Shown here one piece after another: positions 1 to 41,430 of a DNA stretch of 41,430 nucleotides. This DNA is from Candidatus Micrarchaeia archaeon (GTDB lineage Archaea; Micrarchaeota; Micrarchaeia; Micrarchaeales; CABMGC01). Within the stretch, counting starts at the first letter, position 1; every line of letters begins with the position of its first letter. The stretch is taken from positions 1-41,430 of the forward strand of contig JBMFHL010000002.1 of the NCBI GenBank assembly GCA_049976845.1, given 5' to 3'. The notes beneath the pieces were generated by a model that was given only the letters and a program-made list of their open reading frames with translations, was not told the origin of the DNA and did no database searches. The position numbers were made by a program, and so were the translations under genes.

Positions 1-1800
1 GTGGAAATGCAAGTTTATCTTTCCAAAGAGCCCTAATATCTCTTCCTTCTGCACGCTCACATGCACTTTCTTCGACGGCGGGAAGTTTGGTACATCTATA
101 TAGTATTCATCGCGCGTTGGCGCCTTCAAAACCAAATTGAGAACTACTATAATTATTATTACTATCGCGAATTCTATGTAGTATATAGGTATGTGCAAAA
201 TCTCCTTTATATAAGATGTCGAATAAGTGTAACTTGTCTTAAACATGTTTATGTCAAATGTCTGTTTTCCATAATTTGTAATGCTCCCTTTCGGAAGCTG
301 ATATACTATCGTTCCGTCGCTTGTAATACCAGATTCGTTGTAGCCGCCGTTCAGGCTTATGCTGTATGTACTGTTTGTTACAGGGATGCCCATGCTAGTA
401 ATGCTAAATACAAAAGTACCATTTTTGAAGTCAAGCGATATAGGGTTTATATCTATACCTGCGAGATAAAATAAGCTCTCTGCATAAGGTCTGTTGTGAA
501 AATCCCTTAACACAGCAATATAATATCCATTTGGCATGGCGAATGACTGGTACTTTATTATGTTAATGCCTGTGCTTGCGTTGAAGAAGCCTATTGGCAC
601 AGAAGCAACAAAGCTCATATTTTCATCGTATAAGTCTATATGTGGCTCTACAAGCTGCTTCTGCGAAGCGTTTATGTTCATGCTTATAACCAACGGCACA
701 GTCTGTGTTTCTGCAACTGTGCTAGGAATGCTAAGGGTACCATTGGTAGAGAATAAAATTTTGAAGGGTATGCTCTTTATGGTAAAATTGGTGTAGTTAT
801 ACGCCGTTATGCTTATGAAAGGATATGCACTATCTATGCTAGTGCCATTTTGATATGTAATATACTTTTGAAGTGCAAGCAAACCTAAATATCCAGAATT
901 GTATGGTGCTGTTAAATTATATGTGCCATATGCAAGGCTCTGGATCCAGAACCTGTCATACAATGCCAATGAAATATCCCTTGCCATTGCACTTGCATTG
1001 CTCCATGCATTAGTTGGCAGATTAGCAAAGGCTATAAGCGTGCCGTTTAGCGAGCTTGCATAGCTTATTGAATAAAACCTATTGGCAAGCGAGAAAGTAG
1101 GATTGCTGAAATAAAAAGAGCTGTAATTTGAGGATCCGCTGCCTTGATAAAGATTATAGCCGTTCAGTAAGGAAATAGTTGATGGACTCGTCTGAAATAT
1201 TATTGATCCGGTGCCAATGCTTCTTGAGAAGTTGTCTCCTACATATACTACAGTGTCCCCCTTCTTCAGCAGGCTAATTAGGCTCTCGTTGTATGAATAA
1301 CCGCTGTTGGGCATCATTACCTCAGGGAGAAGCCCAGTTGCTAATATTACTGTCGAATTGTCAGGTATGCTGTTGATATCATTTATATTCACTGTGCTGA
1401 ACCTCTCATACTCAAGCAAGCCATACCTGGCAAGATAATACCTAAGCCCATTTTCGACATCATTGTAATTGAAGCAGTCATAGCACATGCTTGGGCTTTC
1501 CACAAAGTAAATATTACTCAACGGGTTCTTCTCATATACATTGAAAGTGAAATTGGCGCTAATGGTGTTTGATGAGGAATAGCTTAGAAGGGCATAAGGC
1601 ACAAGCCAATTATCCTTGTCGTATGAAAGCATGAGCGAGTTTATCACGCTTGCATTGAATACAGGCTTGCCGTATACTACACTGCTGGTAATTGGGGCTC
1701 TAAACTGCGCATGCACGTATAATGAAAGGCCGTATAAAAAAATTCCCAGTACAAGCAAAATGGCAATGATGATTATGTAAACCCTCTTTATCTTAGCCAT
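1..1800 (-). CDS. Membrane-anchored extracellular, probably N-glycosylated protein; N-terminus complete, C-terminus cut by the window edge
   Basis: Absent from the ORF track because it runs off the window. Reading the minus strand from ATG 1800-1798 (MAKIKRVYIIIIAILLVLGIFLYGLSLYVHAQFRAPITSS...), I checked every in-frame triplet down to position 1 and found no stop (600 codons). It has an N-terminal hydrophobic anchor or signal. A long Asn/Ser/Thr/Tyr-rich middle carries many N-x-S/T sequons. A second hydrophobic helix (YIEFAIVIIIIVVLNLVL, about nt 124..177) lies near the edge. The + strand ORFs 61..474 and 536..796 are its antisense shadows. Confidence 0.8.
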   Translation of the reverse strand, partial: MAKIKRVYIIIIAILLVLGIFLYGLSLYVHAQFRAPITSSVVYGKPVFNASVINSLMLSYDKDNWLVPYALLSYSSSNTISANFTFNVYEKNPLSNIYFVESPSMCYDCFNYNDVENGLRYYLARYGLLEYERFSTVNINDINSIPDNSTVILATGLLPEVMMPNSGYSYNESLISLLKKGDTVVYVGDNFSRSIGTGSIIFQTSPSTISLLNGYNLYQGSGSSNYSSFYFSNPTFSLANRFYSISYASSLNGTLIAFANLPTNAWSNASAMARDISLALYDRFWIQSLAYGTYNLTAPYNSGYLGLLALQKYITYQNGTSIDSAYPFISITAYNYTNFTIKSIPFKILFSTNGTLSIPSTVAETQTVPLVISMNINASQKQLVEPHIDLYDENMSFVASVPIGFFNASTGINIIKYQSFAMPNGYYIAVLRDFHNRPYAESLFYLAGIDINPISLDFKNGTFVFSITSMGIPVTNSTYSISLNGGYNESGITSDGTIVYQLPKGSITNYGKQTFDINMFKTSYTYSTSYIKEILHIPIYYIEFAIVIIIIVVLNLVLKAPTRDEYYIDVPNFPPSKKVHVSVQKEEILGLFGKINLHFH

Positions 1801-1824
1801 GCAAATCATTAAACAAAATAATTA

Positions 1825-1980
1825 TTAGACAGAACCTTCTCCCTTTTCTTTCATAATATACTTATCAATAAACTTTGCAAACTTTTTTGATATAACATTG
1901 GTATTCTCATTCACGCGCTTCACTACCCTATACACTTTGATGTTCCTTATCCTCTTGTTTATCTTTGCATAATACTTCAT
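1825..1980 (-). CDS. Small basic protein (51 aa), hypothetical
   Basis: Sub-threshold ORF not in the track: ATG 1980-1978, MKYYAKINKRIRNIKVYRVVKRVNENTNVISKKFAKFIDKYIMKEKGEGSV, stop 1827-1825. It begins 2 nt after the stop of the upstream gene (coupling geometry). It is strongly Lys/Arg-rich. No family recognised. Confidence 0.3.
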   Translation of the reverse strand: MKYYAKINKRIRNIKVYRVVKRVNENTNVISKKFAKFIDKYIMKEKGEGSV

Positions 1981-1982
1981 TT

Positions 1983-2711
1983 CTATCCCTTGAATTCCAA
2001 GTAACCTAAAGACACCATCTTGTTCAGTATCTGCTCTACCCTGGGCGATGTGATCTTGTAAGTTTTTGCGAATTCATCCACATCTATTGAACTATTGTGG
2101 GATTCTATCCAATCCTGCACCATAGCCATTAACGATTCGTCAGAATAAGTCTGCAGGGCGCTCAATTGCTCGTTTAGCTTCTTGTTCTCCTCATTCAGCT
2201 GTGCAGTTTGTATGGTAAGGTTCCTTGTAGATGCCGTGAGTTCTATATTTAGCCTCTTTATCTCCCTGTATTCATTTAGCAGTGAATCATATCTGTTGAA
2301 TAAGGTGCTATAATCCTGCGAAAGACCATTGAGAACATCATCGATAGCAGAGTCCACATACTGGTAAAATTTGCTTTCATCTATTTTGCAGTATTCAGTG
2401 ATAAGTGCAAGCAAGCCCACAAGATTCTTCAGGACAAAAAGCCTCCTGAGTTTTAAGCTGGTGTCTGGTGCAATCGAATAGACAAGCTCAATACCATTTT
2501 CGCTTATGGTTATTATGTAAAACAAAAAAGGCTTTTTGTGGATGTCGCTGCTCTCAACCCTAGCAAGCACAAGCTTGCCATTTTCTATCTTTGTAGAATA
2601 TATAGAAAGCTGTGACACCTTGGCCATTATATCTTCAAGCTTGCCTGTAAGCTGCCCTGCAAACGCAATCTCTTCCACTTTCGGAGTAATTATTCCCTCT
2701 TCTCCTGCCAC
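1983..2711 (-). CDS. Cytoplasmic coiled-coil protein with C-terminal winged-helix/HTH-like domain
   Basis: ORF track. GTG start at 2711-2709 preceded by a GTGGT SD-like element. Heptad-rich centre (LNEYREIKRLNIELTASTRNLTIQTAQLNEENKKLNEQLSALQ). The C-terminal ~45 aa (IDVDEFAKTYKITSPRVEQILNKMVSLGYLEF) has a wHTH-like pattern. No TM segments. Family not recognised. Confidence 0.7.
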   Translation of the reverse strand: MAGEEGIITPKVEEIAFAGQLTGKLEDIMAKVSQLSIYSTKIENGKLVLARVESSDIHKKPFLFYIITISENGIELVYSIAPDTSLKLRRLFVLKNLVGLLALITEYCKIDESKFYQYVDSAIDDVLNGLSQDYSTLFNRYDSLLNEYREIKRLNIELTASTRNLTIQTAQLNEENKKLNEQLSALQTYSDESLMAMVQDWIESHNSSIDVDEFAKTYKITSPRVEQILNKMVSLGYLEFKG

Positions 2712-2794
2712 TCAACCACTTCAATAATCAATACCCAATCAAACCCTTCTAGATATGCAATATTCAATTACCTGCTAATATATAAAATTCTTTA

Positions 2795-3160
2795 TTATAC
2801 CTTCTTTTCTGCAGATTTTGCCTCCTTTAGCTTTGGCATATAATTCAAGAGGGCGAAGAAATACATAAGCAAGATTACAAACAAGCCTAATATAAATGTG
2901 TCAAGTTTGAATGAGAGCAAGAGCCCGAATGCAAGGAAGAGTATGCCAAGTATAAGGTAAAGCGCTAGCCTCTTTTCAAATCGGGACCTGTACTTCGTGT
3001 ATTTTGGGTAGCATTCGCTGCATACTACAAGTCTGTTGCCCTTTTCATTCTTTGTTACATTCTTCTTAAGCCACCTTATGATTTTTATGACGTTGCCTTC
3101 TTCTACCTCAGTGCCATACTTCTTTTTGCCACATATTATACAATAGCCTTCTTTATCCAT
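2795..3160 (-). CDS. Zinc-ribbon membrane protein
   Basis: N-terminal CxxC...CxxC (CIICGKKK ... CSECYPKY) followed by two hydrophobic helices (LALYLILGILFLAFGLLL; FILGLFVILLMYFFALL). Starts 4 nt after the upstream stop. Confidence 0.7.
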   Translation of the reverse strand: MDKEGYCIICGKKKYGTEVEEGNVIKIIRWLKKNVTKNEKGNRLVVCSECYPKYTKYRSRFEKRLALYLILGILFLAFGLLLSFKLDTFILGLFVILLMYFFALLNYMPKLKEAKSAEKKV

Positions 3161-3164
3161 TGGC

Positions 3165-3470
3165 TTACCCTATACTCAATTCAACTACTCTGCCATAAGC
3201 TTCATTTATCTTCTCTTCGTCAAGCGTATTCATTATATCTGTTATCCTTACGTCATCAATTCCTATGCGCCTGAAAACATTAATTATGTCGTCTTGCCTT
3301 ATACCTATCTTCTGCAGCAACCCTGCAAATGCTATTGCATTCACATGCCTATGCATCTTGTTAAGCTCTGCCTCTAAATTATCTATGTTAATCTCGCTTG
3401 CACCTAAAAGCGTGAGTGTCTTCCTAAGCTCCAACCTATTTACTGTAAACGTTTCTCCCATTATAGACAC
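3165..3470 (-). CDS. Small helical protein, standalone paralog of the C-terminal domain of the adjacent ATPase
   Basis: Residues AIAFAGLLQKIGIRQDDIINVFRRIGIDDVRITDIM align without gaps to the ATPase C-terminus IKAFAQQLVQDGVDKQDIIQFLRYLGIQDVLISRVF (14 identities in 36 by eye). The ATG lies 1 nt after the ATPase stop. Confidence 0.75.
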   Translation of the reverse strand: MSIMGETFTVNRLELRKTLTLLGASEINIDNLEAELNKMHRHVNAIAFAGLLQKIGIRQDDIINVFRRIGIDDVRITDIMNTLDEEKINEAYGRVVELSIG

Positions 3471-3471
3471 C

Positions 3472-4971
3472 TCAATTGGAGAATACCCTGCTTATAAGGA
3501 CATCCTGTATTCCAAGATACCTTAAGAACTGTATTATATCTTGCTTGTCTACGCCATCCTGGACAAGCTGCTGTGCAAACGCCTTTATGCCTATGCTTTT
3601 ATCTCCATTGTCGAGCATAGCAAACAGCTTGTCTATGGCATCATTTGAAACGTTCACCTCTATAAGTCTGCTCTTCAGATTTATCTTCTCAAAATAATAC
3701 TCCTTAGATATCTCTGGATTTGGAAGCTCCTCGTCAGTAAGTATCTCTGAAATGGTCAAGGTATATACATCCAATGGTACTTCTCCGACTATTTTGTCGA
3801 CTACAAATATTTCAGGGAACTGCACTGAGGTCTGAAATGACATGTCTATTGCTGCTTGGCCTACACCAAACTTGCTTATCTCGCTTCTTATGAAATTGCT
3901 GAAGTTAAGCGAGCCCTGCAAGTAATCCATGAATTTTTCGAACTTAACTCTAAGTATAATTGTTGTGCCCACGTTCGAAAATATGGCCTCGTTTATGTCT
4001 GTAGGGTTCTGCGAGGCTACAATAAGCCCAAACTGGTATTTCCTGCCTTCCCTTACTATCATTACTGCATCGCTCCTCTCGTCTTTTGCTATCTTCCACG
4101 CTTCATCCAGTACAACTATAGCCTTCAATCCTTTCGAGCCGCTCCATCCCTCAATGCGCATCCTTTCCTTGAGCGATTGCAGTATGAACAATGCCGCAAG
4201 TGCCCTGAAAGTCTCGTCAGGCATACCTGAAAGATCTATGTCCACTAAGCCAGAAGCAGCAAGCTTACCCAAATCTATGGTGCTTTTCTTTGAGAAATAA
4301 TCCTCACCTTCCCTGACGAACTGCCTGAGCCTGTAAACCGCATTTTCAAGTTCAGCAGGGTAAGCATATGATCCCTCCACCAGCTTCTCGTTAAGGAGCG
4401 CTATTACATTTTGCAGTGTGGGCGCTTCCTTTGTTTCATCAGGCAATACTGCAAGATTGAAGCCTGCATTTACATATGCCTGTTCTATTGCTTCTTGCGT
4501 GAGCCTTCTCTGCTCTGGGTAATCACCAATGTCAGTCAATATTTCAAAAGACCTCATTATCTGCTTTACCCTGTCCAGTGGCTTTACTCCTGTGAGGTCC
4601 ATTATATTTATATAATCCCCTTTGCCCAAAGAAACGATTGTACCACCGCTCTGTTTAACCCATGTGTTATATTCACCAGCCCAGTCTATTATTATTGCAT
4701 TGGTATTCCAGATATAGCTTGCTCTTATAAGTAATGTCTTGACGAAGAAGCTTTTTCCAGCTCCTGTGATTCCTACCACAGCGATATGTGGATTTGTAAG
4801 GTTTGCGAAAGTCCAAGTGAAAGGAACATTGAAGATTTTAGTCAGCCCAACAAAAAGCGAGTTTGTAGGATCGTTAAGCAGATACTGTGCTGGCGGTTCA
4901 GGAGGCTTGCTAAGGAATACTCTCTTAGCAAGTTCATTGCTCATTATATTCTGTATCTTAAGCTGACTCAT
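3472..4971 (-). CDS. HerA/FtsK-superfamily P-loop ATPase, VirB4/TrbE/CedB-like (DUF87-type)
   Basis: Walker A GITGAGKS (nt 4750..4773, verified by reverse-complementing). Walker B AIVVLDEAW (aa ~283-291). REGRKYQFGLIVASQNPTD box typical of HerA/VirB4-type ATPases. No TM segment. AGGTGA SD about 8 nt upstream of the ATG. It sits inside an otherwise all-membrane-protein operon. Confidence 0.85.
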   Translation of the reverse strand: MSQLKIQNIMSNELAKRVFLSKPPEPPAQYLLNDPTNSLFVGLTKIFNVPFTWTFANLTNPHIAVVGITGAGKSFFVKTLLIRASYIWNTNAIIIDWAGEYNTWVKQSGGTIVSLGKGDYINIMDLTGVKPLDRVKQIMRSFEILTDIGDYPEQRRLTQEAIEQAYVNAGFNLAVLPDETKEAPTLQNVIALLNEKLVEGSYAYPAELENAVYRLRQFVREGEDYFSKKSTIDLGKLAASGLVDIDLSGMPDETFRALAALFILQSLKERMRIEGWSGSKGLKAIVVLDEAWKIAKDERSDAVMIVREGRKYQFGLIVASQNPTDINEAIFSNVGTTIILRVKFEKFMDYLQGSLNFSNFIRSEISKFGVGQAAIDMSFQTSVQFPEIFVVDKIVGEVPLDVYTLTISEILTDEELPNPEISKEYYFEKINLKSRLIEVNVSNDAIDKLFAMLDNGDKSIGIKAFAQQLVQDGVDKQDIIQFLRYLGIQDVLISRVFSN

Positions 4972-5025
4972 CCTCCATTCACCTTAAAATTCATTCCTCT
5001 TAAGCAATAAATACCTATCATAAAT

Positions 5026-5853
5026 TCACTTTTGGCTTGCGAACAAGCTCATAAGCTCATTCGTTGTAGTGGGCACAAAATAATTGAACTTGAAAAGCAA
5101 ATAAACCTCCCTGCCTACTACTCGCATTATGTTTATATCAAGGGCGTTGAACACCACTTGCAGTTGATTAAGCTGGTTGGAAAGTGAATCGATTGCAGCC
5201 TTTTCGCTAACTCCTACAGCCACAGTCTCAATGTACATAAGGCTTTGTACCGGCTTCTCTCCCATCGAAAGTCTATCTATCTTTGCCTGTGTTACTCTTA
5301 TCTGCCTTTGCAAATCATCTATGCCCATTTGGCTTGGGTTCTGGCTGCTCATCTCCTTTGAGAGCTTGAACTCCAACAAGCCAAGCTTGCCTTCCAGCGT
5401 TTCCCTATACTCTTGTATATCTTGCGAAAATACAATCAGGTTGTATTTGAAAGGGAACTTTATGCTCATCATTAGCCTCTCCCACTTTGATGGGGCCTCG
5501 CTTAGTTTCATATCCTCGTTCTCTTCAGCCTGCTCCATCGTAAATATATAGTTATAAAGGTTAGCAGTCAAATAGCCAGTCGCATAGTAAAGCCCATTGA
5601 CATTCTTTATAACGCAATTCTGGTGCTTTGGTATATAATAATTCTTGGCAGGCACTATTTTCATATTTAATATTATAGTAATAAGCGGGAAGAGCAGAAA
5701 ATCTGCATAATTTATAAGCAATATAAGCAAAATTGCAAGCACAGATATTACAACTATCGGAATCATAAATGCGCCGAAGCTGCCAGCTTGCAGCAAAGCT
5801 AGCAAAGCAACCATAATGGACGCAGCAAGATATACCATTGTCGTTTCATCCAT
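5026..5853 (-). CDS. TM-hairpin membrane protein with soluble alpha/beta plus coiled-coil domain (paralog of 5858..6688)
   Basis: Two to three N-terminal hydrophobic helices (aa ~8-65), then about 200 soluble aa. Shared blocks with the neighbour: YYATGYLTANLY / VYATAYVRIPVY; acidic patch EENEDMK / EMEDEERQ; KFPFKYNLIVFSQD / KSPIKISTQISVLNKD; late block IETVAVGVSEKAAIDSL / ISITAMGGNDEEAINMAL. A GTGATATT element lies directly upstream of the ATG. Confidence 0.75.
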   Translation of the reverse strand: MDETTMVYLAASIMVALLALLQAGSFGAFMIPIVVISVLAILLILLINYADFLLFPLITIILNMKIVPAKNYYIPKHQNCVIKNVNGLYYATGYLTANLYNYIFTMEQAEENEDMKLSEAPSKWERLMMSIKFPFKYNLIVFSQDIQEYRETLEGKLGLLEFKLSKEMSSQNPSQMGIDDLQRQIRVTQAKIDRLSMGEKPVQSLMYIETVAVGVSEKAAIDSLSNQLNQLQVVFNALDINIMRVVGREVYLLFKFNYFVPTTTNELMSLFASQK

Positions 5854-5857
5854 AATA

Positions 5858-6688
5858 TCACAGTGCCTGTTTCATGGTGTTCTCACTAATCTGCGCATTT
5901 ACAGTTGAAAAAGGTATAATATATTCAGGCTCAATTAAAAGGAAAATTTCTGGAGAGGAGATAATGTCCGCAACTACCCCATATATTGCTCCGATTCCGG
6001 ATGCAATCTCGTTAGCGTGCTGCAGAGCCATGTTTATTGCCTCTTCGTCATTGCCTCCCATTGCAGTTATACTTATATATGAAATTGAAGCAAGTGACTG
6101 CGACTTCGATATATTGTCAAGCAGGTTGTGCCACATGGTAACCTCTCCTTTTATCCTCTCAACAGATTCGGGCTTAGCCGCCTTGTCATTAGTAATAATC
6201 TGATACCTATTCTCCGCATCATTGAGCTTGTCCTTCACCTTATTTATATAATTATCCTTGTTAAGCACGCTTATCTGGGTGCTTATCTTTATCGGGCTCT
6301 TGCTCAACGAAACGACCCTGCTGAAAAGTGAAGAAAAATTCTGCCTTTCCTCGTCTTCCATCTCAGTCGAAGAATTGTAGACAGGTATTCGCACGTATGC
6401 AGTCGCATAGACAAAAGAATCGGAATGCGTGGTTATCACGTTGCCGCTTGGGGCAAGAATAAAAGGCTCATATTCACTAAGTACAATGCTTTTGTTCTTT
6501 GCATGCAGCAGCGGCATCAATATATAAGTATAGTAGCGCATTGAGAATGCAAGAACAGCGAAGATTATTCCTATAAGAAACAGGGTAAATTTCAAAACAG
6601 ATGCCGGAAAGCTTAGTGCAACAACCTCTAGAGCAAAGGCTACTGACAACATGACAACGAAGCTCATGAGCTGTGAATTTGATGCCAT
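5858..6688 (-). CDS. TM-hairpin membrane protein with soluble domain (paralog of 5026..5853)
   Basis: Same architecture and shared sequence blocks as 5026..5853 (see that entry). 4-nt gap to the downstream paralog. Confidence 0.75.
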   Translation of the reverse strand: MASNSQLMSFVVMLSVAFALEVVALSFPASVLKFTLFLIGIIFAVLAFSMRYYTYILMPLLHAKNKSIVLSEYEPFILAPSGNVITTHSDSFVYATAYVRIPVYNSSTEMEDEERQNFSSLFSRVVSLSKSPIKISTQISVLNKDNYINKVKDKLNDAENRYQIITNDKAAKPESVERIKGEVTMWHNLLDNISKSQSLASISYISITAMGGNDEEAINMALQHANEIASGIGAIYGVVADIISSPEIFLLIEPEYIIPFSTVNAQISENTMKQAL

Positions 6689-6746
6689 ATTACCCTCTTT
6701 AGATTTATACTTAGTTTAGCAAAATATAAATTGTATTGTTTGCTGC

Positions 6747-7910
6747 TCATATCCTTGACAAGACTCCTCCTCCATGTGCCATGCCCCCAAGAAACTCAGC
6801 TACTGTTGTAATAATAAAATATGTTATGGTAAGTATCAGCGCAGGGTAAAAGAGCACCGAAATCCAGAATGCACCCATTGCGGCTTTTATATTGCTGAGT
6901 GCCTGCGGCAAGGAATTCTGCCCATTCGGTATAACGCCGTTTGTAATAGCGCCACTCCCCTGGCCATAGTTATTGAGCTGAGCCGTGGCTTCTATGAAAG
7001 GCTGCATAGTACTCTTGGAAGTGAAGAAATAAGCGATTGAGAAAAGCGTCGGCAAAACAAAATAAAAACCTATCGCTATGCCTATAAGCATACCTCCCAC
7101 TGAGCGTGTAGGTAAGATGCTTCGCAGCAGCACCCCAGGTATAAGAAAAACAGGTATTGCCGCATACATTGCAAAAAGTATAAGGTAAAACTCTAGATAA
7201 AGTGACATTAGTCCTTCTATAAGCATGCCTGATAATGCGGCTGCGGGTATGATGAAAAGGAGCTCAAGCGCTATTGAGAGATAGTTTATAATTTTGATAT
7301 CTACTGCAGCACTGTCTATAGCAAGAGTTATGCTGCTATAGAAATACGCAATCATGGCAGGCTCATACATCGCCTTGATGACGCCTTGCGTATTCATTAT
7401 GGTGTTGTAGATGAATGTAAGGCTTGTGTTGTAAGGATCAACACCTATATACAAGCCAGGTATTATGCCAATTATGAGTGCAGCTATAAGCATGAAGAAT
7501 ACAACGAAGACTAAACTTGCGCTCGCTTCATAAATCTCGCCAACTCCAAAATTCCTCAGTTTCTCGCTCCTTGCGGCAATGCCAGCCATAAATATTATTG
7601 CTGCAATCGAAAAGCTTACCAAAACGGCAAGCATCAATATCGGTTCCCATGACATAAAATTGTTGTATACAGCTAAGTTTATCTGGCTGCAGTACCAAGG
7701 TGCAATCGAGTTGATGCTGTATTGGTTCGGGCAGTAGCCGACACTCTGCGGCACTGAGCTGCCTCCACTACTACCCCCTCCGCCTCCGCCTTCGCCGGTG
7801 GGCATCGCCATGGCACTCTGCGATAGCAAAAGCACTACAAGCGCTATGCCTATAATCATTGAAGCCTTCTGCATGAAACCCAGCTTTTCAACCATACTAC
7901 TTTTTAACAT
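6747..7910 (-). CDS. Polytopic membrane protein, member 6 of six tandem paralogs (possible VirB6/TrbL/CedA-type role)
   Basis: Sec-type signal (IIGIALVVLLLSQSAMA), Gly/Ser linker (GEGGGGGGSSGGSS), Cys pair, W-x-P helix (SWEPILMLAVLV), about 7 TM. Family motif RSILPTRSVGGMLIGIAIGFYFVLPTL; nt 7092..7124 encode RSILPTRSVGG (verified). C-terminal tail AEFLGGMAHGGGVLSRI. Confidence 0.8.
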   Translation of the reverse strand: MLKSSMVEKLGFMQKASMIIGIALVVLLLSQSAMAMPTGEGGGGGGSSGGSSVPQSVGYCPNQYSINSIAPWYCSQINLAVYNNFMSWEPILMLAVLVSFSIAAIIFMAGIAARSEKLRNFGVGEIYEASASLVFVVFFMLIAALIIGIIPGLYIGVDPYNTSLTFIYNTIMNTQGVIKAMYEPAMIAYFYSSITLAIDSAAVDIKIINYLSIALELLFIIPAAALSGMLIEGLMSLYLEFYLILFAMYAAIPVFLIPGVLLRSILPTRSVGGMLIGIAIGFYFVLPTLFSIAYFFTSKSTMQPFIEATAQLNNYGQGSGAITNGVIPNGQNSLPQALSNIKAAMGAFWISVLFYPALILTITYFIITTVAEFLGGMAHGGGVLSRI

Positions 7911-7917
7911 AATATCA

Positions 7918-8967
7918 CTATATAACCCTTGTAAGAAGCGACATGAAATCCATGCGCTCGCCTATTGCCTGCGAGAAGTCAAGAACAAACGTGTTTACTA
8001 CGATAAAGTTTATCATGGGCAGGAAGAGCGCACCCACCATCGTGAATCCAAAGAGGTCAATTTCTCCATATAATACATTGACTACAGAATTTACTCCGCC
8101 AAGCAAAAAGTTTGATACGCTAGCTCCAATGTTGCTTGACAATATTGCGTTTAATCCAATATTGCTTTCCAATATGCCAAACGCATTGTTGAGGAAGCCG
8201 TATGTTATCACTATAAGCAATGGATATACAAAGCCGATGCCCACGCCTAGTGCAATCATAGAACCTCCAAAGCTTCTTGTGACTCCAAAGATCCTACTAA
8301 GAAGGCCTATCGAAAGAAATATTGCAAATATCAGAGGTGCAGCCGACACTATCATAAGCTGAAAGTCATTCATCAGGAAGAGCCACGTCATCGCTTCCAT
8401 TACATAGCTCATAAAGCTGCTTATTGGACCGAGTAGTGCGAATGCAATGCTACCGCCCAAACCTAAACCAACCACGCCTGGGATAAAATTCACCGTAACA
8501 CCAATTTTTGGCCCAAACGAGCTCGCTATGAAAAATTCGAAGAGCGCGTAGTTTACGCTTGATAATGCTACATTCGTAAACTGGTAAAGGTTGCAATCAG
8601 CAAGTTCATATAATGTTGTGGCGGTCTGGCAAGTTACAGTGGTGCTGCCGCTCGGTATGTTTGCAGTGGGCACAAGGTTGAGGCCATTTAGCATTGGCAC
8701 TGGATTGAAGCTGCACAGCCATGTTGAGAAGAATCCAAATGCTATTATAAGCGCGAGTGCGAAGAAAGTCTCGTAAATCTGTAGCTTTATCCCCTCGCGC
8801 ATGTCATTCCTTCCGATTAGTGGGCTTACCATGTATATTATTGCAAGAATCCCTATAATCATAAGCACGCCAGCTACTGCTATCGGTATCCACAGCGTGT
8901 AAGGCGCTGAAAGGAACGAGCTCACGCTACTTATGCAACTGTTCTGCAGCAATATCAATTCAAGCAA
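7918..8967 (-). CDS. Polytopic membrane protein, member 5 of six tandem paralogs
   Basis: TTG start at 8967-8965, 1 nt after the upstream stop, with an AGGTGA SD 6 nt upstream. N-terminal Cys (NSCIS) and W-x-P helix (LWIPIAVAGVLM). Family motif SRIFGVTRSFGGSMIALGVGIGFVYPLL. About 7 TM. Confidence 0.75.
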   Translation of the reverse strand: MLELILLQNSCISSVSSFLSAPYTLWIPIAVAGVLMIIGILAIIYMVSPLIGRNDMREGIKLQIYETFFALALIIAFGFFSTWLCSFNPVPMLNGLNLVPTANIPSGSTTVTCQTATTLYELADCNLYQFTNVALSSVNYALFEFFIASSFGPKIGVTVNFIPGVVGLGLGGSIAFALLGPISSFMSYVMEAMTWLFLMNDFQLMIVSAAPLIFAIFLSIGLLSRIFGVTRSFGGSMIALGVGIGFVYPLLIVITYGFLNNAFGILESNIGLNAILSSNIGASVSNFLLGGVNSVVNVLYGEIDLFGFTMVGALFLPMINFIVVNTFVLDFSQAIGERMDFMSLLTRVI

Positions 8968-8968
8968 T

Positions 8969-10102
8969 TCATATCACCTTCTTAAGCACATTGCTTCCAG
9001 TCAGCGACGGAGCACCAAGAAGGTCTCCGAAAGCCTCTACAATGTCTAAGCATATTATTAGCGATATTATTATTCCAATTACGTTTACAACGCTTACAGC
9101 TATAGTCTCCCCATAAGCCCCTATAATGCTTCCAAGAAATCCAGTAAGCAGCGTCCCAAAATCGCCGCTTTTTAGAGATGCAAGCGAATTCAAATTCGCG
9201 CCTGCGCTGAACCCGCTCTGCTGCGATGACATAGCAGTGCTTGCAGCCCCTGATATTGAAGCAGCTACTGATGCAAATGTATACAATAGTGCAGGGTAGA
9301 ACACATAGAATGCTATGAATAAGCCGAGCAATGCCCCTCCTATGGCCCTTGTCCAAGGGAAAGAGCGTAGTATTACACCGAGGAACAAGAAGAGAGGAAA
9401 CAAGAAGTATATTACCGCAAGGAGGAATGCGTTTGAAAGCTCTATGCCTGTTACCCCAACGACAACAAGCCCGAACGTATTGGTTGCCTGCGAAGCAGGG
9501 AAGATGCCTCTCATCGGCGCAAAAGAGATTCCAAAGCCGTTAGGAATGAGGTTTATTGTAAAGCTGCTTAAGCTTGTGAGTAAAAAGGACTCTATTGAAA
9601 ATTCTAATATATAGCCCACCTGCCCAACGGCATCGCTGTAATAATAACTACAGCTGTTGTAGAAAATGCCTTCTATGCTGGGCGTAGCAACTGTAGAGCC
9701 TGATATTGGGCTGCCCATCTGGGTTATCGCAACTACAGCCCCGTCTATGCCTGAAATGCCCCCAGCAATGAAAATTATTATTACGAAATTAAGCATGCTT
9801 TCCAGAGCTTCAGTCCTTGAGAACACTATTAGTTTGTCTATTTTGAAAGAGACCCCAATTACATAGAGCATGCTTATTATCATTAGCATTGCGAGTATTA
9901 TAAGAAGTGCATAGCTTATCAATCCTGTGTAAGTTGATACGCTCCTAAGCGCTGCAAATTCCCCTCCAATAGAAGTTGGGGTATTCATAAACATGCTCCC
10001 GCATGGATTTGTCGGAGAAGCGCTGCTTTGCGCACCAGCAATGCTTGGAAGCACAGCTAGCAACAAGATTGCAAATGCCACTATTTTATACTCAAGCTTC
10101 AT
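8969..10102 (-). CDS. Polytopic membrane protein, member 4 of six tandem paralogs
   Basis: Signal peptide MKLEYKIVAFAILLLAVLPSIAGA followed by NPCGS. Family motif LRSFPWTRAIGGALLGLFIAFYVFYPAL. C-terminal tail EAFGDLLGAPSLTGSNVLKKVI. 4-nt overlap with the upstream gene. Confidence 0.8.
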   Translation of the reverse strand: MKLEYKIVAFAILLLAVLPSIAGAQSSASPTNPCGSMFMNTPTSIGGEFAALRSVSTYTGLISYALLIILAMLMIISMLYVIGVSFKIDKLIVFSRTEALESMLNFVIIIFIAGGISGIDGAVVAITQMGSPISGSTVATPSIEGIFYNSCSYYYSDAVGQVGYILEFSIESFLLTSLSSFTINLIPNGFGISFAPMRGIFPASQATNTFGLVVVGVTGIELSNAFLLAVIYFLFPLFLFLGVILRSFPWTRAIGGALLGLFIAFYVFYPALLYTFASVAASISGAASTAMSSQQSGFSAGANLNSLASLKSGDFGTLLTGFLGSIIGAYGETIAVSVVNVIGIIISLIICLDIVEAFGDLLGAPSLTGSNVLKKVI

Positions 10103-11577
10103 ACAAGATTACCCAATCCTGCAAGGTTTGTGTCACCGCCAAGGAGCGAGGAGAGCCCCTTTATTGCCGTTATAAGTATAAGTATATTGAGCACTGGGAG
10201 TATATAACCAGTAACCCCTATTATACCGTATAAGTCTGTTAAGTGGAACACAAGCGCAAGTGCATTGTCTTGCGTGCATGCGGTTGGCATATACGGCAAG
10301 CTCCCAAATATGCCGCCTATGAATCCAAAGATGAAATCAATTGCGCCTGCCGCAGGAATGGCAAAGAATGCCGAGTCCTTCAGCTCTTCGACATAAAGAC
10401 CTCCAAAAGGCCAGCAGCCGTAATAATTTATTACATTGCTTACATTAGGGAATACATAGAAGTTTATGTCATTTGAATTGTAGACTACCTGTGCTCCTGT
10501 ATTGATGTTTTTTCCTGGCATGCTCAATATAGGTATGCTGTTGGAGTTAGCTCCTATAGGTATGAGGTTTGCCCCTCCTCCGTTGAGCGACGCATACTCC
10601 ATTAAGAAAATTATAGGGAATATTATGAGTGCGGCAATTACTATCGCGATCAGCGTTCCGCCTGCGCGCCTAGTATAAATGCTCGATTTCAGTATTATGC
10701 CTGCAGCAAGGAGATAAGGCCACGCAAAGAGAAATGTCAATATAATAAGCAGCTCTATCAAATATACATCAAATGCCAGATATGCTTCTACCTCTACAGG
10801 CTTCGTTATGCTCTTCAGCATCGCATACCCTGCGTACGGCGTATAAGAAAGGCTTATGCTTGTCAACCTCGGGTTAAATGGTATTATGCACAGCCAGCCA
10901 GTGAGCGGCGTCGCTTCATCAGCTACACAGAAGGTCGTTACAGGGGTAAGCGTGCTCAAAAATCCAATCATATCCTCGTATTGGTAAAAACCTTCAAGGT
11001 TCTGCGCCATCTGGCTTGTCAGGTTCGCAGTTATCACATAGCTTGCCATGAGGTCATAATCTGCATATCCAGTAATGTCTGAAAGGCCGTTGCCACTGCT
11101 TATGCTTGTGTATACATCATTTACCTCTGTGCATATAGTATTAGTTGGAGTAAAGGTAGAATATGATATGCTTCCAACATCAATGTTGATCTTATTGCTG
11201 TTGACCAAGTTAAGCGGGTTGTTCATCAACTGGTTGCACATATACTGCACGTTGTTGCCTATGCTGTTTGCAGCTATTGAGGTTACGCTGGCGCTGCCGA
11301 AGAAAGTAATAACTGCAATTACAATAACCGCTATAATTATAACTCCGATGACTTGATTCAGCTCCTCCACTGCCCTTGCCTTGACCTTGCTGTTATTCAA
11401 CACGCTGCCTGCAAAGTAAATCATTGCGACGATAAATATGCTTATTAGTATGGCAAGCATTAGTATGGGGGTCCAATTCTGGAATGTGCTATAGCTTGTC
11501 AATAAGCTGCTGCTCGCATTGGCTATTGTGGAGAATGCAACGAAGAAAGCAGCAATTAAAATTATTCTATTATTCAT
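10099..11577 (-). CDS. Polytopic membrane protein, member 3 of six tandem paralogs (largest, with extra extracytoplasmic insert)
   Basis: Signal IILIAAFFVAFSTIANA. W-x-P helix (NWTPILMLAILI). Roughly 170-aa insert with several Cys and N-x-S/T sequons. Family motif LKSSIYTRRAGGTLIAIVIAALIIFPII. C-terminal tail KGLSSLLGGDTNLAGLGNLV. Confidence 0.8.
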   Translation of the reverse strand: MNNRIILIAAFFVAFSTIANASSSLLTSYSTFQNWTPILMLAILISIFIVAMIYFAGSVLNNSKVKARAVEELNQVIGVIIIAVIVIAVITFFGSASVTSIAANSIGNNVQYMCNQLMNNPLNLVNSNKINIDVGSISYSTFTPTNTICTEVNDVYTSISSGNGLSDITGYADYDLMASYVITANLTSQMAQNLEGFYQYEDMIGFLSTLTPVTTFCVADEATPLTGWLCIIPFNPRLTSISLSYTPYAGYAMLKSITKPVEVEAYLAFDVYLIELLIILTFLFAWPYLLAAGIILKSSIYTRRAGGTLIAIVIAALIIFPIIFLMEYASLNGGGANLIPIGANSNSIPILSMPGKNINTGAQVVYNSNDINFYVFPNVSNVINYYGCWPFGGLYVEELKDSAFFAIPAAGAIDFIFGFIGGIFGSLPYMPTACTQDNALALVFHLTDLYGIIGVTGYILPVLNILILITAIKGLSSLLGGDTNLAGLGNLV

Positions 11578-11581
11578 ATCA

Positions 11582-12724
11582 TCAACCCCATATATTGCTT
11601 GTTCTTATACCTAAGCCCCTTGTTAAAGCCTTTGACAGGCCAAGTGCGAAGCCTACTGTAAGAGCAAGGTCCAAAGCTACAAGGAATACTCCCTGGAATA
11701 GATACTCAGAGACCTCCTGTGCTATTGCGCCTATAGAGGCAGGCGCAAGTAAAATGTCCTGGAAAGATAATCCGTTTGATAACATTGTACCGTAGAAATC
11801 AGCGGGTATCTGTATTGGAAATCCGAATACAGTGTAGCTAGGATTGGAATTAAACAATGTGCTTTCAGAAAGTTGCTGTGTTGAATAGGCAAAAGGGTAT
11901 TCGTAAAGGTAAGGATTGCATGTGCTTGCGCCACCACTGCAGTAAAGCCAATTCATGACATACGAATTCATGACGAATGTGAGGGGATAAATAAAATAGA
12001 AGGCTATCGCCAACGCCAAGAACGCATCTGCAGTTTCCCTGAGCTTAGGACCCACGAAGGAGAGGCTCCTCATTATTATGGCCAAGGGGAGCACAATAGT
12101 TAGCGCAATAGCCTTTACTATGAAGAGCATAAGGAACTGCAGGAAGAGCATTCCAAAGGAAACTATTACGAATATATTGTATGAGACTACAGCCCCTGCA
12201 TAAGAATCATATACAGTCTCGACGCCAGAAGACAGTCCTATGCTAAAGTTGAAGATAGAAATGCTCATTGTATGGGATAATAAGCTCATAACGAAGCCCC
12301 CAACGAACCTGGCTATAATTCCCGCAATCGTAAACTCTATTGATACAGTGTATATGTGTGTCACAAGGTTGAGGCCATTTACAAAGAGAAGATTTGCAAG
12401 ATAATACTGCGCCGCTGCAAACGTGTCCATGCCTGAAATGCTATTGCTTATGCTGCATGATGTTGCGGCAAATGCGGCTATGACAAATATTATAAACAAG
12501 CTCGTTATTACCTGCATTCCCTCAAATTTTGCTATTGTCTTTATCTTCTCCCTTGCAGAAGCCGGCATCAGGTTTGAGAGTGCGTACAGAATTCCAGCTA
12601 TGGCAAAGAAGACTAGTACGACAAGCATGTTTATGCCTATCCAGTTGTTTGTGTTAACCCCTCCGCCTCCAATGGCGCACGTGTTAAATGCAAGCATAAA
12701 CAAATCCATCATATCATCTAACAC
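11582..12724 (-). CDS. Polytopic membrane protein, member 2 of six tandem paralogs (divergent motif)
   Basis: N-terminal NTCAIGGGG and NWIGINMLVVLV helix. The motif region MRSLSFVGPKLRETADAFLALAIAFYFIYPLTF keeps R-S-x-x-F and Y-P but lacks the GG. C-terminal tail LSKALTRGLGIRTSNIWG. Overlaps the upstream gene by 11 nt; an internal ATG at 12712 is an alternative start. Confidence 0.75.
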   Translation of the reverse strand: MLDDMMDLFMLAFNTCAIGGGGVNTNNWIGINMLVVLVFFAIAGILYALSNLMPASAREKIKTIAKFEGMQVITSLFIIFVIAAFAATSCSISNSISGMDTFAAAQYYLANLLFVNGLNLVTHIYTVSIEFTIAGIIARFVGGFVMSLLSHTMSISIFNFSIGLSSGVETVYDSYAGAVVSYNIFVIVSFGMLFLQFLMLFIVKAIALTIVLPLAIIMRSLSFVGPKLRETADAFLALAIAFYFIYPLTFVMNSYVMNWLYCSGGASTCNPYLYEYPFAYSTQQLSESTLFNSNPSYTVFGFPIQIPADFYGTMLSNGLSFQDILLAPASIGAIAQEVSEYLFQGVFLVALDLALTVGFALGLSKALTRGLGIRTSNIWG

Positions 12725-13910
12725 CTAACTTGCTTCCAAGGTTCATCCTTATAGTACCTCCAAGTGCCTTTGCGATGCTATCTATAATTGGGTAAGCAAT
12801 CATAAGGTCAAATATAAAAAGCATGAACTGCGCGAAGAGGTATATGAATGCGGGCGTTGTTATGTTAAGGCCATCATAAATGTTTGTAGTTGCGCCAACA
12901 TATGTGCCAATAGAAGAAAAGGTGCCCACTATGCCTCCTGCAATAGATACAATGCCACATATAAATGTGCCTAATATGCCTGATCCGGGCAAGCTGCACG
13001 ATAATACTGATTGTGGAATCACCTGCTGGCTTATTATGTTATTTACTGGCATGTTAAATACTACTATAAGTGTTGGATAGACTATTGCAAGGCCGATGCC
13101 GAAGGCAAATAAAGTTCCGCCTATGCCTCGCAGGAATGGGAATGCCCTGAACAATATGCCCAAAGGCATAAGCACCATTAAGCCTATGAAAATTATGAGT
13201 GGCATTAAATAATACTGTGCAACTACCAATAGTCCCATAGGTATGAGCAGGAATTGCATGTCATCATTCAATGCAGATTCATACTGTCCAGTGAACCTGT
13301 CTGTTTCAAGCATTGGGTTGTTGTATATAGAAAATTGAGAGCCGAAAGTGAAGGCGCCTATTCCGATAGGTATCGGTATCCACCATCCTATAGTAATGGA
13401 TCTCATGAATCCTATGCCGAGGCTAAGTCCTACAAGATCCTCACTAGCCTGACTTATACTATAGGAAGGCTGATCCGGATTGTTTTGAAAGTATATATTG
13501 CACAGCACAGTGCTTGCAGATGTGCCGAGCGAAGTAATTGCAGAACTTATGCCTCCTTCATTCTGTATGCCCGGCTGGCCTATAAGCGCAAGGGAAATAT
13601 TGCTTAGAAATACCAATATGCCTATTGAGCCCGCGATGAGCATGAACGATTTGCTCGCCTCCCAGAACTCCCCTTTGAGCCACGAGTCAAGCTTTGTGCC
13701 TGGAATTGTCTTGCTTATTATGAAGCCTATTGCTATCACAAGGAACGAGAGCATGAAAGCGAGAGCGAATACTGAGAACAATGAGCTTATGCCTATGTTC
13801 ATTGCAGCTATAGAGGGCAATGCCTCGCATGTACTCTGTGCGAAAATGTTGCCAGAGCCTGCAAAAAGTAAAAGAGTTGCAAAGGCAATTGTTAAATTCC
13901 TGGCGCCCAT
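12714..13910 (-). CDS. Polytopic membrane protein, member 1 of six tandem paralogs
   Basis: Signal MGARNLTIAFATLLLFAGSGNIFA followed by QSTCEAL. Family motif FRAFPFLRGIGGTLFAFGIGLAIVYPTL. C-terminal tail DSIAKALGGTIRMNLGSKLGVR. About 8 TM. Confidence 0.8.
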   Translation of the reverse strand: MGARNLTIAFATLLLFAGSGNIFAQSTCEALPSIAAMNIGISSLFSVFALAFMLSFLVIAIGFIISKTIPGTKLDSWLKGEFWEASKSFMLIAGSIGILVFLSNISLALIGQPGIQNEGGISSAITSLGTSASTVLCNIYFQNNPDQPSYSISQASEDLVGLSLGIGFMRSITIGWWIPIPIGIGAFTFGSQFSIYNNPMLETDRFTGQYESALNDDMQFLLIPMGLLVVAQYYLMPLIIFIGLMVLMPLGILFRAFPFLRGIGGTLFAFGIGLAIVYPTLIVVFNMPVNNIISQQVIPQSVLSCSLPGSGILGTFICGIVSIAGGIVGTFSSIGTYVGATTNIYDGLNITTPAFIYLFAQFMLFIFDLMIAYPIIDSIAKALGGTIRMNLGSKLGVR

Positions 13911-13946
13911 GATATCAAATATATTAAGAAATAACAGATTAAATAT

Positions 13947-14678
13947 CTAATGCTTAAGGAGCGGAAATCTTTTCATATACGCCTCTGCCTGGAATATCAC
14001 GAAGTATGGCAATATAAACAAGGAGCTAAATAAAAGCATAGCATACCTCGAGTAGAAAGTGCCCAATGTGTATATGAAGAAAGCGTCAAAAAGCGTGAGG
14101 ACTAATATACCAAGCGCCAGCCATATTATGAAGTACTGGGGCTCCCTGAATATGAGTTTGGTGCTGTCTTTTATCGCCCTCCATATCTTCTTGTTGTCTA
14201 TCACTATGGCGCTCGGTGCATAGAATATAAATAGAAATGCCACGAAGCCGAATATAGATGTTACAATTCCCTGATAACCAATATAATATCCTATTATGTT
14301 GAATATTATAAGCAATGCAGCGTAGAATAAGAATACGATGAAAACCTTGCCGGTATACCTCTCTATACCCTCAAGCACGGACTTGGTTGTCTTTGCATAA
14401 GTCCTCTTCGATTTGACTATGAAAGATATTGCAACGAATGCGAAGCTCAAGAAAAGTAGGGAAAAGAACGAGGAAACCACAACAATGGCTATGCTCGCTA
14501 TATTCATATTCGTGAAGATGCTGGCAGTGCGCAGGAATGTTGATCCTGCAGTTATATAAGTAGGCATCGGTGCAAAAAGGGGTATTGCAAATGCTATTAT
14601 GAAAGGTATAGAAAACAGAAGGACAAGCTTGATATTTTCAACATAGGTCTCAAATGAGTTGTAAACTATATTCGCCAA
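13947..14678 (-). CDS. Six-TM integral membrane protein, hypothetical (first gene of the cluster)
   Basis: ORF track. The start is TTG at 14678-14676, with an AGGTG SD 5 nt upstream (aaggtgtttgcTTG on the minus strand). About six hydrophobic helices, no Cys, short basic loops. Family not recognised. Confidence 0.7.
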   Translation of the reverse strand: MANIVYNSFETYVENIKLVLLFSIPFIIAFAIPLFAPMPTYITAGSTFLRTASIFTNMNIASIAIVVVSSFFSLLFLSFAFVAISFIVKSKRTYAKTTKSVLEGIERYTGKVFIVFLFYAALLIIFNIIGYYIGYQGIVTSIFGFVAFLFIFYAPSAIVIDNKKIWRAIKDSTKLIFREPQYFIIWLALGILVLTLFDAFFIYTLGTFYSRYAMLLFSSLFILPYFVIFQAEAYMKRFPLLKH

Positions 14679-14736
14679 GCAAACACCTTAATCCCTTTTC
14701 TACATAACAACTAATATCAGCAATAATATCATTAAG

Positions 14737-14752
14737 TATAAAGCTATAAATT
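14737..14752 (-). promoter_or_regulatory. Putative TATA box / promoter for the membrane-protein operon
   Basis: The minus strand reads aatttatagctttata about 60-75 nt upstream of the TTG start at 14678, inside an 86-nt intergenic gap. This is the only sizeable gap upstream of the operon. Confidence 0.3.
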
Positions 14753-14764
14753 GTTATCTAAAAC

Positions 14765-16606
14765 CTATGCGCTGCTATTCCTTATCATGATAGGCTTGAA
14801 GAAATATATATAGCTGCCATTGTAGATTATCGCCTGCAAATATGTCATTTCATTTATTTTATTCATATTTATGACATAATGTCCAGTATAAGTGCCACTG
14901 CCATTCAGTATTATAATGTTTGGGCTAATAGTGTTGTTGCTTACATTTGCCAAAGCGCCATTCGTAAGCACAACGCCCCTTATGCCGTAAATAGCTGTTG
15001 AGCCATTGGTATAAGCGTCGATAAGCGTGTAGAAAGAATGCAGTTTTGAAGAGTAATCAAAAGTTACATTGTAAGTTATTTGTGTAGAGTTTGGCACCGT
15101 GTGCAGCGAATAGCTCTCGTTAAGTGCTGTTATTGAGAAACTTTTCATGTATATAAGGTGCATGAGCAAGATAAAAGCTATCATTGCAACTGCAATAGCA
15201 GCAATGGAAAACTCAAGTGCCCTTTTTTCTTTTTTTGTAATTTTGCGAGAGCCTTTCTTGTAGCTCATGTTCATGCTTATCAATAAGAAACCTATGAAGA
15301 ACGCATAGTACGGAGGGATTGCATGGTCAAGGAATGCAAAAGGGATGAGGCTGAAAAGTGCGGTAAGCCTCTTGTCATTAAAATATGCTAACATAAAAAG
15401 TGAAAGAAGTACCGCCAATCCAAAAAGGGTTGAAAAGGAATGCAAAGGTATCGGGTAAAACAGCGTCAATGCATAGCCTATAGGGGCATAGCTGTTTGGA
15501 AATATATATGAAGCTACGGGAAAAATTACATTATGCAGGAATGTGTGTGCATTTGCTATAATGAAAGGTGCATTGACTATTGCAAATACTAATATAGTAA
15601 GTGAAAGTTCCCTGAGTGCATTCCTGTAGCCGAAGTTAATAAAAGTATAAGAAATCAGTAACAGCACTGGTAGCCACAGCAGCTCCTGCATCGAGGCTGC
15701 AAGGCCCAGTGCAATCCAGCCGTATTTTTTGCCGGAAGTCGCATAGGCTATTACAAGCAACGCGAGCATTAGCGCCTGCACGGCCGAGCTCAATATTGCG
15801 AGGGCTATCAGTATGCCAACCGTTGCAGTAAATGAGAGCTTTTTCAAAACCTGGTCTTTTGCAAAATACCCTATTGAAAAGAAAAGTATGCACATACTTG
15901 CAAATATCTCAAGCTTCATCCCAGAATGCTTGAAGGCGCTGAAGCTGCTGTTCAGCGCAGCAAAGGGCACTCCAGAAATAGGATAAAGAGCAGGATAATC
16001 CAAAGTGCCAGCTATGCCATTTTCTGTGGTGAGCGTTACCGCAACGCTCGATAGCCTAGAAAACAGGAAGGAGCCATAATACTGCGCATAAGGATTTGAT
16101 AGATTTATAAGCGCCTTTGCAGAAAGGTACTGTATTACCACTTCATCGTCTGCACTCCAATACATTACAATATATGTGTAGTAGAATAAGAGCAGAACTA
16201 CCGCGAACGCAAAAAATATTATTGCAACAGTCTTTGCATTTCTAAACAGCTTCTTCTTGTATAAGAAGAATCCGAAGAAGACAAGGAAAATCACAGGCAT
16301 GTAGAAGAAGAACCAGATGAGCATGTTGTACAATATGCCAAAAGTGTTAGTAAGCGCCTTGGCTAAAGGCAAGTAGAAGAACTGTGCAACAACAAGGCAC
16401 AGTATTAATATTGGCATTACCTTGAGTGCCATATTCAAATTTCCGCCAAGCAGCAATACGACATAAGCTGAAAATACAGTGAAGGCGGCAAGAAACAATA
16501 TATTAACTATTGGGATATAGTAAAACAGCGGCAATATTGATATGCTAATTATAATTAGGAGTGAAGAAACGATAAGCAGGAAAAAATCAATATTGCTTAT
16601 TCGCAT
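14765..16606 (-). CDS. Large polytopic membrane protein with C-terminal extracytoplasmic domain; possible GT-C-type glycosyltransferase
   Basis: 613 aa with at least 12 hydrophobic helices. Acidic loop motif WSADDEVV after the first helices, the position where GT-C enzymes carry their catalytic Asp/Glu. A final TM is followed by a ~130-aa sequon-rich domain (NESYS, NSTQ, NVTF, NGST, NVSN, NGSG, NGSY). Family assignment is by architecture only. Confidence 0.65.
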   Translation of the reverse strand: MRISNIDFFLLIVSSLLIIISISILPLFYYIPIVNILFLAAFTVFSAYVVLLLGGNLNMALKVMPILILCLVVAQFFYLPLAKALTNTFGILYNMLIWFFFYMPVIFLVFFGFFLYKKKLFRNAKTVAIIFFAFAVVLLLFYYTYIVMYWSADDEVVIQYLSAKALINLSNPYAQYYGSFLFSRLSSVAVTLTTENGIAGTLDYPALYPISGVPFAALNSSFSAFKHSGMKLEIFASMCILFFSIGYFAKDQVLKKLSFTATVGILIALAILSSAVQALMLALLVIAYATSGKKYGWIALGLAASMQELLWLPVLLLISYTFINFGYRNALRELSLTILVFAIVNAPFIIANAHTFLHNVIFPVASYIFPNSYAPIGYALTLFYPIPLHSFSTLFGLAVLLSLFMLAYFNDKRLTALFSLIPFAFLDHAIPPYYAFFIGFLLISMNMSYKKGSRKITKKEKRALEFSIAAIAVAMIAFILLMHLIYMKSFSITALNESYSLHTVPNSTQITYNVTFDYSSKLHSFYTLIDAYTNGSTAIYGIRGVVLTNGALANVSNNTISPNIIILNGSGTYTGHYVINMNKINEMTYLQAIIYNGSYIYFFKPIMIRNSSA

Positions 16607-16630
16607 GCAATCTCATATGGATACAAAGGC

Positions 16631-16644
16631 AAAATATAAATAAA
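16631..16644 (-). promoter_or_regulatory. Putative TATA box for 14765..16606
   Basis: The minus strand reads tttatttatatttt, 25-38 nt upstream of the ATG at 16606. This spacing fits a leaderless transcript. Confidence 0.4.
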
Positions 16645-16650
16645 AGAAGC

Positions 16651-16675
16651 AAAAATGCAAATAAAAAAGAAAAAG
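16651..16675 (-). terminator. Oligo-T terminator tracts after the pilin-like gene
   Basis: On the minus strand, three T5-T6 runs (ctttttcttttttatttgcattttt) lie within about 30 nt downstream of the stop at 16683-16681. Archaeal termination typically uses oligo-T tracts. Confidence 0.5.
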
Positions 16676-16680
16676 AGAGT

Positions 16681-17049
16681 TCAGCAGCTTACTGCGCTTA
16701 TGTTGTTGCCAAACCCTGCCACCATGTTGACTACAGAAGGTGCAATTACTACTAGTATTATGCCTACTATGCCGCCTAGTATCATACCTAGAGCCCATCC
16801 TTGCATAGAGCCTTTAAGCTGGCCTGTTGTAGGTAGAAAGTGCGCTACAGCATAAAGCACGCCGCCAGCTAAGAACATCACCAGTGCAAATAGGGATATT
16901 ATGCTCCTTACAGTGCCGACTATGCCGCAGAATGTGGAGCTCAGTGTGGAAATTGAATTCACACTAGTCGAAGCGGCGCTTGCAAATCCTGTTATAACAC
17001 TTGCAAACAAAACGTAGTACATTACCTTCCATAAGTTCATTCCATTCAT
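16681..17049 (-). CDS. VirB2/TrbC-like pilin candidate (signal peptide plus two-helix hairpin)
   Basis: 122 aa. Signal MNLWKVMYYVLFASVITGFASA with an A-x-A site. Mature ~95 aa: short polar N-terminus, helix 1 IISLFALVMFLAGGVLYAVAHFL, polar/basic loop PTTGQLKGSMQG, helix 2 WALGMILGGIVGIILVVIAPSVV, short tail ending in Cys. This is the canonical layout of T4SS VirB2/TrbC and archaeal CedA1/TedC pilins. It has its own TATA box and oligo-T terminator. Confidence 0.6.
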   Translation of the reverse strand: MNGMNLWKVMYYVLFASVITGFASAASTSVNSISTLSSTFCGIVGTVRSIISLFALVMFLAGGVLYAVAHFLPTTGQLKGSMQGWALGMILGGIVGIILVVIAPSVVNMVAGFGNNISAVSC

Positions 17050-17064
17050 GGAAACACCATTCAG

Positions 17065-17076
17065 TATATATAAAAT
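17065..17076 (-). promoter_or_regulatory. Putative TATA box for the pilin-like gene
   Basis: The minus strand reads attttatatata, 16-27 nt upstream of the ATG at 17049 (leaderless-type spacing). Confidence 0.4.
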
Positions 17077-17124
17077 AACAGGGTTTAAATATCTTTCTCA
17101 ATTTTTGTTTATTTTTGGAAGATG

Positions 17125-18045
17125 CTAAATCCCAAGCGTTGCAATAATCCCATCGATTATACCATGCACACCTATGCCCCCTGTTGCCCTAACAGCTATC
17201 CTATGGCTAAGTACAGGATTTGCAAGGAATTTTATATCGTCTATGCTTACCTTGTTTCTGCCTTCTGCAAGCGCCTTGGCCTTGCCGCATGCCATGAACG
17301 CTATGTCTGCCCTTGGGCTTGCGCCCATAGTTACATGTATATCTTTTCTGCTTGCATCAACAACCTTTGTTATATACTCTGCAACGTCATCAGGAAGCTC
17401 AACCTTCTTTGCCAGCTCCTGCATCTCCAATATATCATTAGTGTTTATTATCTTCTTAACAACAGTCTTTTCTTCCCTCTCCTTTATCCTAAGCATCTCC
17501 TCCTCCTCTTTCATGCTCGGATAGTCAACATCTATCTTCATCAGGAACCTGTCTGCGAGCACTTTTGGCAGAGGCTCGGTGCCCTCTATCTTTAGAGGGT
17601 TCTGCGTAGCAAAGGCAGTAAAAGGCTTCATCAGGGGCATATCTTCTCCGCCAACACTCACTTGCCTCTCCTCAAGCGTCTCTAGGAATGCGCTCATTGT
17701 TTTTGGTGGCGATCTATTAAGCTCATCAAGCAGCAGTATGTTTGTAAATATTGGGCCTTTCTTGAACTTAATTGAATTGTCCGAATCTGCATAAGTATAT
17801 CCTATAATATCCTTTGGCTCTAGATCTGGCGTCCCCTGTATCCTCTTGAAATCAGCATCTATTGTAGAAGCCATTGCCTTGGTCATTGTAGTTTTCGCAA
17901 CACCAGGTACTCCTTCGAGAAGCGCATGCCCGTCTGCAAGTATTGACAAGAAAAGAAGCTCTATAGTGTCCTGCTTTCCTGCGATATGCTTTTTCATCTC
18001 CTGCATTATCTCTAAATAAGCTTCATGGGCATCCAATGAAAACAC
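17125..18045 (-). CDS. MoxR-family AAA+ ATPase
   Basis: Walker A LLEGVPGVAKTT and Walker B ILLLDELNRSPPKT. The FLETLEERQVSV and ATQNPLKIEGTEPLP blocks are typical of MoxR/AAA_3 proteins. About 306 aa, the typical size. Confidence 0.85.
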   Translation of the reverse strand: MFSLDAHEAYLEIMQEMKKHIAGKQDTIELLFLSILADGHALLEGVPGVAKTTMTKAMASTIDADFKRIQGTPDLEPKDIIGYTYADSDNSIKFKKGPIFTNILLLDELNRSPPKTMSAFLETLEERQVSVGGEDMPLMKPFTAFATQNPLKIEGTEPLPKVLADRFLMKIDVDYPSMKEEEEMLRIKEREEKTVVKKIINTNDILEMQELAKKVELPDDVAEYITKVVDASRKDIHVTMGASPRADIAFMACGKAKALAEGRNKVSIDDIKFLANPVLSHRIAVRATGGIGVHGIIDGIIATLGI

Positions 18046-18071
18046 CAGTTGATATAGTATAGCACAAAAGA

Positions 18072-18079
18072 TTTATAAA
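18072..18079. promoter_or_regulatory. Palindromic TATA box (TTTATAAA) in a divergent intergenic region
   Basis: It lies 27 nt upstream of the MoxR ATG (18045, minus strand; leaderless spacing). It lies 65 nt upstream of the rpoF ATG (18144), which has a GGAGGT SD at 18131..18136. Confidence 0.4.
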
Positions 18080-18143
18080 GCTGAATACAAAATAAGAATA
18101 GGCACAAGCGTGCCGTTCACTGTGCAGCGTGGAGGTAATAGTA

Positions 18144-18479
18144 ATGATAGGTAAGAATCAAAGCGAGGCAGAACCAAATTCATCAGTTGATGTGCTTGGT
18201 ATACTGGAAGCAAGGAAGAAGGAGGGCGAGCTTGGCTACGAGCAGCAACTGGCATATGAGCATGTAAAGAAGTTTGCTACGTTGTCAAAGGCGCAGGCCG
18301 AGAAGTTCGAAAAGGAGTTGACTGAAATGGGCATAAGCAAGAGGCTAGCAAAAAAAATAATAGACATAATGCCTTTGAACGCCCTGCAGCTGAAGCAGGT
18401 ACTTATAATGGACAAGAGAAGCTTCGAAGACCAAACAATAGAGAAGATACTTGAAATAATAAACTCTTATAGGAAATAG
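18144..18479 (+). CDS. rpoF: DNA-directed RNA polymerase subunit Rpo4 (RpoF)
   Basis: LGYEQQLAYEHVKKFA and the helical C-terminus match archaeal RpoF/Rpb4. I prefer ATG 18144 (GGAGGT SD 7 nt upstream) over the track's GTG at 18129. The conserved archaeal neighbours DUF655 and L21e are present. Confidence 0.8.
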   Translation: MIGKNQSEAEPNSSVDVLGILEARKKEGELGYEQQLAYEHVKKFATLSKAQAEKFEKELTEMGISKRLAKKIIDIMPLNALQLKQVLIMDKRSFEDQTIEKILEIINSYRK

Positions 18480-18512
18480 TGTTTGCATGCATAATGTAGG
18501 CAAGGGATCAAC

Positions 18513-19091
18513 ATGTCTGAAGAGGAAAAAAGAGAAGAGCTTGAGGAATATGCAATTGTCATCGACTATCTGCCTACTGGAAAGTCTTTTTCTGTGAATC
18601 CCGAGCCTATAGCTCAGTTAATAGGAGAAAACAAGTTCACGCTTTTGGAGGTAGTGCCTAAGCAAGGCGCGCAGCTGAAAGTGGGTGACAGGGTATATAT
18701 AGGGAAAGGCGAAAGGGACAAGATCTCTCTCATAAAATCAAGGCTAGCATACGAGGACCTTACAGAAGGCGCAAAGAACGAACTTCCAATAGCAATAACA
18801 GCAATAATAAAAAGCAATGAAAAAAAGTTTATTGACATATTCAACAACAGCGGTCCGCTGAACATAAGGGAGCATACGCTCGAGCTCTTTCCTGGCATAG
18901 GGAAGCGCCACCTCAAAGCGATACTGCAGGCTAGGGAAGAGAAGAAATTTGAAAGCTTCAGCGACATCGTAAACAGGGTGAAGCTGCTGCAGGATCCAGT
19001 CAAGCTAATTGTAGAACGCGTCCTAATAGAGCTCAAAGGGGAGAGCAGATTCTACATGCTAACAAGGCCTTATTCAAAGCAGAGGTACTAA
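18513..19091 (+). CDS. DUF655-family protein (OB-fold plus helix-hairpin-helix, predicted nucleic-acid binding)
   Basis: EEYAIVIDYLPTGKS ... FTLLEVVPK ... LELFPGIGKRHLKAIL pattern. Conserved archaeal linkage downstream of rpoF. Confidence 0.75.
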   Translation: MSEEEKREELEEYAIVIDYLPTGKSFSVNPEPIAQLIGENKFTLLEVVPKQGAQLKVGDRVYIGKGERDKISLIKSRLAYEDLTEGAKNELPIAITAIIKSNEKKFIDIFNNSGPLNIREHTLELFPGIGKRHLKAILQAREEKKFESFSDIVNRVKLLQDPVKLIVERVLIELKGESRFYMLTRPYSKQRY

Positions 19092-19189
19092 CACCTCAAC
19101 GCCATGCTAGAACTCTAAAATTGAAGCTGCACGCAAAAAGGCATAATATTTTTGAAGCATAAAAGCTAAGAGAAAATAAACGCCGTTAA

Positions 19190-19477
19190 TCAGGATTTTT
19201 CCAAGTGCCTTTGCGGTACAATTATCTTCCTTTTGGTAGAGCGCGACATATCAACTTCTACAACGTATGCGGAGCCCCGTTTCTCAAGCACTGTACCAAC
19301 TTTTCCCCTATACCTCGGGTGGGGTATATCCCTGAAGTTGCCCTTCTGCACTATAATAGCTTTGTCGCCCACTTTGAAGTCTTTTATAAGCTTGCTTATG
19401 CCCAATTTTGATGGCTGGTGATGCCTCGCCAAGTGTCTTGTCCTTCCTACAAATAAGCCGTGTGATCTCTCGCTCAT
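19190..19477 (-). CDS. rpl21e: 50S ribosomal protein L21e
   Basis: SHGLFVGRTRHL ... FKVGDKAIIV ... PHPRYRGKVGTVLEKRGSAYVVEV ... IIVPQRHL matches L21e. I chose the start at MSERSHG (ATG 19477); the longer track ORF adds 7 unconserved residues. Confidence 0.85.
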   Translation of the reverse strand: MSERSHGLFVGRTRHLARHHQPSKLGISKLIKDFKVGDKAIIVQKGNFRDIPHPRYRGKVGTVLEKRGSAYVVEVDMSRSTKRKIIVPQRHLEKS

Positions 19478-19563
19478 ACAAATACCCAAAACATGCAAAA
19501 GAACATTATATCAAATATATATAAATATCTTTACTATCTTCTATAAAGGTATAGTGTGGTTAA

Positions 19564-19872
19564 ATGAGTAAAAAAATTCTATCTAGGCCTGAATTCAGGG
19601 TTGAAAATATTGTCGCAAGCGCCGATTTGGGCATTGATTTGGATCTTTATGGCATAGCAAAAGCATCACCTGATGTCGATTACGAGCCTGAGCAGTTTCC
19701 TGGAGCAATATGCAAGATAAGAGACCCTAAGTCAGCGCTGCTTCTGTTCAAGAACGGCAAGATAATATGCACCGGGGCAAAGACCGAAGCCGACATAAGG
19801 AAGGCGATAAACCAAGTGATAAAAATAGTGAAGAGGTTTACAATCTCCTACAAGAAGGAAGAGGAGAAGTAG
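19564..19872 (+). CDS. Single-repeat (half-size) TATA-box-binding-protein homolog
   Basis: RVENIVASADLGIDLDL ... VDYEPEQFPGAICKIRDPKSALLLFKNGKIICTGAKTEADIRKAINQVIK matches one TBP repeat motif for motif (NIVAS, YEPEQFPG, LLFxxGKIxCTGAK). It is only 102 aa. Short non-coding gaps and opposite-strand genes on both sides leave no room for a second repeat. Confidence 0.8.
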   Translation: MSKKILSRPEFRVENIVASADLGIDLDLYGIAKASPDVDYEPEQFPGAICKIRDPKSALLLFKNGKIICTGAKTEADIRKAINQVIKIVKRFTISYKKEEEK

Positions 19873-19897
19873 AAAAATACATCTATTCAATTTATCC

Positions 19898-20521
19898 TTA
19901 TCTTACCTTTCTTATCCTTTTTACTGCAATAACATATATTGTATAAAGCACTATAGCAAACACCGCAATAGAAACTATTAGTACAGTGGCGCTGCTTGCC
20001 GAAAGTGCGTAATAGCCAAAAAATACAAGAACAGTATCCCAAATAATTGAACCTGCCATTGAGTATATATAGAATTTCTTCTGCGGCATGAGCGCGAAGC
20101 CTGCTGGGAAATTGATAAGGCCTCTTACGAGCGGTATAAACCTAGAGACAAACACAGCAAACGCGCCGTTCCTAGAGAACCAACTTTCAAAAGCTTCTAT
20201 ATCCTTCTTCTTTATGTGGAATATTCCCAGGTGCCTGTACACAATGTCCTTGCCAAGGAGGTATGCAATGTAATAATCTAATGCCATGCCGAGGAAGCTG
20301 CTGAAGAAAGTAACTAGCAACGCGATATATATGTTTAAAACACCCTTTGCCGCGAAGTAGCCTATCATAGGCAGTACAACCTCGCTGGGCACAGGAAATG
20401 AAGCAGCCTCCATTGTCATAAGGCCAATTATTGCATAATAGCCATATGCATGCAATAAGCTGCTCAAAGAGGAATAAGTGAAGTCGAAAAGCGAGCTTAT
20501 ACTGAGAATTGCTAGCAGCAT
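19898..20521 (-). CDS. DedA/SNARE-associated family membrane protein
   Basis: The FPVPSEVVLPMIGYFAAKG and SRFIPLVRGLINFPAG motifs are typical of DedA. I chose the start at MLLAILS (ATG 20521), because the longer track ORF overlaps the divergent Pelota ORF extension. Confidence 0.8.
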   Translation of the reverse strand: MLLAILSISSLFDFTYSSLSSLLHAYGYYAIIGLMTMEAASFPVPSEVVLPMIGYFAAKGVLNIYIALLVTFFSSFLGMALDYYIAYLLGKDIVYRHLGIFHIKKKDIEAFESWFSRNGAFAVFVSRFIPLVRGLINFPAGFALMPQKKFYIYSMAGSIIWDTVLVFFGYYALSASSATVLIVSIAVFAIVLYTIYVIAVKRIRKVR

Positions 20522-20632
20522 GATAAGATTTTGAATGCAAAGACTTTTATAATGCAGAGCCCTATTGGCGCAGCCGCACAAAAAAGAGTGATAAATATTT
20601 GCATGCATAAGTTTATTGCCAAAAATGATTCA

Positions 20633-21676
20633 ATGAGGGTACTAAAATTCTACGATGCAAGCAATACGCTAAAGCTTCAAGCAGATTCATTCGACGATCT
20701 GTATCTGCTCCAACGCATACTTGCGCCTGGCGATGTCATAGAGGCGAGGAGCTTCAGGCGCTTCAAGACGGCAGAAGGGGACAAAGGCGAGCAGAAAGAA
20801 GTTATAATCACAATAAACATGGAAAAGGATGAATTGGACAAGGGTGCAAGCAGGCTTAGGCTCACAGGCAAGATTGTAAGCGGCAGGCCCGAAGAGTTCA
20901 TCAAACTTAATAGCTATCATACAATAAGCGTGGCTCCTGGAGACATAATAAGCATAAGCAAGCCTCTGTGGAAAGATTATATATTAAGGAGGATAAAGGA
21001 GGCAGTTGCCGATACTAAGAAAGTAAAGTTCGGTGCAATAGCATTAGACGAAGAGAAGGCGACTGTTGCAAATATAAGGGGTTACGGAATAGATGTAATC
21101 TCAGAAATATACAGCCATCTCAGCAAGAGGATGTCAATTGCGGATTATGACAAGGCGAGAACTGTTTATTTCAACGATCTTGTATCAATAATAAAAAATA
21201 TGGATGTAGACATGGTGCTTGTCGCCGGCCCAGGCTTTACGAGAGAAAATTTCAGGAAATACATGGAGGCAATGAACATAAACACAGGTAAGAAGCTGCT
21301 GTTCGTGCCTGCAAGCGATGCCGAAAGGTCAGGCATCAGGGAAGCAATGCAGGATGAAGCGGTAGCAAAGTTTTTCGAGCACGAACATACAAAAAAGGAG
21401 TTCCATCTGTTCAACATTTTCATGAATGCATTGCACTTGGGCATGTCCTTCTATGGCGTGGAGCAGGTAAAAGAAGCATTAGCCAATTACGCAATAGGCG
21501 TGGTGCTTGTCAATGATACAGTGCTTAACGACAGCTCTGTGCAAGAGGTGCTTGACATTGCAGATGCGCAGCATGTTGAAATAGAAATATTCAATGCAAG
21601 CGACGAAGCGGGCATGCAGCTCAGCGGTTTCAAGAATATAGCAGGCATATCAAGGAATGCTCTTGATAATAAATAG
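20633..21676 (+). CDS. pelA: Pelota (Dom34) mRNA surveillance / ribosome rescue factor
   Basis: MRVLKFYDASNTLKLQADSFDDLYLLQRILAPGDVIEARSFRR matches the Pelota N-terminus. The eRF1-like central and C-terminal domains (VAGPGFTRENF) are present. ATG verified at 20633. Confidence 0.85.
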   Translation: MRVLKFYDASNTLKLQADSFDDLYLLQRILAPGDVIEARSFRRFKTAEGDKGEQKEVIITINMEKDELDKGASRLRLTGKIVSGRPEEFIKLNSYHTISVAPGDIISISKPLWKDYILRRIKEAVADTKKVKFGAIALDEEKATVANIRGYGIDVISEIYSHLSKRMSIADYDKARTVYFNDLVSIIKNMDVDMVLVAGPGFTRENFRKYMEAMNINTGKKLLFVPASDAERSGIREAMQDEAVAKFFEHEHTKKEFHLFNIFMNALHLGMSFYGVEQVKEALANYAIGVVLVNDTVLNDSSVQEVLDIADAQHVEIEIFNASDEAGMQLSGFKNIAGISRNALDNK

Positions 21677-21716
21677 ACTTTTGCCTAAGAACTATAAAAC
21701 TAATCTCTCAGAAAGT

Positions 21717-22748
21717 TTATTGCGGCAATCCTGTCACATTGAATACCTGGATGCCCATGCAGTTGCTTGACCACGCTACTGCAATCCTGCTAATGCCTGT
21801 GTTTAATGTTATCGTATTTGGGCCGTATACTGTTGGGCTTTGAAGCTTCCATGCAGCTCCATTGAAGACGTTTAGCCATGCAGTAGAACTTGGTTCTTCA
21901 TAGTATGTTTCCATTGCTCCGGCAGTGTCAAGCGATATTTTTGGAGTTGTGCTCGATTTTGGCGAATATACAAGTCCATATGCCACTGTAAGCGTTGAAT
22001 TGTAAGGCATTGTGCAAAGGGAATTGCCATTGAGCGAGGAAGTTGTCTGAGGAAACTTGCCCAATGAAAAGCCTAGATAATTGCCGCTGTACTGGCTTGT
22101 GCCATAGCCATATCCGTTAGAGGATGTTATCCAGTAGCCATTCTGCACTACACTCCAATTTGCAGGTATTGTAGGATAATTTGAATACGGAGCAATAGCA
22201 TAGCCCTTAGGCCCCGCAGCTACGACTACGCTGAACGCCAACGGCTTCTTCAAAGCCTCCGTTGTGGTGAACGAACCGCTGTAAGAAGTAATGCCTGTGC
22301 CTGAGCAAGAGCCTTTTATATTCGAAAGCCCGCCGCTGCATGGCGTTGCATTTATATAATAAAAGCCTTGTATGAGCATGCCCAAGTTGGCCGTAGTTGT
22401 GTTGCCAGCTATGCATACTGCATCGCCGCCAGGGTATACAAGGCTTGGAGCGCAGATGCCTGTGAATATTGAAGACCTAACCTCTACAGTAACGCCTGTT
22501 ATATTTATTGGCACGCTCTCCGAATTTGTAAGCGCGACTATGAACATTGAATATCCTGCGCTTGAGTTCGAATAGTATTCTACAACATCGCACGCAGGCC
22601 CGCTGAAAGCAGAGCAGCTCAACGGTATTGTTGCATTTGGCACAGTTGCAAAGAAGAAGATTATGCTTGCCAGTATGCCCAGCATTATGAATAAGAAGCT
22701 GTATGTGGTCAGGAACTCCAGAGAGGATTGTGCAAGTAGTCTGCGCAT
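21717..22748 (-). CDS. Class III (type IV pilin-like) signal peptide protein with large sequon-rich C-terminal domain
   Basis: The N-terminus MRRLLAQSSLEFLTTYSFLFIMLGILASIIFF fits the archaeal prepilin consensus: basic residues, then A/G followed by Q-x-S-x-E-F/Y-L, then a hydrophobic helix. The remaining ~310 aa are Ser/Thr/Gly/Tyr-rich with N-x-S/T sites and paired Cys. Confidence 0.75.
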   Translation of the reverse strand: MRRLLAQSSLEFLTTYSFLFIMLGILASIIFFFATVPNATIPLSCSAFSGPACDVVEYYSNSSAGYSMFIVALTNSESVPINITGVTVEVRSSIFTGICAPSLVYPGGDAVCIAGNTTTANLGMLIQGFYYINATPCSGGLSNIKGSCSGTGITSYSGSFTTTEALKKPLAFSVVVAAGPKGYAIAPYSNYPTIPANWSVVQNGYWITSSNGYGYGTSQYSGNYLGFSLGKFPQTTSSLNGNSLCTMPYNSTLTVAYGLVYSPKSSTTPKISLDTAGAMETYYEEPSSTAWLNVFNGAAWKLQSPTVYGPNTITLNTGISRIAVAWSSNCMGIQVFNVTGLPQ

Positions 22749-22770
22749 GCCGATCAATAAGACTAAAGAG

Positions 22771-22789
22771 TATAAATTTATATATATTA
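22771..22789. promoter_or_regulatory. AT-rich TATA region in the divergent gap between the pilin-like gene and ksgA
   Basis: tataaatttatatatatta lies 23-42 nt from the minus-strand ATG at 22748 and 10-28 nt from the plus-strand ATG at 22799. This is compatible with two leaderless divergent promoters. Confidence 0.4.
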
Positions 22790-22798
22790 AATCTTCTC

Positions 22799-23611
22799 AT
22801 GCAAGAAACCAGTTTTCACAAGGCAAAGAAAAGCCTGGGCCAAAATTTCTTAGTGAGCAAGCGCATAGCGGTTGCTGAGGCTGTGCATGCATTGGGCAAG
22901 AATGTGGTTGAGATAGGCCCTGGCTATGGCATGCTTACCAAGGAGCTTTGCGCACGTGCCAAGCACGTAATTGCGGTGGAAAAAGACACCTATCTATACA
23001 ATACATTATTGTCCTCGCTTAGGTGCAGGAAGCTTGAATTAATAAACAACGATTTCTTCGATGTAGATGGAAGTGCGCTTGAGGAAATAAAGAATTCAGA
23101 CATAATGATTTCAAACATACCTTACAATCTCTCAAGCAAGGTAATTGGCTGGCTCGCGCTAAACAAAATGCAGGCGCTGCTTTGCTTGCAGAAGGAGTTC
23201 GTAGAGCATATGCTCGCAAGGCCCGGTGCAAAAAAATACTCCAAGCTTAGCGTCTTCTCTCAAGTATCGTTCAGCGTGACCAAGATAATGGACGTTTCAA
23301 AAGGCAATTTCCGCCCGATGCCGAATGTCGATTCAGCAATAATATACCTCAAGCCAAAAGGCATCCAAATCGACAAAACATCAGAAAGCATAATCAGTTT
23401 GCTAATGCAGCACAAGAAGAAAGAGCTGCGCAATGCAATTGTTGATTCAAGCTCTGCCATGGGGATAAGCAAGGAAGAAGCCCGCGATATCGCAAATGCT
23501 TTAGGTAGCATGCAGAGCGTCCGCGTCTACAAAATGGAGCCGAGCCAATTGCTTGAGACAGCAAACGTAATAATATCCAGAATGCTCAAGAGAGGTTCAG
23601 AAGGAGTATGA
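22799..23611 (+). CDS. rsmA: 16S rRNA (adenine-N6,N6)-dimethyltransferase KsgA/Dim1
   Basis: KKSLGQNFLVSKRIA, VVEIGPGYGMLTKEL, VIAVEKD and NIPYNLSSKVI motifs. I chose the start at MQETSF (ATG 22799). Confidence 0.85.
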   Translation: MQETSFHKAKKSLGQNFLVSKRIAVAEAVHALGKNVVEIGPGYGMLTKELCARAKHVIAVEKDTYLYNTLLSSLRCRKLELINNDFFDVDGSALEEIKNSDIMISNIPYNLSSKVIGWLALNKMQALLCLQKEFVEHMLARPGAKKYSKLSVFSQVSFSVTKIMDVSKGNFRPMPNVDSAIIYLKPKGIQIDKTSESIISLLMQHKKKELRNAIVDSSSAMGISKEEARDIANALGSMQSVRVYKMEPSQLLETANVIISRMLKRGSEGV

Positions 23612-24253
23612 TGGATCCTGCACCTCCCTGAAGATTAGGCTGTTATCTATGCTTGCGCTGAATCTCTCCTCAGCTTTCTTTGACGCATCGGCGCCAAGCA
23701 GGGCTTTATAGTGCATAGGCGCAAAAAATCTCGCTTTTATGCCTTTGCTCGCCTCGATAGCTTCATCGATATCCATTGTATAAGTGCCTCCGATCGGCAA
23801 GAGCGCAAGATCGCAATCTATGCTTTTCATTTCCTCTACAAAATCAGTATCGCCAGCGTGATAAATCCTTTTTCCACCTATCCCAATAATATAACCTACC
23901 CAATTGTTTGCCCTTGGGTGATACCCAAGCCTCTCCTTCTTTATGTTGTATGCCGGCACAGTGCTGAATTTAATGCCATTAACCTCATATTCCTTTCCAG
24001 GCTCTACTGCGAACACGTTGTAATTGGGCAGTTTCTGCCTTGATTCTGAAGGTGCAACAACTATAGTTTTCTTTCCTGCAATTTTATCAATATCTGCCGT
24101 GCTCAAATGGTCAAAGTGCGAATGCGTTATAAACACAATATCCGCAGCAGCGAAATTCCCGCTAAGCTTGAATGGATCTACATATACTATGCCATCTTTG
24201 CTTTCGAGCATAAAGCTCGCATGCCCTATCCACTTTACAAAGTCAAATTCCAT
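23597..24253 (-). CDS. Metallo-beta-lactamase-fold hydrolase (UPF0173-like)
   Basis: WIGHASFML ... VYVDPF ... VFITHSHFDHL (HxHxDH) ... YHAGDT motifs. Start at MEFDF (ATG 24253). The 3' end converges with and overlaps ksgA by 15 nt. Confidence 0.8.
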   Translation of the reverse strand: MEFDFVKWIGHASFMLESKDGIVYVDPFKLSGNFAAADIVFITHSHFDHLSTADIDKIAGKKTIVVAPSESRQKLPNYNVFAVEPGKEYEVNGIKFSTVPAYNIKKERLGYHPRANNWVGYIIGIGGKRIYHAGDTDFVEEMKSIDCDLALLPIGGTYTMDIDEAIEASKGIKARFFAPMHYKALLGADASKKAEERFSASIDNSLIFREVQDPSYSF

Positions 24254-24349
24254 AATTGTACTTCTATAGAAATAGATATAAATCTGAATATGCAAACATA
24301 ATTATAAAAGTAAAAAAATAAAAAAAATAAGGTATGAACAATTGATACT

Positions 24350-27300
24350 ATGCGAGGCGCGCAAATCCTTATTGCTCTGCTTGCCACGGTGGCTTTTATA
24401 GGCATGCCTCTTGCAAGCAATGCGGTGCATATGCCAAATGCAATGCAAATCCCTCAGCCTCCCGAGATATCGTGCCCAGGCGGGGTAACGCCGCAGGCAA
24501 GCTATACTTGTGTAACCGGAATATGCACGCTAACGCAGCCTATATGCGCCAATACCGTTACAATAAGCAATGGTGCAACGCTTTATACAGGTTCTAACAG
24601 CATAACGGCGCTGTATTCGTTCACAAATTACGGCACAATAATCGCAGAGGGTGCACCTGCAGGCTTAGCCTGTTCAAGCGGTTCATGCCCTTCAACATCG
24701 TTTACAATCGGCTCAAATGGCATTAATCAATGCTTTTTGGCATATAATACAATAACATCAATCCAGCAAGATGGGTCATGCTTGGTAGGTGTATACCAAA
24801 AGTACTGCTCATATGTGCCTTGCACTTCAGGTTATACTTGTATAGGTACTTCTAATATTCATGTTAATCCAAATACCTGCGTAGAATCCGGTGGTGGCTA
24901 TGAGGTTGGCACATGTGAAAAAACAGTAATAACGCAGTCTACTCTAGAAACTGTATGTGGAGGTGCAGGTGGAAACAGTTACAATAGCATATACAATAAT
25001 AATCCAGATTCTGCCGGTGCTGGAGGTGGTGGTGTAGGACAATTTGGAGGAGTTCCAGCATATGGCCCTAATCCTGGTGATATTTTAAATGGCGTTTCCG
25101 CAGGCGGCATGTATTCAGGTGGAGCAGGAAGCGCATATACAAACATAGGTTCATTAGGCAGTGGTGGCTATGGTGGCGGAAGTATATCAATAAATGCCAC
25201 TAACTTTTACAATTATGGAAACATAATAGCCTCAGGATCATCGGGCAGTGCAGGGAACTTCCCAGGTGGCGGAGGCGGCGGAGGCGCAATAATCATAAAG
25301 GCGATAAATACACTTGAAAATACAGGCATGATAAATGCGTCCGGCGGCAATGCGGGCGCCATCACTCCATATACAATATATGTAGGCCCCAATTCAGGAA
25401 ACTACTGCGCGAATGGCGGCGGAGGTGGTGGCGGCGTAGTAATATTGAATTTAACAGGCCCGTTGATTAGTGGAATAAGCACGCAGAACTGCATTGAACC
25501 TTTAGGTAGCGGCACAATCGAAGCATGCGGCGGTTATAGCTCAGGAAATGCACTCTGCGGCGCATATGCGACTAATGGGATGGCAGGCACGATATTTACT
25601 GAGCCATTAAATACCTATACAGTTACTTTTAATGCAGTAGTAAGTGGCGGAGGCAATTTCGACGGCTCAAGCGAGCAGGATATATTGACATTAAGCATAC
25701 CTAACACTCCTTGGAGCATCTCCCTTACTCCCTTGCAGCTGCCTTACACATTTGTGGTAGCAAACAATGTGCAAGTATCATATTCTTACCCTTCGTCATT
25801 AAGTTCATCTGGCGGTTTCATATACACTTTTAACAGCATCGAAGGCGCCAGCGGCCAGTCAGGCACTATAACAGTAAACAGCATCGAAAATATTGTAGCA
25901 AATTATATACAGAGCAGCCCCCAATGCACAACAAGCGGCGGAACTACTACCTGTATCTACCCGCAGAGCATAGAATTTCAAACATATTACTCAAATCCCT
26001 ACTGCTCATTGTATTCGCAAACTAGCACTCAGTTTGTAAAATCGCCTACAAATTCTGTGAATAATTACAATTCAAATAATGCAATTTACTTGCTAACAGC
26101 GCCATACAAATTAAGTACTACTAATCCAACAGATTCATCGTTGTTCATTCCTAGCGGCAGCAGCAGCTACATTGGCGGCGATGAGTGCCTTGCGAGCACT
26201 TCATTGCTTAATAGTGTAATAAATTATGACACTATTGTCACATACAGTGGCACGAGCCCTGCATCAGCTCAATTCTCCAACTTCAACATAGACAATATTG
26301 GCAATCTATTTTTAAACAATTTTGGGTATTCTCCAATGGTAGACAACAGCATAGCTAATGGCTTCCAGACAAATTCATACATATTTTATGCTGTGCCTTC
26401 ATTCGTTCAGCACGGCATCTGGTCATGGAGCGCCAACTTCGCCAATTTCAACAATGTGCCAAACTTGCCCCATTCTTCAACAGCCTCTCTTTCAGGTCTT
26501 TCATATACCGAAACCTTGCAAGATGGGGATACATGCACATACAGCTATTCTTACAGCGTTACAACAACTCTTGACAATGTAGAAAACTATGTAATCCCTT
26601 TCAACGAGGTAATAACAAATGCACAGAACAGCTATGTCACATTCAATACGCCAATACTGCCTTATTTAATCTACAATTTCTCAATGCCTTCGCCTGGCTC
26701 CATCCTAACCCCAATGTCAATGTCCTTATCCTATGATACATTTGGCCCGTGGAACTACTTTACGCCATCAAATTCGATAGACATGTTTCCAATTGATACA
26801 GGCAGCAGGTTCTTTGTCTCTTATAACGGCGTATTGGAGAATGAAAATCCATCAGATCTTATAGATATAGGCAAGCATATGCATAAGCTGCCAAATATGT
26901 ATAATCTACTAAATCTGCTAAATCATCTGCTAAATCAACAGGTAAGCGGCCCAATATCGATAGCGGCAACACAAAACGACTACATATACGTGCTCAACTA
27001 TTCCCAGTCAAGCGGCGATTACTACATAACAATATTGAGGCTCATACCAAAAGGCTACTACAATACGAGCAGCTACCAGCCGGATTCTGTTCAAAGCGCA
27101 TCAAGCAAAAGCGAGTGGTTTAGCAATTGGGACAATTACTGGAATAATGTGATATCAATCCAGAATGAGTCCGTATATGCAATAAGCTCGATAAACCTTG
27201 ACACATTTAATAACAGCTTCCTAACAAAGATTAATGCCCGTACTCCAGATGGCGGGAGCTCATTCAAACCTTTAAACATCTCTGTAGACAATTTCGGAGA

Positions 27301-30300
27301 TATATACATAACGGGCTTTTCTTTATTAAATTTGCCATCTCTTATACCTACCACTCTTCCTATTCCTGGAGTTGCAGAGATAACAAACACGTTGGTAAAC
27401 AATAACTGGGCCGAGGCATACAATTCAATATTTCCAGAAGGCTTTAAGCCTATGTCTGAAATAGCAGTGTCGCCAACAGGGGGCGTATTCTATGTTGCAA
27501 GTGAGACAGATGGTGGCTATGTATTTGTGTACAGCGGCAGCAACATGACTCAAATTAACAAGATAAATCTTGCATATGAAAACAGCGTAGGCGGTTATAC
27601 AACATCACAGCTTAATCTATCTTATTGGCTTTCAAACAACGGTCTCTACAATCAGTCTATACCAAGCAGCGTGCTCAGCTATATACACCCAAACGAGCCG
27701 CAGCTTGACATACCAGAATACCATCATCCCCTGGGCTTGGCAGATATCAATGGTTATCTGTATGTGCTTGACAGCTGGGCAGGGAGCATAGGCTTAAAAT
27801 ACACTCCTTCAGATTTTGGTCCAACTGACAGTGGCGTGTTCTTCGACATGCTTACGCTCAGGGTCTTTAACTCAACAGGTTCAAATATACCAATAAATGC
27901 AAACCACTTTAACGACATGTTTGCAGAGCAGGCCTGTGAGCCTCCAACTAATTCACTAGGTGATCCAATAAGCCCAAATGCTTGCTTCCCGGCAGTTAAC
28001 GGGCAACCTGATTGGAGCTCTTTTAGCTGCAGCAACAATTGCATTCAAACAGGTATACAAGGCATTTGCAAAGACAACGAATACCAATATGCGTGCACTG
28101 CGCCTAATACCAATGGAAAGTCCTCTACTTACTACTCTCTGGCTCCAGCATATGGCAATAGCGAGTATCCACCATATGGCTGGATATTAGCAGCGAATAT
28201 AACTGGCGCTGAGCTTTCTACCACTATTGGTTCAGAATTATATACAATAAACTCACCATCAAGTGTTAATTTCTGCGGGGGCAGCAATAATGGCAATCCT
28301 CCTGTATGCAATTTCAATCCTGTAAATCTTAACCCTTCAAACTACAATACCTATTCTAGCACTGTGAACTATTATAACGGGACCTACTACCCAATAGGGC
28401 CTGAATTAGATGCTATAGCAATGGCAGAACCCCTAACCGTATTAGGGGTAAGTGTAGTAAACAATGAAGCAGCACAGATGTCTGATGATGTAAAAATAGG
28501 CTGGGCGCCAGAGTACAATAAAATAGGCTTCTCTGTAAATTTCAATGACTCTATAAACATTTTGTTCCCGAACACAACGCCAATAAACCCTATCTATGAT
28601 ATTGGTGAGTATCCGATAACAAACCCTAACATGTACAGAGAATTAATTTCAACTACGCTCAACGTAGAGAATTATACAAAGCTGTTTGGCGGCTTGCCCC
28701 CATACACCTGCTACATCAATTCTGAAGACTATAGTAATACAATATGTGGCAGCATGCCAAGCATCACATACATGAATCCTCCAATCTACACAGCGGTAGA
28801 CGCCCTGAAATACCTGGAAGCTTTGGGCTCGCCGCAGATGATGACCTATGAAGGTACAATATACTCCTCTTCTTCAGGAGGGATGCCAAGAGCATACTCT
28901 GGCTGCGCAAATGTAGTCAATTCAATTGAAAATGGCCAAAGCTGTGGTGTGCTGACTCCTAATACTATAGCCTCACAGGGCAATACTGTGCTAAGCACAA
29001 CGCTCCCTTCTCCACTTAGCCCATTTGCAAGCGCCGAATATCTTGACAGCAATGTCTCAGGGTATGCGCTTATACCGTATAAATACACTTATACATTAAA
29101 TCAGAACTGGTACGATGTAAATCCTTCATCCTCAAATCCAAGCGATTGTCCTTCGAACCCTCTTTCGCAATCAACAACAAACACACAGACGGTATACTCA
29201 TACGAAATAATAAGCAACACCTCAAGCAACTTCCTTTCAACAATTGAGGGCGGCGCCACCTATTTGAGATTCCTAAATAACAAATACTACGTTGCGAACC
29301 TCTCAGATTACGGAACAATACTCTCTAAAAATATACTTTTCAATATGTTCACAGACAGGAACTTCAGCAGCATTTATGTAAACACCACAAGCCTAAGCAA
29401 CGACGGCTATTATCAGACGCTGCTTAATGCATCATTTTCTTCAAATTTTATAGTAAATACATATAATCTTGGCTCGAATCCGGCTTTTGAGACAATATCT
29501 TCAGTGCCTATAAATCCGTGGCTTTTCGGGAATGGTGCACTCTCAGAACTTACGCAATCAATTCAAAATGAATTTACTCCACTGTTTGGTACAAATGCAG
29601 GCTTTTTCTATGGCAGCAATCCTACGCCAGCTTTTGTAAACCTCTTTGACTGGTACAAGTCAAGGCTTTACACAAATCCCCTAAACCTCTACCTCAACAT
29701 GTCTTCATTCCAGTCGCCAAGCTCAATGCAAAGCATAGCATATAACACAAAAGGCTATACAAGATTGGTATACGTGCTTAATGATAAGTTCAACAATACA
29801 ATATATGTGCCACTTGATGCCGATATAGCAAACATAACAACGCTAAATCTTGCAGTAAATCCCATTGTAAATGCAACCAACCAGAACCAGACCCAGCTTG
29901 TAATAAGCGGCAATGCGACCTACTTTAATGGCGTAAAGCTTGTGCCCCTTGTGGGAAACACAATCTACCTTTATTACGGGGCAGACATAAACTATGTAAA
30001 TTATAACCCGTTTGAAGACCCTGCAAACGCTATATTGTGCACATACGGCACCAACAGCATATACATGAATCCCTCAACATGCGTTTCTTCAAACCCTGCA
30101 ATTACAAGCGATGTTCAGAATTCTGATGTATTAACATATTACCCTTCATATAACTCGATGGGTGTATGCAATCCTCCTCCAAATACACTGTTCTCGCAGC
30201 CTGCAAATAACTGCAACATATATGGCAATATCCTTCCGCAGAGCTGTAATACTCTTGCAATAAATATCCCAAGCATGTATGGCCCTCCGACAACCGAGCA

Positions 30301-30730
30301 AATCCAGCAGTGGTGCGTGCCACAATATGCAAATGGCACAGGCACATGCACATCGCAAATAGGCCTCATGGGCATTGTGACAACGAATTCCATAGGCGGC
30401 TTTTCTCTCACCGCAAACACATGTGGCATAGGACAAGCATCAATAATAGCAGAATTCTATGGCTATCCTTACGGTGAACCAATAACAGTGTCGCAGCCTT
30501 ATCTAGGCTCTTCAGGAGAGCTTGTATACAACTACTATAATAATCAAGTTAATACTCCGCCGAGCGTCGCAACATTCCAAGCTTTAAACTATAGCTGGTC
30601 TCCAAATGAGACTCTTGCTACTACTCAGATAGGGCTCGCCCAGCTTTCATACGGCAGCATAACTGTTCAGGAGGTGCTGCTGCTCCTTGCCATAACAGCT
30701 ATAATTGCCTTGCTCCTCAGGAAAAGATAA
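24350..30730 (+). CDS. Giant (2126 aa) C-terminally anchored surface protein: Cys-rich N-terminus, Gly-rich solenoid-like segment, NHL/YVTN-like beta-propeller-like repeats
   Basis: Sec signal MRGAQILIALLATVAFIGMPLASNA. Cys-rich first ~180 aa. Gly-rich segment about nt 24950..25460 (GGYGGGSISINATNFYNYGNIIASGSSGSAGNFPGGGGGGGAIIIKAINTLENTGMINASGGNAG). Strand motifs DYIYVLNYSQSSGDYYITI, NFGDIYITGF, GGVFYVASETDGGYVFVYSG and INGYLYVLDSWAG (about nt 26950..27800). Very many N-x-S/T sequons. Single C-terminal TM plus basic tail (LLLLAITAIIALLLRKR). Confidence 0.85.
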   Translation: MRGAQILIALLATVAFIGMPLASNAVHMPNAMQIPQPPEISCPGGVTPQASYTCVTGICTLTQPICANTVTISNGATLYTGSNSITALYSFTNYGTIIAEGAPAGLACSSGSCPSTSFTIGSNGINQCFLAYNTITSIQQDGSCLVGVYQKYCSYVPCTSGYTCIGTSNIHVNPNTCVESGGGYEVGTCEKTVITQSTLETVCGGAGGNSYNSIYNNNPDSAGAGGGGVGQFGGVPAYGPNPGDILNGVSAGGMYSGGAGSAYTNIGSLGSGGYGGGSISINATNFYNYGNIIASGSSGSAGNFPGGGGGGGAIIIKAINTLENTGMINASGGNAGAITPYTIYVGPNSGNYCANGGGGGGGVVILNLTGPLISGISTQNCIEPLGSGTIEACGGYSSGNALCGAYATNGMAGTIFTEPLNTYTVTFNAVVSGGGNFDGSSEQDILTLSIPNTPWSISLTPLQLPYTFVVANNVQVSYSYPSSLSSSGGFIYTFNSIEGASGQSGTITVNSIENIVANYIQSSPQCTTSGGTTTCIYPQSIEFQTYYSNPYCSLYSQTSTQFVKSPTNSVNNYNSNNAIYLLTAPYKLSTTNPTDSSLFIPSGSSSYIGGDECLASTSLLNSVINYDTIVTYSGTSPASAQFSNFNIDNIGNLFLNNFGYSPMVDNSIANGFQTNSYIFYAVPSFVQHGIWSWSANFANFNNVPNLPHSSTASLSGLSYTETLQDGDTCTYSYSYSVTTTLDNVENYVIPFNEVITNAQNSYVTFNTPILPYLIYNFSMPSPGSILTPMSMSLSYDTFGPWNYFTPSNSIDMFPIDTGSRFFVSYNGVLENENPSDLIDIGKHMHKLPNMYNLLNLLNHLLNQQVSGPISIAATQNDYIYVLNYSQSSGDYYITILRLIPKGYYNTSSYQPDSVQSASSKSEWFSNWDNYWNNVISIQNESVYAISSINLDTFNNSFLTKINARTPDGGSSFKPLNISVDNFGDIYITGFSLLNLPSLIPTTLPIPGVAEITNTLVNNNWAEAYNSIFPEGFKPMSEIAVSPTGGVFYVASETDGGYVFVYSGSNMTQINKINLAYENSVGGYTTSQLNLSYWLSNNGLYNQSIPSSVLSYIHPNEPQLDIPEYHHPLGLADINGYLYVLDSWAGSIGLKYTPSDFGPTDSGVFFDMLTLRVFNSTGSNIPINANHFNDMFAEQACEPPTNSLGDPISPNACFPAVNGQPDWSSFSCSNNCIQTGIQGICKDNEYQYACTAPNTNGKSSTYYSLAPAYGNSEYPPYGWILAANITGAELSTTIGSELYTINSPSSVNFCGGSNNGNPPVCNFNPVNLNPSNYNTYSSTVNYYNGTYYPIGPELDAIAMAEPLTVLGVSVVNNEAAQMSDDVKIGWAPEYNKIGFSVNFNDSINILFPNTTPINPIYDIGEYPITNPNMYRELISTTLNVENYTKLFGGLPPYTCYINSEDYSNTICGSMPSITYMNPPIYTAVDALKYLEALGSPQMMTYEGTIYSSSSGGMPRAYSGCANVVNSIENGQSCGVLTPNTIASQGNTVLSTTLPSPLSPFASAEYLDSNVSGYALIPYKYTYTLNQNWYDVNPSSSNPSDCPSNPLSQSTTNTQTVYSYEIISNTSSNFLSTIEGGATYLRFLNNKYYVANLSDYGTILSKNILFNMFTDRNFSSIYVNTTSLSNDGYYQTLLNASFSSNFIVNTYNLGSNPAFETISSVPINPWLFGNGALSELTQSIQNEFTPLFGTNAGFFYGSNPTPAFVNLFDWYKSRLYTNPLNLYLNMSSFQSPSSMQSIAYNTKGYTRLVYVLNDKFNNTIYVPLDADIANITTLNLAVNPIVNATNQNQTQLVISGNATYFNGVKLVPLVGNTIYLYYGADINYVNYNPFEDPANAILCTYGTNSIYMNPSTCVSSNPAITSDVQNSDVLTYYPSYNSMGVCNPPPNTLFSQPANNCNIYGNILPQSCNTLAINIPSMYGPPTTEQIQQWCVPQYANGTGTCTSQIGLMGIVTTNSIGGFSLTANTCGIGQASIIAEFYGYPYGEPITVSQPYLGSSGELVYNYYNNQVNTPPSVATFQALNYSWSPNETLATTQIGLAQLSYGSITVQEVLLLLAITAIIALLLRKR

Positions 30731-30768
30731 TTATTTATATCAAAAAGCACCCTATAGTAGTGACAAAG

Positions 30769-31680
30769 ATGATATACATAATGCTATCATTGGGTGCACT
30801 AAACGCTTTCATACCACTGATAATAATACTCATACTAGTCGCAGCTGCTGCTGGTCTTATGCGCGGCTATAATATTTTCAGCATTTTTGGAATCTCAGCG
30901 CTTCTTGGCATGTCCCAGGCAAAGGGTAGTTTTGCTGGAAAGAACGCAAGCAGGGCAACAGTCGGTGTGATAAGCAGGGGCATAGGCACAACCGCATCAA
31001 GATATGGGGGCGTTGCAGGGAAGATGACGCAGGCAAAAGTCAAAGAATTAAGTAAATTTGCAAAATCCTATGCCCAGATAGGAAGGCAAGCTTATAACAA
31101 TGCGCTAGCCCAGGGATTAACAAGCGGTCAGGCCCTTCTGGCATCTAAGAATGCAGTTTCGGCACAAAGGCACGCAGACAAAGCAGCCAAGCTTGCAAAT
31201 TCAAAAGATGGTGCTCTAGACAAGCTCTATGATTCGGTAAATGACGCAGAGCAGAAAAAGCTTATCTCAAACACAGATGCAGACAATATACGTCAGGAGA
31301 TATTAAAAGCAAGGCAGAGCAGCGCGGCTGCAGCAGCAGCTGCGGTAGACGCCCTGAATAATCCAGGAAATTCAAGATCCTACCTTAGCAAAGCAAGGAA
31401 TGAGCGCCAATATGTAATAGCAAATGCCCAAAATGCTCTACGTATGTCTCGTACTTCAGCTAATAACATATCCTCACAATTGTTTTCATCAGGAACGGCA
31501 AGGGCAGCCAATAAATTAGTAAAGCTCTCTGTAGGCTCCAAGTCTTACAACAAACTCCTGAAAGTACATGGAAAAATTGCCCACCTGCAAAATCCAAATC
31601 GCGTCTCTAAGTCAGATAAAATAAAATCGCTTGAGGGCTTGCGCAACAGCATAAAAGAGACCGAAAAGCAGCTGCATTAG
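30769..31680 (+). CDS. N-terminally anchored Ala/Lys/Ser/Asn-rich low-complexity (coiled-coil-like) protein
   Basis: ATG 30769 is preferred over the track's GTG 30760. Two N-terminal hydrophobic helices (LSLGALNAFIPLIIILILVAAAAGL; IFSIFGISALLGM). About 250 aa of A/K/S/N/Q-rich sequence follow, including SSAAAAAAAVDA. It begins about 38 nt after the giant gene, so is probably co-transcribed. Confidence 0.65.
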   Translation: MIYIMLSLGALNAFIPLIIILILVAAAAGLMRGYNIFSIFGISALLGMSQAKGSFAGKNASRATVGVISRGIGTTASRYGGVAGKMTQAKVKELSKFAKSYAQIGRQAYNNALAQGLTSGQALLASKNAVSAQRHADKAAKLANSKDGALDKLYDSVNDAEQKKLISNTDADNIRQEILKARQSSAAAAAAAVDALNNPGNSRSYLSKARNERQYVIANAQNALRMSRTSANNISSQLFSSGTARAANKLVKLSVGSKSYNKLLKVHGKIAHLQNPNRVSKSDKIKSLEGLRNSIKETEKQLH

Positions 31681-31760
31681 CATAAAAATAAATCAATTAG
31701 TATAAAATAATAAACAAAAAAATCGAAGGCATTTTTTAGCCAATGGATCGGCAACAGGAT

Positions 31761-31865
31761 TTATTCTTCCTCGTCGAATTCATCGCCGTCGTCTCCGAAT
31801 TCATTTTCGTCGTCGTCATCTGTTCCTTCTTCTTCTCCATCTTCTTCATCTTCTTCTGCCATCAT
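31761..31865 (-). CDS. Extremely acidic micro-ORF (34 aa), hypothetical
   Basis: Not in the track. The minus strand reads ATGATG...TAA = MMAEEDEEDGEEEGTDDDDENEFGDDGDEFDEEE. An AGGTGA SD sits 3 nt upstream of the first ATG. A tttatatatatt TATA-like element lies about 60 nt upstream. A T7 run lies about 35 nt downstream of the stop. Confidence 0.3.
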   Translation of the reverse strand: MMAEEDEEDGEEEGTDDDDENEFGDDGDEFDEEE

Positions 31866-32074
31866 ATTCACCTTTTAAGCGCAGTGCTTGAAGGCAATGC
31901 GTCTGTGTGAATTCATTAATGAAAATATATATAAATCTATCTTAAATCTATTGCAGCGGCAATGCCTCTGTACTTGTACCTTAAGGAGCGGTTTTGCAAA
32001 AACAGGCTTCGTTGATTTAGTCAGACTTTATCAACAAAATTTAACTTTATCAACAAAGCCGCAAAAACCTATAG

Positions 32075-32087
32075 ATATATATTTATT
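32075..32087 (+). promoter_or_regulatory. Putative TATA box for tRNA-Ala
   Basis: atatatatttatt ends 24 nt upstream of the tRNA 5' end at 32111, the canonical archaeal TATA distance. Confidence 0.45.
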
Positions 32088-32110
32088 GTTTTGAGAAATT
32101 ATTTAATCAA

Positions 32111-32182
32111 GGGCTTGTAGCTCAGTGGTAGAGCGCCCGCTTTGCAAGCGGAAGGTCGCGAGTTCGATCCTCGCCAAGTCCA
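32111..32182 (+). tRNA. tRNA-Ala (anticodon UGC)
   Basis: Manual cloverleaf. Acceptor GGGCTTG/CAAGTCC with the G3:U70 alanine identity pair. D arm GCTC-AGTGGTA-GAGC. Anticodon loop TT-TGC-AA. T arm GCGAG-TTCGATC-CTCGC. Discriminator A. CCA is not encoded. Confidence 0.95.
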
Positions 32183-32210
32183 TACTTCAGTGAATGAGCT
32201 GGTATTTTAC

Positions 32211-33917
32211 ATGAAGACATTTTATGCGGTGGCAATATTAACATTTCTCCTTGCTTCTTCTGCAGGCTTGGCTGAATCAGCAGTATGCCCATTTGTAATA
32301 AGCGGAAACGGCAATACATACATTATGAATTATTCCATATCATGCGCAAACAATACTGTAATGTTCGCGCCTAATTCAAGCTCAAATATACTTGATTGCA
32401 ATTCCCACTCTCTCATTTCTGGGAATGATGCAATAGCATTCTTAAACAATTCATTCAACAATACAGTTGTTAATTGCACCATAGACGGCAATGTGCTGAG
32501 CATGCATGGTGCGCAGAACAACATAGTAAATTCAACTGGCAATTATAACTTAGAGTTCACTGACAATACCTCTAACATAGCCATGGGCAATTTCTTCCAC
32601 CTGCTACTATATGGCCCTGGGGGTGCATACACTATTGGGAGATTCATACAGATAATGCCCAACGAGCTCGCTGAGAAGGCGCCATATGTAGTGGCAATGA
32701 ATGTGAAGATGTCTGATTTCATAAAAGCTGCAAAGGCGTACAACATCACGCTTCCAAGATTTGGCCTTTTCCCAAATACAAGCAGCAATGGCTCAAGCTA
32801 CTTCATGCTTGAAAGTAAGCAGGTGTCTAAGAATAATATAATAAATTTCAACCCATACCTTTACGATACCCCATATTGGGGTTACGATATACTTGGCTAT
32901 ACAAGGTTCAACATAAGCAAAAACGTTGTGTTCAAGCCAACTTACCTAAGGCCTTTCATATACCAGAATGAGATATTGCCTGCAAACAAGCCTGTTTACT
33001 GGAACTATACAATAATATTCAACAACAATGAATCCAAGGTCAACAAGCTAAGGCTGCTCAACGGCTACCAGGGAGACCCAAACGCTACTGTTTCAGCAAC
33101 CTTCTACAACATAACAAGTGGTAATTTTACCTATGAGAAAGGCTTTCAGAAGCCCGGAATTTATGAATTCATAGCACTGCTTGACACGCCTTACGAGCAT
33201 GAGAATTCCACAACAGAAACATACTCTGTGGGCCTTTCTTTCTGCACCAGGAACAGTGGAGGCATAACTTCTCCTGGCTATTATCCGTTTGCATACAACT
33301 CGCTAGACCTGATTAACGTCTTCTGGCTAACAAATGAAATATGCCCTGTAGGCATGAATATAGGCGCAAGCAACGTGAGCATAAACTGCCGCGGTGGCAG
33401 TGTTCATTCAACAATTGCTGATTTCTACTCTTCATCGCAGAAAAATGTAAGCATAAGCAACTGCACACTTTACGGAAACGGTATAATCGCAGAATATTCA
33501 AGCATAACAATTTACAATACAACATTCATAGCAAATAATAGCTCTGATATTGCAATATCCTCAAACAGGTCAAGCATATACTTAAATGACGTAAAGTTTG
33601 TAAATTTCGCCAATGCAATAGAGAACAAAGATTCAAATATAACCTATGTAAGCAACACTGCAAACTCTTCAAAGCAGCCAAGCGCTACTACTATAAATAC
33701 AACATCGACAATATCAACAACTATTGCAGCAACATCACCCACAAAATCACCATCATCAACTCCAAAAACGTCAATTACGGCAGCATATCCGGAAGAGCGG
33801 CCTCCAAGCATCTTTATAATAATTTCAGTGCTGGCTTTTGTATTATTCGCTTCTGCGACATTATACTTGTTAATAGGTAGATTAAATGATTCCAAACATA
33901 GACCCAAGGGCTCTTAA
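32211..33917 (+). CDS. Secreted, C-terminally anchored surface glycoprotein with right-handed beta-helix-like (NosD/pectate-lyase-type) repeats
   Basis: Start at MKTFYAVAILTFLLASSAGLAES (ATG 32211, signal peptide); the longer track ORF would overlap the tRNA. Repeats of the type NTVVNCTIDGN and NVSISNCTLYGNGIIAEYSSITIYNTTFIANNSSDIAISSNRSSIYLNDVKF. Thr/Ser/Pro linker TTINTTSTISTTIAATSPTKSPSSTPKTS. C-terminal TM IFIIISVLAFVLFASATLYLLIG plus basic tail. Confidence 0.8.
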   Translation: MKTFYAVAILTFLLASSAGLAESAVCPFVISGNGNTYIMNYSISCANNTVMFAPNSSSNILDCNSHSLISGNDAIAFLNNSFNNTVVNCTIDGNVLSMHGAQNNIVNSTGNYNLEFTDNTSNIAMGNFFHLLLYGPGGAYTIGRFIQIMPNELAEKAPYVVAMNVKMSDFIKAAKAYNITLPRFGLFPNTSSNGSSYFMLESKQVSKNNIINFNPYLYDTPYWGYDILGYTRFNISKNVVFKPTYLRPFIYQNEILPANKPVYWNYTIIFNNNESKVNKLRLLNGYQGDPNATVSATFYNITSGNFTYEKGFQKPGIYEFIALLDTPYEHENSTTETYSVGLSFCTRNSGGITSPGYYPFAYNSLDLINVFWLTNEICPVGMNIGASNVSINCRGGSVHSTIADFYSSSQKNVSISNCTLYGNGIIAEYSSITIYNTTFIANNSSDIAISSNRSSIYLNDVKFVNFANAIENKDSNITYVSNTANSSKQPSATTINTTSTISTTIAATSPTKSPSSTPKTSITAAYPEERPPSIFIIISVLAFVLFASATLYLLIGRLNDSKHRPKGS

Positions 33918-34239
33918 AAGCATGATGGACAGGCTAGGCATGAAGAGCAAGGAGATAAGGGCAAGCAGGGTAATAATAGAAAGCGAGGAAAAGAACTTGG
34001 TTATAGAAAATCCGCAAGTGATAGCAATAGACATGCAGGGATCGCAGGTGTTCCAGATAACAGGCGCAGCACGCGAGGTAGAAAAGGAATACAAGCTAGA
34101 GATAACGGAAGATGACATAAAGTTTGTGAGCGAGCAATCCGGGGTTTCTGATGCGGACTCGGTAAGAAAAGCGATAGAGGAATCGAATGGAGATCTGGCG
34201 CAGGCCATAATGAAGCTGAAAGGTAGCAATGCGGTTTAG
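33886..34239 (+). CDS. nac: Nascent polypeptide-associated complex protein (NAC, with C-terminal UBA-like domain)
   Basis: MIPNIDPRALKSMMDRLGMK ... VIIESEEKNLVIENPQVIAIDMQGSQVFQI is the NAC domain. SDADSVRKAIEESNGDLAQAIMKL is UBA-like. It overlaps the upstream gene by 32 nt. Confidence 0.85.
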   Translation: MIPNIDPRALKSMMDRLGMKSKEIRASRVIIESEEKNLVIENPQVIAIDMQGSQVFQITGAAREVEKEYKLEITEDDIKFVSEQSGVSDADSVRKAIEESNGDLAQAIMKLKGSNAV

Positions 34240-34541
34240 TCTATTTTGAAGATCTGCAGGAATGGTATACCTGCAACAGTCTTCTCGTCTCCATGCTTGG
34301 CAAGCCCAGCATTTACAACTGCCTCTATAGCCCTTTTTCCCACTATATTGGCAGAGTAGATATCATCGTCAAAAATATTCATTGCATCCTCTTCGCTTAC
34401 AAGCTCTCCTTTGTAAAAACCCGAGTATTTGCTTAAGTCAATCACAATGTCTCCTTCTTTAATAACCTTGCCTATGAGCTCCTCATCGCACATTGCGACA
34501 ATCGCGCCTCTCTCGGCTTCATATCTCTTGAAATAAATCAT
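34236..34541 (-). CDS. DUF424-family protein
   Basis: The GAIVAMCDEELIGK pattern and ~100-aa size are typical of archaeal DUF424 proteins. Confidence 0.65.
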   Translation of the reverse strand: MIYFKRYEAERGAIVAMCDEELIGKVIKEGDIVIDLSKYSGFYKGELVSEEDAMNIFDDDIYSANIVGKRAIEAVVNAGLAKHGDEKTVAGIPFLQIFKID

Positions 34542-34545
34542 ATAC

Positions 34546-35811
34546 TCATCTTTTCAGTCTCTTTGACCTTTTCTTGCCCCTGTTTTTTACCTCAGTCTCA
34601 AATCTCCTTGCATACATAAACATGCCAAAAGTGGTTATGACATTTGTAATTAGAACCACTATAAATATCATGTCAAGGAACCCTGGTATAACCAATCCCA
34701 ATGCCACTGGCATAGTTGCAACTATTGTGGGAGACAAACCTCTGGCAACATCGTAGCTTGCAAGCGTGCGCTCGCTCTTGAAGTTCCTAGCATTGAAAAG
34801 CTTATTGAGCATTGGTACAAAAAGTATCCTCAATACCCATATAAATAGTGCCAGGACAAGTCCTACAAGAAGCAGCACCAGCGTGGCGTTGCTGATGCTG
34901 AAAAGCAGTCCTATATATACAAAGAAGAACGTGCTAACAAAGAACGTTATCTCCTTCTGGTACTCACGTATATGCACGAATTCCTTCTTTATATCATAGG
35001 TATACTTCTCGAAGAATTTTGAGAGCTTTGGTATATTGGCTAAAAATATACCGAAGGTGAATATAGCCATTGCGCCGTTGAACCCTATAGCCTGTGCCAA
35101 GCCATAGGTTGCAATGACCATTGTCATAGTAAGCATCCAGCTGTATTCTTTGCTATAGTAAGAGAATTGCTTTAGTATGAAGACCCAGAAGAATGCAAAG
35201 CCTATGCCGAAGAGTGTGGAGCCGACTATGAAATCGAACAGCATTTGCGCACCTGTAGATACCTCTAAACTGCCAGCTTGCAGCATGTAGAAAAGTATGA
35301 TAGGTATTATAAGCTCCAACGAGTCCGTGGCAACGCTCTCGAAGATGAGTGCAGCCTTAAGCTTCTTGTTTATTTTTGATATCCTTACAAGTGTAGGCAG
35401 TATTATGCTGCTAGGCCCAGAAAGCGCGAAGCCTGCTATAAAAGCTATGACAATGCTCCAGTGAAGCATCAGCCATATTGCTATGCCGAGTACTATGCCT
35501 GTCGTTACAGAAAGCGCGAAGGTGAATTTGGTTATCCTTGCTATGACTTTTCCAAGTGTAAATATATTTATATTGAGCCCTACCTCGAATAATACGAATG
35601 CTATTGCTATTGCAGTAACATATGGGGATATCATCGACACGATGCTGTTTTGCGACGTGTTTATAGTGTGCAAAACCGGGCCTATTAGCAAGCCTATGAG
35701 CATTAGTGGCAATATGCTTGCAATTTTTATCCTAGAGAACAGTGCATTTAATATATAGCCTAGGAAGACTATACCTGCGAATACCAAAAAAAGCAAAGTC
35801 ACGCTAAGCAA
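34546..35811 (-). CDS. Cation:proton antiporter (Na+/H+ exchanger family)
   Basis: 421 aa with about 11-12 TM helices. Overall pattern of the CPA/Kef-type transporter domain (LPLMLIGLLIGP ... ATDSLELIIPI). Basic C-terminal tail. Assignment is by architecture and motif resemblance. Confidence 0.7.
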   Translation of the reverse strand: MLSVTLLFLVFAGIVFLGYILNALFSRIKIASILPLMLIGLLIGPVLHTINTSQNSIVSMISPYVTAIAIAFVLFEVGLNINIFTLGKVIARITKFTFALSVTTGIVLGIAIWLMLHWSIVIAFIAGFALSGPSSIILPTLVRISKINKKLKAALIFESVATDSLELIIPIILFYMLQAGSLEVSTGAQMLFDFIVGSTLFGIGFAFFWVFILKQFSYYSKEYSWMLTMTMVIATYGLAQAIGFNGAMAIFTFGIFLANIPKLSKFFEKYTYDIKKEFVHIREYQKEITFFVSTFFFVYIGLLFSISNATLVLLLVGLVLALFIWVLRILFVPMLNKLFNARNFKSERTLASYDVARGLSPTIVATMPVALGLVIPGFLDMIFIVVLITNVITTFGMFMYARRFETEVKNRGKKRSKRLKR

Positions 35812-35872
35812 TCAAACACCTTAAATTAAATCTCAACTAACTACTAAAAGCTTTGTGCATAAATTTGCAATA

Positions 35873-37498
35873 CTATCCATACTTATAAAAGAAATAGAAT
35901 GTCGAGCTGTAAAGTATTGAATACCACACAAGCCAAACTCCTCCTGAGAAATTGTTTGCTACGAATGCAAATATACCCAAGCCAAAGAGGCTTGCTGAAA
36001 ACGCCATTTCAGTAATTGAATTCCTCAAAGCAGTTGCAAACCTATTGTTGGCACTGCTTCCTCCTTTTATCCATTTTGTTGTCGGATTTGCATGCAACAG
36101 GGCTGCAATCGCCGCCTTTGTCCTTATTATGGCCAAGGCAAAATTGAGTAGAAATATCATTATGCCGTATCTGAATGACTTGAAATATATCCTTGAGACT
36201 ATTATCGGCGCTAAGAAAGACAGCAGCAGTGCCAATATGCCATAAACCTCAAGGTAGAACTTGAAATAAAGAGGGTTTATTAGGTCGCTGAGGGATTGCC
36301 TGGCAAACGGAAAGTTTGAAAAAACTATCAATATAGAAAGTATTGTAAAGAGTATAAGCACAACAGACAAGTAGTTGAGCCCGAAGCCCAGGCTTATGTA
36401 ATCAACGTGCTCAGAGATCTTGAACTTCCTTTGCCTCGATTTCTTCATGTAATATCCAAGAAACTGCGTGCCTCCATAATTGTAGCGCCACTGCTGCCTT
36501 GCAAAAGAAGTAAACTTGTTCATCGGCCTGCCGAGCGCGTACGTCTTTGGCACATAAACTCCCTTGTAATTTTTCATCTTGGCCTCAAAAGAGAAGAACG
36601 TATCCTCTATTATATACTCTGGGAAGCCACTGATTTCGTCCAATGCCTTTCTCCTTACTATGCCGCAGGAGCCTGCGAATATTGAGGTGTTATGCGATGC
36701 CCTTGAAGGCTGCACAAACGAGAAGAAGAAGCTGTTGAAAAGGTTTATAGAATTGGCGAAGAAATTGCTGTTTGCATACCTCTTTTCAGTCTGCACATAG
36801 CCTATTTTGCTGTTTTCAAAATAAGGGAGCAGCTCCAGCAAAAATCTTTTGTTGACAAGATACTCATCAGCATCGAATATAGCTATCATCTCTTCATTTG
36901 AATATTTCATGAAATTGTTCAGGGCTCCCGCCTTAAAGCCCTCCCTATTATTCCTGTGAATGAGCATCACGCCAGTATCTTCTGCAACCTTTTTAATGCC
37001 TTCGACAATTTCTGGCTTAGTAGAATCGTCAACAAGATAATATCTGAGCTTATCCTTTGGGTATTCTATTTTCTTCAGTCTCTTTATAGTGTTCTCAACA
37101 ATCTTAGGATTCTCGTTGTATACTGGAATAACTATGGCGACAGTGAAGAACTTATGCAATTTCCTTTCAAGCACCTTGGATTTCTTTAGCTCCTTCTCAT
37201 AGAAATAGGAGTCATAGTAAGAGAATGCGGCAAGTGTGTTGAAGAAAGCAGCAATAACGCTAAGCAGTATGAATATTGCCGCTATAATCACTGTAGATAA
37301 ATTCATAGCTATCGAGACAAGGTATATTGAGAAGCCTATGCTAACCACATCCAGGAACAGGATCAAAGGTATTGTCATAAACCTTGCAAGTCTCTCCTTC
37401 TCCAAAGCAAGCACCTTCATAAAGCCATTTAAAATATTATTAGCTAAATCTATATATACTGATTTATTTTTATCCTTTTGCAGTTTTGCAATAGCCAA
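35873..37498 (-). CDS. Family 2 glycosyltransferase, processive polysaccharide-synthase type (cellulose/chitin/PNAG-synthase-like)
   Basis: IVIPVYNENP, LVDDST, IAIFDADE (DxD), GSCGIVRRKAL and a QQWRYNYG (QxxRW-like) motif. N-terminal TMs and about 5 C-terminal TMs flank the catalytic domain. The track start is TTG at 37498; an internal ATG (MKVLALEK) is an alternative. Confidence 0.8.
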   Translation of the reverse strand: MAIAKLQKDKNKSVYIDLANNILNGFMKVLALEKERLARFMTIPLILFLDVVSIGFSIYLVSIAMNLSTVIIAAIFILLSVIAAFFNTLAAFSYYDSYFYEKELKKSKVLERKLHKFFTVAIVIPVYNENPKIVENTIKRLKKIEYPKDKLRYYLVDDSTKPEIVEGIKKVAEDTGVMLIHRNNREGFKAGALNNFMKYSNEEMIAIFDADEYLVNKRFLLELLPYFENSKIGYVQTEKRYANSNFFANSINLFNSFFFSFVQPSRASHNTSIFAGSCGIVRRKALDEISGFPEYIIEDTFFSFEAKMKNYKGVYVPKTYALGRPMNKFTSFARQQWRYNYGGTQFLGYYMKKSRQRKFKISEHVDYISLGFGLNYLSVVLILFTILSILIVFSNFPFARQSLSDLINPLYFKFYLEVYGILALLLSFLAPIIVSRIYFKSFRYGIMIFLLNFALAIIRTKAAIAALLHANPTTKWIKGGSSANNRFATALRNSITEMAFSASLFGLGIFAFVANNFSGGVWLVWYSILYSSTFYFFYKYG

Positions 37499-37582
37499 GC
37501 CAGAGCATGCTTTTAGCAGCCTTTAGCAACTTTTAGGAAGCATTTCGGTATATATTTTAATTTATACTACCTATTTTTCAGT

Positions 37583-37679
37583 GCCGGGATGGCGGAACCA
37601 GGCAACGCGCCAGAAAATGGCGAAACTCGAGATCTGGTTTCCCCTCGGGGATCTTTGGGTTCAAATCCCAATCCCGGCG
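37583..37679 (+). tRNA. tRNA-Ser (anticodon CGA) with an 11-nt insertion/intron at a non-canonical position (5' of the anticodon loop)
   Basis: Manual fold. Acceptor GCCGGGA/TCCCGGC, discriminator G. 3-bp D stem GCG/CGC with an 11-nt loop (class II style). Anticodon stem CCAGA (37610..37614) / TCTGG (37633..37637). Long variable arm TCCCC-TC-GGGGA. T arm TTGGG-TTCAAAT-CCCAA. The 18 nt between the anticodon stem halves are AAATGGCGAAA plus CTCGAGA. Only the 3' 7 nt give a proper loop (C32 U33 CGA G37 A38), implying an 11-nt intron at about 37615..37625. Confidence 0.75.
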
Positions 37680-37746
37680 CATATTTTTGCCTAATCCTGC
37701 AGTGGAATATCAATGAAGTTTGGCTGTGGCTAATCTTTTGCGAATG

Positions 37747-38997
37747 CTATGCTATTTGCTCAGAAGCAATGCCTTCTAATTTGAAGTCGTCTGCTTTTGT
37801 AAACTCGTTTATGAGCAGCGTTGCATATGAGCCGGCAGGCAGCGAAAAGCTGAAATTGGCTTCAGTGCCATTGGCAGTGAAGGAGAAGTCTTTGAACGGC
37901 GCGAAGCAAGGCCTGTAAGAGCCTTTCATGCTAAGTTCAGGCATGCCCTTTATCTTGAAATCCTCCTTAGCTATGCCCAAGCCCAGCATCACCTCTTTCT
38001 CATAGTCGCTAATATGCTTGTCGTCGCTTTCATAACCAATGAGGTTCAACACAGGAAAATCGCCAGAAGCTCCAACTGAAGAAATGTCAGGAAATTTATA
38101 TTCGTTTGTGCCGCAGCGCAAGCCAGAGGCGGATTCCAATGTAATGCCATCTTTTACCATTTTTTCAAGCGCAGCGTTGAATATGTAATCCTCTACAGCA
38201 TGCACAAAAACAAGGCCTATGCCCCTTGGTATCTTCCTTATTGCATTGGCGAAATTTCCAGGATACCTATGCAGATAATCGAGCATGGCTCTCTCGTGCT
38301 TGAGGTATTTAGGGAAATACTCAAGGGCTTTGCCAAAATCCCTCTCTTCTCTTAGCCTCTTTCTTGCCGCAATTGCCGCTTCGCTAGTCTCAGAAGCAGT
38401 AGCTGTGAGTATCTCCATGGCAGCAGCTTCAAAATCTCCTTTGAGTATGTCTATGCCTACTATATGATTATTCATCCTTGTCCCAAACCTCTGCCTGTCA
38501 AAATAATTAGGCATTATGCCATTTAGCTCAGCGGCAGTTTTTTCTATTTCTTCAATGCCCTTAGCTCCGACAACTTTTATAGTGAAGTTGTTTCCTACCA
38601 AATCCCCAATCTTTATTCCAGCAGTTGAGCTCCATGCTCCATTTATAGATATATCTTTTACATTAACGCTTTTCACTGCCTCTGGAGACACGCCATAGAT
38701 GCTGATTAACTGCACTGTAGTGGCAATCCTATCTTTCATGCCCGCGTAGCCGACAGATTTTCTGCCTCTTCCTAGCCTTTTTGCAACTGCAGTCGCAGCT
38801 TCCTGGGTGCTCCAATTAGATTTCTGAAGTACAATAGTAGAGAACTTGCCACCAGCTTCTCCAATCCTCTCATACCTCTTGCCAAGCTCAAGCACTGTGC
38901 AATCTTTTGTTATCTCCCTTACTAAAAAATCTTCAGCACTGGTTTTTATGCTCCCCCCGATGCCCTTGGTTTTTGATAATGTTTGCATACTAAGCAC
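37747..38997 (-). CDS. truD: tRNA pseudouridine synthase TruD/Pus7
   Basis: GIGGSIKTSAEDFLVREI and GYAGMKDRIATTVQ (catalytic Asp motif) are diagnostic of TruD. 416 aa. The start may be the internal ATG at 38988, which would remove the 8-nt overlap with the upstream gene. Confidence 0.85.
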   Translation of the reverse strand: MLSMQTLSKTKGIGGSIKTSAEDFLVREITKDCTVLELGKRYERIGEAGGKFSTIVLQKSNWSTQEAATAVAKRLGRGRKSVGYAGMKDRIATTVQLISIYGVSPEAVKSVNVKDISINGAWSSTAGIKIGDLVGNNFTIKVVGAKGIEEIEKTAAELNGIMPNYFDRQRFGTRMNNHIVGIDILKGDFEAAAMEILTATASETSEAAIAARKRLREERDFGKALEYFPKYLKHERAMLDYLHRYPGNFANAIRKIPRGIGLVFVHAVEDYIFNAALEKMVKDGITLESASGLRCGTNEYKFPDISSVGASGDFPVLNLIGYESDDKHISDYEKEVMLGLGIAKEDFKIKGMPELSMKGSYRPCFAPFKDFSFTANGTEANFSFSLPAGSYATLLINEFTKADDFKLEGIASEQIA

Positions 38998-40174
38998 TGC
39001 CCCTAGGCGCCATGCCTTTGTTGTGCTTTTCCGGATCCGTCATGTTGAAATAAATCTCAAAGAAGGGGTTCATGTTCCCTTTCAACACAGGCCATGCAAG
39101 ATACTTCATTCCCAGTTTCATAAGGTAGCTTGTCGTCGAAGGCTTCAGTTTCACCGCAGGCGCAGTGTAAGAGCTTATTACAAACGTGGCTTTGCGATAG
39201 CCAAATTCGAATGGGCAGTGCGTCCTCCCATTGAATTTTGCATCTGCACCCCTAAGCCTTTCGCTTATCACTTTGGATTGTATATGGCCAGTAACTGCTG
39301 ACTTTGATGAAGGTATGTCTGTTGCATCTCCTATGCAGAATGCATCGTCATAATTCCCAATGTTGAGCTTGAACTTGTCTGTCTTTACAAATCCGTCAGA
39401 ATCGGAGAAATCCTTCACAATGCCGGCACCTACGTGCGGCGGCACCAATGCCGCGAGGTCATAATGTATAACATCGCCTTCTATAGATCTTATCGTCCTG
39501 TTTGTTGTATCTATAGCTTCGGCATCAAAGAATGTCATTATGTTGATTCCGCGCTCCTTCATTGCCTTCTCAGCAAACTCGTTGATTGGCTCAGCCGGGT
39601 AAGCCCTCGGGAAAGGCGTTACGAATGTTATATTTGTCTTAGGCTTCAGCTTATGCTTATTTACATACTCCTCGAACATGAATGCAGCTTCATCAGGCGA
39701 AGGCGGGCACTTGTATGTTGGGTATGTAATGCCTATAACCACGTTGCCGCCAGTGAAACTCTTCACCTTGCTCCAGAGCCTCTGCGCGCCCGCGGTGTCG
39801 CTGTGGGTATCACCAAACTCCTCAAAAAGCGCCTTGTGGCCTGGTATTTTGCTGTAGTCTCCCCTGCTTCCAGTGTCTACGACAACATAATCATAGCCTA
39901 TCTCACTATCGCTTAATATAATCTTTCTCTCAGCCAGATCAACCTGCTTAACCTCCTTGTTTATAAAGTTCGCCTTCCTTGGAAGAAGCTTTCTCTTCTC
40001 GATCTTCTTCTCCTTTGCGCCTTTGAACGCTATGTGCAATTGCCATGGCTGGAAATAATGCATAGTAGATTTGTCAATCAATGTGACATCGAAATCTTTG
40101 ATGAGGCGATGCGCAAGGATTATGCCTCCGTCCCCGCATCCTACTATTACAACCTTTTTCTTCTCCATTTGCAT
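38990..40174 (-). CDS. FAD-dependent pyridine nucleotide-disulfide oxidoreductase, sulfide:quinone oxidoreductase-like
   Basis: N-terminal Rossmann VVIVGCGDGGI. CIGDATDIPSSKS FAD motif. Conserved Cys contexts YKCPPSPDE and THCPFEFG. About 394 aa. Adjacent to tusA and dsrE homologs. Confidence 0.7.
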   Translation of the reverse strand: MQMEKKKVVIVGCGDGGIILAHRLIKDFDVTLIDKSTMHYFQPWQLHIAFKGAKEKKIEKRKLLPRKANFINKEVKQVDLAERKIILSDSEIGYDYVVVDTGSRGDYSKIPGHKALFEEFGDTHSDTAGAQRLWSKVKSFTGGNVVIGITYPTYKCPPSPDEAAFMFEEYVNKHKLKPKTNITFVTPFPRAYPAEPINEFAEKAMKERGINIMTFFDAEAIDTTNRTIRSIEGDVIHYDLAALVPPHVGAGIVKDFSDSDGFVKTDKFKLNIGNYDDAFCIGDATDIPSSKSAVTGHIQSKVISERLRGADAKFNGRTHCPFEFGYRKATFVISSYTAPAVKLKPSTTSYLMKLGMKYLAWPVLKGNMNPFFEIYFNMTDPEKHNKGMAPRGSA

Positions 40175-40178
40175 GCCT

Positions 40179-40415
40179 CTACCTGTTGAGTATCTTTATA
40201 GTCACTTTTATTACTCCGTTTTCTTCCTTTACATCGACAATCTGATTTTTTGTCCTCTCCGCCCATGCATTCGCATCGGATTTTATCCCAGGGTCAGTGG
40301 CCCATACCTCTATTACATCACCAACCTTAGCTTCCCTATATGCCTTTGACAATTCTACTATTGGGCCTGGGCAGCTTGAGCCCCTTGCGTCCACTATCTT
40401 TTTTTCATCTGACAT
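40179..40415 (-). CDS. tusA: TusA/SirA-family sulfur carrier protein
   Basis: DARGSSCPGPIVEL (CPxP active-site motif). 78 aa. Confidence 0.85.
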   Translation of the reverse strand: MSDEKKIVDARGSSCPGPIVELSKAYREAKVGDVIEVWATDPGIKSDANAWAERTKNQIVDVKEENGVIKVTIKILNR

Positions 40416-40448
40416 ACCTACACCATCAATTCATGATAATATTAAAAA

Positions 40449-40871
40449 TCATATAAAGAGCGTTTGGCCGCCTTCGGCATTTTGCAAAAACGTTGCAGCT
40501 CCAACTATATCATCTACTAAATCATTGAGCATCTCCTTTTTTATATTCATTACTCCTGCCATTGTCGAACAGGCATAAACCTTCGCGCCAAGCTCCTTAG
40601 CGCTTTTCAGCATGTCATACCATGATTCTACTTTAGATCTTTTCAAGCCCTCAACAAGCATCGGCGCCATATCCTTGAACTCGCTTGGAAACGGGAGCTC
40701 CTTTGCATCTTTCATAAAGCCAAGCAGAGCCCAGCCTGTCACAAACACATTGACCTCGAAGCCCATAGCCGTCGCAGCCTGCGAGAGTATGCCAAGCGGA
40801 AGGAATTTGTCAGCTGTGCCGCTGAACATTATTATTGAGAGTTTGCTTTTTCCTGCAGCATTGTCGGTCAT
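40449..40871 (-). CDS. DsrE/DsrF-like sulfur-relay family protein
   Basis: LSIIMFSGTADKFLPLGILSQAATAMGFEVNVFVTGWAL and VYACSTMAGVM (candidate active-site Cys) fit the DsrE fold family. 140 aa. Linked to tusA. Confidence 0.7.
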   Translation of the reverse strand: MTDNAAGKSKLSIIMFSGTADKFLPLGILSQAATAMGFEVNVFVTGWALLGFMKDAKELPFPSEFKDMAPMLVEGLKRSKVESWYDMLKSAKELGAKVYACSTMAGVMNIKKEMLNDLVDDIVGAATFLQNAEGGQTLFI

Positions 40872-40959
40872 TTAACCACTAATCCAATTACTTCGGAAAA
40901 AGATAAAAAGCAGTGCTTATAAAAGTAGGAACCTGACAAATTATAAATCTTTCATTCGT

Positions 40960-41340
40960 CTTTAAATACAATCCCTACAGCAGCCATTTTTCCCTCTTTC
41001 GACGGTAAACCACAGCGGAGAGTAGGGAAAAGGTAATAACATGAAAATGGCGACCTTAAAAAATAAAATAGTTGAGGTTCATGCAGCTGCACGCGTTATT
41101 GTGCAGCGATTCGACTCTGAATTAGTAAGCAATACAAAGGTTACCTATTTACTGTAATTAGCCTGTGCAGTTAAAGAACTTGAGCTTGAAGTCCAATAAG
41201 CAGTAAACCAGGTGACTAAGAACTTTGGTTGGGGCTATGAGCAAGGCTGAGGACGCCTGGGCTTCGAACTACTTATCTATAAGCCCCAGGAGTGTATACC
41301 TATAAACTAATCAACTCACCAATGATATACAACGATATGC
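40960..41340. other. Roughly 400-nt non-coding region with several stable hairpins; possible unassigned structured RNA
   Basis: No ORF of 60 aa or more on any frame. Hairpin 40988..41031: 13 bp with one bulge, TTTTCCCTCTTTC / GAGAG(T)AGGGAAAA, 17-nt loop. Hairpin 41086..41107: GCTGCAC / GTGCAGC. AACCAGG...TTTGGTT at about 41207..41231. GGGGCT...AGCCCC at about 41232..41288. Strand and identity undetermined. Confidence 0.25.
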
Positions 41341-41355
41341 AAAGCAATACAAAAT

Positions 41356-41430
41356 TCACGGCGGTGTGTAGCCATTCCCCCAATTGCTTGTAAAGGTAAC
41401 GCCGTTAGGCACGCCGTTGTTGCCATTGCC
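41356..41430 (-). CDS. C-terminal fragment of an unidentified CDS entering from the right edge
   Basis: The minus-strand frame is open from the window edge: GNGNNGVPNGVTFTSNWGNGYTPP, then TGA at 41358-41356. Only 24 codons are visible, so support is weak. Confidence 0.25.
   Translation of the reverse strand, partial: GNGNNGVPNGVTFTSNWGNGYTPP

Follow-up and report, generated by a model that had tools for sequence, protein, structure and literature searches.

A chromosomal gene cluster of Micrarchaeota that appears to encode a heavily remodelled relative of the type IV secretion machine

Seventeen co-directional genes on the minus strand of a Micrarchaeota contig (GCA_049967815.1) form one cluster, which fills positions 1-17049 of the window, the whole stretch of 41,430 nucleotides analysed here (Table 1). 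The cluster appears to encode a machine related to that of bacterial conjugation (type IV secretion, T4SS) but heavily remodelled, and we consider it about 75% probable that it is a chromosomally fixed, vertically inherited, T4SS-derived envelope machine of Micrarchaeota. Homology or fold relationships were found for four component classes, synteny extends across the phylum, and the chromosomal context is one of housekeeping genes. No earlier description of this cluster was found in the searchable literature, and it is apparently undescribed.

Table 1. Genes of the cluster, with window coordinates and the basis of each assignment
Feature	Coordinates	Strand	Basis
VirB2/TrbC-like pilin, 122 aa	16681..17049	-	Pfam matches of family, weak TrwL profile match, position
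613-aa polytopic protein, sequon-rich C-terminal ectodomain	14765..16606	-	architecture, position
T6, 243 aa, ~6 TM segments	13947..14678	-	strongly conserved
P1, VirB6-like polytopic paralog, 398 aa	12714..13910	-	paralogy; positional orthologs in >20 loci
P2, VirB6-like polytopic paralog, 380 aa	11582..12724	-	paralogy, positional orthologs
P3, VirB6-like polytopic paralog, 492 aa, large extracellular insert	10099..11577	-	paralogy, positional orthologs
P4, VirB6-like polytopic paralog, 377 aa	8969..10102	-	paralogy, positional orthologs
P5, VirB6-like polytopic paralog, 349 aa	7918..8967	-	AlphaFold2 model, Foldseek
P6, VirB6-like polytopic paralog, 387 aa	6747..7910	-	paralogy, positional orthologs
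hpA, 276 aa, N-terminal TM hairpin + VirB4-N-terminal-domain-like cytoplasmic domain	5858..6688	-	AlphaFold2, Foldseek, hhalign
hpB, 275 aa, hpA paralog	5026..5853	-	BLASTP
VirB4/HerA-superfamily ATPase, 499 aa	3472..4971	-	Pfam, PDB profile match, motifs
h101, small soluble protein	3165..3470	-	homologous to ATPase C-terminal domain
Zn-ribbon (C7, C10 ... C47, C50) + 2-TM protein, 121 aa	2795..3160	-	sequence; CxxC...CxxC; found in 57 loci
C242, cytoplasmic: N-terminal domain, coiled coil, C-terminal winged-helix-like domain	1983..2711	-	profile matches
s51, basic, 51 aa	1825..1980	-	conserved; same position in 25 loci
S800, bitopic, sequon-rich	1..1809	-	window edge cuts gene; first 603/778 aa in window

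An earlier note on this DNA, made from the letters alone, had described a minus-strand array of at least fourteen genes starting at 14678. Every gene it described was found where it had placed it, and the measured intergenic distances reproduce its range of -11 to +86 nt, but the count is 15 up to 14678 and 17 with the pilin included; s51 was missing from its list. Housekeeping genes border the cluster, as it had noted: TopoVI-B, KH, aIF2-gamma, S6e and CDC48 at one end, Rpb4, DUF655, L21e and TBP at the other. The small host-dependent archaeon that it envisaged is a member of the Micrarchaeota (DPANN).

The ATPase is soluble, lacking both a TM segment and an N-terminal domain, and its translation contains the motifs GITGAGKS, VVLDEAW and REGRKYQFGLIVASQNP, as previously listed. 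It matches the Pfam families DUF87 (1e-16), AAA_10 (1e-12) and P-loop_TraG (9e-9), exceeding the gathering scores of the latter two, and is far under every NCBIfam cut-off for VirB4, CedB, CedD and HerA. Against the PDB, the top match of the family profile is the VirB4 C-terminal domain 4ag5 (1.2e-22), aligned in one stretch spanning the entire domain, with HerA-like proteins nearly tied. Plasmid VirB4/TraC proteins are 22-28% identical to it, and no close phage relatives were found. The nearest outgroup loci, L081 and L083, encode VirB4-type ATPases (P-loop_TraG E=1e-26 to 1e-29) with PrgI/VirB3 elements and an adjoining T4SS pilin in both cases, and L081 also has a marginal match to the CagE_TrbE_VirB N-domain. 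An extra domain occupies the last ~80 residues (421-498), and h101, encoded directly downstream in a conserved position, is homologous to it (BLASTP E=1e-7).

The two TM-hairpin proteins are indeed paralogous (BLASTP E=1e-7 over 233 aa), and hpB was found in 73 of 83 loci. Related ATPases bear a membrane-anchored N-module as a fusion, and the hp family aligns with the N-module of these ~890-aa proteins with an hhalign probability of 98.5% (E=3.4e-15). Because of this homology, the VirB4-like motor is regarded as split into three genes. The hp sequence profile matches nothing in the PDB; in a Foldseek search with the AlphaFold2 model of hpA (pLDDT 83.5), TrwK/VirB4 accounts for each of the best 12 PDB matches (E 3e-3 to 2e-2, probability 0.87-0.99).

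Identity among P1 to P6 is 22-24%, and all six have the motif G-x-LLRSF-x-TR-x-GG...P, consistent with the earlier claim of six paralogs. A minor correction concerns the 7-8 TM segments proposed for these proteins: the AlphaFold2 model of one of them, P5 (pLDDT 81.9, pTM 0.77), has about six very long helices and a beta-hairpin in place of standard TM segments. The family sequence profile has no match in the PDB. The only strong PDB fold match of the P5 model is TrwI/VirB6, which provides its best two matches (8rt9_F, probability 1.00, E=0.017, 316 columns; 8rtd_L, probability 0.97), with nothing comparable after them. The fold matches of hpA and P5 are specific but weak, with Foldseek E-values of 0.003-0.06, TM-scores of 0.23-0.43 and none below E=0.001.

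The assignment of the 122-aa protein as a VirB2/TrbC-type pilin is borne out by its family: of 16 members, 12 match the Pfam model T4SS_pilin (best 1.8e-14) and 8 match TrbC/VirB2 (best 1e-10). The window protein itself, with a signal peptide, a helix-loop-helix and a conserved Cys41...Cys122 pair, stays under the T4SS_pilin gathering score (18.3 vs 26.6; E=0.0026), and the family profile matches TrwL at E=0.029. In other Micrarchaeota, homologs sit immediately upstream of the polytopic genes, as do one to five pilin genes in more distant lineages. The pilin profile also aligns (hhalign 81%, E=1.2e-5) with the polytopic family at its N-terminus and weakly matches the N-terminus of P2 orthologs (E=7e-7); the same relationship has been reported for VirB2/VirB6 and CedA1/CedA (PMC9905601).

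Among the remaining proteins, T6 (mean column identity 57%) heads the cluster in close relatives and in distant ones found via the pilin, and matches nothing in Pfam or the PDB. The 613-aa polytopic protein has no significant Pfam match, but is possibly a divergent GT-C glycosyltransferase, as the equivalent position in L088, L096 and L103 holds a PMT_2 glycosyltransferase of the same architecture (4e-12); in L020 its homolog lies inside the cluster, between P6 and hpA. C242 occurs in 69 loci, including five-gene minimal systems, and its C-terminus matches the winged-helix domain of 2xvc (E=0.002), alongside coiled-coil matches and weak Pfam matches to EAP30 and PCI. S800, 778 aa long in the source contig, combines a signal anchor, a ~570-aa sequon-rich ectodomain, a TM segment and a conserved cytoplasmic C-terminal domain, its best-conserved part; it carries 3.15 sequons per 100 aa, was found in 55 loci and has no match in Pfam or the PDB.

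The expectation that these genes would form a conserved neighbourhood in related genomes was confirmed across the phylum. The order T6-P1..P6-hpA-hpB-ATPase-h101-Zn-C242-s51-S800 is identical in >20 genomes, and the same genes recur in the same order in dozens of independent genomes, more than expected by chance. Order and content are kept across Micrarchaeota, always between housekeeping genes, and an independent scan anchored on the pilin found the same cluster. Five-gene minimal versions consist of a pilin, one VirB6-like protein, an hp protein, the ATPase and C242.

The cluster has the core logic of the Ced and Ted systems in an expanded and different composition, as the earlier note had it, and the likeness is one of logic only. 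Ced of Sulfolobales and Ted of Thermoproteales, which import DNA, are likewise chromosomal, domesticated and without a relaxase, and each has a VirB2-like pilin, a VirB6-like polytopic protein and a VirB4/HerA-like ATPase. Ced has two ATPase paralogs, CedB and CedD, each with part of the VirB4-like N-terminal domain (PMC11868833), a pair echoed by hpA and hpB; in Micrarchaeota the N-terminal module is detached as two membrane proteins, and there is consequently one motor protein, not two. The minimal version, whose pilin has 81 aa and no signal peptide, is very Ced-like in layout. Nevertheless, Ced is not orthologous, the ATPase scoring 58 bits for CedB and 68 bits for CedD against NCBIfam cut-offs of 700 and 600. 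Ced and Ted have one or two VirB6-like proteins rather than six, lack the conserved N...C cysteine pair of the pilin and the accessory proteins (T6, the GT-C-like protein, h101, the Zn-ribbon TM protein, C242, s51 and S800), and belong to free-living crenarchaea, whereas Micrarchaeota are DPANN symbionts.

Monoderm/archaeal conjugative T4SSs of the MPF-FATA class (e.g. pCF10 Prg/Pcf, archaeal conjugative plasmids), which L081 and L083 resemble, share with the cluster a VirB4-type ATPase with AAA_10 and P-loop_TraG, a T4SS_pilin (PF18895)-type pilin, a polytopic VirB6-like protein and a VirB3/PrgI-like TM hairpin on the N-terminal side of the motor, and likewise have no outer-membrane complex. 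Unlike them, the cluster lies off mobile elements and is missing a relaxase, a VirD4 coupling protein and a VirB8-like protein; its VirB4 is split and its VirB6-like gene expanded sixfold. The T4SS of Patescibacteria/CPR is also near phylum-wide, chromosomal and relaxase-free, occurs in ultrasmall host-dependent episymbionts, has VirB2-like pilins and is proposed to have been recruited for symbiosis (PMC12102498), but it is bacterial, with a full-length VirB4 nested in MPF-FATA and other accessory genes, and it shows neither a VirB6 paralog array nor a split motor. The R388 (Trw) inner-membrane complex and stalk is the only solved structure matched by both the hpA (TrwK/VirB4) and polytopic (TrwI/VirB6) models, and its TrwL is weakly matched by the pilin profile; sequence identity to the Micrarchaeota proteins is only 11-13%, and R388 is diderm, with VirB5, VirB7, VirB8, VirB9, VirB10, VirB11 and a homopentameric VirB6. 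No VirB8, VirB5 or VirD4 equivalent was recognised among the cluster proteins.

That the machine descends from a T4SS but has been repurposed for a task other than building a transfer pilus, such as secreting proteins or effectors into the host, adhesion only or envelope/S-layer biogenesis, is unlikely, though the most credible of the rival readings. Searches of the cluster proteins matched no relaxase, VirD4 coupling protein, VirB11 or integrase, in agreement with the earlier note, and among the many lineage-specific accessories are a large protein with a glycosylated ectodomain and a glycosyltransferase of GT-C-like type. A large subgroup of loci (ATPase ~50-56% identical) carries the hp-ATPase-Zn-C242-S800 module with no VirB6-like gene closer than 10 kb, and co-option for other functions has also been proposed for the chromosomal T4SSs of Patescibacteria (PMC12102498). 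Against repurposing, the pilin genes are closely linked and often present in several copies, the winged-helix protein is core to all versions and fits a nucleic-acid substrate, and DNA is what Ced and Ted, the nearest archaeal analogues, import (PMC9905601, PMC11868833).

An integrated conjugative or mobile element (an ICE or plasmid remnant) in place of a host-owned system is improbable. It is true that distant plasmid relatives of the ATPase, TraC proteins included, are mostly on conjugative plasmids (251/440 records), that Mia14 genomic islands have been suggested to be conjugative elements (PMC5498576) and that some genomes hold minimal second copies. However, close relatives keep the cluster at the same genomic position, with TopoVI-B and KH downstream; ATPase identity declines gradually over the recovered Micrarchaeota loci, from 92% (70-92% in close relatives) to 35%; no replication genes were found alongside the missing integrase and relaxase; GC content is uniform, with no anomaly at the cluster; and the sole tRNA of the window lies ~15 kb beyond it. 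Least credible, and very improbable, is the reading that a DNA-repair helicase of HerA type, or another cytoplasmic helicase, happens to lie beside unrelated membrane-protein genes. JGI names the homologs 'DNA helicase HerA-like ATPase' and HerA proteins rank first in a single-sequence PDB search, yet their alignments are limited to the Walker B-to-sensor half, whereas VirB4-type models span the whole domain. No NurA, Mre11 or Rad50 gene was found at this locus or in related loci, which upholds the earlier assignment of the ATPase to the secretion (VirB4-like) type. The membrane-anchored N-module fused to related ATPases and the phylum-wide conservation of near-overlapping co-directional genes further argue against such a helicase.

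For a T4SS-derived envelope machine, we infer stoichiometry, pilus formation, substrate and transfer direction as follows. A soluble, hexameric VirB4-type ATPase would be tethered to the membrane by hpA and hpB, which may represent a detached module made of a VirB3-like TM hairpin and the VirB4 N-terminal domain. This motor would dock beneath a platform or channel of six non-redundant VirB6-like paralogs, on which the Sec-exported VirB2-type pilin, pulled from the membrane, would polymerise into a pilus or conduit through the S-layer. T6, the GT-C-like polytopic protein, h101, the Zn-ribbon TM protein, C242, s51 and the putatively glycosylated bitopic S800 would be lineage-specific additions. 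The most likely role is contact-dependent transfer of macromolecules with the host cell, probably, by analogy with Ced and Ted, the import of DNA or other host material. The cluster is a strong candidate for how tiny, host-dependent Micrarchaeota cells connect to their hosts.

The cluster at positions 1 to 17049 of the window comprises 17 co-directional genes on the minus strand, spaced by -11 to +86 nt, which bears out the array described in the earlier note and extends it to the pilin-like gene upstream. The ATPase motifs quoted there are present in the sequence, as are two sets of paralogs: the transmembrane (TM)-hairpin proteins hpA and hpB (E=1e-7) and the six polytopic proteins P1-P6, which are 22-24% identical and share the core G-x-LLRSF-x-TR-x-GG...P. 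As was also claimed, the cluster abuts housekeeping genes on both sides. The edge gene, encoding the bitopic protein S800, reaches 778 aa in contig JBMFRZ010000005.1 (GCA_049967815.1, 65.8 kb), where it is followed on the opposite strand by genes for TopoVI-B, a KH protein, aIF2-gamma, S6e and CDC48. Upstream of the pilin gene lie MoxR, Rpb4, DUF655, L21e, TBP, a VTT-domain protein, Pelota and KsgA, and the GC content is even across the region.

Coordinates of the cluster genes and of neighboring features in the window
Feature	Position	Strand	Length	Description
Pilin-like protein	16681-17049	-	122 aa	first (upstream) gene
613-aa protein (B613)	14765-16606	-	613 aa	polytopic; C-terminal domain sequon-rich
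T6	13947-14678	-	243 aa	about 6 TM segments
P1-P6	from 12714-13910 down to 6747-7910	-		polytopic paralogs
hpA	5858-6688	-		TM hairpin
hpB	5026-5853	-		TM hairpin
ATPase	3472-4971	-	499 aa	P-loop ATPase
h101	3165-3470	-	101 aa	soluble
Zn protein	2795-3160	-		Zn-ribbon and 2 TM segments
C242	1983-2711	-	242 aa	coiled coil
s51	1825-1980	-	51 aa	basic
S800	1-1809	-		bitopic, sequon-rich; continues past window edge
MoxR	17125-18045	-		MoxR-type AAA+ ATPase
ORF	21717-22757	-	346 aa	no Pfam match
Giant protein	24350-30730	+	2126 aa	no Pfam match
ORF	30760-31680	+	306 aa	no Pfam match
tRNA-Ala (TGC)	32111-32182
ORF	32142-33917	+	591 aa	listed start TTG; no Pfam match

Several neighbors deserve mention in their own right. 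The MoxR gene (AAA_3, 1.7e-48) is located 75 nt upstream of the pilin gene and on the same strand. It does not adjoin the cluster in distant relatives, in which an Asp/Asn-tRNA synthetase precedes T6, and it probably stands outside the system. The giant protein, rich in Ser, Asn, Gly and Thr and with 33 sequons in all, has a signal peptide, a TM anchor at its C-terminus and a short tail of basic character; it is probably the S-layer protein or some other giant surface protein. The sole tRNA of the window overlaps the listed start of the 591-aa ORF, the real start of which probably lies further downstream.

The ATPase matches the Pfam families DUF87 (1e-16), AAA_10 (1e-12; 47.9 bits against a gathering score of 27.5) and P-loop_TraG (9e-9; 35.0 against 25.8), each above its gathering score. 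When a profile of its family (17 sequences) was compared with the PDB, the best match was the C-terminal domain of VirB4 (4ag5, 1.2e-22), with HerA-like proteins close behind. VirB4/TraC-type models align continuously over the whole ATPase domain, and HerA models and structures cover the half from Walker B to the sensor only. On these comparisons the protein is described as a VirB4-like member of the VirB4/HerA superfamily, and VirB4 membership in the strict sense is tentative. NCBIfam models for CedD, VirB4-like CD1110, HerA, CedB and TraC score 40-68 bits, far under their cut-offs, and the VirB4_CagE model scores 40 bits (cut-off 643). Of the earlier designation of the ATPase as VirB4/TrbE/CedB-like, the VirB4-like part is kept tentatively, and the CedB part does not extend to orthology, as the NCBIfam scores are 67.9 bits for CedD (cut-off 600) and 58.5 for CedB (cut-off 700). 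A phage origin was rejected, with only five weak, unannotated matches, as was a plasmid origin, with identities of at most 28%. The small protein h101 is a free-standing copy of the C-terminal helical domain of the ATPase (residues 421-498; BLASTP E=1e-7), and the tagging of some ATPase-sized ORFs as h101 in the locus map is an artefact of profile drift.

The two hairpin proteins appear to supply the part of VirB4 that the ATPase does not carry. Both begin with a 2-TM hairpin, and the AlphaFold2 model of hpA (pLDDT 83.5, from a 44-sequence alignment) has TrwK, the VirB4 of the R388 type IV secretion system (T4SS), as all of its top 12 PDB matches (E 0.003-0.02, probability 0.87-0.99). An exhaustive search of representatives further recovered proteins of ~890 aa in which a TM hairpin and a 270-aa domain precede the same ATPase, and this fused N-module aligns with the hp family (hpA, hpB and homologs) over 171 columns (hhalign 98.5%, E=3.4e-15). 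Based on these fold matches and this alignment, hpA and hpB are best described as the N-terminal module of a long VirB4-like protein that has become separate from the motor and is anchored in the membrane. Such a division of VirB4 into a motor and two membrane-anchored N-domain proteins is unprecedented. The hp family profile itself found no meaningful match among PDB sequences, only coiled-coil noise; its comparison by hhalign with the PrgI-bearing proteins of two outgroup loci (L081 and L083), in which PrgI (VirB3-like) is fused or adjacent to VirB4, was not significant. Metagenomic ATPases of mostly 810-910 aa were also collected (P0161, P0164, P0172, P0174, P0198, P0207, and P0167 with 689 aa). 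The three that were read (P0161, P0172 and P0174) run from a TM hairpin through an hp-like N-domain and the ATPase to a C-terminal region that, judged by eye, may hold a wHTH and a PD-(D/E)xK-type nuclease motif, e.g., DLVIDDRIDVEIETGE.

For the polytopic paralogs, a VirB6-like identity is indicated at the level of the predicted fold only. The AlphaFold2 model of P5 (41 sequences, pLDDT 81.9, pTM 0.77) has two TrwI/VirB6 chains as its best PDB matches, 8rt9_F (probability 1.00, E=0.017, 316 columns) and 8rtd_L (probability 0.97, E 0.065), with TM scores of 0.36-0.43 for the pair. The other matches are designed helical bundles (probability up to 0.82, E ~0.7 or weaker) and rhodopsins, and no natural membrane protein other than VirB6 comes near the VirB6 scores. 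The fold matches of the hpA and P5 models are specific, yet numerically weak. The polytopic family profile returned nothing but coiled-coil noise from PDB sequences and did not align significantly by hhalign with the polytopic proteins of the same two outgroup loci. The N-terminus of the polytopic family can be aligned with the pilin profile (hhalign 81%, E=1.2e-5), and such a relationship between pilin and polytopic protein has also been reported for VirB2/VirB6 and CedA1/CedA (PMC9905601). An array of six VirB6-like paralogs, each matched by its own positional ortholog in more than 20 related genomes, is likewise without precedent, and this one-to-one correspondence suggests that the subunits are non-redundant and probably hetero-oligomeric.

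The 122-aa protein had been proposed to be a VirB2/TrbC pilin, and this assignment holds for its family. Alone, the window protein reaches Pfam T4SS_pilin with E=0.0026 and 18.3 bits, under the gathering score of 26.6. When homologs gathered from related loci were aligned (alignment A3, 16 members), 12 of the 16 matched T4SS_pilin (PF18895, best 1.8e-14) and eight matched TrbC/VirB2 (PF04956, best 1e-10), so that the family, by sequence, is of the VirB2/TrbC type. The R388 pilin TrwL (E=0.029) is the sole pilin listed when PDB sequences are searched with the pilin profile at E up to 10. Pilins of the expanded systems have exactly two cysteines, the first behind the signal peptide and the second at, or close to, the very C-terminus (C41 and C122 in the window; homologs in L023, L025, L027, L034, L035, L071, L075 and L078), and the 81-aa pilins of minimal systems have neither signal peptide nor cysteine. 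Pilins with a conserved terminal cysteine pair are unprecedented as well. A C41-C122 disulfide would staple both ends of the helical hairpin together, in a possible analogy to the way VirB2/TrbC are cyclised head to tail.

Among the accessory proteins, C242 has, in addition to its coiled coil, a winged-helix-like domain at the C-terminus (2xvc, E=0.002). S800 consists of a signal anchor, a sequon-rich ectodomain (3.15 per 100 aa), a TM segment and a cytoplasmic domain that is well conserved; neither it nor T6, in which the mean column identity is 57%, has a match in Pfam or among PDB sequences. The 613-aa protein has no significant match in Pfam or PDB sequences either. In more distant relatives, the equivalent position is taken by a gene of the same architecture that encodes a PMT_2 (GT-C) glycosyltransferase, located between the T6 and pilin genes in L088 (7414-8934) and L103 (5149-6639), and in L020 a homolog of the 613-aa protein lies between P6 and hpA. 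The presence of these genes inside the clusters suggests that the system includes the glycosylation of its exposed components as an integral part.

Homologs of the ATPase with 70-92% identity, annotated as from Candidatus Micrarchaeota/Micrarchaeia MAGs, fall into more than 120 clusters when grouped at 90% identity. When the ATPase alignment was used to scan the GTDB representative genomes, it yielded 80 loci with ATPases 35-82% identical to that of the window, ~72 of which are titled Micrarchaeota, Micrarchaeia, Micrarchaeales, Micrarchaeaceae, Fermentimicrarchaeum or Anstonellaceae. All window proteins were mapped onto the ORFs of the loci. In close relatives the order T6-P1-P2-P3-P4-P5-P6-hpA-hpB-ATPase-h101-Zn-C242-s51-S800 is unchanged and every paralog has its positional ortholog, indicating that the neighborhood is conserved, as the earlier reading would predict. 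L023 (Fermentimicrarchaeum), L025, L027 and L052 have one or two pilin genes directly upstream of 5-7 polytopic paralogs, followed by the same downstream genes as in the window. A minimal version of five genes encodes a pilin of 81-130 aa, one polytopic protein, hp, ATPase and C242 (L060-L063, L079, L080). Counted over 83 loci with 10-kb flanks, a limit that hides upstream genes in many of them, hp is present in 73, C242 in 69, the Zn protein in 57, S800 in 55, a polytopic protein in ~40 and a pilin in 19. A metagenome scan anchored on the pilin instead (alignment A10) independently recovered the cluster: L088, L090, L093, L096 and L103 contain T6, PMT_2, 2-5 pilins, six polytopic proteins, two hp, ATPase, h101 and the Zn protein, and L113 contains three pilin genes, hp, ATPase, Zn, C242 and S800. 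Of all components the ATPase is conserved best, and the polytopic and ectodomain proteins evolve fastest, as expected of surface-exposed parts.

Some loci depart from this layout. In a large subgroup with ATPases 50-56% identical to that of the window (L030-L050, L056, L058, L076), the module is hp-ATPase-(h101)-Zn-C242-S800, mostly with a single hp gene (two in L034 and L056), and no VirB6-like gene lies within 10 kb; that gene may be elsewhere in the genome or absent. One to three pilin genes lie directly upstream of hp in L034, L035 and L113. Two genomes hold two diverged copies of the system, CAIKOA01 (L058, L063) and UBA10161 (L039, L067), with ATPase identities to the window of 53%/43% in one and 56%/38% in the other; in CAIKOA01 the second copy, of the minimal five-gene kind (L063), accompanies the large module (L058), and the second locus of UBA10161 (L067) has ATPase and C242 only. 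In the outgroup loci L081 (Iainarchaeum) and L083 (Methanosarcinales), a VirB4-type ATPase with P-loop_TraG (E=1e-26 and 1e-29) is accompanied by PrgI/VirB3 elements and adjoins a T4SS pilin, and the CagE_TrbE_VirB N-domain of L081 is marginal (E=4e-4).

Core parts of a T4SS, in four classes, are thus linked in a chromosomal housekeeping context, in an order that is kept phylum-wide. These parts and their linkage support the T4SS-related reading put forward earlier, and the probability that the cluster is a T4SS-derived envelope machine is estimated at about 0.75-0.8. An integrative conjugative element is unlikely because the flanks are syntenic, ATPase identity declines gradually over the phylum, the composition is even and mobility genes are absent. 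As the earlier note had stated, no integrase, relaxase, separate VirD4/TraG coupling protein, VirB11 or plasmid replication gene was detected when every cluster protein and the larger of the flanking ORFs were compared with Pfam and NCBIfam; TrwB_AAD_bind gave a single, sub-threshold signal (E=3e-4), on the ATPase itself. Pfam and NCBIfam likewise showed no VirB8-like bitopic protein. A helicase of the HerA-NurA type is unlikely because its partner genes are absent (NurA, Mre11 and Rad50 occur neither in the window nor in related loci) and the membrane N-module is fused to the ATPase in related proteins. The NCBIfam HerA models reach 54-60 bits against cut-offs of 800-970 and only over the C-terminal half. 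It is conceivable that a T4SS-derived machine has been repurposed for secretion, adhesion or envelope biogenesis.

Taken as a T4SS-derived envelope machine, the system belongs to the T4SS/Ced/Ted kind in a form that is new and heavily altered, specific to Micrarchaeota and widespread there. In the mechanism that we propose, an ATPase hexamer would be held by hpA and hpB beneath a platform of six distinct VirB6-like subunits, and the Sec-exported pilin would be pulled out of the membrane and assembled as a polymeric pilus or conduit that crosses the S-layer. S800 may serve as an adhesin or as an element spanning the envelope, with cytoplasmic coupling via the conserved domain at its C-terminus, C242 may be a receptor for the substrate or a factor that binds DNA, and the GT-C-like 613-aa protein may glycosylate exposed parts. 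By analogy with the DNA-import systems Ced and Ted (PMC9905601, PMC11868833), and because the symbiont depends on building blocks from its host (PMC8975820), the most likely role would be to import macromolecules, DNA or others, from the host. That the machine acts at the host interface is a tentative proposal.

No prior description of the cluster was found in the literature searched, the coverage of which was incomplete, and it may have been described elsewhere. For Mia14, the genome paper mentions type IV pili, Sec and Tat and nothing else of this sort (PMC5498576), and the words pili, secretion and ATPase do not occur in the paper on the A_DKE co-culture (PMC8975820). Cryo-ET of Micrarchaeon ARM-1 revealed 6.7-nm nanotubes between cells and, in the envelope of the symbiont, a 21-nm barrel (PMC11329633); the supplementary data of this cryo-ET/proteomics paper hold no DUF87, HerA, VirB4 or TraG entries. 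Together with such structures, the nearest conceptual parallels are the SPEARE proteins of Nanohaloarchaea, with VirB4/TraG-like domains (PMC10266531), and the chromosomal T4SS without relaxase of Patescibacteria (PMC12102498). The parallel with these ultrasmall bacterial episymbionts suggests that bacteria and archaea have convergently recruited conjugation machinery for episymbiosis.

In the evolution of T4SSs, the cluster represents a third archaeal lineage that was domesticated, in addition to Ced and Ted and very different from them. In cultivated Micrarchaeota, transporters are few and the biosynthesis of nucleotides and lipids is incomplete (PMC8975820), and the machine bears on how DPANN archaea acquire host DNA, lipids and metabolites, giving candidate genes to tag, localise, purify and model in the A_DKE, Mia14 and ARM-1 co-cultures. 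One speculative possibility is that the cluster encodes the symbiont-side apparatus of the host-symbiont connection in Micrarchaeota, in which a hetero-oligomeric ring of six VirB6 paralogs and a split VirB4 motor would import host DNA, lipids or metabolites. The same doubtful reading would cover the 'pili-like/filamentous connections' seen between ARMAN cells and Thermoplasmatales; in ARM-1 it might extend to the barrel-shaped 21-nm docking complex or to the 6.7-nm nanotube. If it is true, the system would be essential for the DPANN lifestyle, an archaeal counterpart of the essential T4SS of Patescibacteria.

Follow-up and report, generated by a model that had tools for sequence, protein, structure and literature searches.

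A VirB2/TrbC-type pilin candidate at the head of a conserved type IV secretion-like gene cluster in Micrarchaeota

Micrarchaeota and other DPANN archaea rely on being in physical contact with a host. A stretch of 41,430 nucleotides from a Micrarchaeota (DPANN) chromosome (contig JBMFHL010000002.1, positions 1 to 41,430; hereafter the window) carries a small gene with its own punctuation, upstream of a long series of membrane protein genes and an ATPase gene. Is its product the pilin of a type IV secretion system (T4SS)-like machine encoded by these genes, and if so, what kind of machine is it? Our main reading, to which we give a probability of about 60%, is that the gene encodes a VirB2/TrbC-superfamily pilin (T4SS_pilin type) of a chromosomal type IV secretion-like apparatus found throughout Micrarchaeota. 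The features of the locus are listed in Table 1.

Table 1. Coordinates of the pilin-candidate gene, its signals and the neighboring genes in the window
Feature	Position	Strand	Basis
BRE and TATA box (likely promoter), AGAAAG-ATATTTAAA, 35-49 nt upstream of ATG	17084..17098	-	conserved in orthologs
Proximal TATA-like run TTTTATATATA, 16-26 nt upstream of ATG	17065..17075	-	sequence; orthologs
GGTG Shine-Dalgarno-like motif, 6-9 nt upstream of ATG	17055..17058	-	orthologs
Pilin-candidate CDS, 122 aa	16681..17049 (including stop)	-	ORF list; homologs; Pfam
Predicted Sec-type signal peptide, residues 1-25 (…ITGFASA, then AST)	16975..17049	-	sequence; AlphaFold2 helix 3-26
Helix 1, residues 32-71	16837..16956	-	AlphaFold2; hydropathy; alignment
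Cys41 codon, in TFCGIV, first half of Cys pair	16927..16929	-	invariant in alignment A1
Inter-helix loop region, residues 70-84, HFLPTTGQLKGSMQG	16798..16842	-	alignment
Helix 2, residues 78-112, Gly-rich hydrophobic, WALGMILGGIVGIILVVIAPSVV	16714..16818	-	AlphaFold2; hydropathy 89-107
Cys122 codon, final residue, second half of Cys pair	16684..16686	-	invariant in alignment A1
Oligo-T runs T5, T6, T5, T4, directly 3' of stop, within ~40 nt	16642..16674	-	sequence; orthologs
613-aa polytopic membrane protein, C-terminal ectodomain rich in N-x-S/T sequons	14765..16606	-	hydropathy; Pfam
243-aa polytopic membrane protein	13947..14678	-	hydropathy; orthologs
Six tightly packed paralogous polytopic proteins	6747..13910 (12714-13910, 11582-12724, 10099-11577, 8969-10102, 7918-8967, 6747-7910)	-	alignment A2; AlphaFold2; Foldseek; HMM
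Two paralogous proteins, 276 and 275 aa, N-terminal TM segments and soluble domain	5026..6688	-	BLASTP between them E 3e-7; hydropathy
VirB4/HerA-superfamily ATPase, 499 aa	3472..4971	-	Pfam; NCBIfam; PDB
Three short genes at the tail of the cluster, conserved: 101 aa; 121 aa, zinc ribbon and TM; 242 aa, coiled coil and winged-helix-like C-terminus	1983..3470	-	

The pilin-candidate gene, its product and its family

The pilin open reading frame is a real gene. A search of the six-frame ORFs of the window with the family HMM (hmmsearch) matched exactly this CDS, which closes with a TGA codon (16681-16683). Two smaller ORFs that overlap it, at 16655-16855 on the plus strand and 16613-16798 on the minus strand, were rejected as by-products of the true pilin frame.

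The product has the architecture that an earlier note had described: a signal-like N-terminus, a short basic loop between two hydrophobic helices, as in VirB2-type pilins, and two cysteines, Cys41 and Cys122. Sequence, hydropathy and an AlphaFold2 model agree on this description, in which cleavage of the signal is a prediction. The N-terminus reads MNGMNLWKVMYYVLFASVITGFASA followed by AST, so that the signal peptide would be removed after about Ala25; orthologs also have a hydrophobic N-terminus with small residues at its end (for example FAQ, SAA, and NGA). The AlphaFold2 model (mean pLDDT 66) contains helices at residues 3-26, 32-71, and 78-112, with an inter-helix loop at 72-77, and the hydropathy maxima lie at residues 50-68 and 89-107. 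Helix 1 has a polar to amphipathic start that includes Cys41 and a hydrophobic core (approximately residues 49-69) with a GGxLYA motif, whose residues G62, G63, L65, Y66, and A67 are invariant in the ortholog alignment. In the loop region, which the note had given as LPTTGQLKGSMQG, residues H70, F71, P73, G76, and K79 are invariant as well, and every family module (135/135) has a lysine or arginine in the loop.

The gene had also been described as standing alone between its own promoter and an oligo-T terminator, and both elements are conserved in orthologs. The promoter, however, had been placed at a TATA box 16-27 nt upstream of the ATG, and this placement did not hold: the proximal run is degenerate or absent in two orthologous loci (L001 and L003), and what is conserved instead is a distal BRE/TATA element and a short, GGTG-led 5' untranslated region. 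The distal element (GAAAG-N-TATTTAAA) recurs as GAAAG-N-TAT(T/A)TAAA at equal distance in L001, L002, L003, L004, and L006, and is likely the pilin promoter. The GGTG motif is kept in the window, L001, L002, L003, and L006, with GTG alone at that position in L004. Oligo-T runs follow the stop codon in all five orthologous loci examined and are, by their sequence, an archaeal-type terminator signal. A conserved promoter and terminator of its own argue for a pilin stoichiometry far above that of the machine.

A word-indexed search recovered 32 homologs of the window pilin, and a profile search (E ≤ 1e-3) recovered 313 cluster representatives. Among 23 orthologs (alignment A1) there are 32 invariant columns, which include both cysteines. 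A family alignment of 93 sequences (A3) was used for the Pfam survey, the PDB hmmsearch and the hhalign comparisons described below; a word-indexed search with the same 93 sequences returned at least 8000 hydrophobic candidates, and little was gained. Some related lineages have arrays of pilin-module genes, some of them fused to Ig, PKD, or ice-binding-like ectodomains, and in many family members the module lies at the C-terminus of a large ectodomain. Pfam searches of tandem-module or fused proteins (P0033, P0034, and P0036) found no pilin family, and named only N-terminal ectodomains in such proteins (for example Ice_binding in P0039).

Resemblance to known pilins

Residues 32-109 of the window pilin align with positions 4-70 of the 71 in the Pfam profile T4SS_pilin (PF18895), with 18.3 bits and E 0.0026. 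This is below the gathering score of 26.6, and TrbC (PF04956) is not matched at E ≤ 1. Its syntenic ortholog in L006 (47% identity) scores 29.2 bits against T4SS_pilin, above the cut-off of 26.6, and 26.3 bits against TrbC, below the cut-off of 27.9, with nearly the whole profile covered in both cases. When the 93 family members were searched against Pfam at E ≤ 0.01, TrbC (22/93) and T4SS_pilin (21/93) were the only recurrent families, the next one reaching 3, and at E ≤ 8e-6 these two alone remained. At that threshold TrbC was matched by three members, the best at 1.3e-7 (approximately 32 bits by extrapolation, as no score was printed). The VirB2/TrbC-type topology and family likeness suggested by the earlier note are thus supported by the sole recurrent Pfam matches of the family and by an ortholog that passes the curated cut-off.

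The note had also pointed to the archaeal CedA1/TedC pilins. This more specific likeness found no support in a PDB profile search or in Foldseek, both of which are weak tests in a PDB copy that may lack the CedA1 and TedC chains. A phmmer search of the window pilin against PDB sequences found no pilin, and neither did an hmmsearch with the 93-sequence family profile at E ≤ 10; the top matches were a transmembrane segment of nitric-oxide reductase and other noise. Such a search is uninformative for pilins, because VirB2 of A. tumefaciens itself finds no other pilin among the PDB sequences (phmmer). Foldseek was run against the PDB with the complete AlphaFold2 model, whose mean pLDDT is 66 and which contains the signal helix; it returned only generic helical hairpins (best E 3.2), no pilin among them, and was uninformative. 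Alignment of A3 with a single VirB2 by hhalign gave a probability of 0.5%, and with a five-sequence Agrobacterium-type VirB2 alignment 10% (E 0.003, helix 2 only); the latter template is too shallow to be decisive (Neff 2.3), as the VirB2 sequences that tblastn recovered from a plasmid collection all belonged to one narrow alphaproteobacterial clade. Neither PHROGs nor NCBIfam gave a match for the pilin or for the membrane proteins.

Compared with the pilins of PF18895 and PF04956 (A. tumefaciens VirB2, RP4 TrbC, and those of Patescibacteria), the window pilin has the same predicted cleavable signal, two helices, short basic loop, small size, clustering with a VirB4-type ATPase and near-full-length coverage of the Pfam models. 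It differs in its archaeal (DPANN) host and in scoring under the curated cut-offs, and its family differs in having some tandem multi-module or ectodomain-fused relatives.

The conserved gene cluster

The pilin gene heads a same-strand cluster that is conserved across Micrarchaeota. The whole gene order is kept in L001-L003, L005, and L006, where pilin identity falls to 32-47%. The earlier note had linked the pilin to the machine encoded downstream and had asked whether homologs co-occur with the six-paralog array; they do so in these same five loci, and the order of pilin, six paralogs and VirB4-like ATPase is conserved across Micrarchaeota.

The 613-aa protein gene that follows the pilin has its own TATA-like element (16631-16645) and orthologs in L001, L002, L003, L005, and L006. 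Its product matches Pfam Wzy_C_2 weakly (E 0.042), and it is possibly a glycosyltransferase or ligase-like enzyme, as judged from this sequence match. The next protein has a 243-244-aa ortholog in every locus, L004 included.

The six paralogs have a common R…TR..GG…P motif (alignment A2), and no Pfam family was found for them. One of them (7918-8967) was modeled with AlphaFold2 (pLDDT 82), and the best full-length match of the model to a natural protein in Foldseek was TrwI/VirB6 of R388 (7o3v_J; rank 4, E 0.41, probability 0.72, TM-scores 0.35/0.43), a match that is not significant. The pilin HMM matches the N-terminus of another paralog (11582-12724; E 4e-5) and of its ortholog in L002 (E 1.8e-6), and hhalign of the pilin family with the paralog-5 family gave a probability of 41% (E 2.9e-4, 94 columns), which is also short of significance. 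The paralogs are thus candidates for VirB6/CedA/TedA-like channel subunits, in which the N-terminal hairpin would be pilin-like.

The 499-aa ATPase matches DUF87 (1e-16), AAA_10 (1e-12), and P-loop_TraG (9e-9) in Pfam, the VirB4-like CD1110 family in NCBIfam (5e-17 over residues 38-359) in addition to TraC and VirB4_CagE, and VirB4 (4ag5, residues 57-328) in the PDB. Models of HerA, CedD, and terminase-like proteins match over part of its length, whereas VirB4-type models alone span the whole ATPase domain. The VirB4-family ATPase is thus encoded in the same co-oriented cluster as the pilin, and this co-occurrence is kept in L005 and L006 (72% identity to the L006 ATPase ortholog). A VirB4 N-terminal domain is absent, because the ATPase domain begins at the N-terminus. 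The 276- and 275-aa paralogs upstream, conserved in L005 and L006, are candidate analogues of VirB3, VirB8, or the VirB4 N-terminal domain. The three tail genes occupy equivalent positions in L005 and L006. Within the cluster, no VirB3, B5, or B7-B11 was recognized, no relaxase or coupling protein, and no TraF-like cyclase (Pfam, NCBIfam).

A mobile conjugative element was also considered, and was rejected as unlikely. In distant genomes the locus is flanked by the same housekeeping genes, MoxR, Rpo4, L21e, TBP, Pelota, and Topo VI. Because the locus lies among conserved housekeeping genes and no relaxase or coupling protein was recognized, the system is most likely a domesticated T4SS-like system rather than one for mobile-element conjugation.

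Alternative readings, proposed function and related systems

Could the hairpin have no relation to T4SS pilins and be a generic two-transmembrane anchor or some small membrane protein, with Pfam matches that reflect hydrophobic composition and a cluster that encodes another transporter or envelope-biogenesis system with a HerA-type ATPase? The weak scores of the window pilin to all pilin families, the lack of a Pfam family for the tandem-module proteins and the partial matches of the ATPase to HerA, CedD, and terminase-like models would fit such a reading, and tandem modules or large ectodomains fused to the module may point to a membrane anchor. We consider it very unlikely. Chance transmembrane matches would scatter across families, so the concentration on TrbC and T4SS_pilin does not appear spurious; moreover, the L006 ortholog exceeds the curated T4SS_pilin cut-off over the full length of the profile, no models but those of VirB4 type extend across the entire ATPase domain, and the best full-length structural match of a paralog among natural proteins, though not a significant one, is VirB6. 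A nearer alternative accepts the relationship to VirB2 and keeps the hairpin in the membrane, as a small integral subunit of a translocation channel that forms no extracellular filament. CedA2, VirB3, and pilus-less monoderm T4SSs are possible parallels, and the six polytopic paralogs may have the same hairpin at their N-terminus, in which case the module could have a structural part within the membrane. To our knowledge, T4SSs of monoderm bacteria work in the absence of pili, so the presence of a VirB2-like protein does not imply a filament. The MPF-FATA class is described as lacking VirB2 (PMC12102498). In the literature we found no expression, microscopy, or mass-spectrometry data for the window pilin, and no filament data. 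The odds are nevertheless clearly against a membrane-retained hairpin: its separate, strong and conserved promoter and terminator suggest production far in excess of the machine, a polymer exposed on the surface agrees better with the predicted signal peptide, the outside cysteine pair and the arrays of ectodomain-fused modules seen in some lineages, and Ced and Ted, whose cells likewise have one membrane, produce VirB2-like pili (PMC9905601).

The cysteines raise a related question. Cys122 is the very last residue of the window pilin, and the earlier note took it as a possible mark of processing or cross-linking. Bacterial T-pilin and RP4 TrbC are processed at both ends and cyclised head to tail. 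Among 85 short family members, 29 likewise end in a cysteine, 15 have their last cysteine in the penultimate position, and in the remainder up to ~12 residues follow it. It is paired with a cysteine before helix 1: Cys41 is conserved in at least 90% of alignment A3, both cysteines are present in 131/135 family modules, exactly two cysteines occur in 69 of 87 short members, and tandem-module proteins have a separate pair in each module. Because of this near-universal pairing and the residues that can follow the last cysteine, the sequences favor a Cys41-Cys122 disulfide that would link the beginning of helix 1 with the C-terminal tail. A terminal cysteine that serves for C-terminal processing, lipidation or inter-subunit cross-linking, with no intramolecular disulfide, is unlikely on these counts; a lone end mark does not fit the pair, although disulfides between subunits may occur.

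In the main reading, the VirB2/TrbC-type pilin is most likely the tube subunit of a conjugation-like machine, and by analogy with F/T and Ced/Ted pili it may form a filament and serve the transfer of cargo. The prepilin would be inserted by the Sec pathway and lose its signal peptide, which would leave a hairpin of ~97 aa whose two ends lie on the exterior and whose basic loop (His70, Lys79) faces the cytoplasm. Both cysteines would then lie outside, and their disulfide, suggested by co-conservation, may be functionally similar to head-to-tail cyclisation: T-pilin and TrbC have a peptide bond, whereas the Micrarchaeota family has a cysteine pair flanking the hairpin. The separate promoter and terminator would supply pilin in excess over the operon-encoded machine. 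Subunits drawn from this membrane pool would assemble into a hollow filament that would probably contain lipid and have the loops facing its lumen. The six VirB6-like paralogs would make up the platform for this assembly, with the VirB4-like ATPase as its motor. The system may serve contact with a host archaeon, or carry DNA or other macromolecules between the two cells in either direction.

Two chromosomal, domesticated archaeal T4SS derivatives that import DNA have been described, Ced (CedA1/CedA/CedB; Sulfolobales and A. pernix) and Ted (TedC/TedA/TedB; Thermoproteales) (Beltran et al., 2023; PMC9905601). The CedA1 pilin resembles the N-terminus of CedA, as is likewise the case for VirB2 and VirB6, and Ced and Ted have no mutual sequence similarity (PMC9905601). 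The Micrarchaeota cluster has in common with them a VirB2-like two-helix pilin candidate and a VirB4-like ATPase, and may also share a VirB6-like polytopic protein and a likeness of the pilin to the N-terminus of this partner; TedC has a signal peptide for signal peptidase I, and the window pilin is predicted to have one as well. It differs in its phylum, its six-paralog array in place of the single VirB6 of VirB2/TrbC systems, its cysteine pair and a pilin without detectable sequence similarity to solved pilins; DNA import is the reported function of Ced and Ted and may or may not be one of the Micrarchaeota system. Its ATPase without an N-terminal domain, preceded by two paralogs with transmembrane and soluble parts, is comparable to the split CedB/CedD N-terminal domains (PMC11868833). 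T4SSs with pilin arrays are widespread in the bacterial ultra-small symbionts, with VirB2 arrays in Patescibacteria (PMC12102498); both systems are chromosomal, belong to ultra-small obligate symbionts, have no recognizable relaxase and include pilin-gene arrays in some lineages. Our literature search found nothing specific on a VirB2-like pilin or T4SS in Micrarchaeota. The Rickettsiales vir homolog (rvh) T4SS is a bacterial diderm system with a full VirB set. It is reportedly similar in being a chromosomal T4SS of an obligate symbiont or parasite with a VirB6-like component in tandem array (PMC2653234). Within DPANN, giant proteins of nanohaloarchaea contain VirB4/TraG-like domains (PMC10266531), and cryo-ET of DPANN cells has revealed tubes, barrels, and "pili-like" links that were described without gene assignments (PMC11329633, PMC5498576).

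A further, tentative and rather doubtful reading is that the cluster encodes the symbiont side of the DPANN-host connection. Six different VirB6-like paralogs, possibly one each to match a hexameric VirB4-like ATPase, and a disulfide-stapled VirB2-like tube would then be the identity of the "pili-like" ARMAN-Thermoplasmatales links and/or of the barrel or docking structure that cryo-ET showed in the Micrarchaeon ARM-1 (PMC11329633), and would be the archaeal counterpart of the Patescibacteria T4SS. For the molecules of the DPANN-host connection, a cluster of VirB2-like pilin, putative VirB6-like paralogs and VirB4-like ATPase is a specific candidate. We found no description for T4SS pilins of a cysteine "staple", tandem multi-pilin proteins or a six-paralog channel. 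If our main reading is correct, Ced and Ted would be joined by a third T4SS-derived system of archaea, the first among DPANN, in parallel to the T4SS with pilin arrays of Patescibacteria, and the pilin would offer a small, probably abundant molecular target.

Pilin candidate and its relationship to VirB2/TrbC pilins

The gene under study heads a co-oriented minus-strand cluster, and the sequence of its product is MNGMNLWKVMYYVLFASVITGFASA / ASTSVNSISTLSSTFCGIVGTVRSIISLFALVMFLAGGVLYAVAHFLPTTGQLKGSMQGWALGMILGGIVGIILVVIAPSVVNMVAGFGNNISAVSC. An earlier note, made from the sequence alone, had listed a signal peptide, two hydrophobic helices, a loop, two Cys, T runs and an upstream TATA box, and this description is accurate. 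Two transmembrane-like cores stand out in the hydropathy profile (residues 50-68 and 89-107), and the only cysteines are Cys41 and the terminal Cys122. The AlphaFold2 model, built with 23 orthologs (pLDDT 66, moderate confidence), has three helices: the signal (residues 3-26) and two more (32-71 and 78-112) separated by a six-residue loop.

A word-indexed search returned 32 homologs with identities down to 46%. When 23 pilin sequences were aligned, 32 columns were invariant, including both Cys, the GGxLYA motif of helix 1, the loop residues H70, F71, P73, G76 and K79, and QGWA, GM and GG in helix 2. Searching 1.84 billion cluster representatives with a profile expanded the family to 313 proteins at E<=1e-3 (143 at E<=1e-10), the majority stand-alone proteins of 110-180 aa. 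Some members carry the pilin module C-terminal to a large ectodomain, e.g., Ice_binding (P0039) or PKD-like (P0053), and others carry it N-terminally in long Cys/Ser/Thr-rich proteins. Single proteins from other Micrarchaeota (P0033, P0034 and P0036) have 4-7 tandem modules behind an Ig-like ectodomain, every module with its own Cys pair; there are seven in P0033 (1071 aa, ectodomain of about 390 aa) and four in P0034 (632 aa; positions 10001-11899 of L004, one of the loci from other genomes compared with the window). We know of no described T4SS pilin with such a “poly-pilin” architecture. In L004 the place of the single pilin is taken by an array of six pilin-module genes, several of which encode large N-terminal ectodomains; the 243-aa gene and the paralog array follow downstream as in the window. 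This arrangement recalls the VirB2 arrays of Patescibacteria (PMC12102498).

The proposed identity as a VirB2-type pilin is better supported for the family than for the window protein, for which direct evidence is weak: its match to Pfam T4SS_pilin (PF18895) spans positions 4-70 of the 71-position profile at 18.3 bits (E 0.0026), below the curated cut-off of 26.6. Among 93 diverse members scanned singly, TrbC/VirB2 (PF04956) matched 22 (best E 1.3e-7) and T4SS_pilin 21 (best E 1.4e-6). Any other Pfam family matched three members at most, and these two were the sole families left at E<=8e-6. The syntenic ortholog in locus L006, 47% identical and in the same place in the same cluster, matches both profiles full-length, at 29.2 bits for T4SS_pilin (above the cut-off) and 26.3 bits for TrbC (just below its cut-off of 27.9). 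Three further comparisons were low-powered. Sequence searches found no pilin among PDB sequences, where Agrobacterium VirB2 itself matches no other pilin; Foldseek with the two-helix hairpin model returned generic helical proteins only; and hhalign of the family against a shallow plasmid-derived VirB2 alignment gave a probability of 10%, over helix 2 only. We conclude that the family belongs to the VirB2/TrbC/T4SS_pilin superfamily as a distant branch, with the window protein itself below the curated cut-offs.

The Cys pair occurs in 131 of the 135 modules for which the GGxxY motif could serve as anchor, with the first Cys some 21 residues ahead of the motif and the second 49-81 after it, and a loop Lys or Arg is present in every one of the 135. 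Of 87 short members, 69 have exactly two Cys outside the signal. In 29/85 short members the protein ends on the last Cys, in 15/85 this Cys is penultimate, and up to about 12 residues follow it in the remainder. That the terminal Cys marks a processing site, as suggested earlier, would suit proteins that end on Cys, yet it is not favoured by the near-constant pair and the residues often found after the last Cys, and is a minor rival. If the signal is cleaved, both Cys would be on the outer face of the membrane, and from their co-conservation we infer that Cys122 is half of a disulfide that would link the beginning of helix 1 with the variable C-terminal tail.

Conservation and components of the surrounding cluster

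Features of the window and of the compared locus L004
Feature	Position	Strand	Remarks
Pilin candidate CDS	16681-17049	-	122 aa
BRE + TATA of pilin gene	17084-17098	-	conserved in orthologs
Proximal TATA-like TTTTATATATA	17065-17075	-	found in some orthologs only
GGTG	17055-17058	-	6-9 nt upstream of pilin start; in orthologs; L004 gene GTG only
TTTATTTATATTTT	16631-16645	-	upstream of 613-aa gene
613-aa polytopic protein	14765-16606	-	C-terminal ectodomain sequon-rich
243-aa polytopic protein	13947-14678	-	
Six paralogous polytopic proteins	6747-13910	-	stops/starts overlapping or near-abutting
Two paralogous TM+soluble proteins	5026-6688	-	276 and 275 aa; BLASTP E 3e-7
ATPase	3472-4971	-	499 aa
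Three small genes	1983-3470	-	
Further ORF	about 1823 to 1	-	at least 607 aa; N-terminal TM segment; runs off window's left end
346-aa protein	21717-22757	-	
2126-aa protein	24350-30730	+	
tRNA-Ala (TGC)	32111-32182	+	
591-aa ORF	32142-33917	+	listed start inside tRNA-Ala
L004 pilin-module array	9283-17375		products 184, 632, 466, 472, 668, 137 aa

The neighbours in the window are housekeeping genes of archaeal type (Rpo4/Rpb4, DUF655, L21e, a TBP fragment, Pelota, KsgA, MoxR ATPase), and nearly all named homologs, including those of the six paralogs, derive from MAGs of Candidatus Micrarchaeota or Micrarchaeia (two paralog homologs are otherwise labelled). The window represents part of the chromosome of a Micrarchaeon (DPANN archaea). 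The order MoxR, pilin, ~640-aa protein, 243-aa protein, paralog array recurs in genomes with pilin identities of 32-65% to the window protein. In L005 and L006, the loci reaching far enough, it continues to a ~275-aa pair, a 502-aa ATPase and small genes. The flanking housekeeping genes are likewise common to the compared genomes. Judged by this synteny, the cluster is a core chromosomal locus of the phylum; a mobile element was rejected on the same grounds. The last genes of the cluster in L005 and L006, ahead of Topo VI subunit B, encode 791 and 574 aa, and the ORF cut by the left window edge stands at the corresponding position.

The 499-aa ATPase belongs to the HerA/FtsK/VirB4 superfamily (Pfam DUF87, AAA_10, P-loop_TraG). 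Its whole ATPase domain is spanned only by VirB4-type models (CD1110 VirB4-like, TraC, VirB4_CagE, PDB 4ag5), whereas HerA, CedB and CedD models match the second half only. The VirB4 N-terminal domain is missing, and the TM+soluble paralogs may, by analogy, supply that part. Encoded just upstream, this pair is a candidate for a split-off VirB4 N-terminal domain or for VirB3 or VirB8 equivalents. CedB and CedD have split N-terminal domains, and split-off parts of this kind were proposed for them in Sulfolobales (PMC11868833).

The six paralogs match no Pfam family. The model of the shortest is confident (pLDDT 82, pTM 0.77) and has no significant PDB structural match; its best full-length natural-protein match, non-significant, is TrwI/VirB6 of the R388 T4SS (rank 4, E 0.41, probability 0.72, 346 aligned columns). 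The pilin-family HMM matches the N-terminal hairpin of the paralog at 11582-12724 (E 4e-5) and its L002 ortholog (E 1.8e-6), and hhalign of the pilin family with the paralog-5 family gives a probability of 41% over 94 columns. The same kind of relation was reported between CedA1 and the CedA N-terminus and between VirB2 and VirB6 (Beltran et al., PMC9905601). Each signal is weak, but all lean in one direction. Pfam and NCBIfam searches of the cluster proteins recognised no relaxase, coupling protein, VirB1, B3, B5 or B7-B11.

The 613-aa protein combines about 10 or more TM segments with a WSADDE motif in a loop and 12 N-x-S/T sequons in its ectodomain, and weakly matches Pfam Wzy_C_2 (O-antigen ligase/polymerase-like; E 0.042). 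One possible function is that of a glycosyltransferase or ligase with the pilin or the envelope as substrate. Its gene adjoins the pilin in L001-L003, L005 and L006 and is absent from that position in L004.

Expression signals and other surface-protein genes

Four T runs (T5, T6, T5, T4) lie within 40 nt downstream of the pilin stop, and two TATA-like elements lie upstream. The earlier note had assigned the gene its own promoter and terminator, and this stands except for the proximal element: the distal GAAAG-N-TAT(T/A)TAAA (BRE + TATA), 35-49 nt upstream of the start, is the one common to all orthologs compared, as are the oligo-T runs. The pilin gene would thus be independently transcribed and terminated, with the six paralogs packed operon-like. 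Separate transcription fits a subunit needed in large excess. Right behind the pilin terminator, TTTATTTATATTTT precedes the start codon of the 613-aa gene by 25-39 nt, and this gene therefore seems to have its own promoter too.

Elsewhere in the window, the 346-aa protein begins MIGMRRLLA/QSSLEFLTTYSFLFIML…, with Glu at +5, and this start resembles a signal peptide of class III (type IV pilin/archaellin-type); in that case a surface protein similar to type IV pilins would be encoded 5 kb from the T4SS-like cluster. The giant 2126-aa secreted protein has a signal peptide, many Cys, Gly-rich and Asn/Ser/Thr-rich regions and a TM anchor at its C-terminus; it is a candidate for the S-layer or an adhesin of the symbiont. 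As the listed start of the 591-aa ORF falls within a tRNA gene, its true start is probably an internal Met (…MKTFYAVAILTF…). Its product, which has a Ser/Thr/Pro stalk and a C-terminal TM anchor, resembles a secreted protein of the beta-helix type.

Proposed assembly and role

Insertion of the prepilin would be Sec-dependent, with the signal then removed to give a hairpin with the loop inside, both ends outside and the Cys41-Cys122 disulfide outside. By analogy with conjugative pili of bacteria and with the Ced and Ted pili of archaea, a platform made of the VirB6-like paralogs would then extract the pilin from the membrane and polymerise it into a hollow filament, with the VirB4-like ATPase as its motor. 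The chief alternative keeps the hairpin in the membrane, as part of the channel; the pilin-like N-terminal hairpin of the paralogs speaks for it, and the separate transcription of the pilin gene speaks against it. A generic anchor unrelated to pilins would agree with the sub-threshold score, and is a minor rival beside the family-wide matches to two pilin families.

We found no description in the literature of a VirB2-like pilin or of the present cluster in Micrarchaeota, and neither is mentioned in the papers reporting the genomes of Mia14, Ca. M. harzensis and ARM-1. Automated annotation may already label orthologs, because some pass the T4SS_pilin cut-off. Cryo-ET of the Micrarchaeon ARM-1 revealed tubes and a barrel in the symbiont envelope, their identity left open (PMC11329633).

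We rate the system as a VirB2-superfamily pilin with a T4SS-derived system in a DPANN host. Unusual in the pilin are the proposed Cys-pair staple and the tandem and ectodomain-fused modules; unusual in the machine are the six-paralog VirB6-like array, the ATPase without its N-terminal domain and the DPANN host itself. Micrarchaeota are obligate symbionts and the system appears domesticated; a role in host contact and transfer of DNA or other material is therefore probable.
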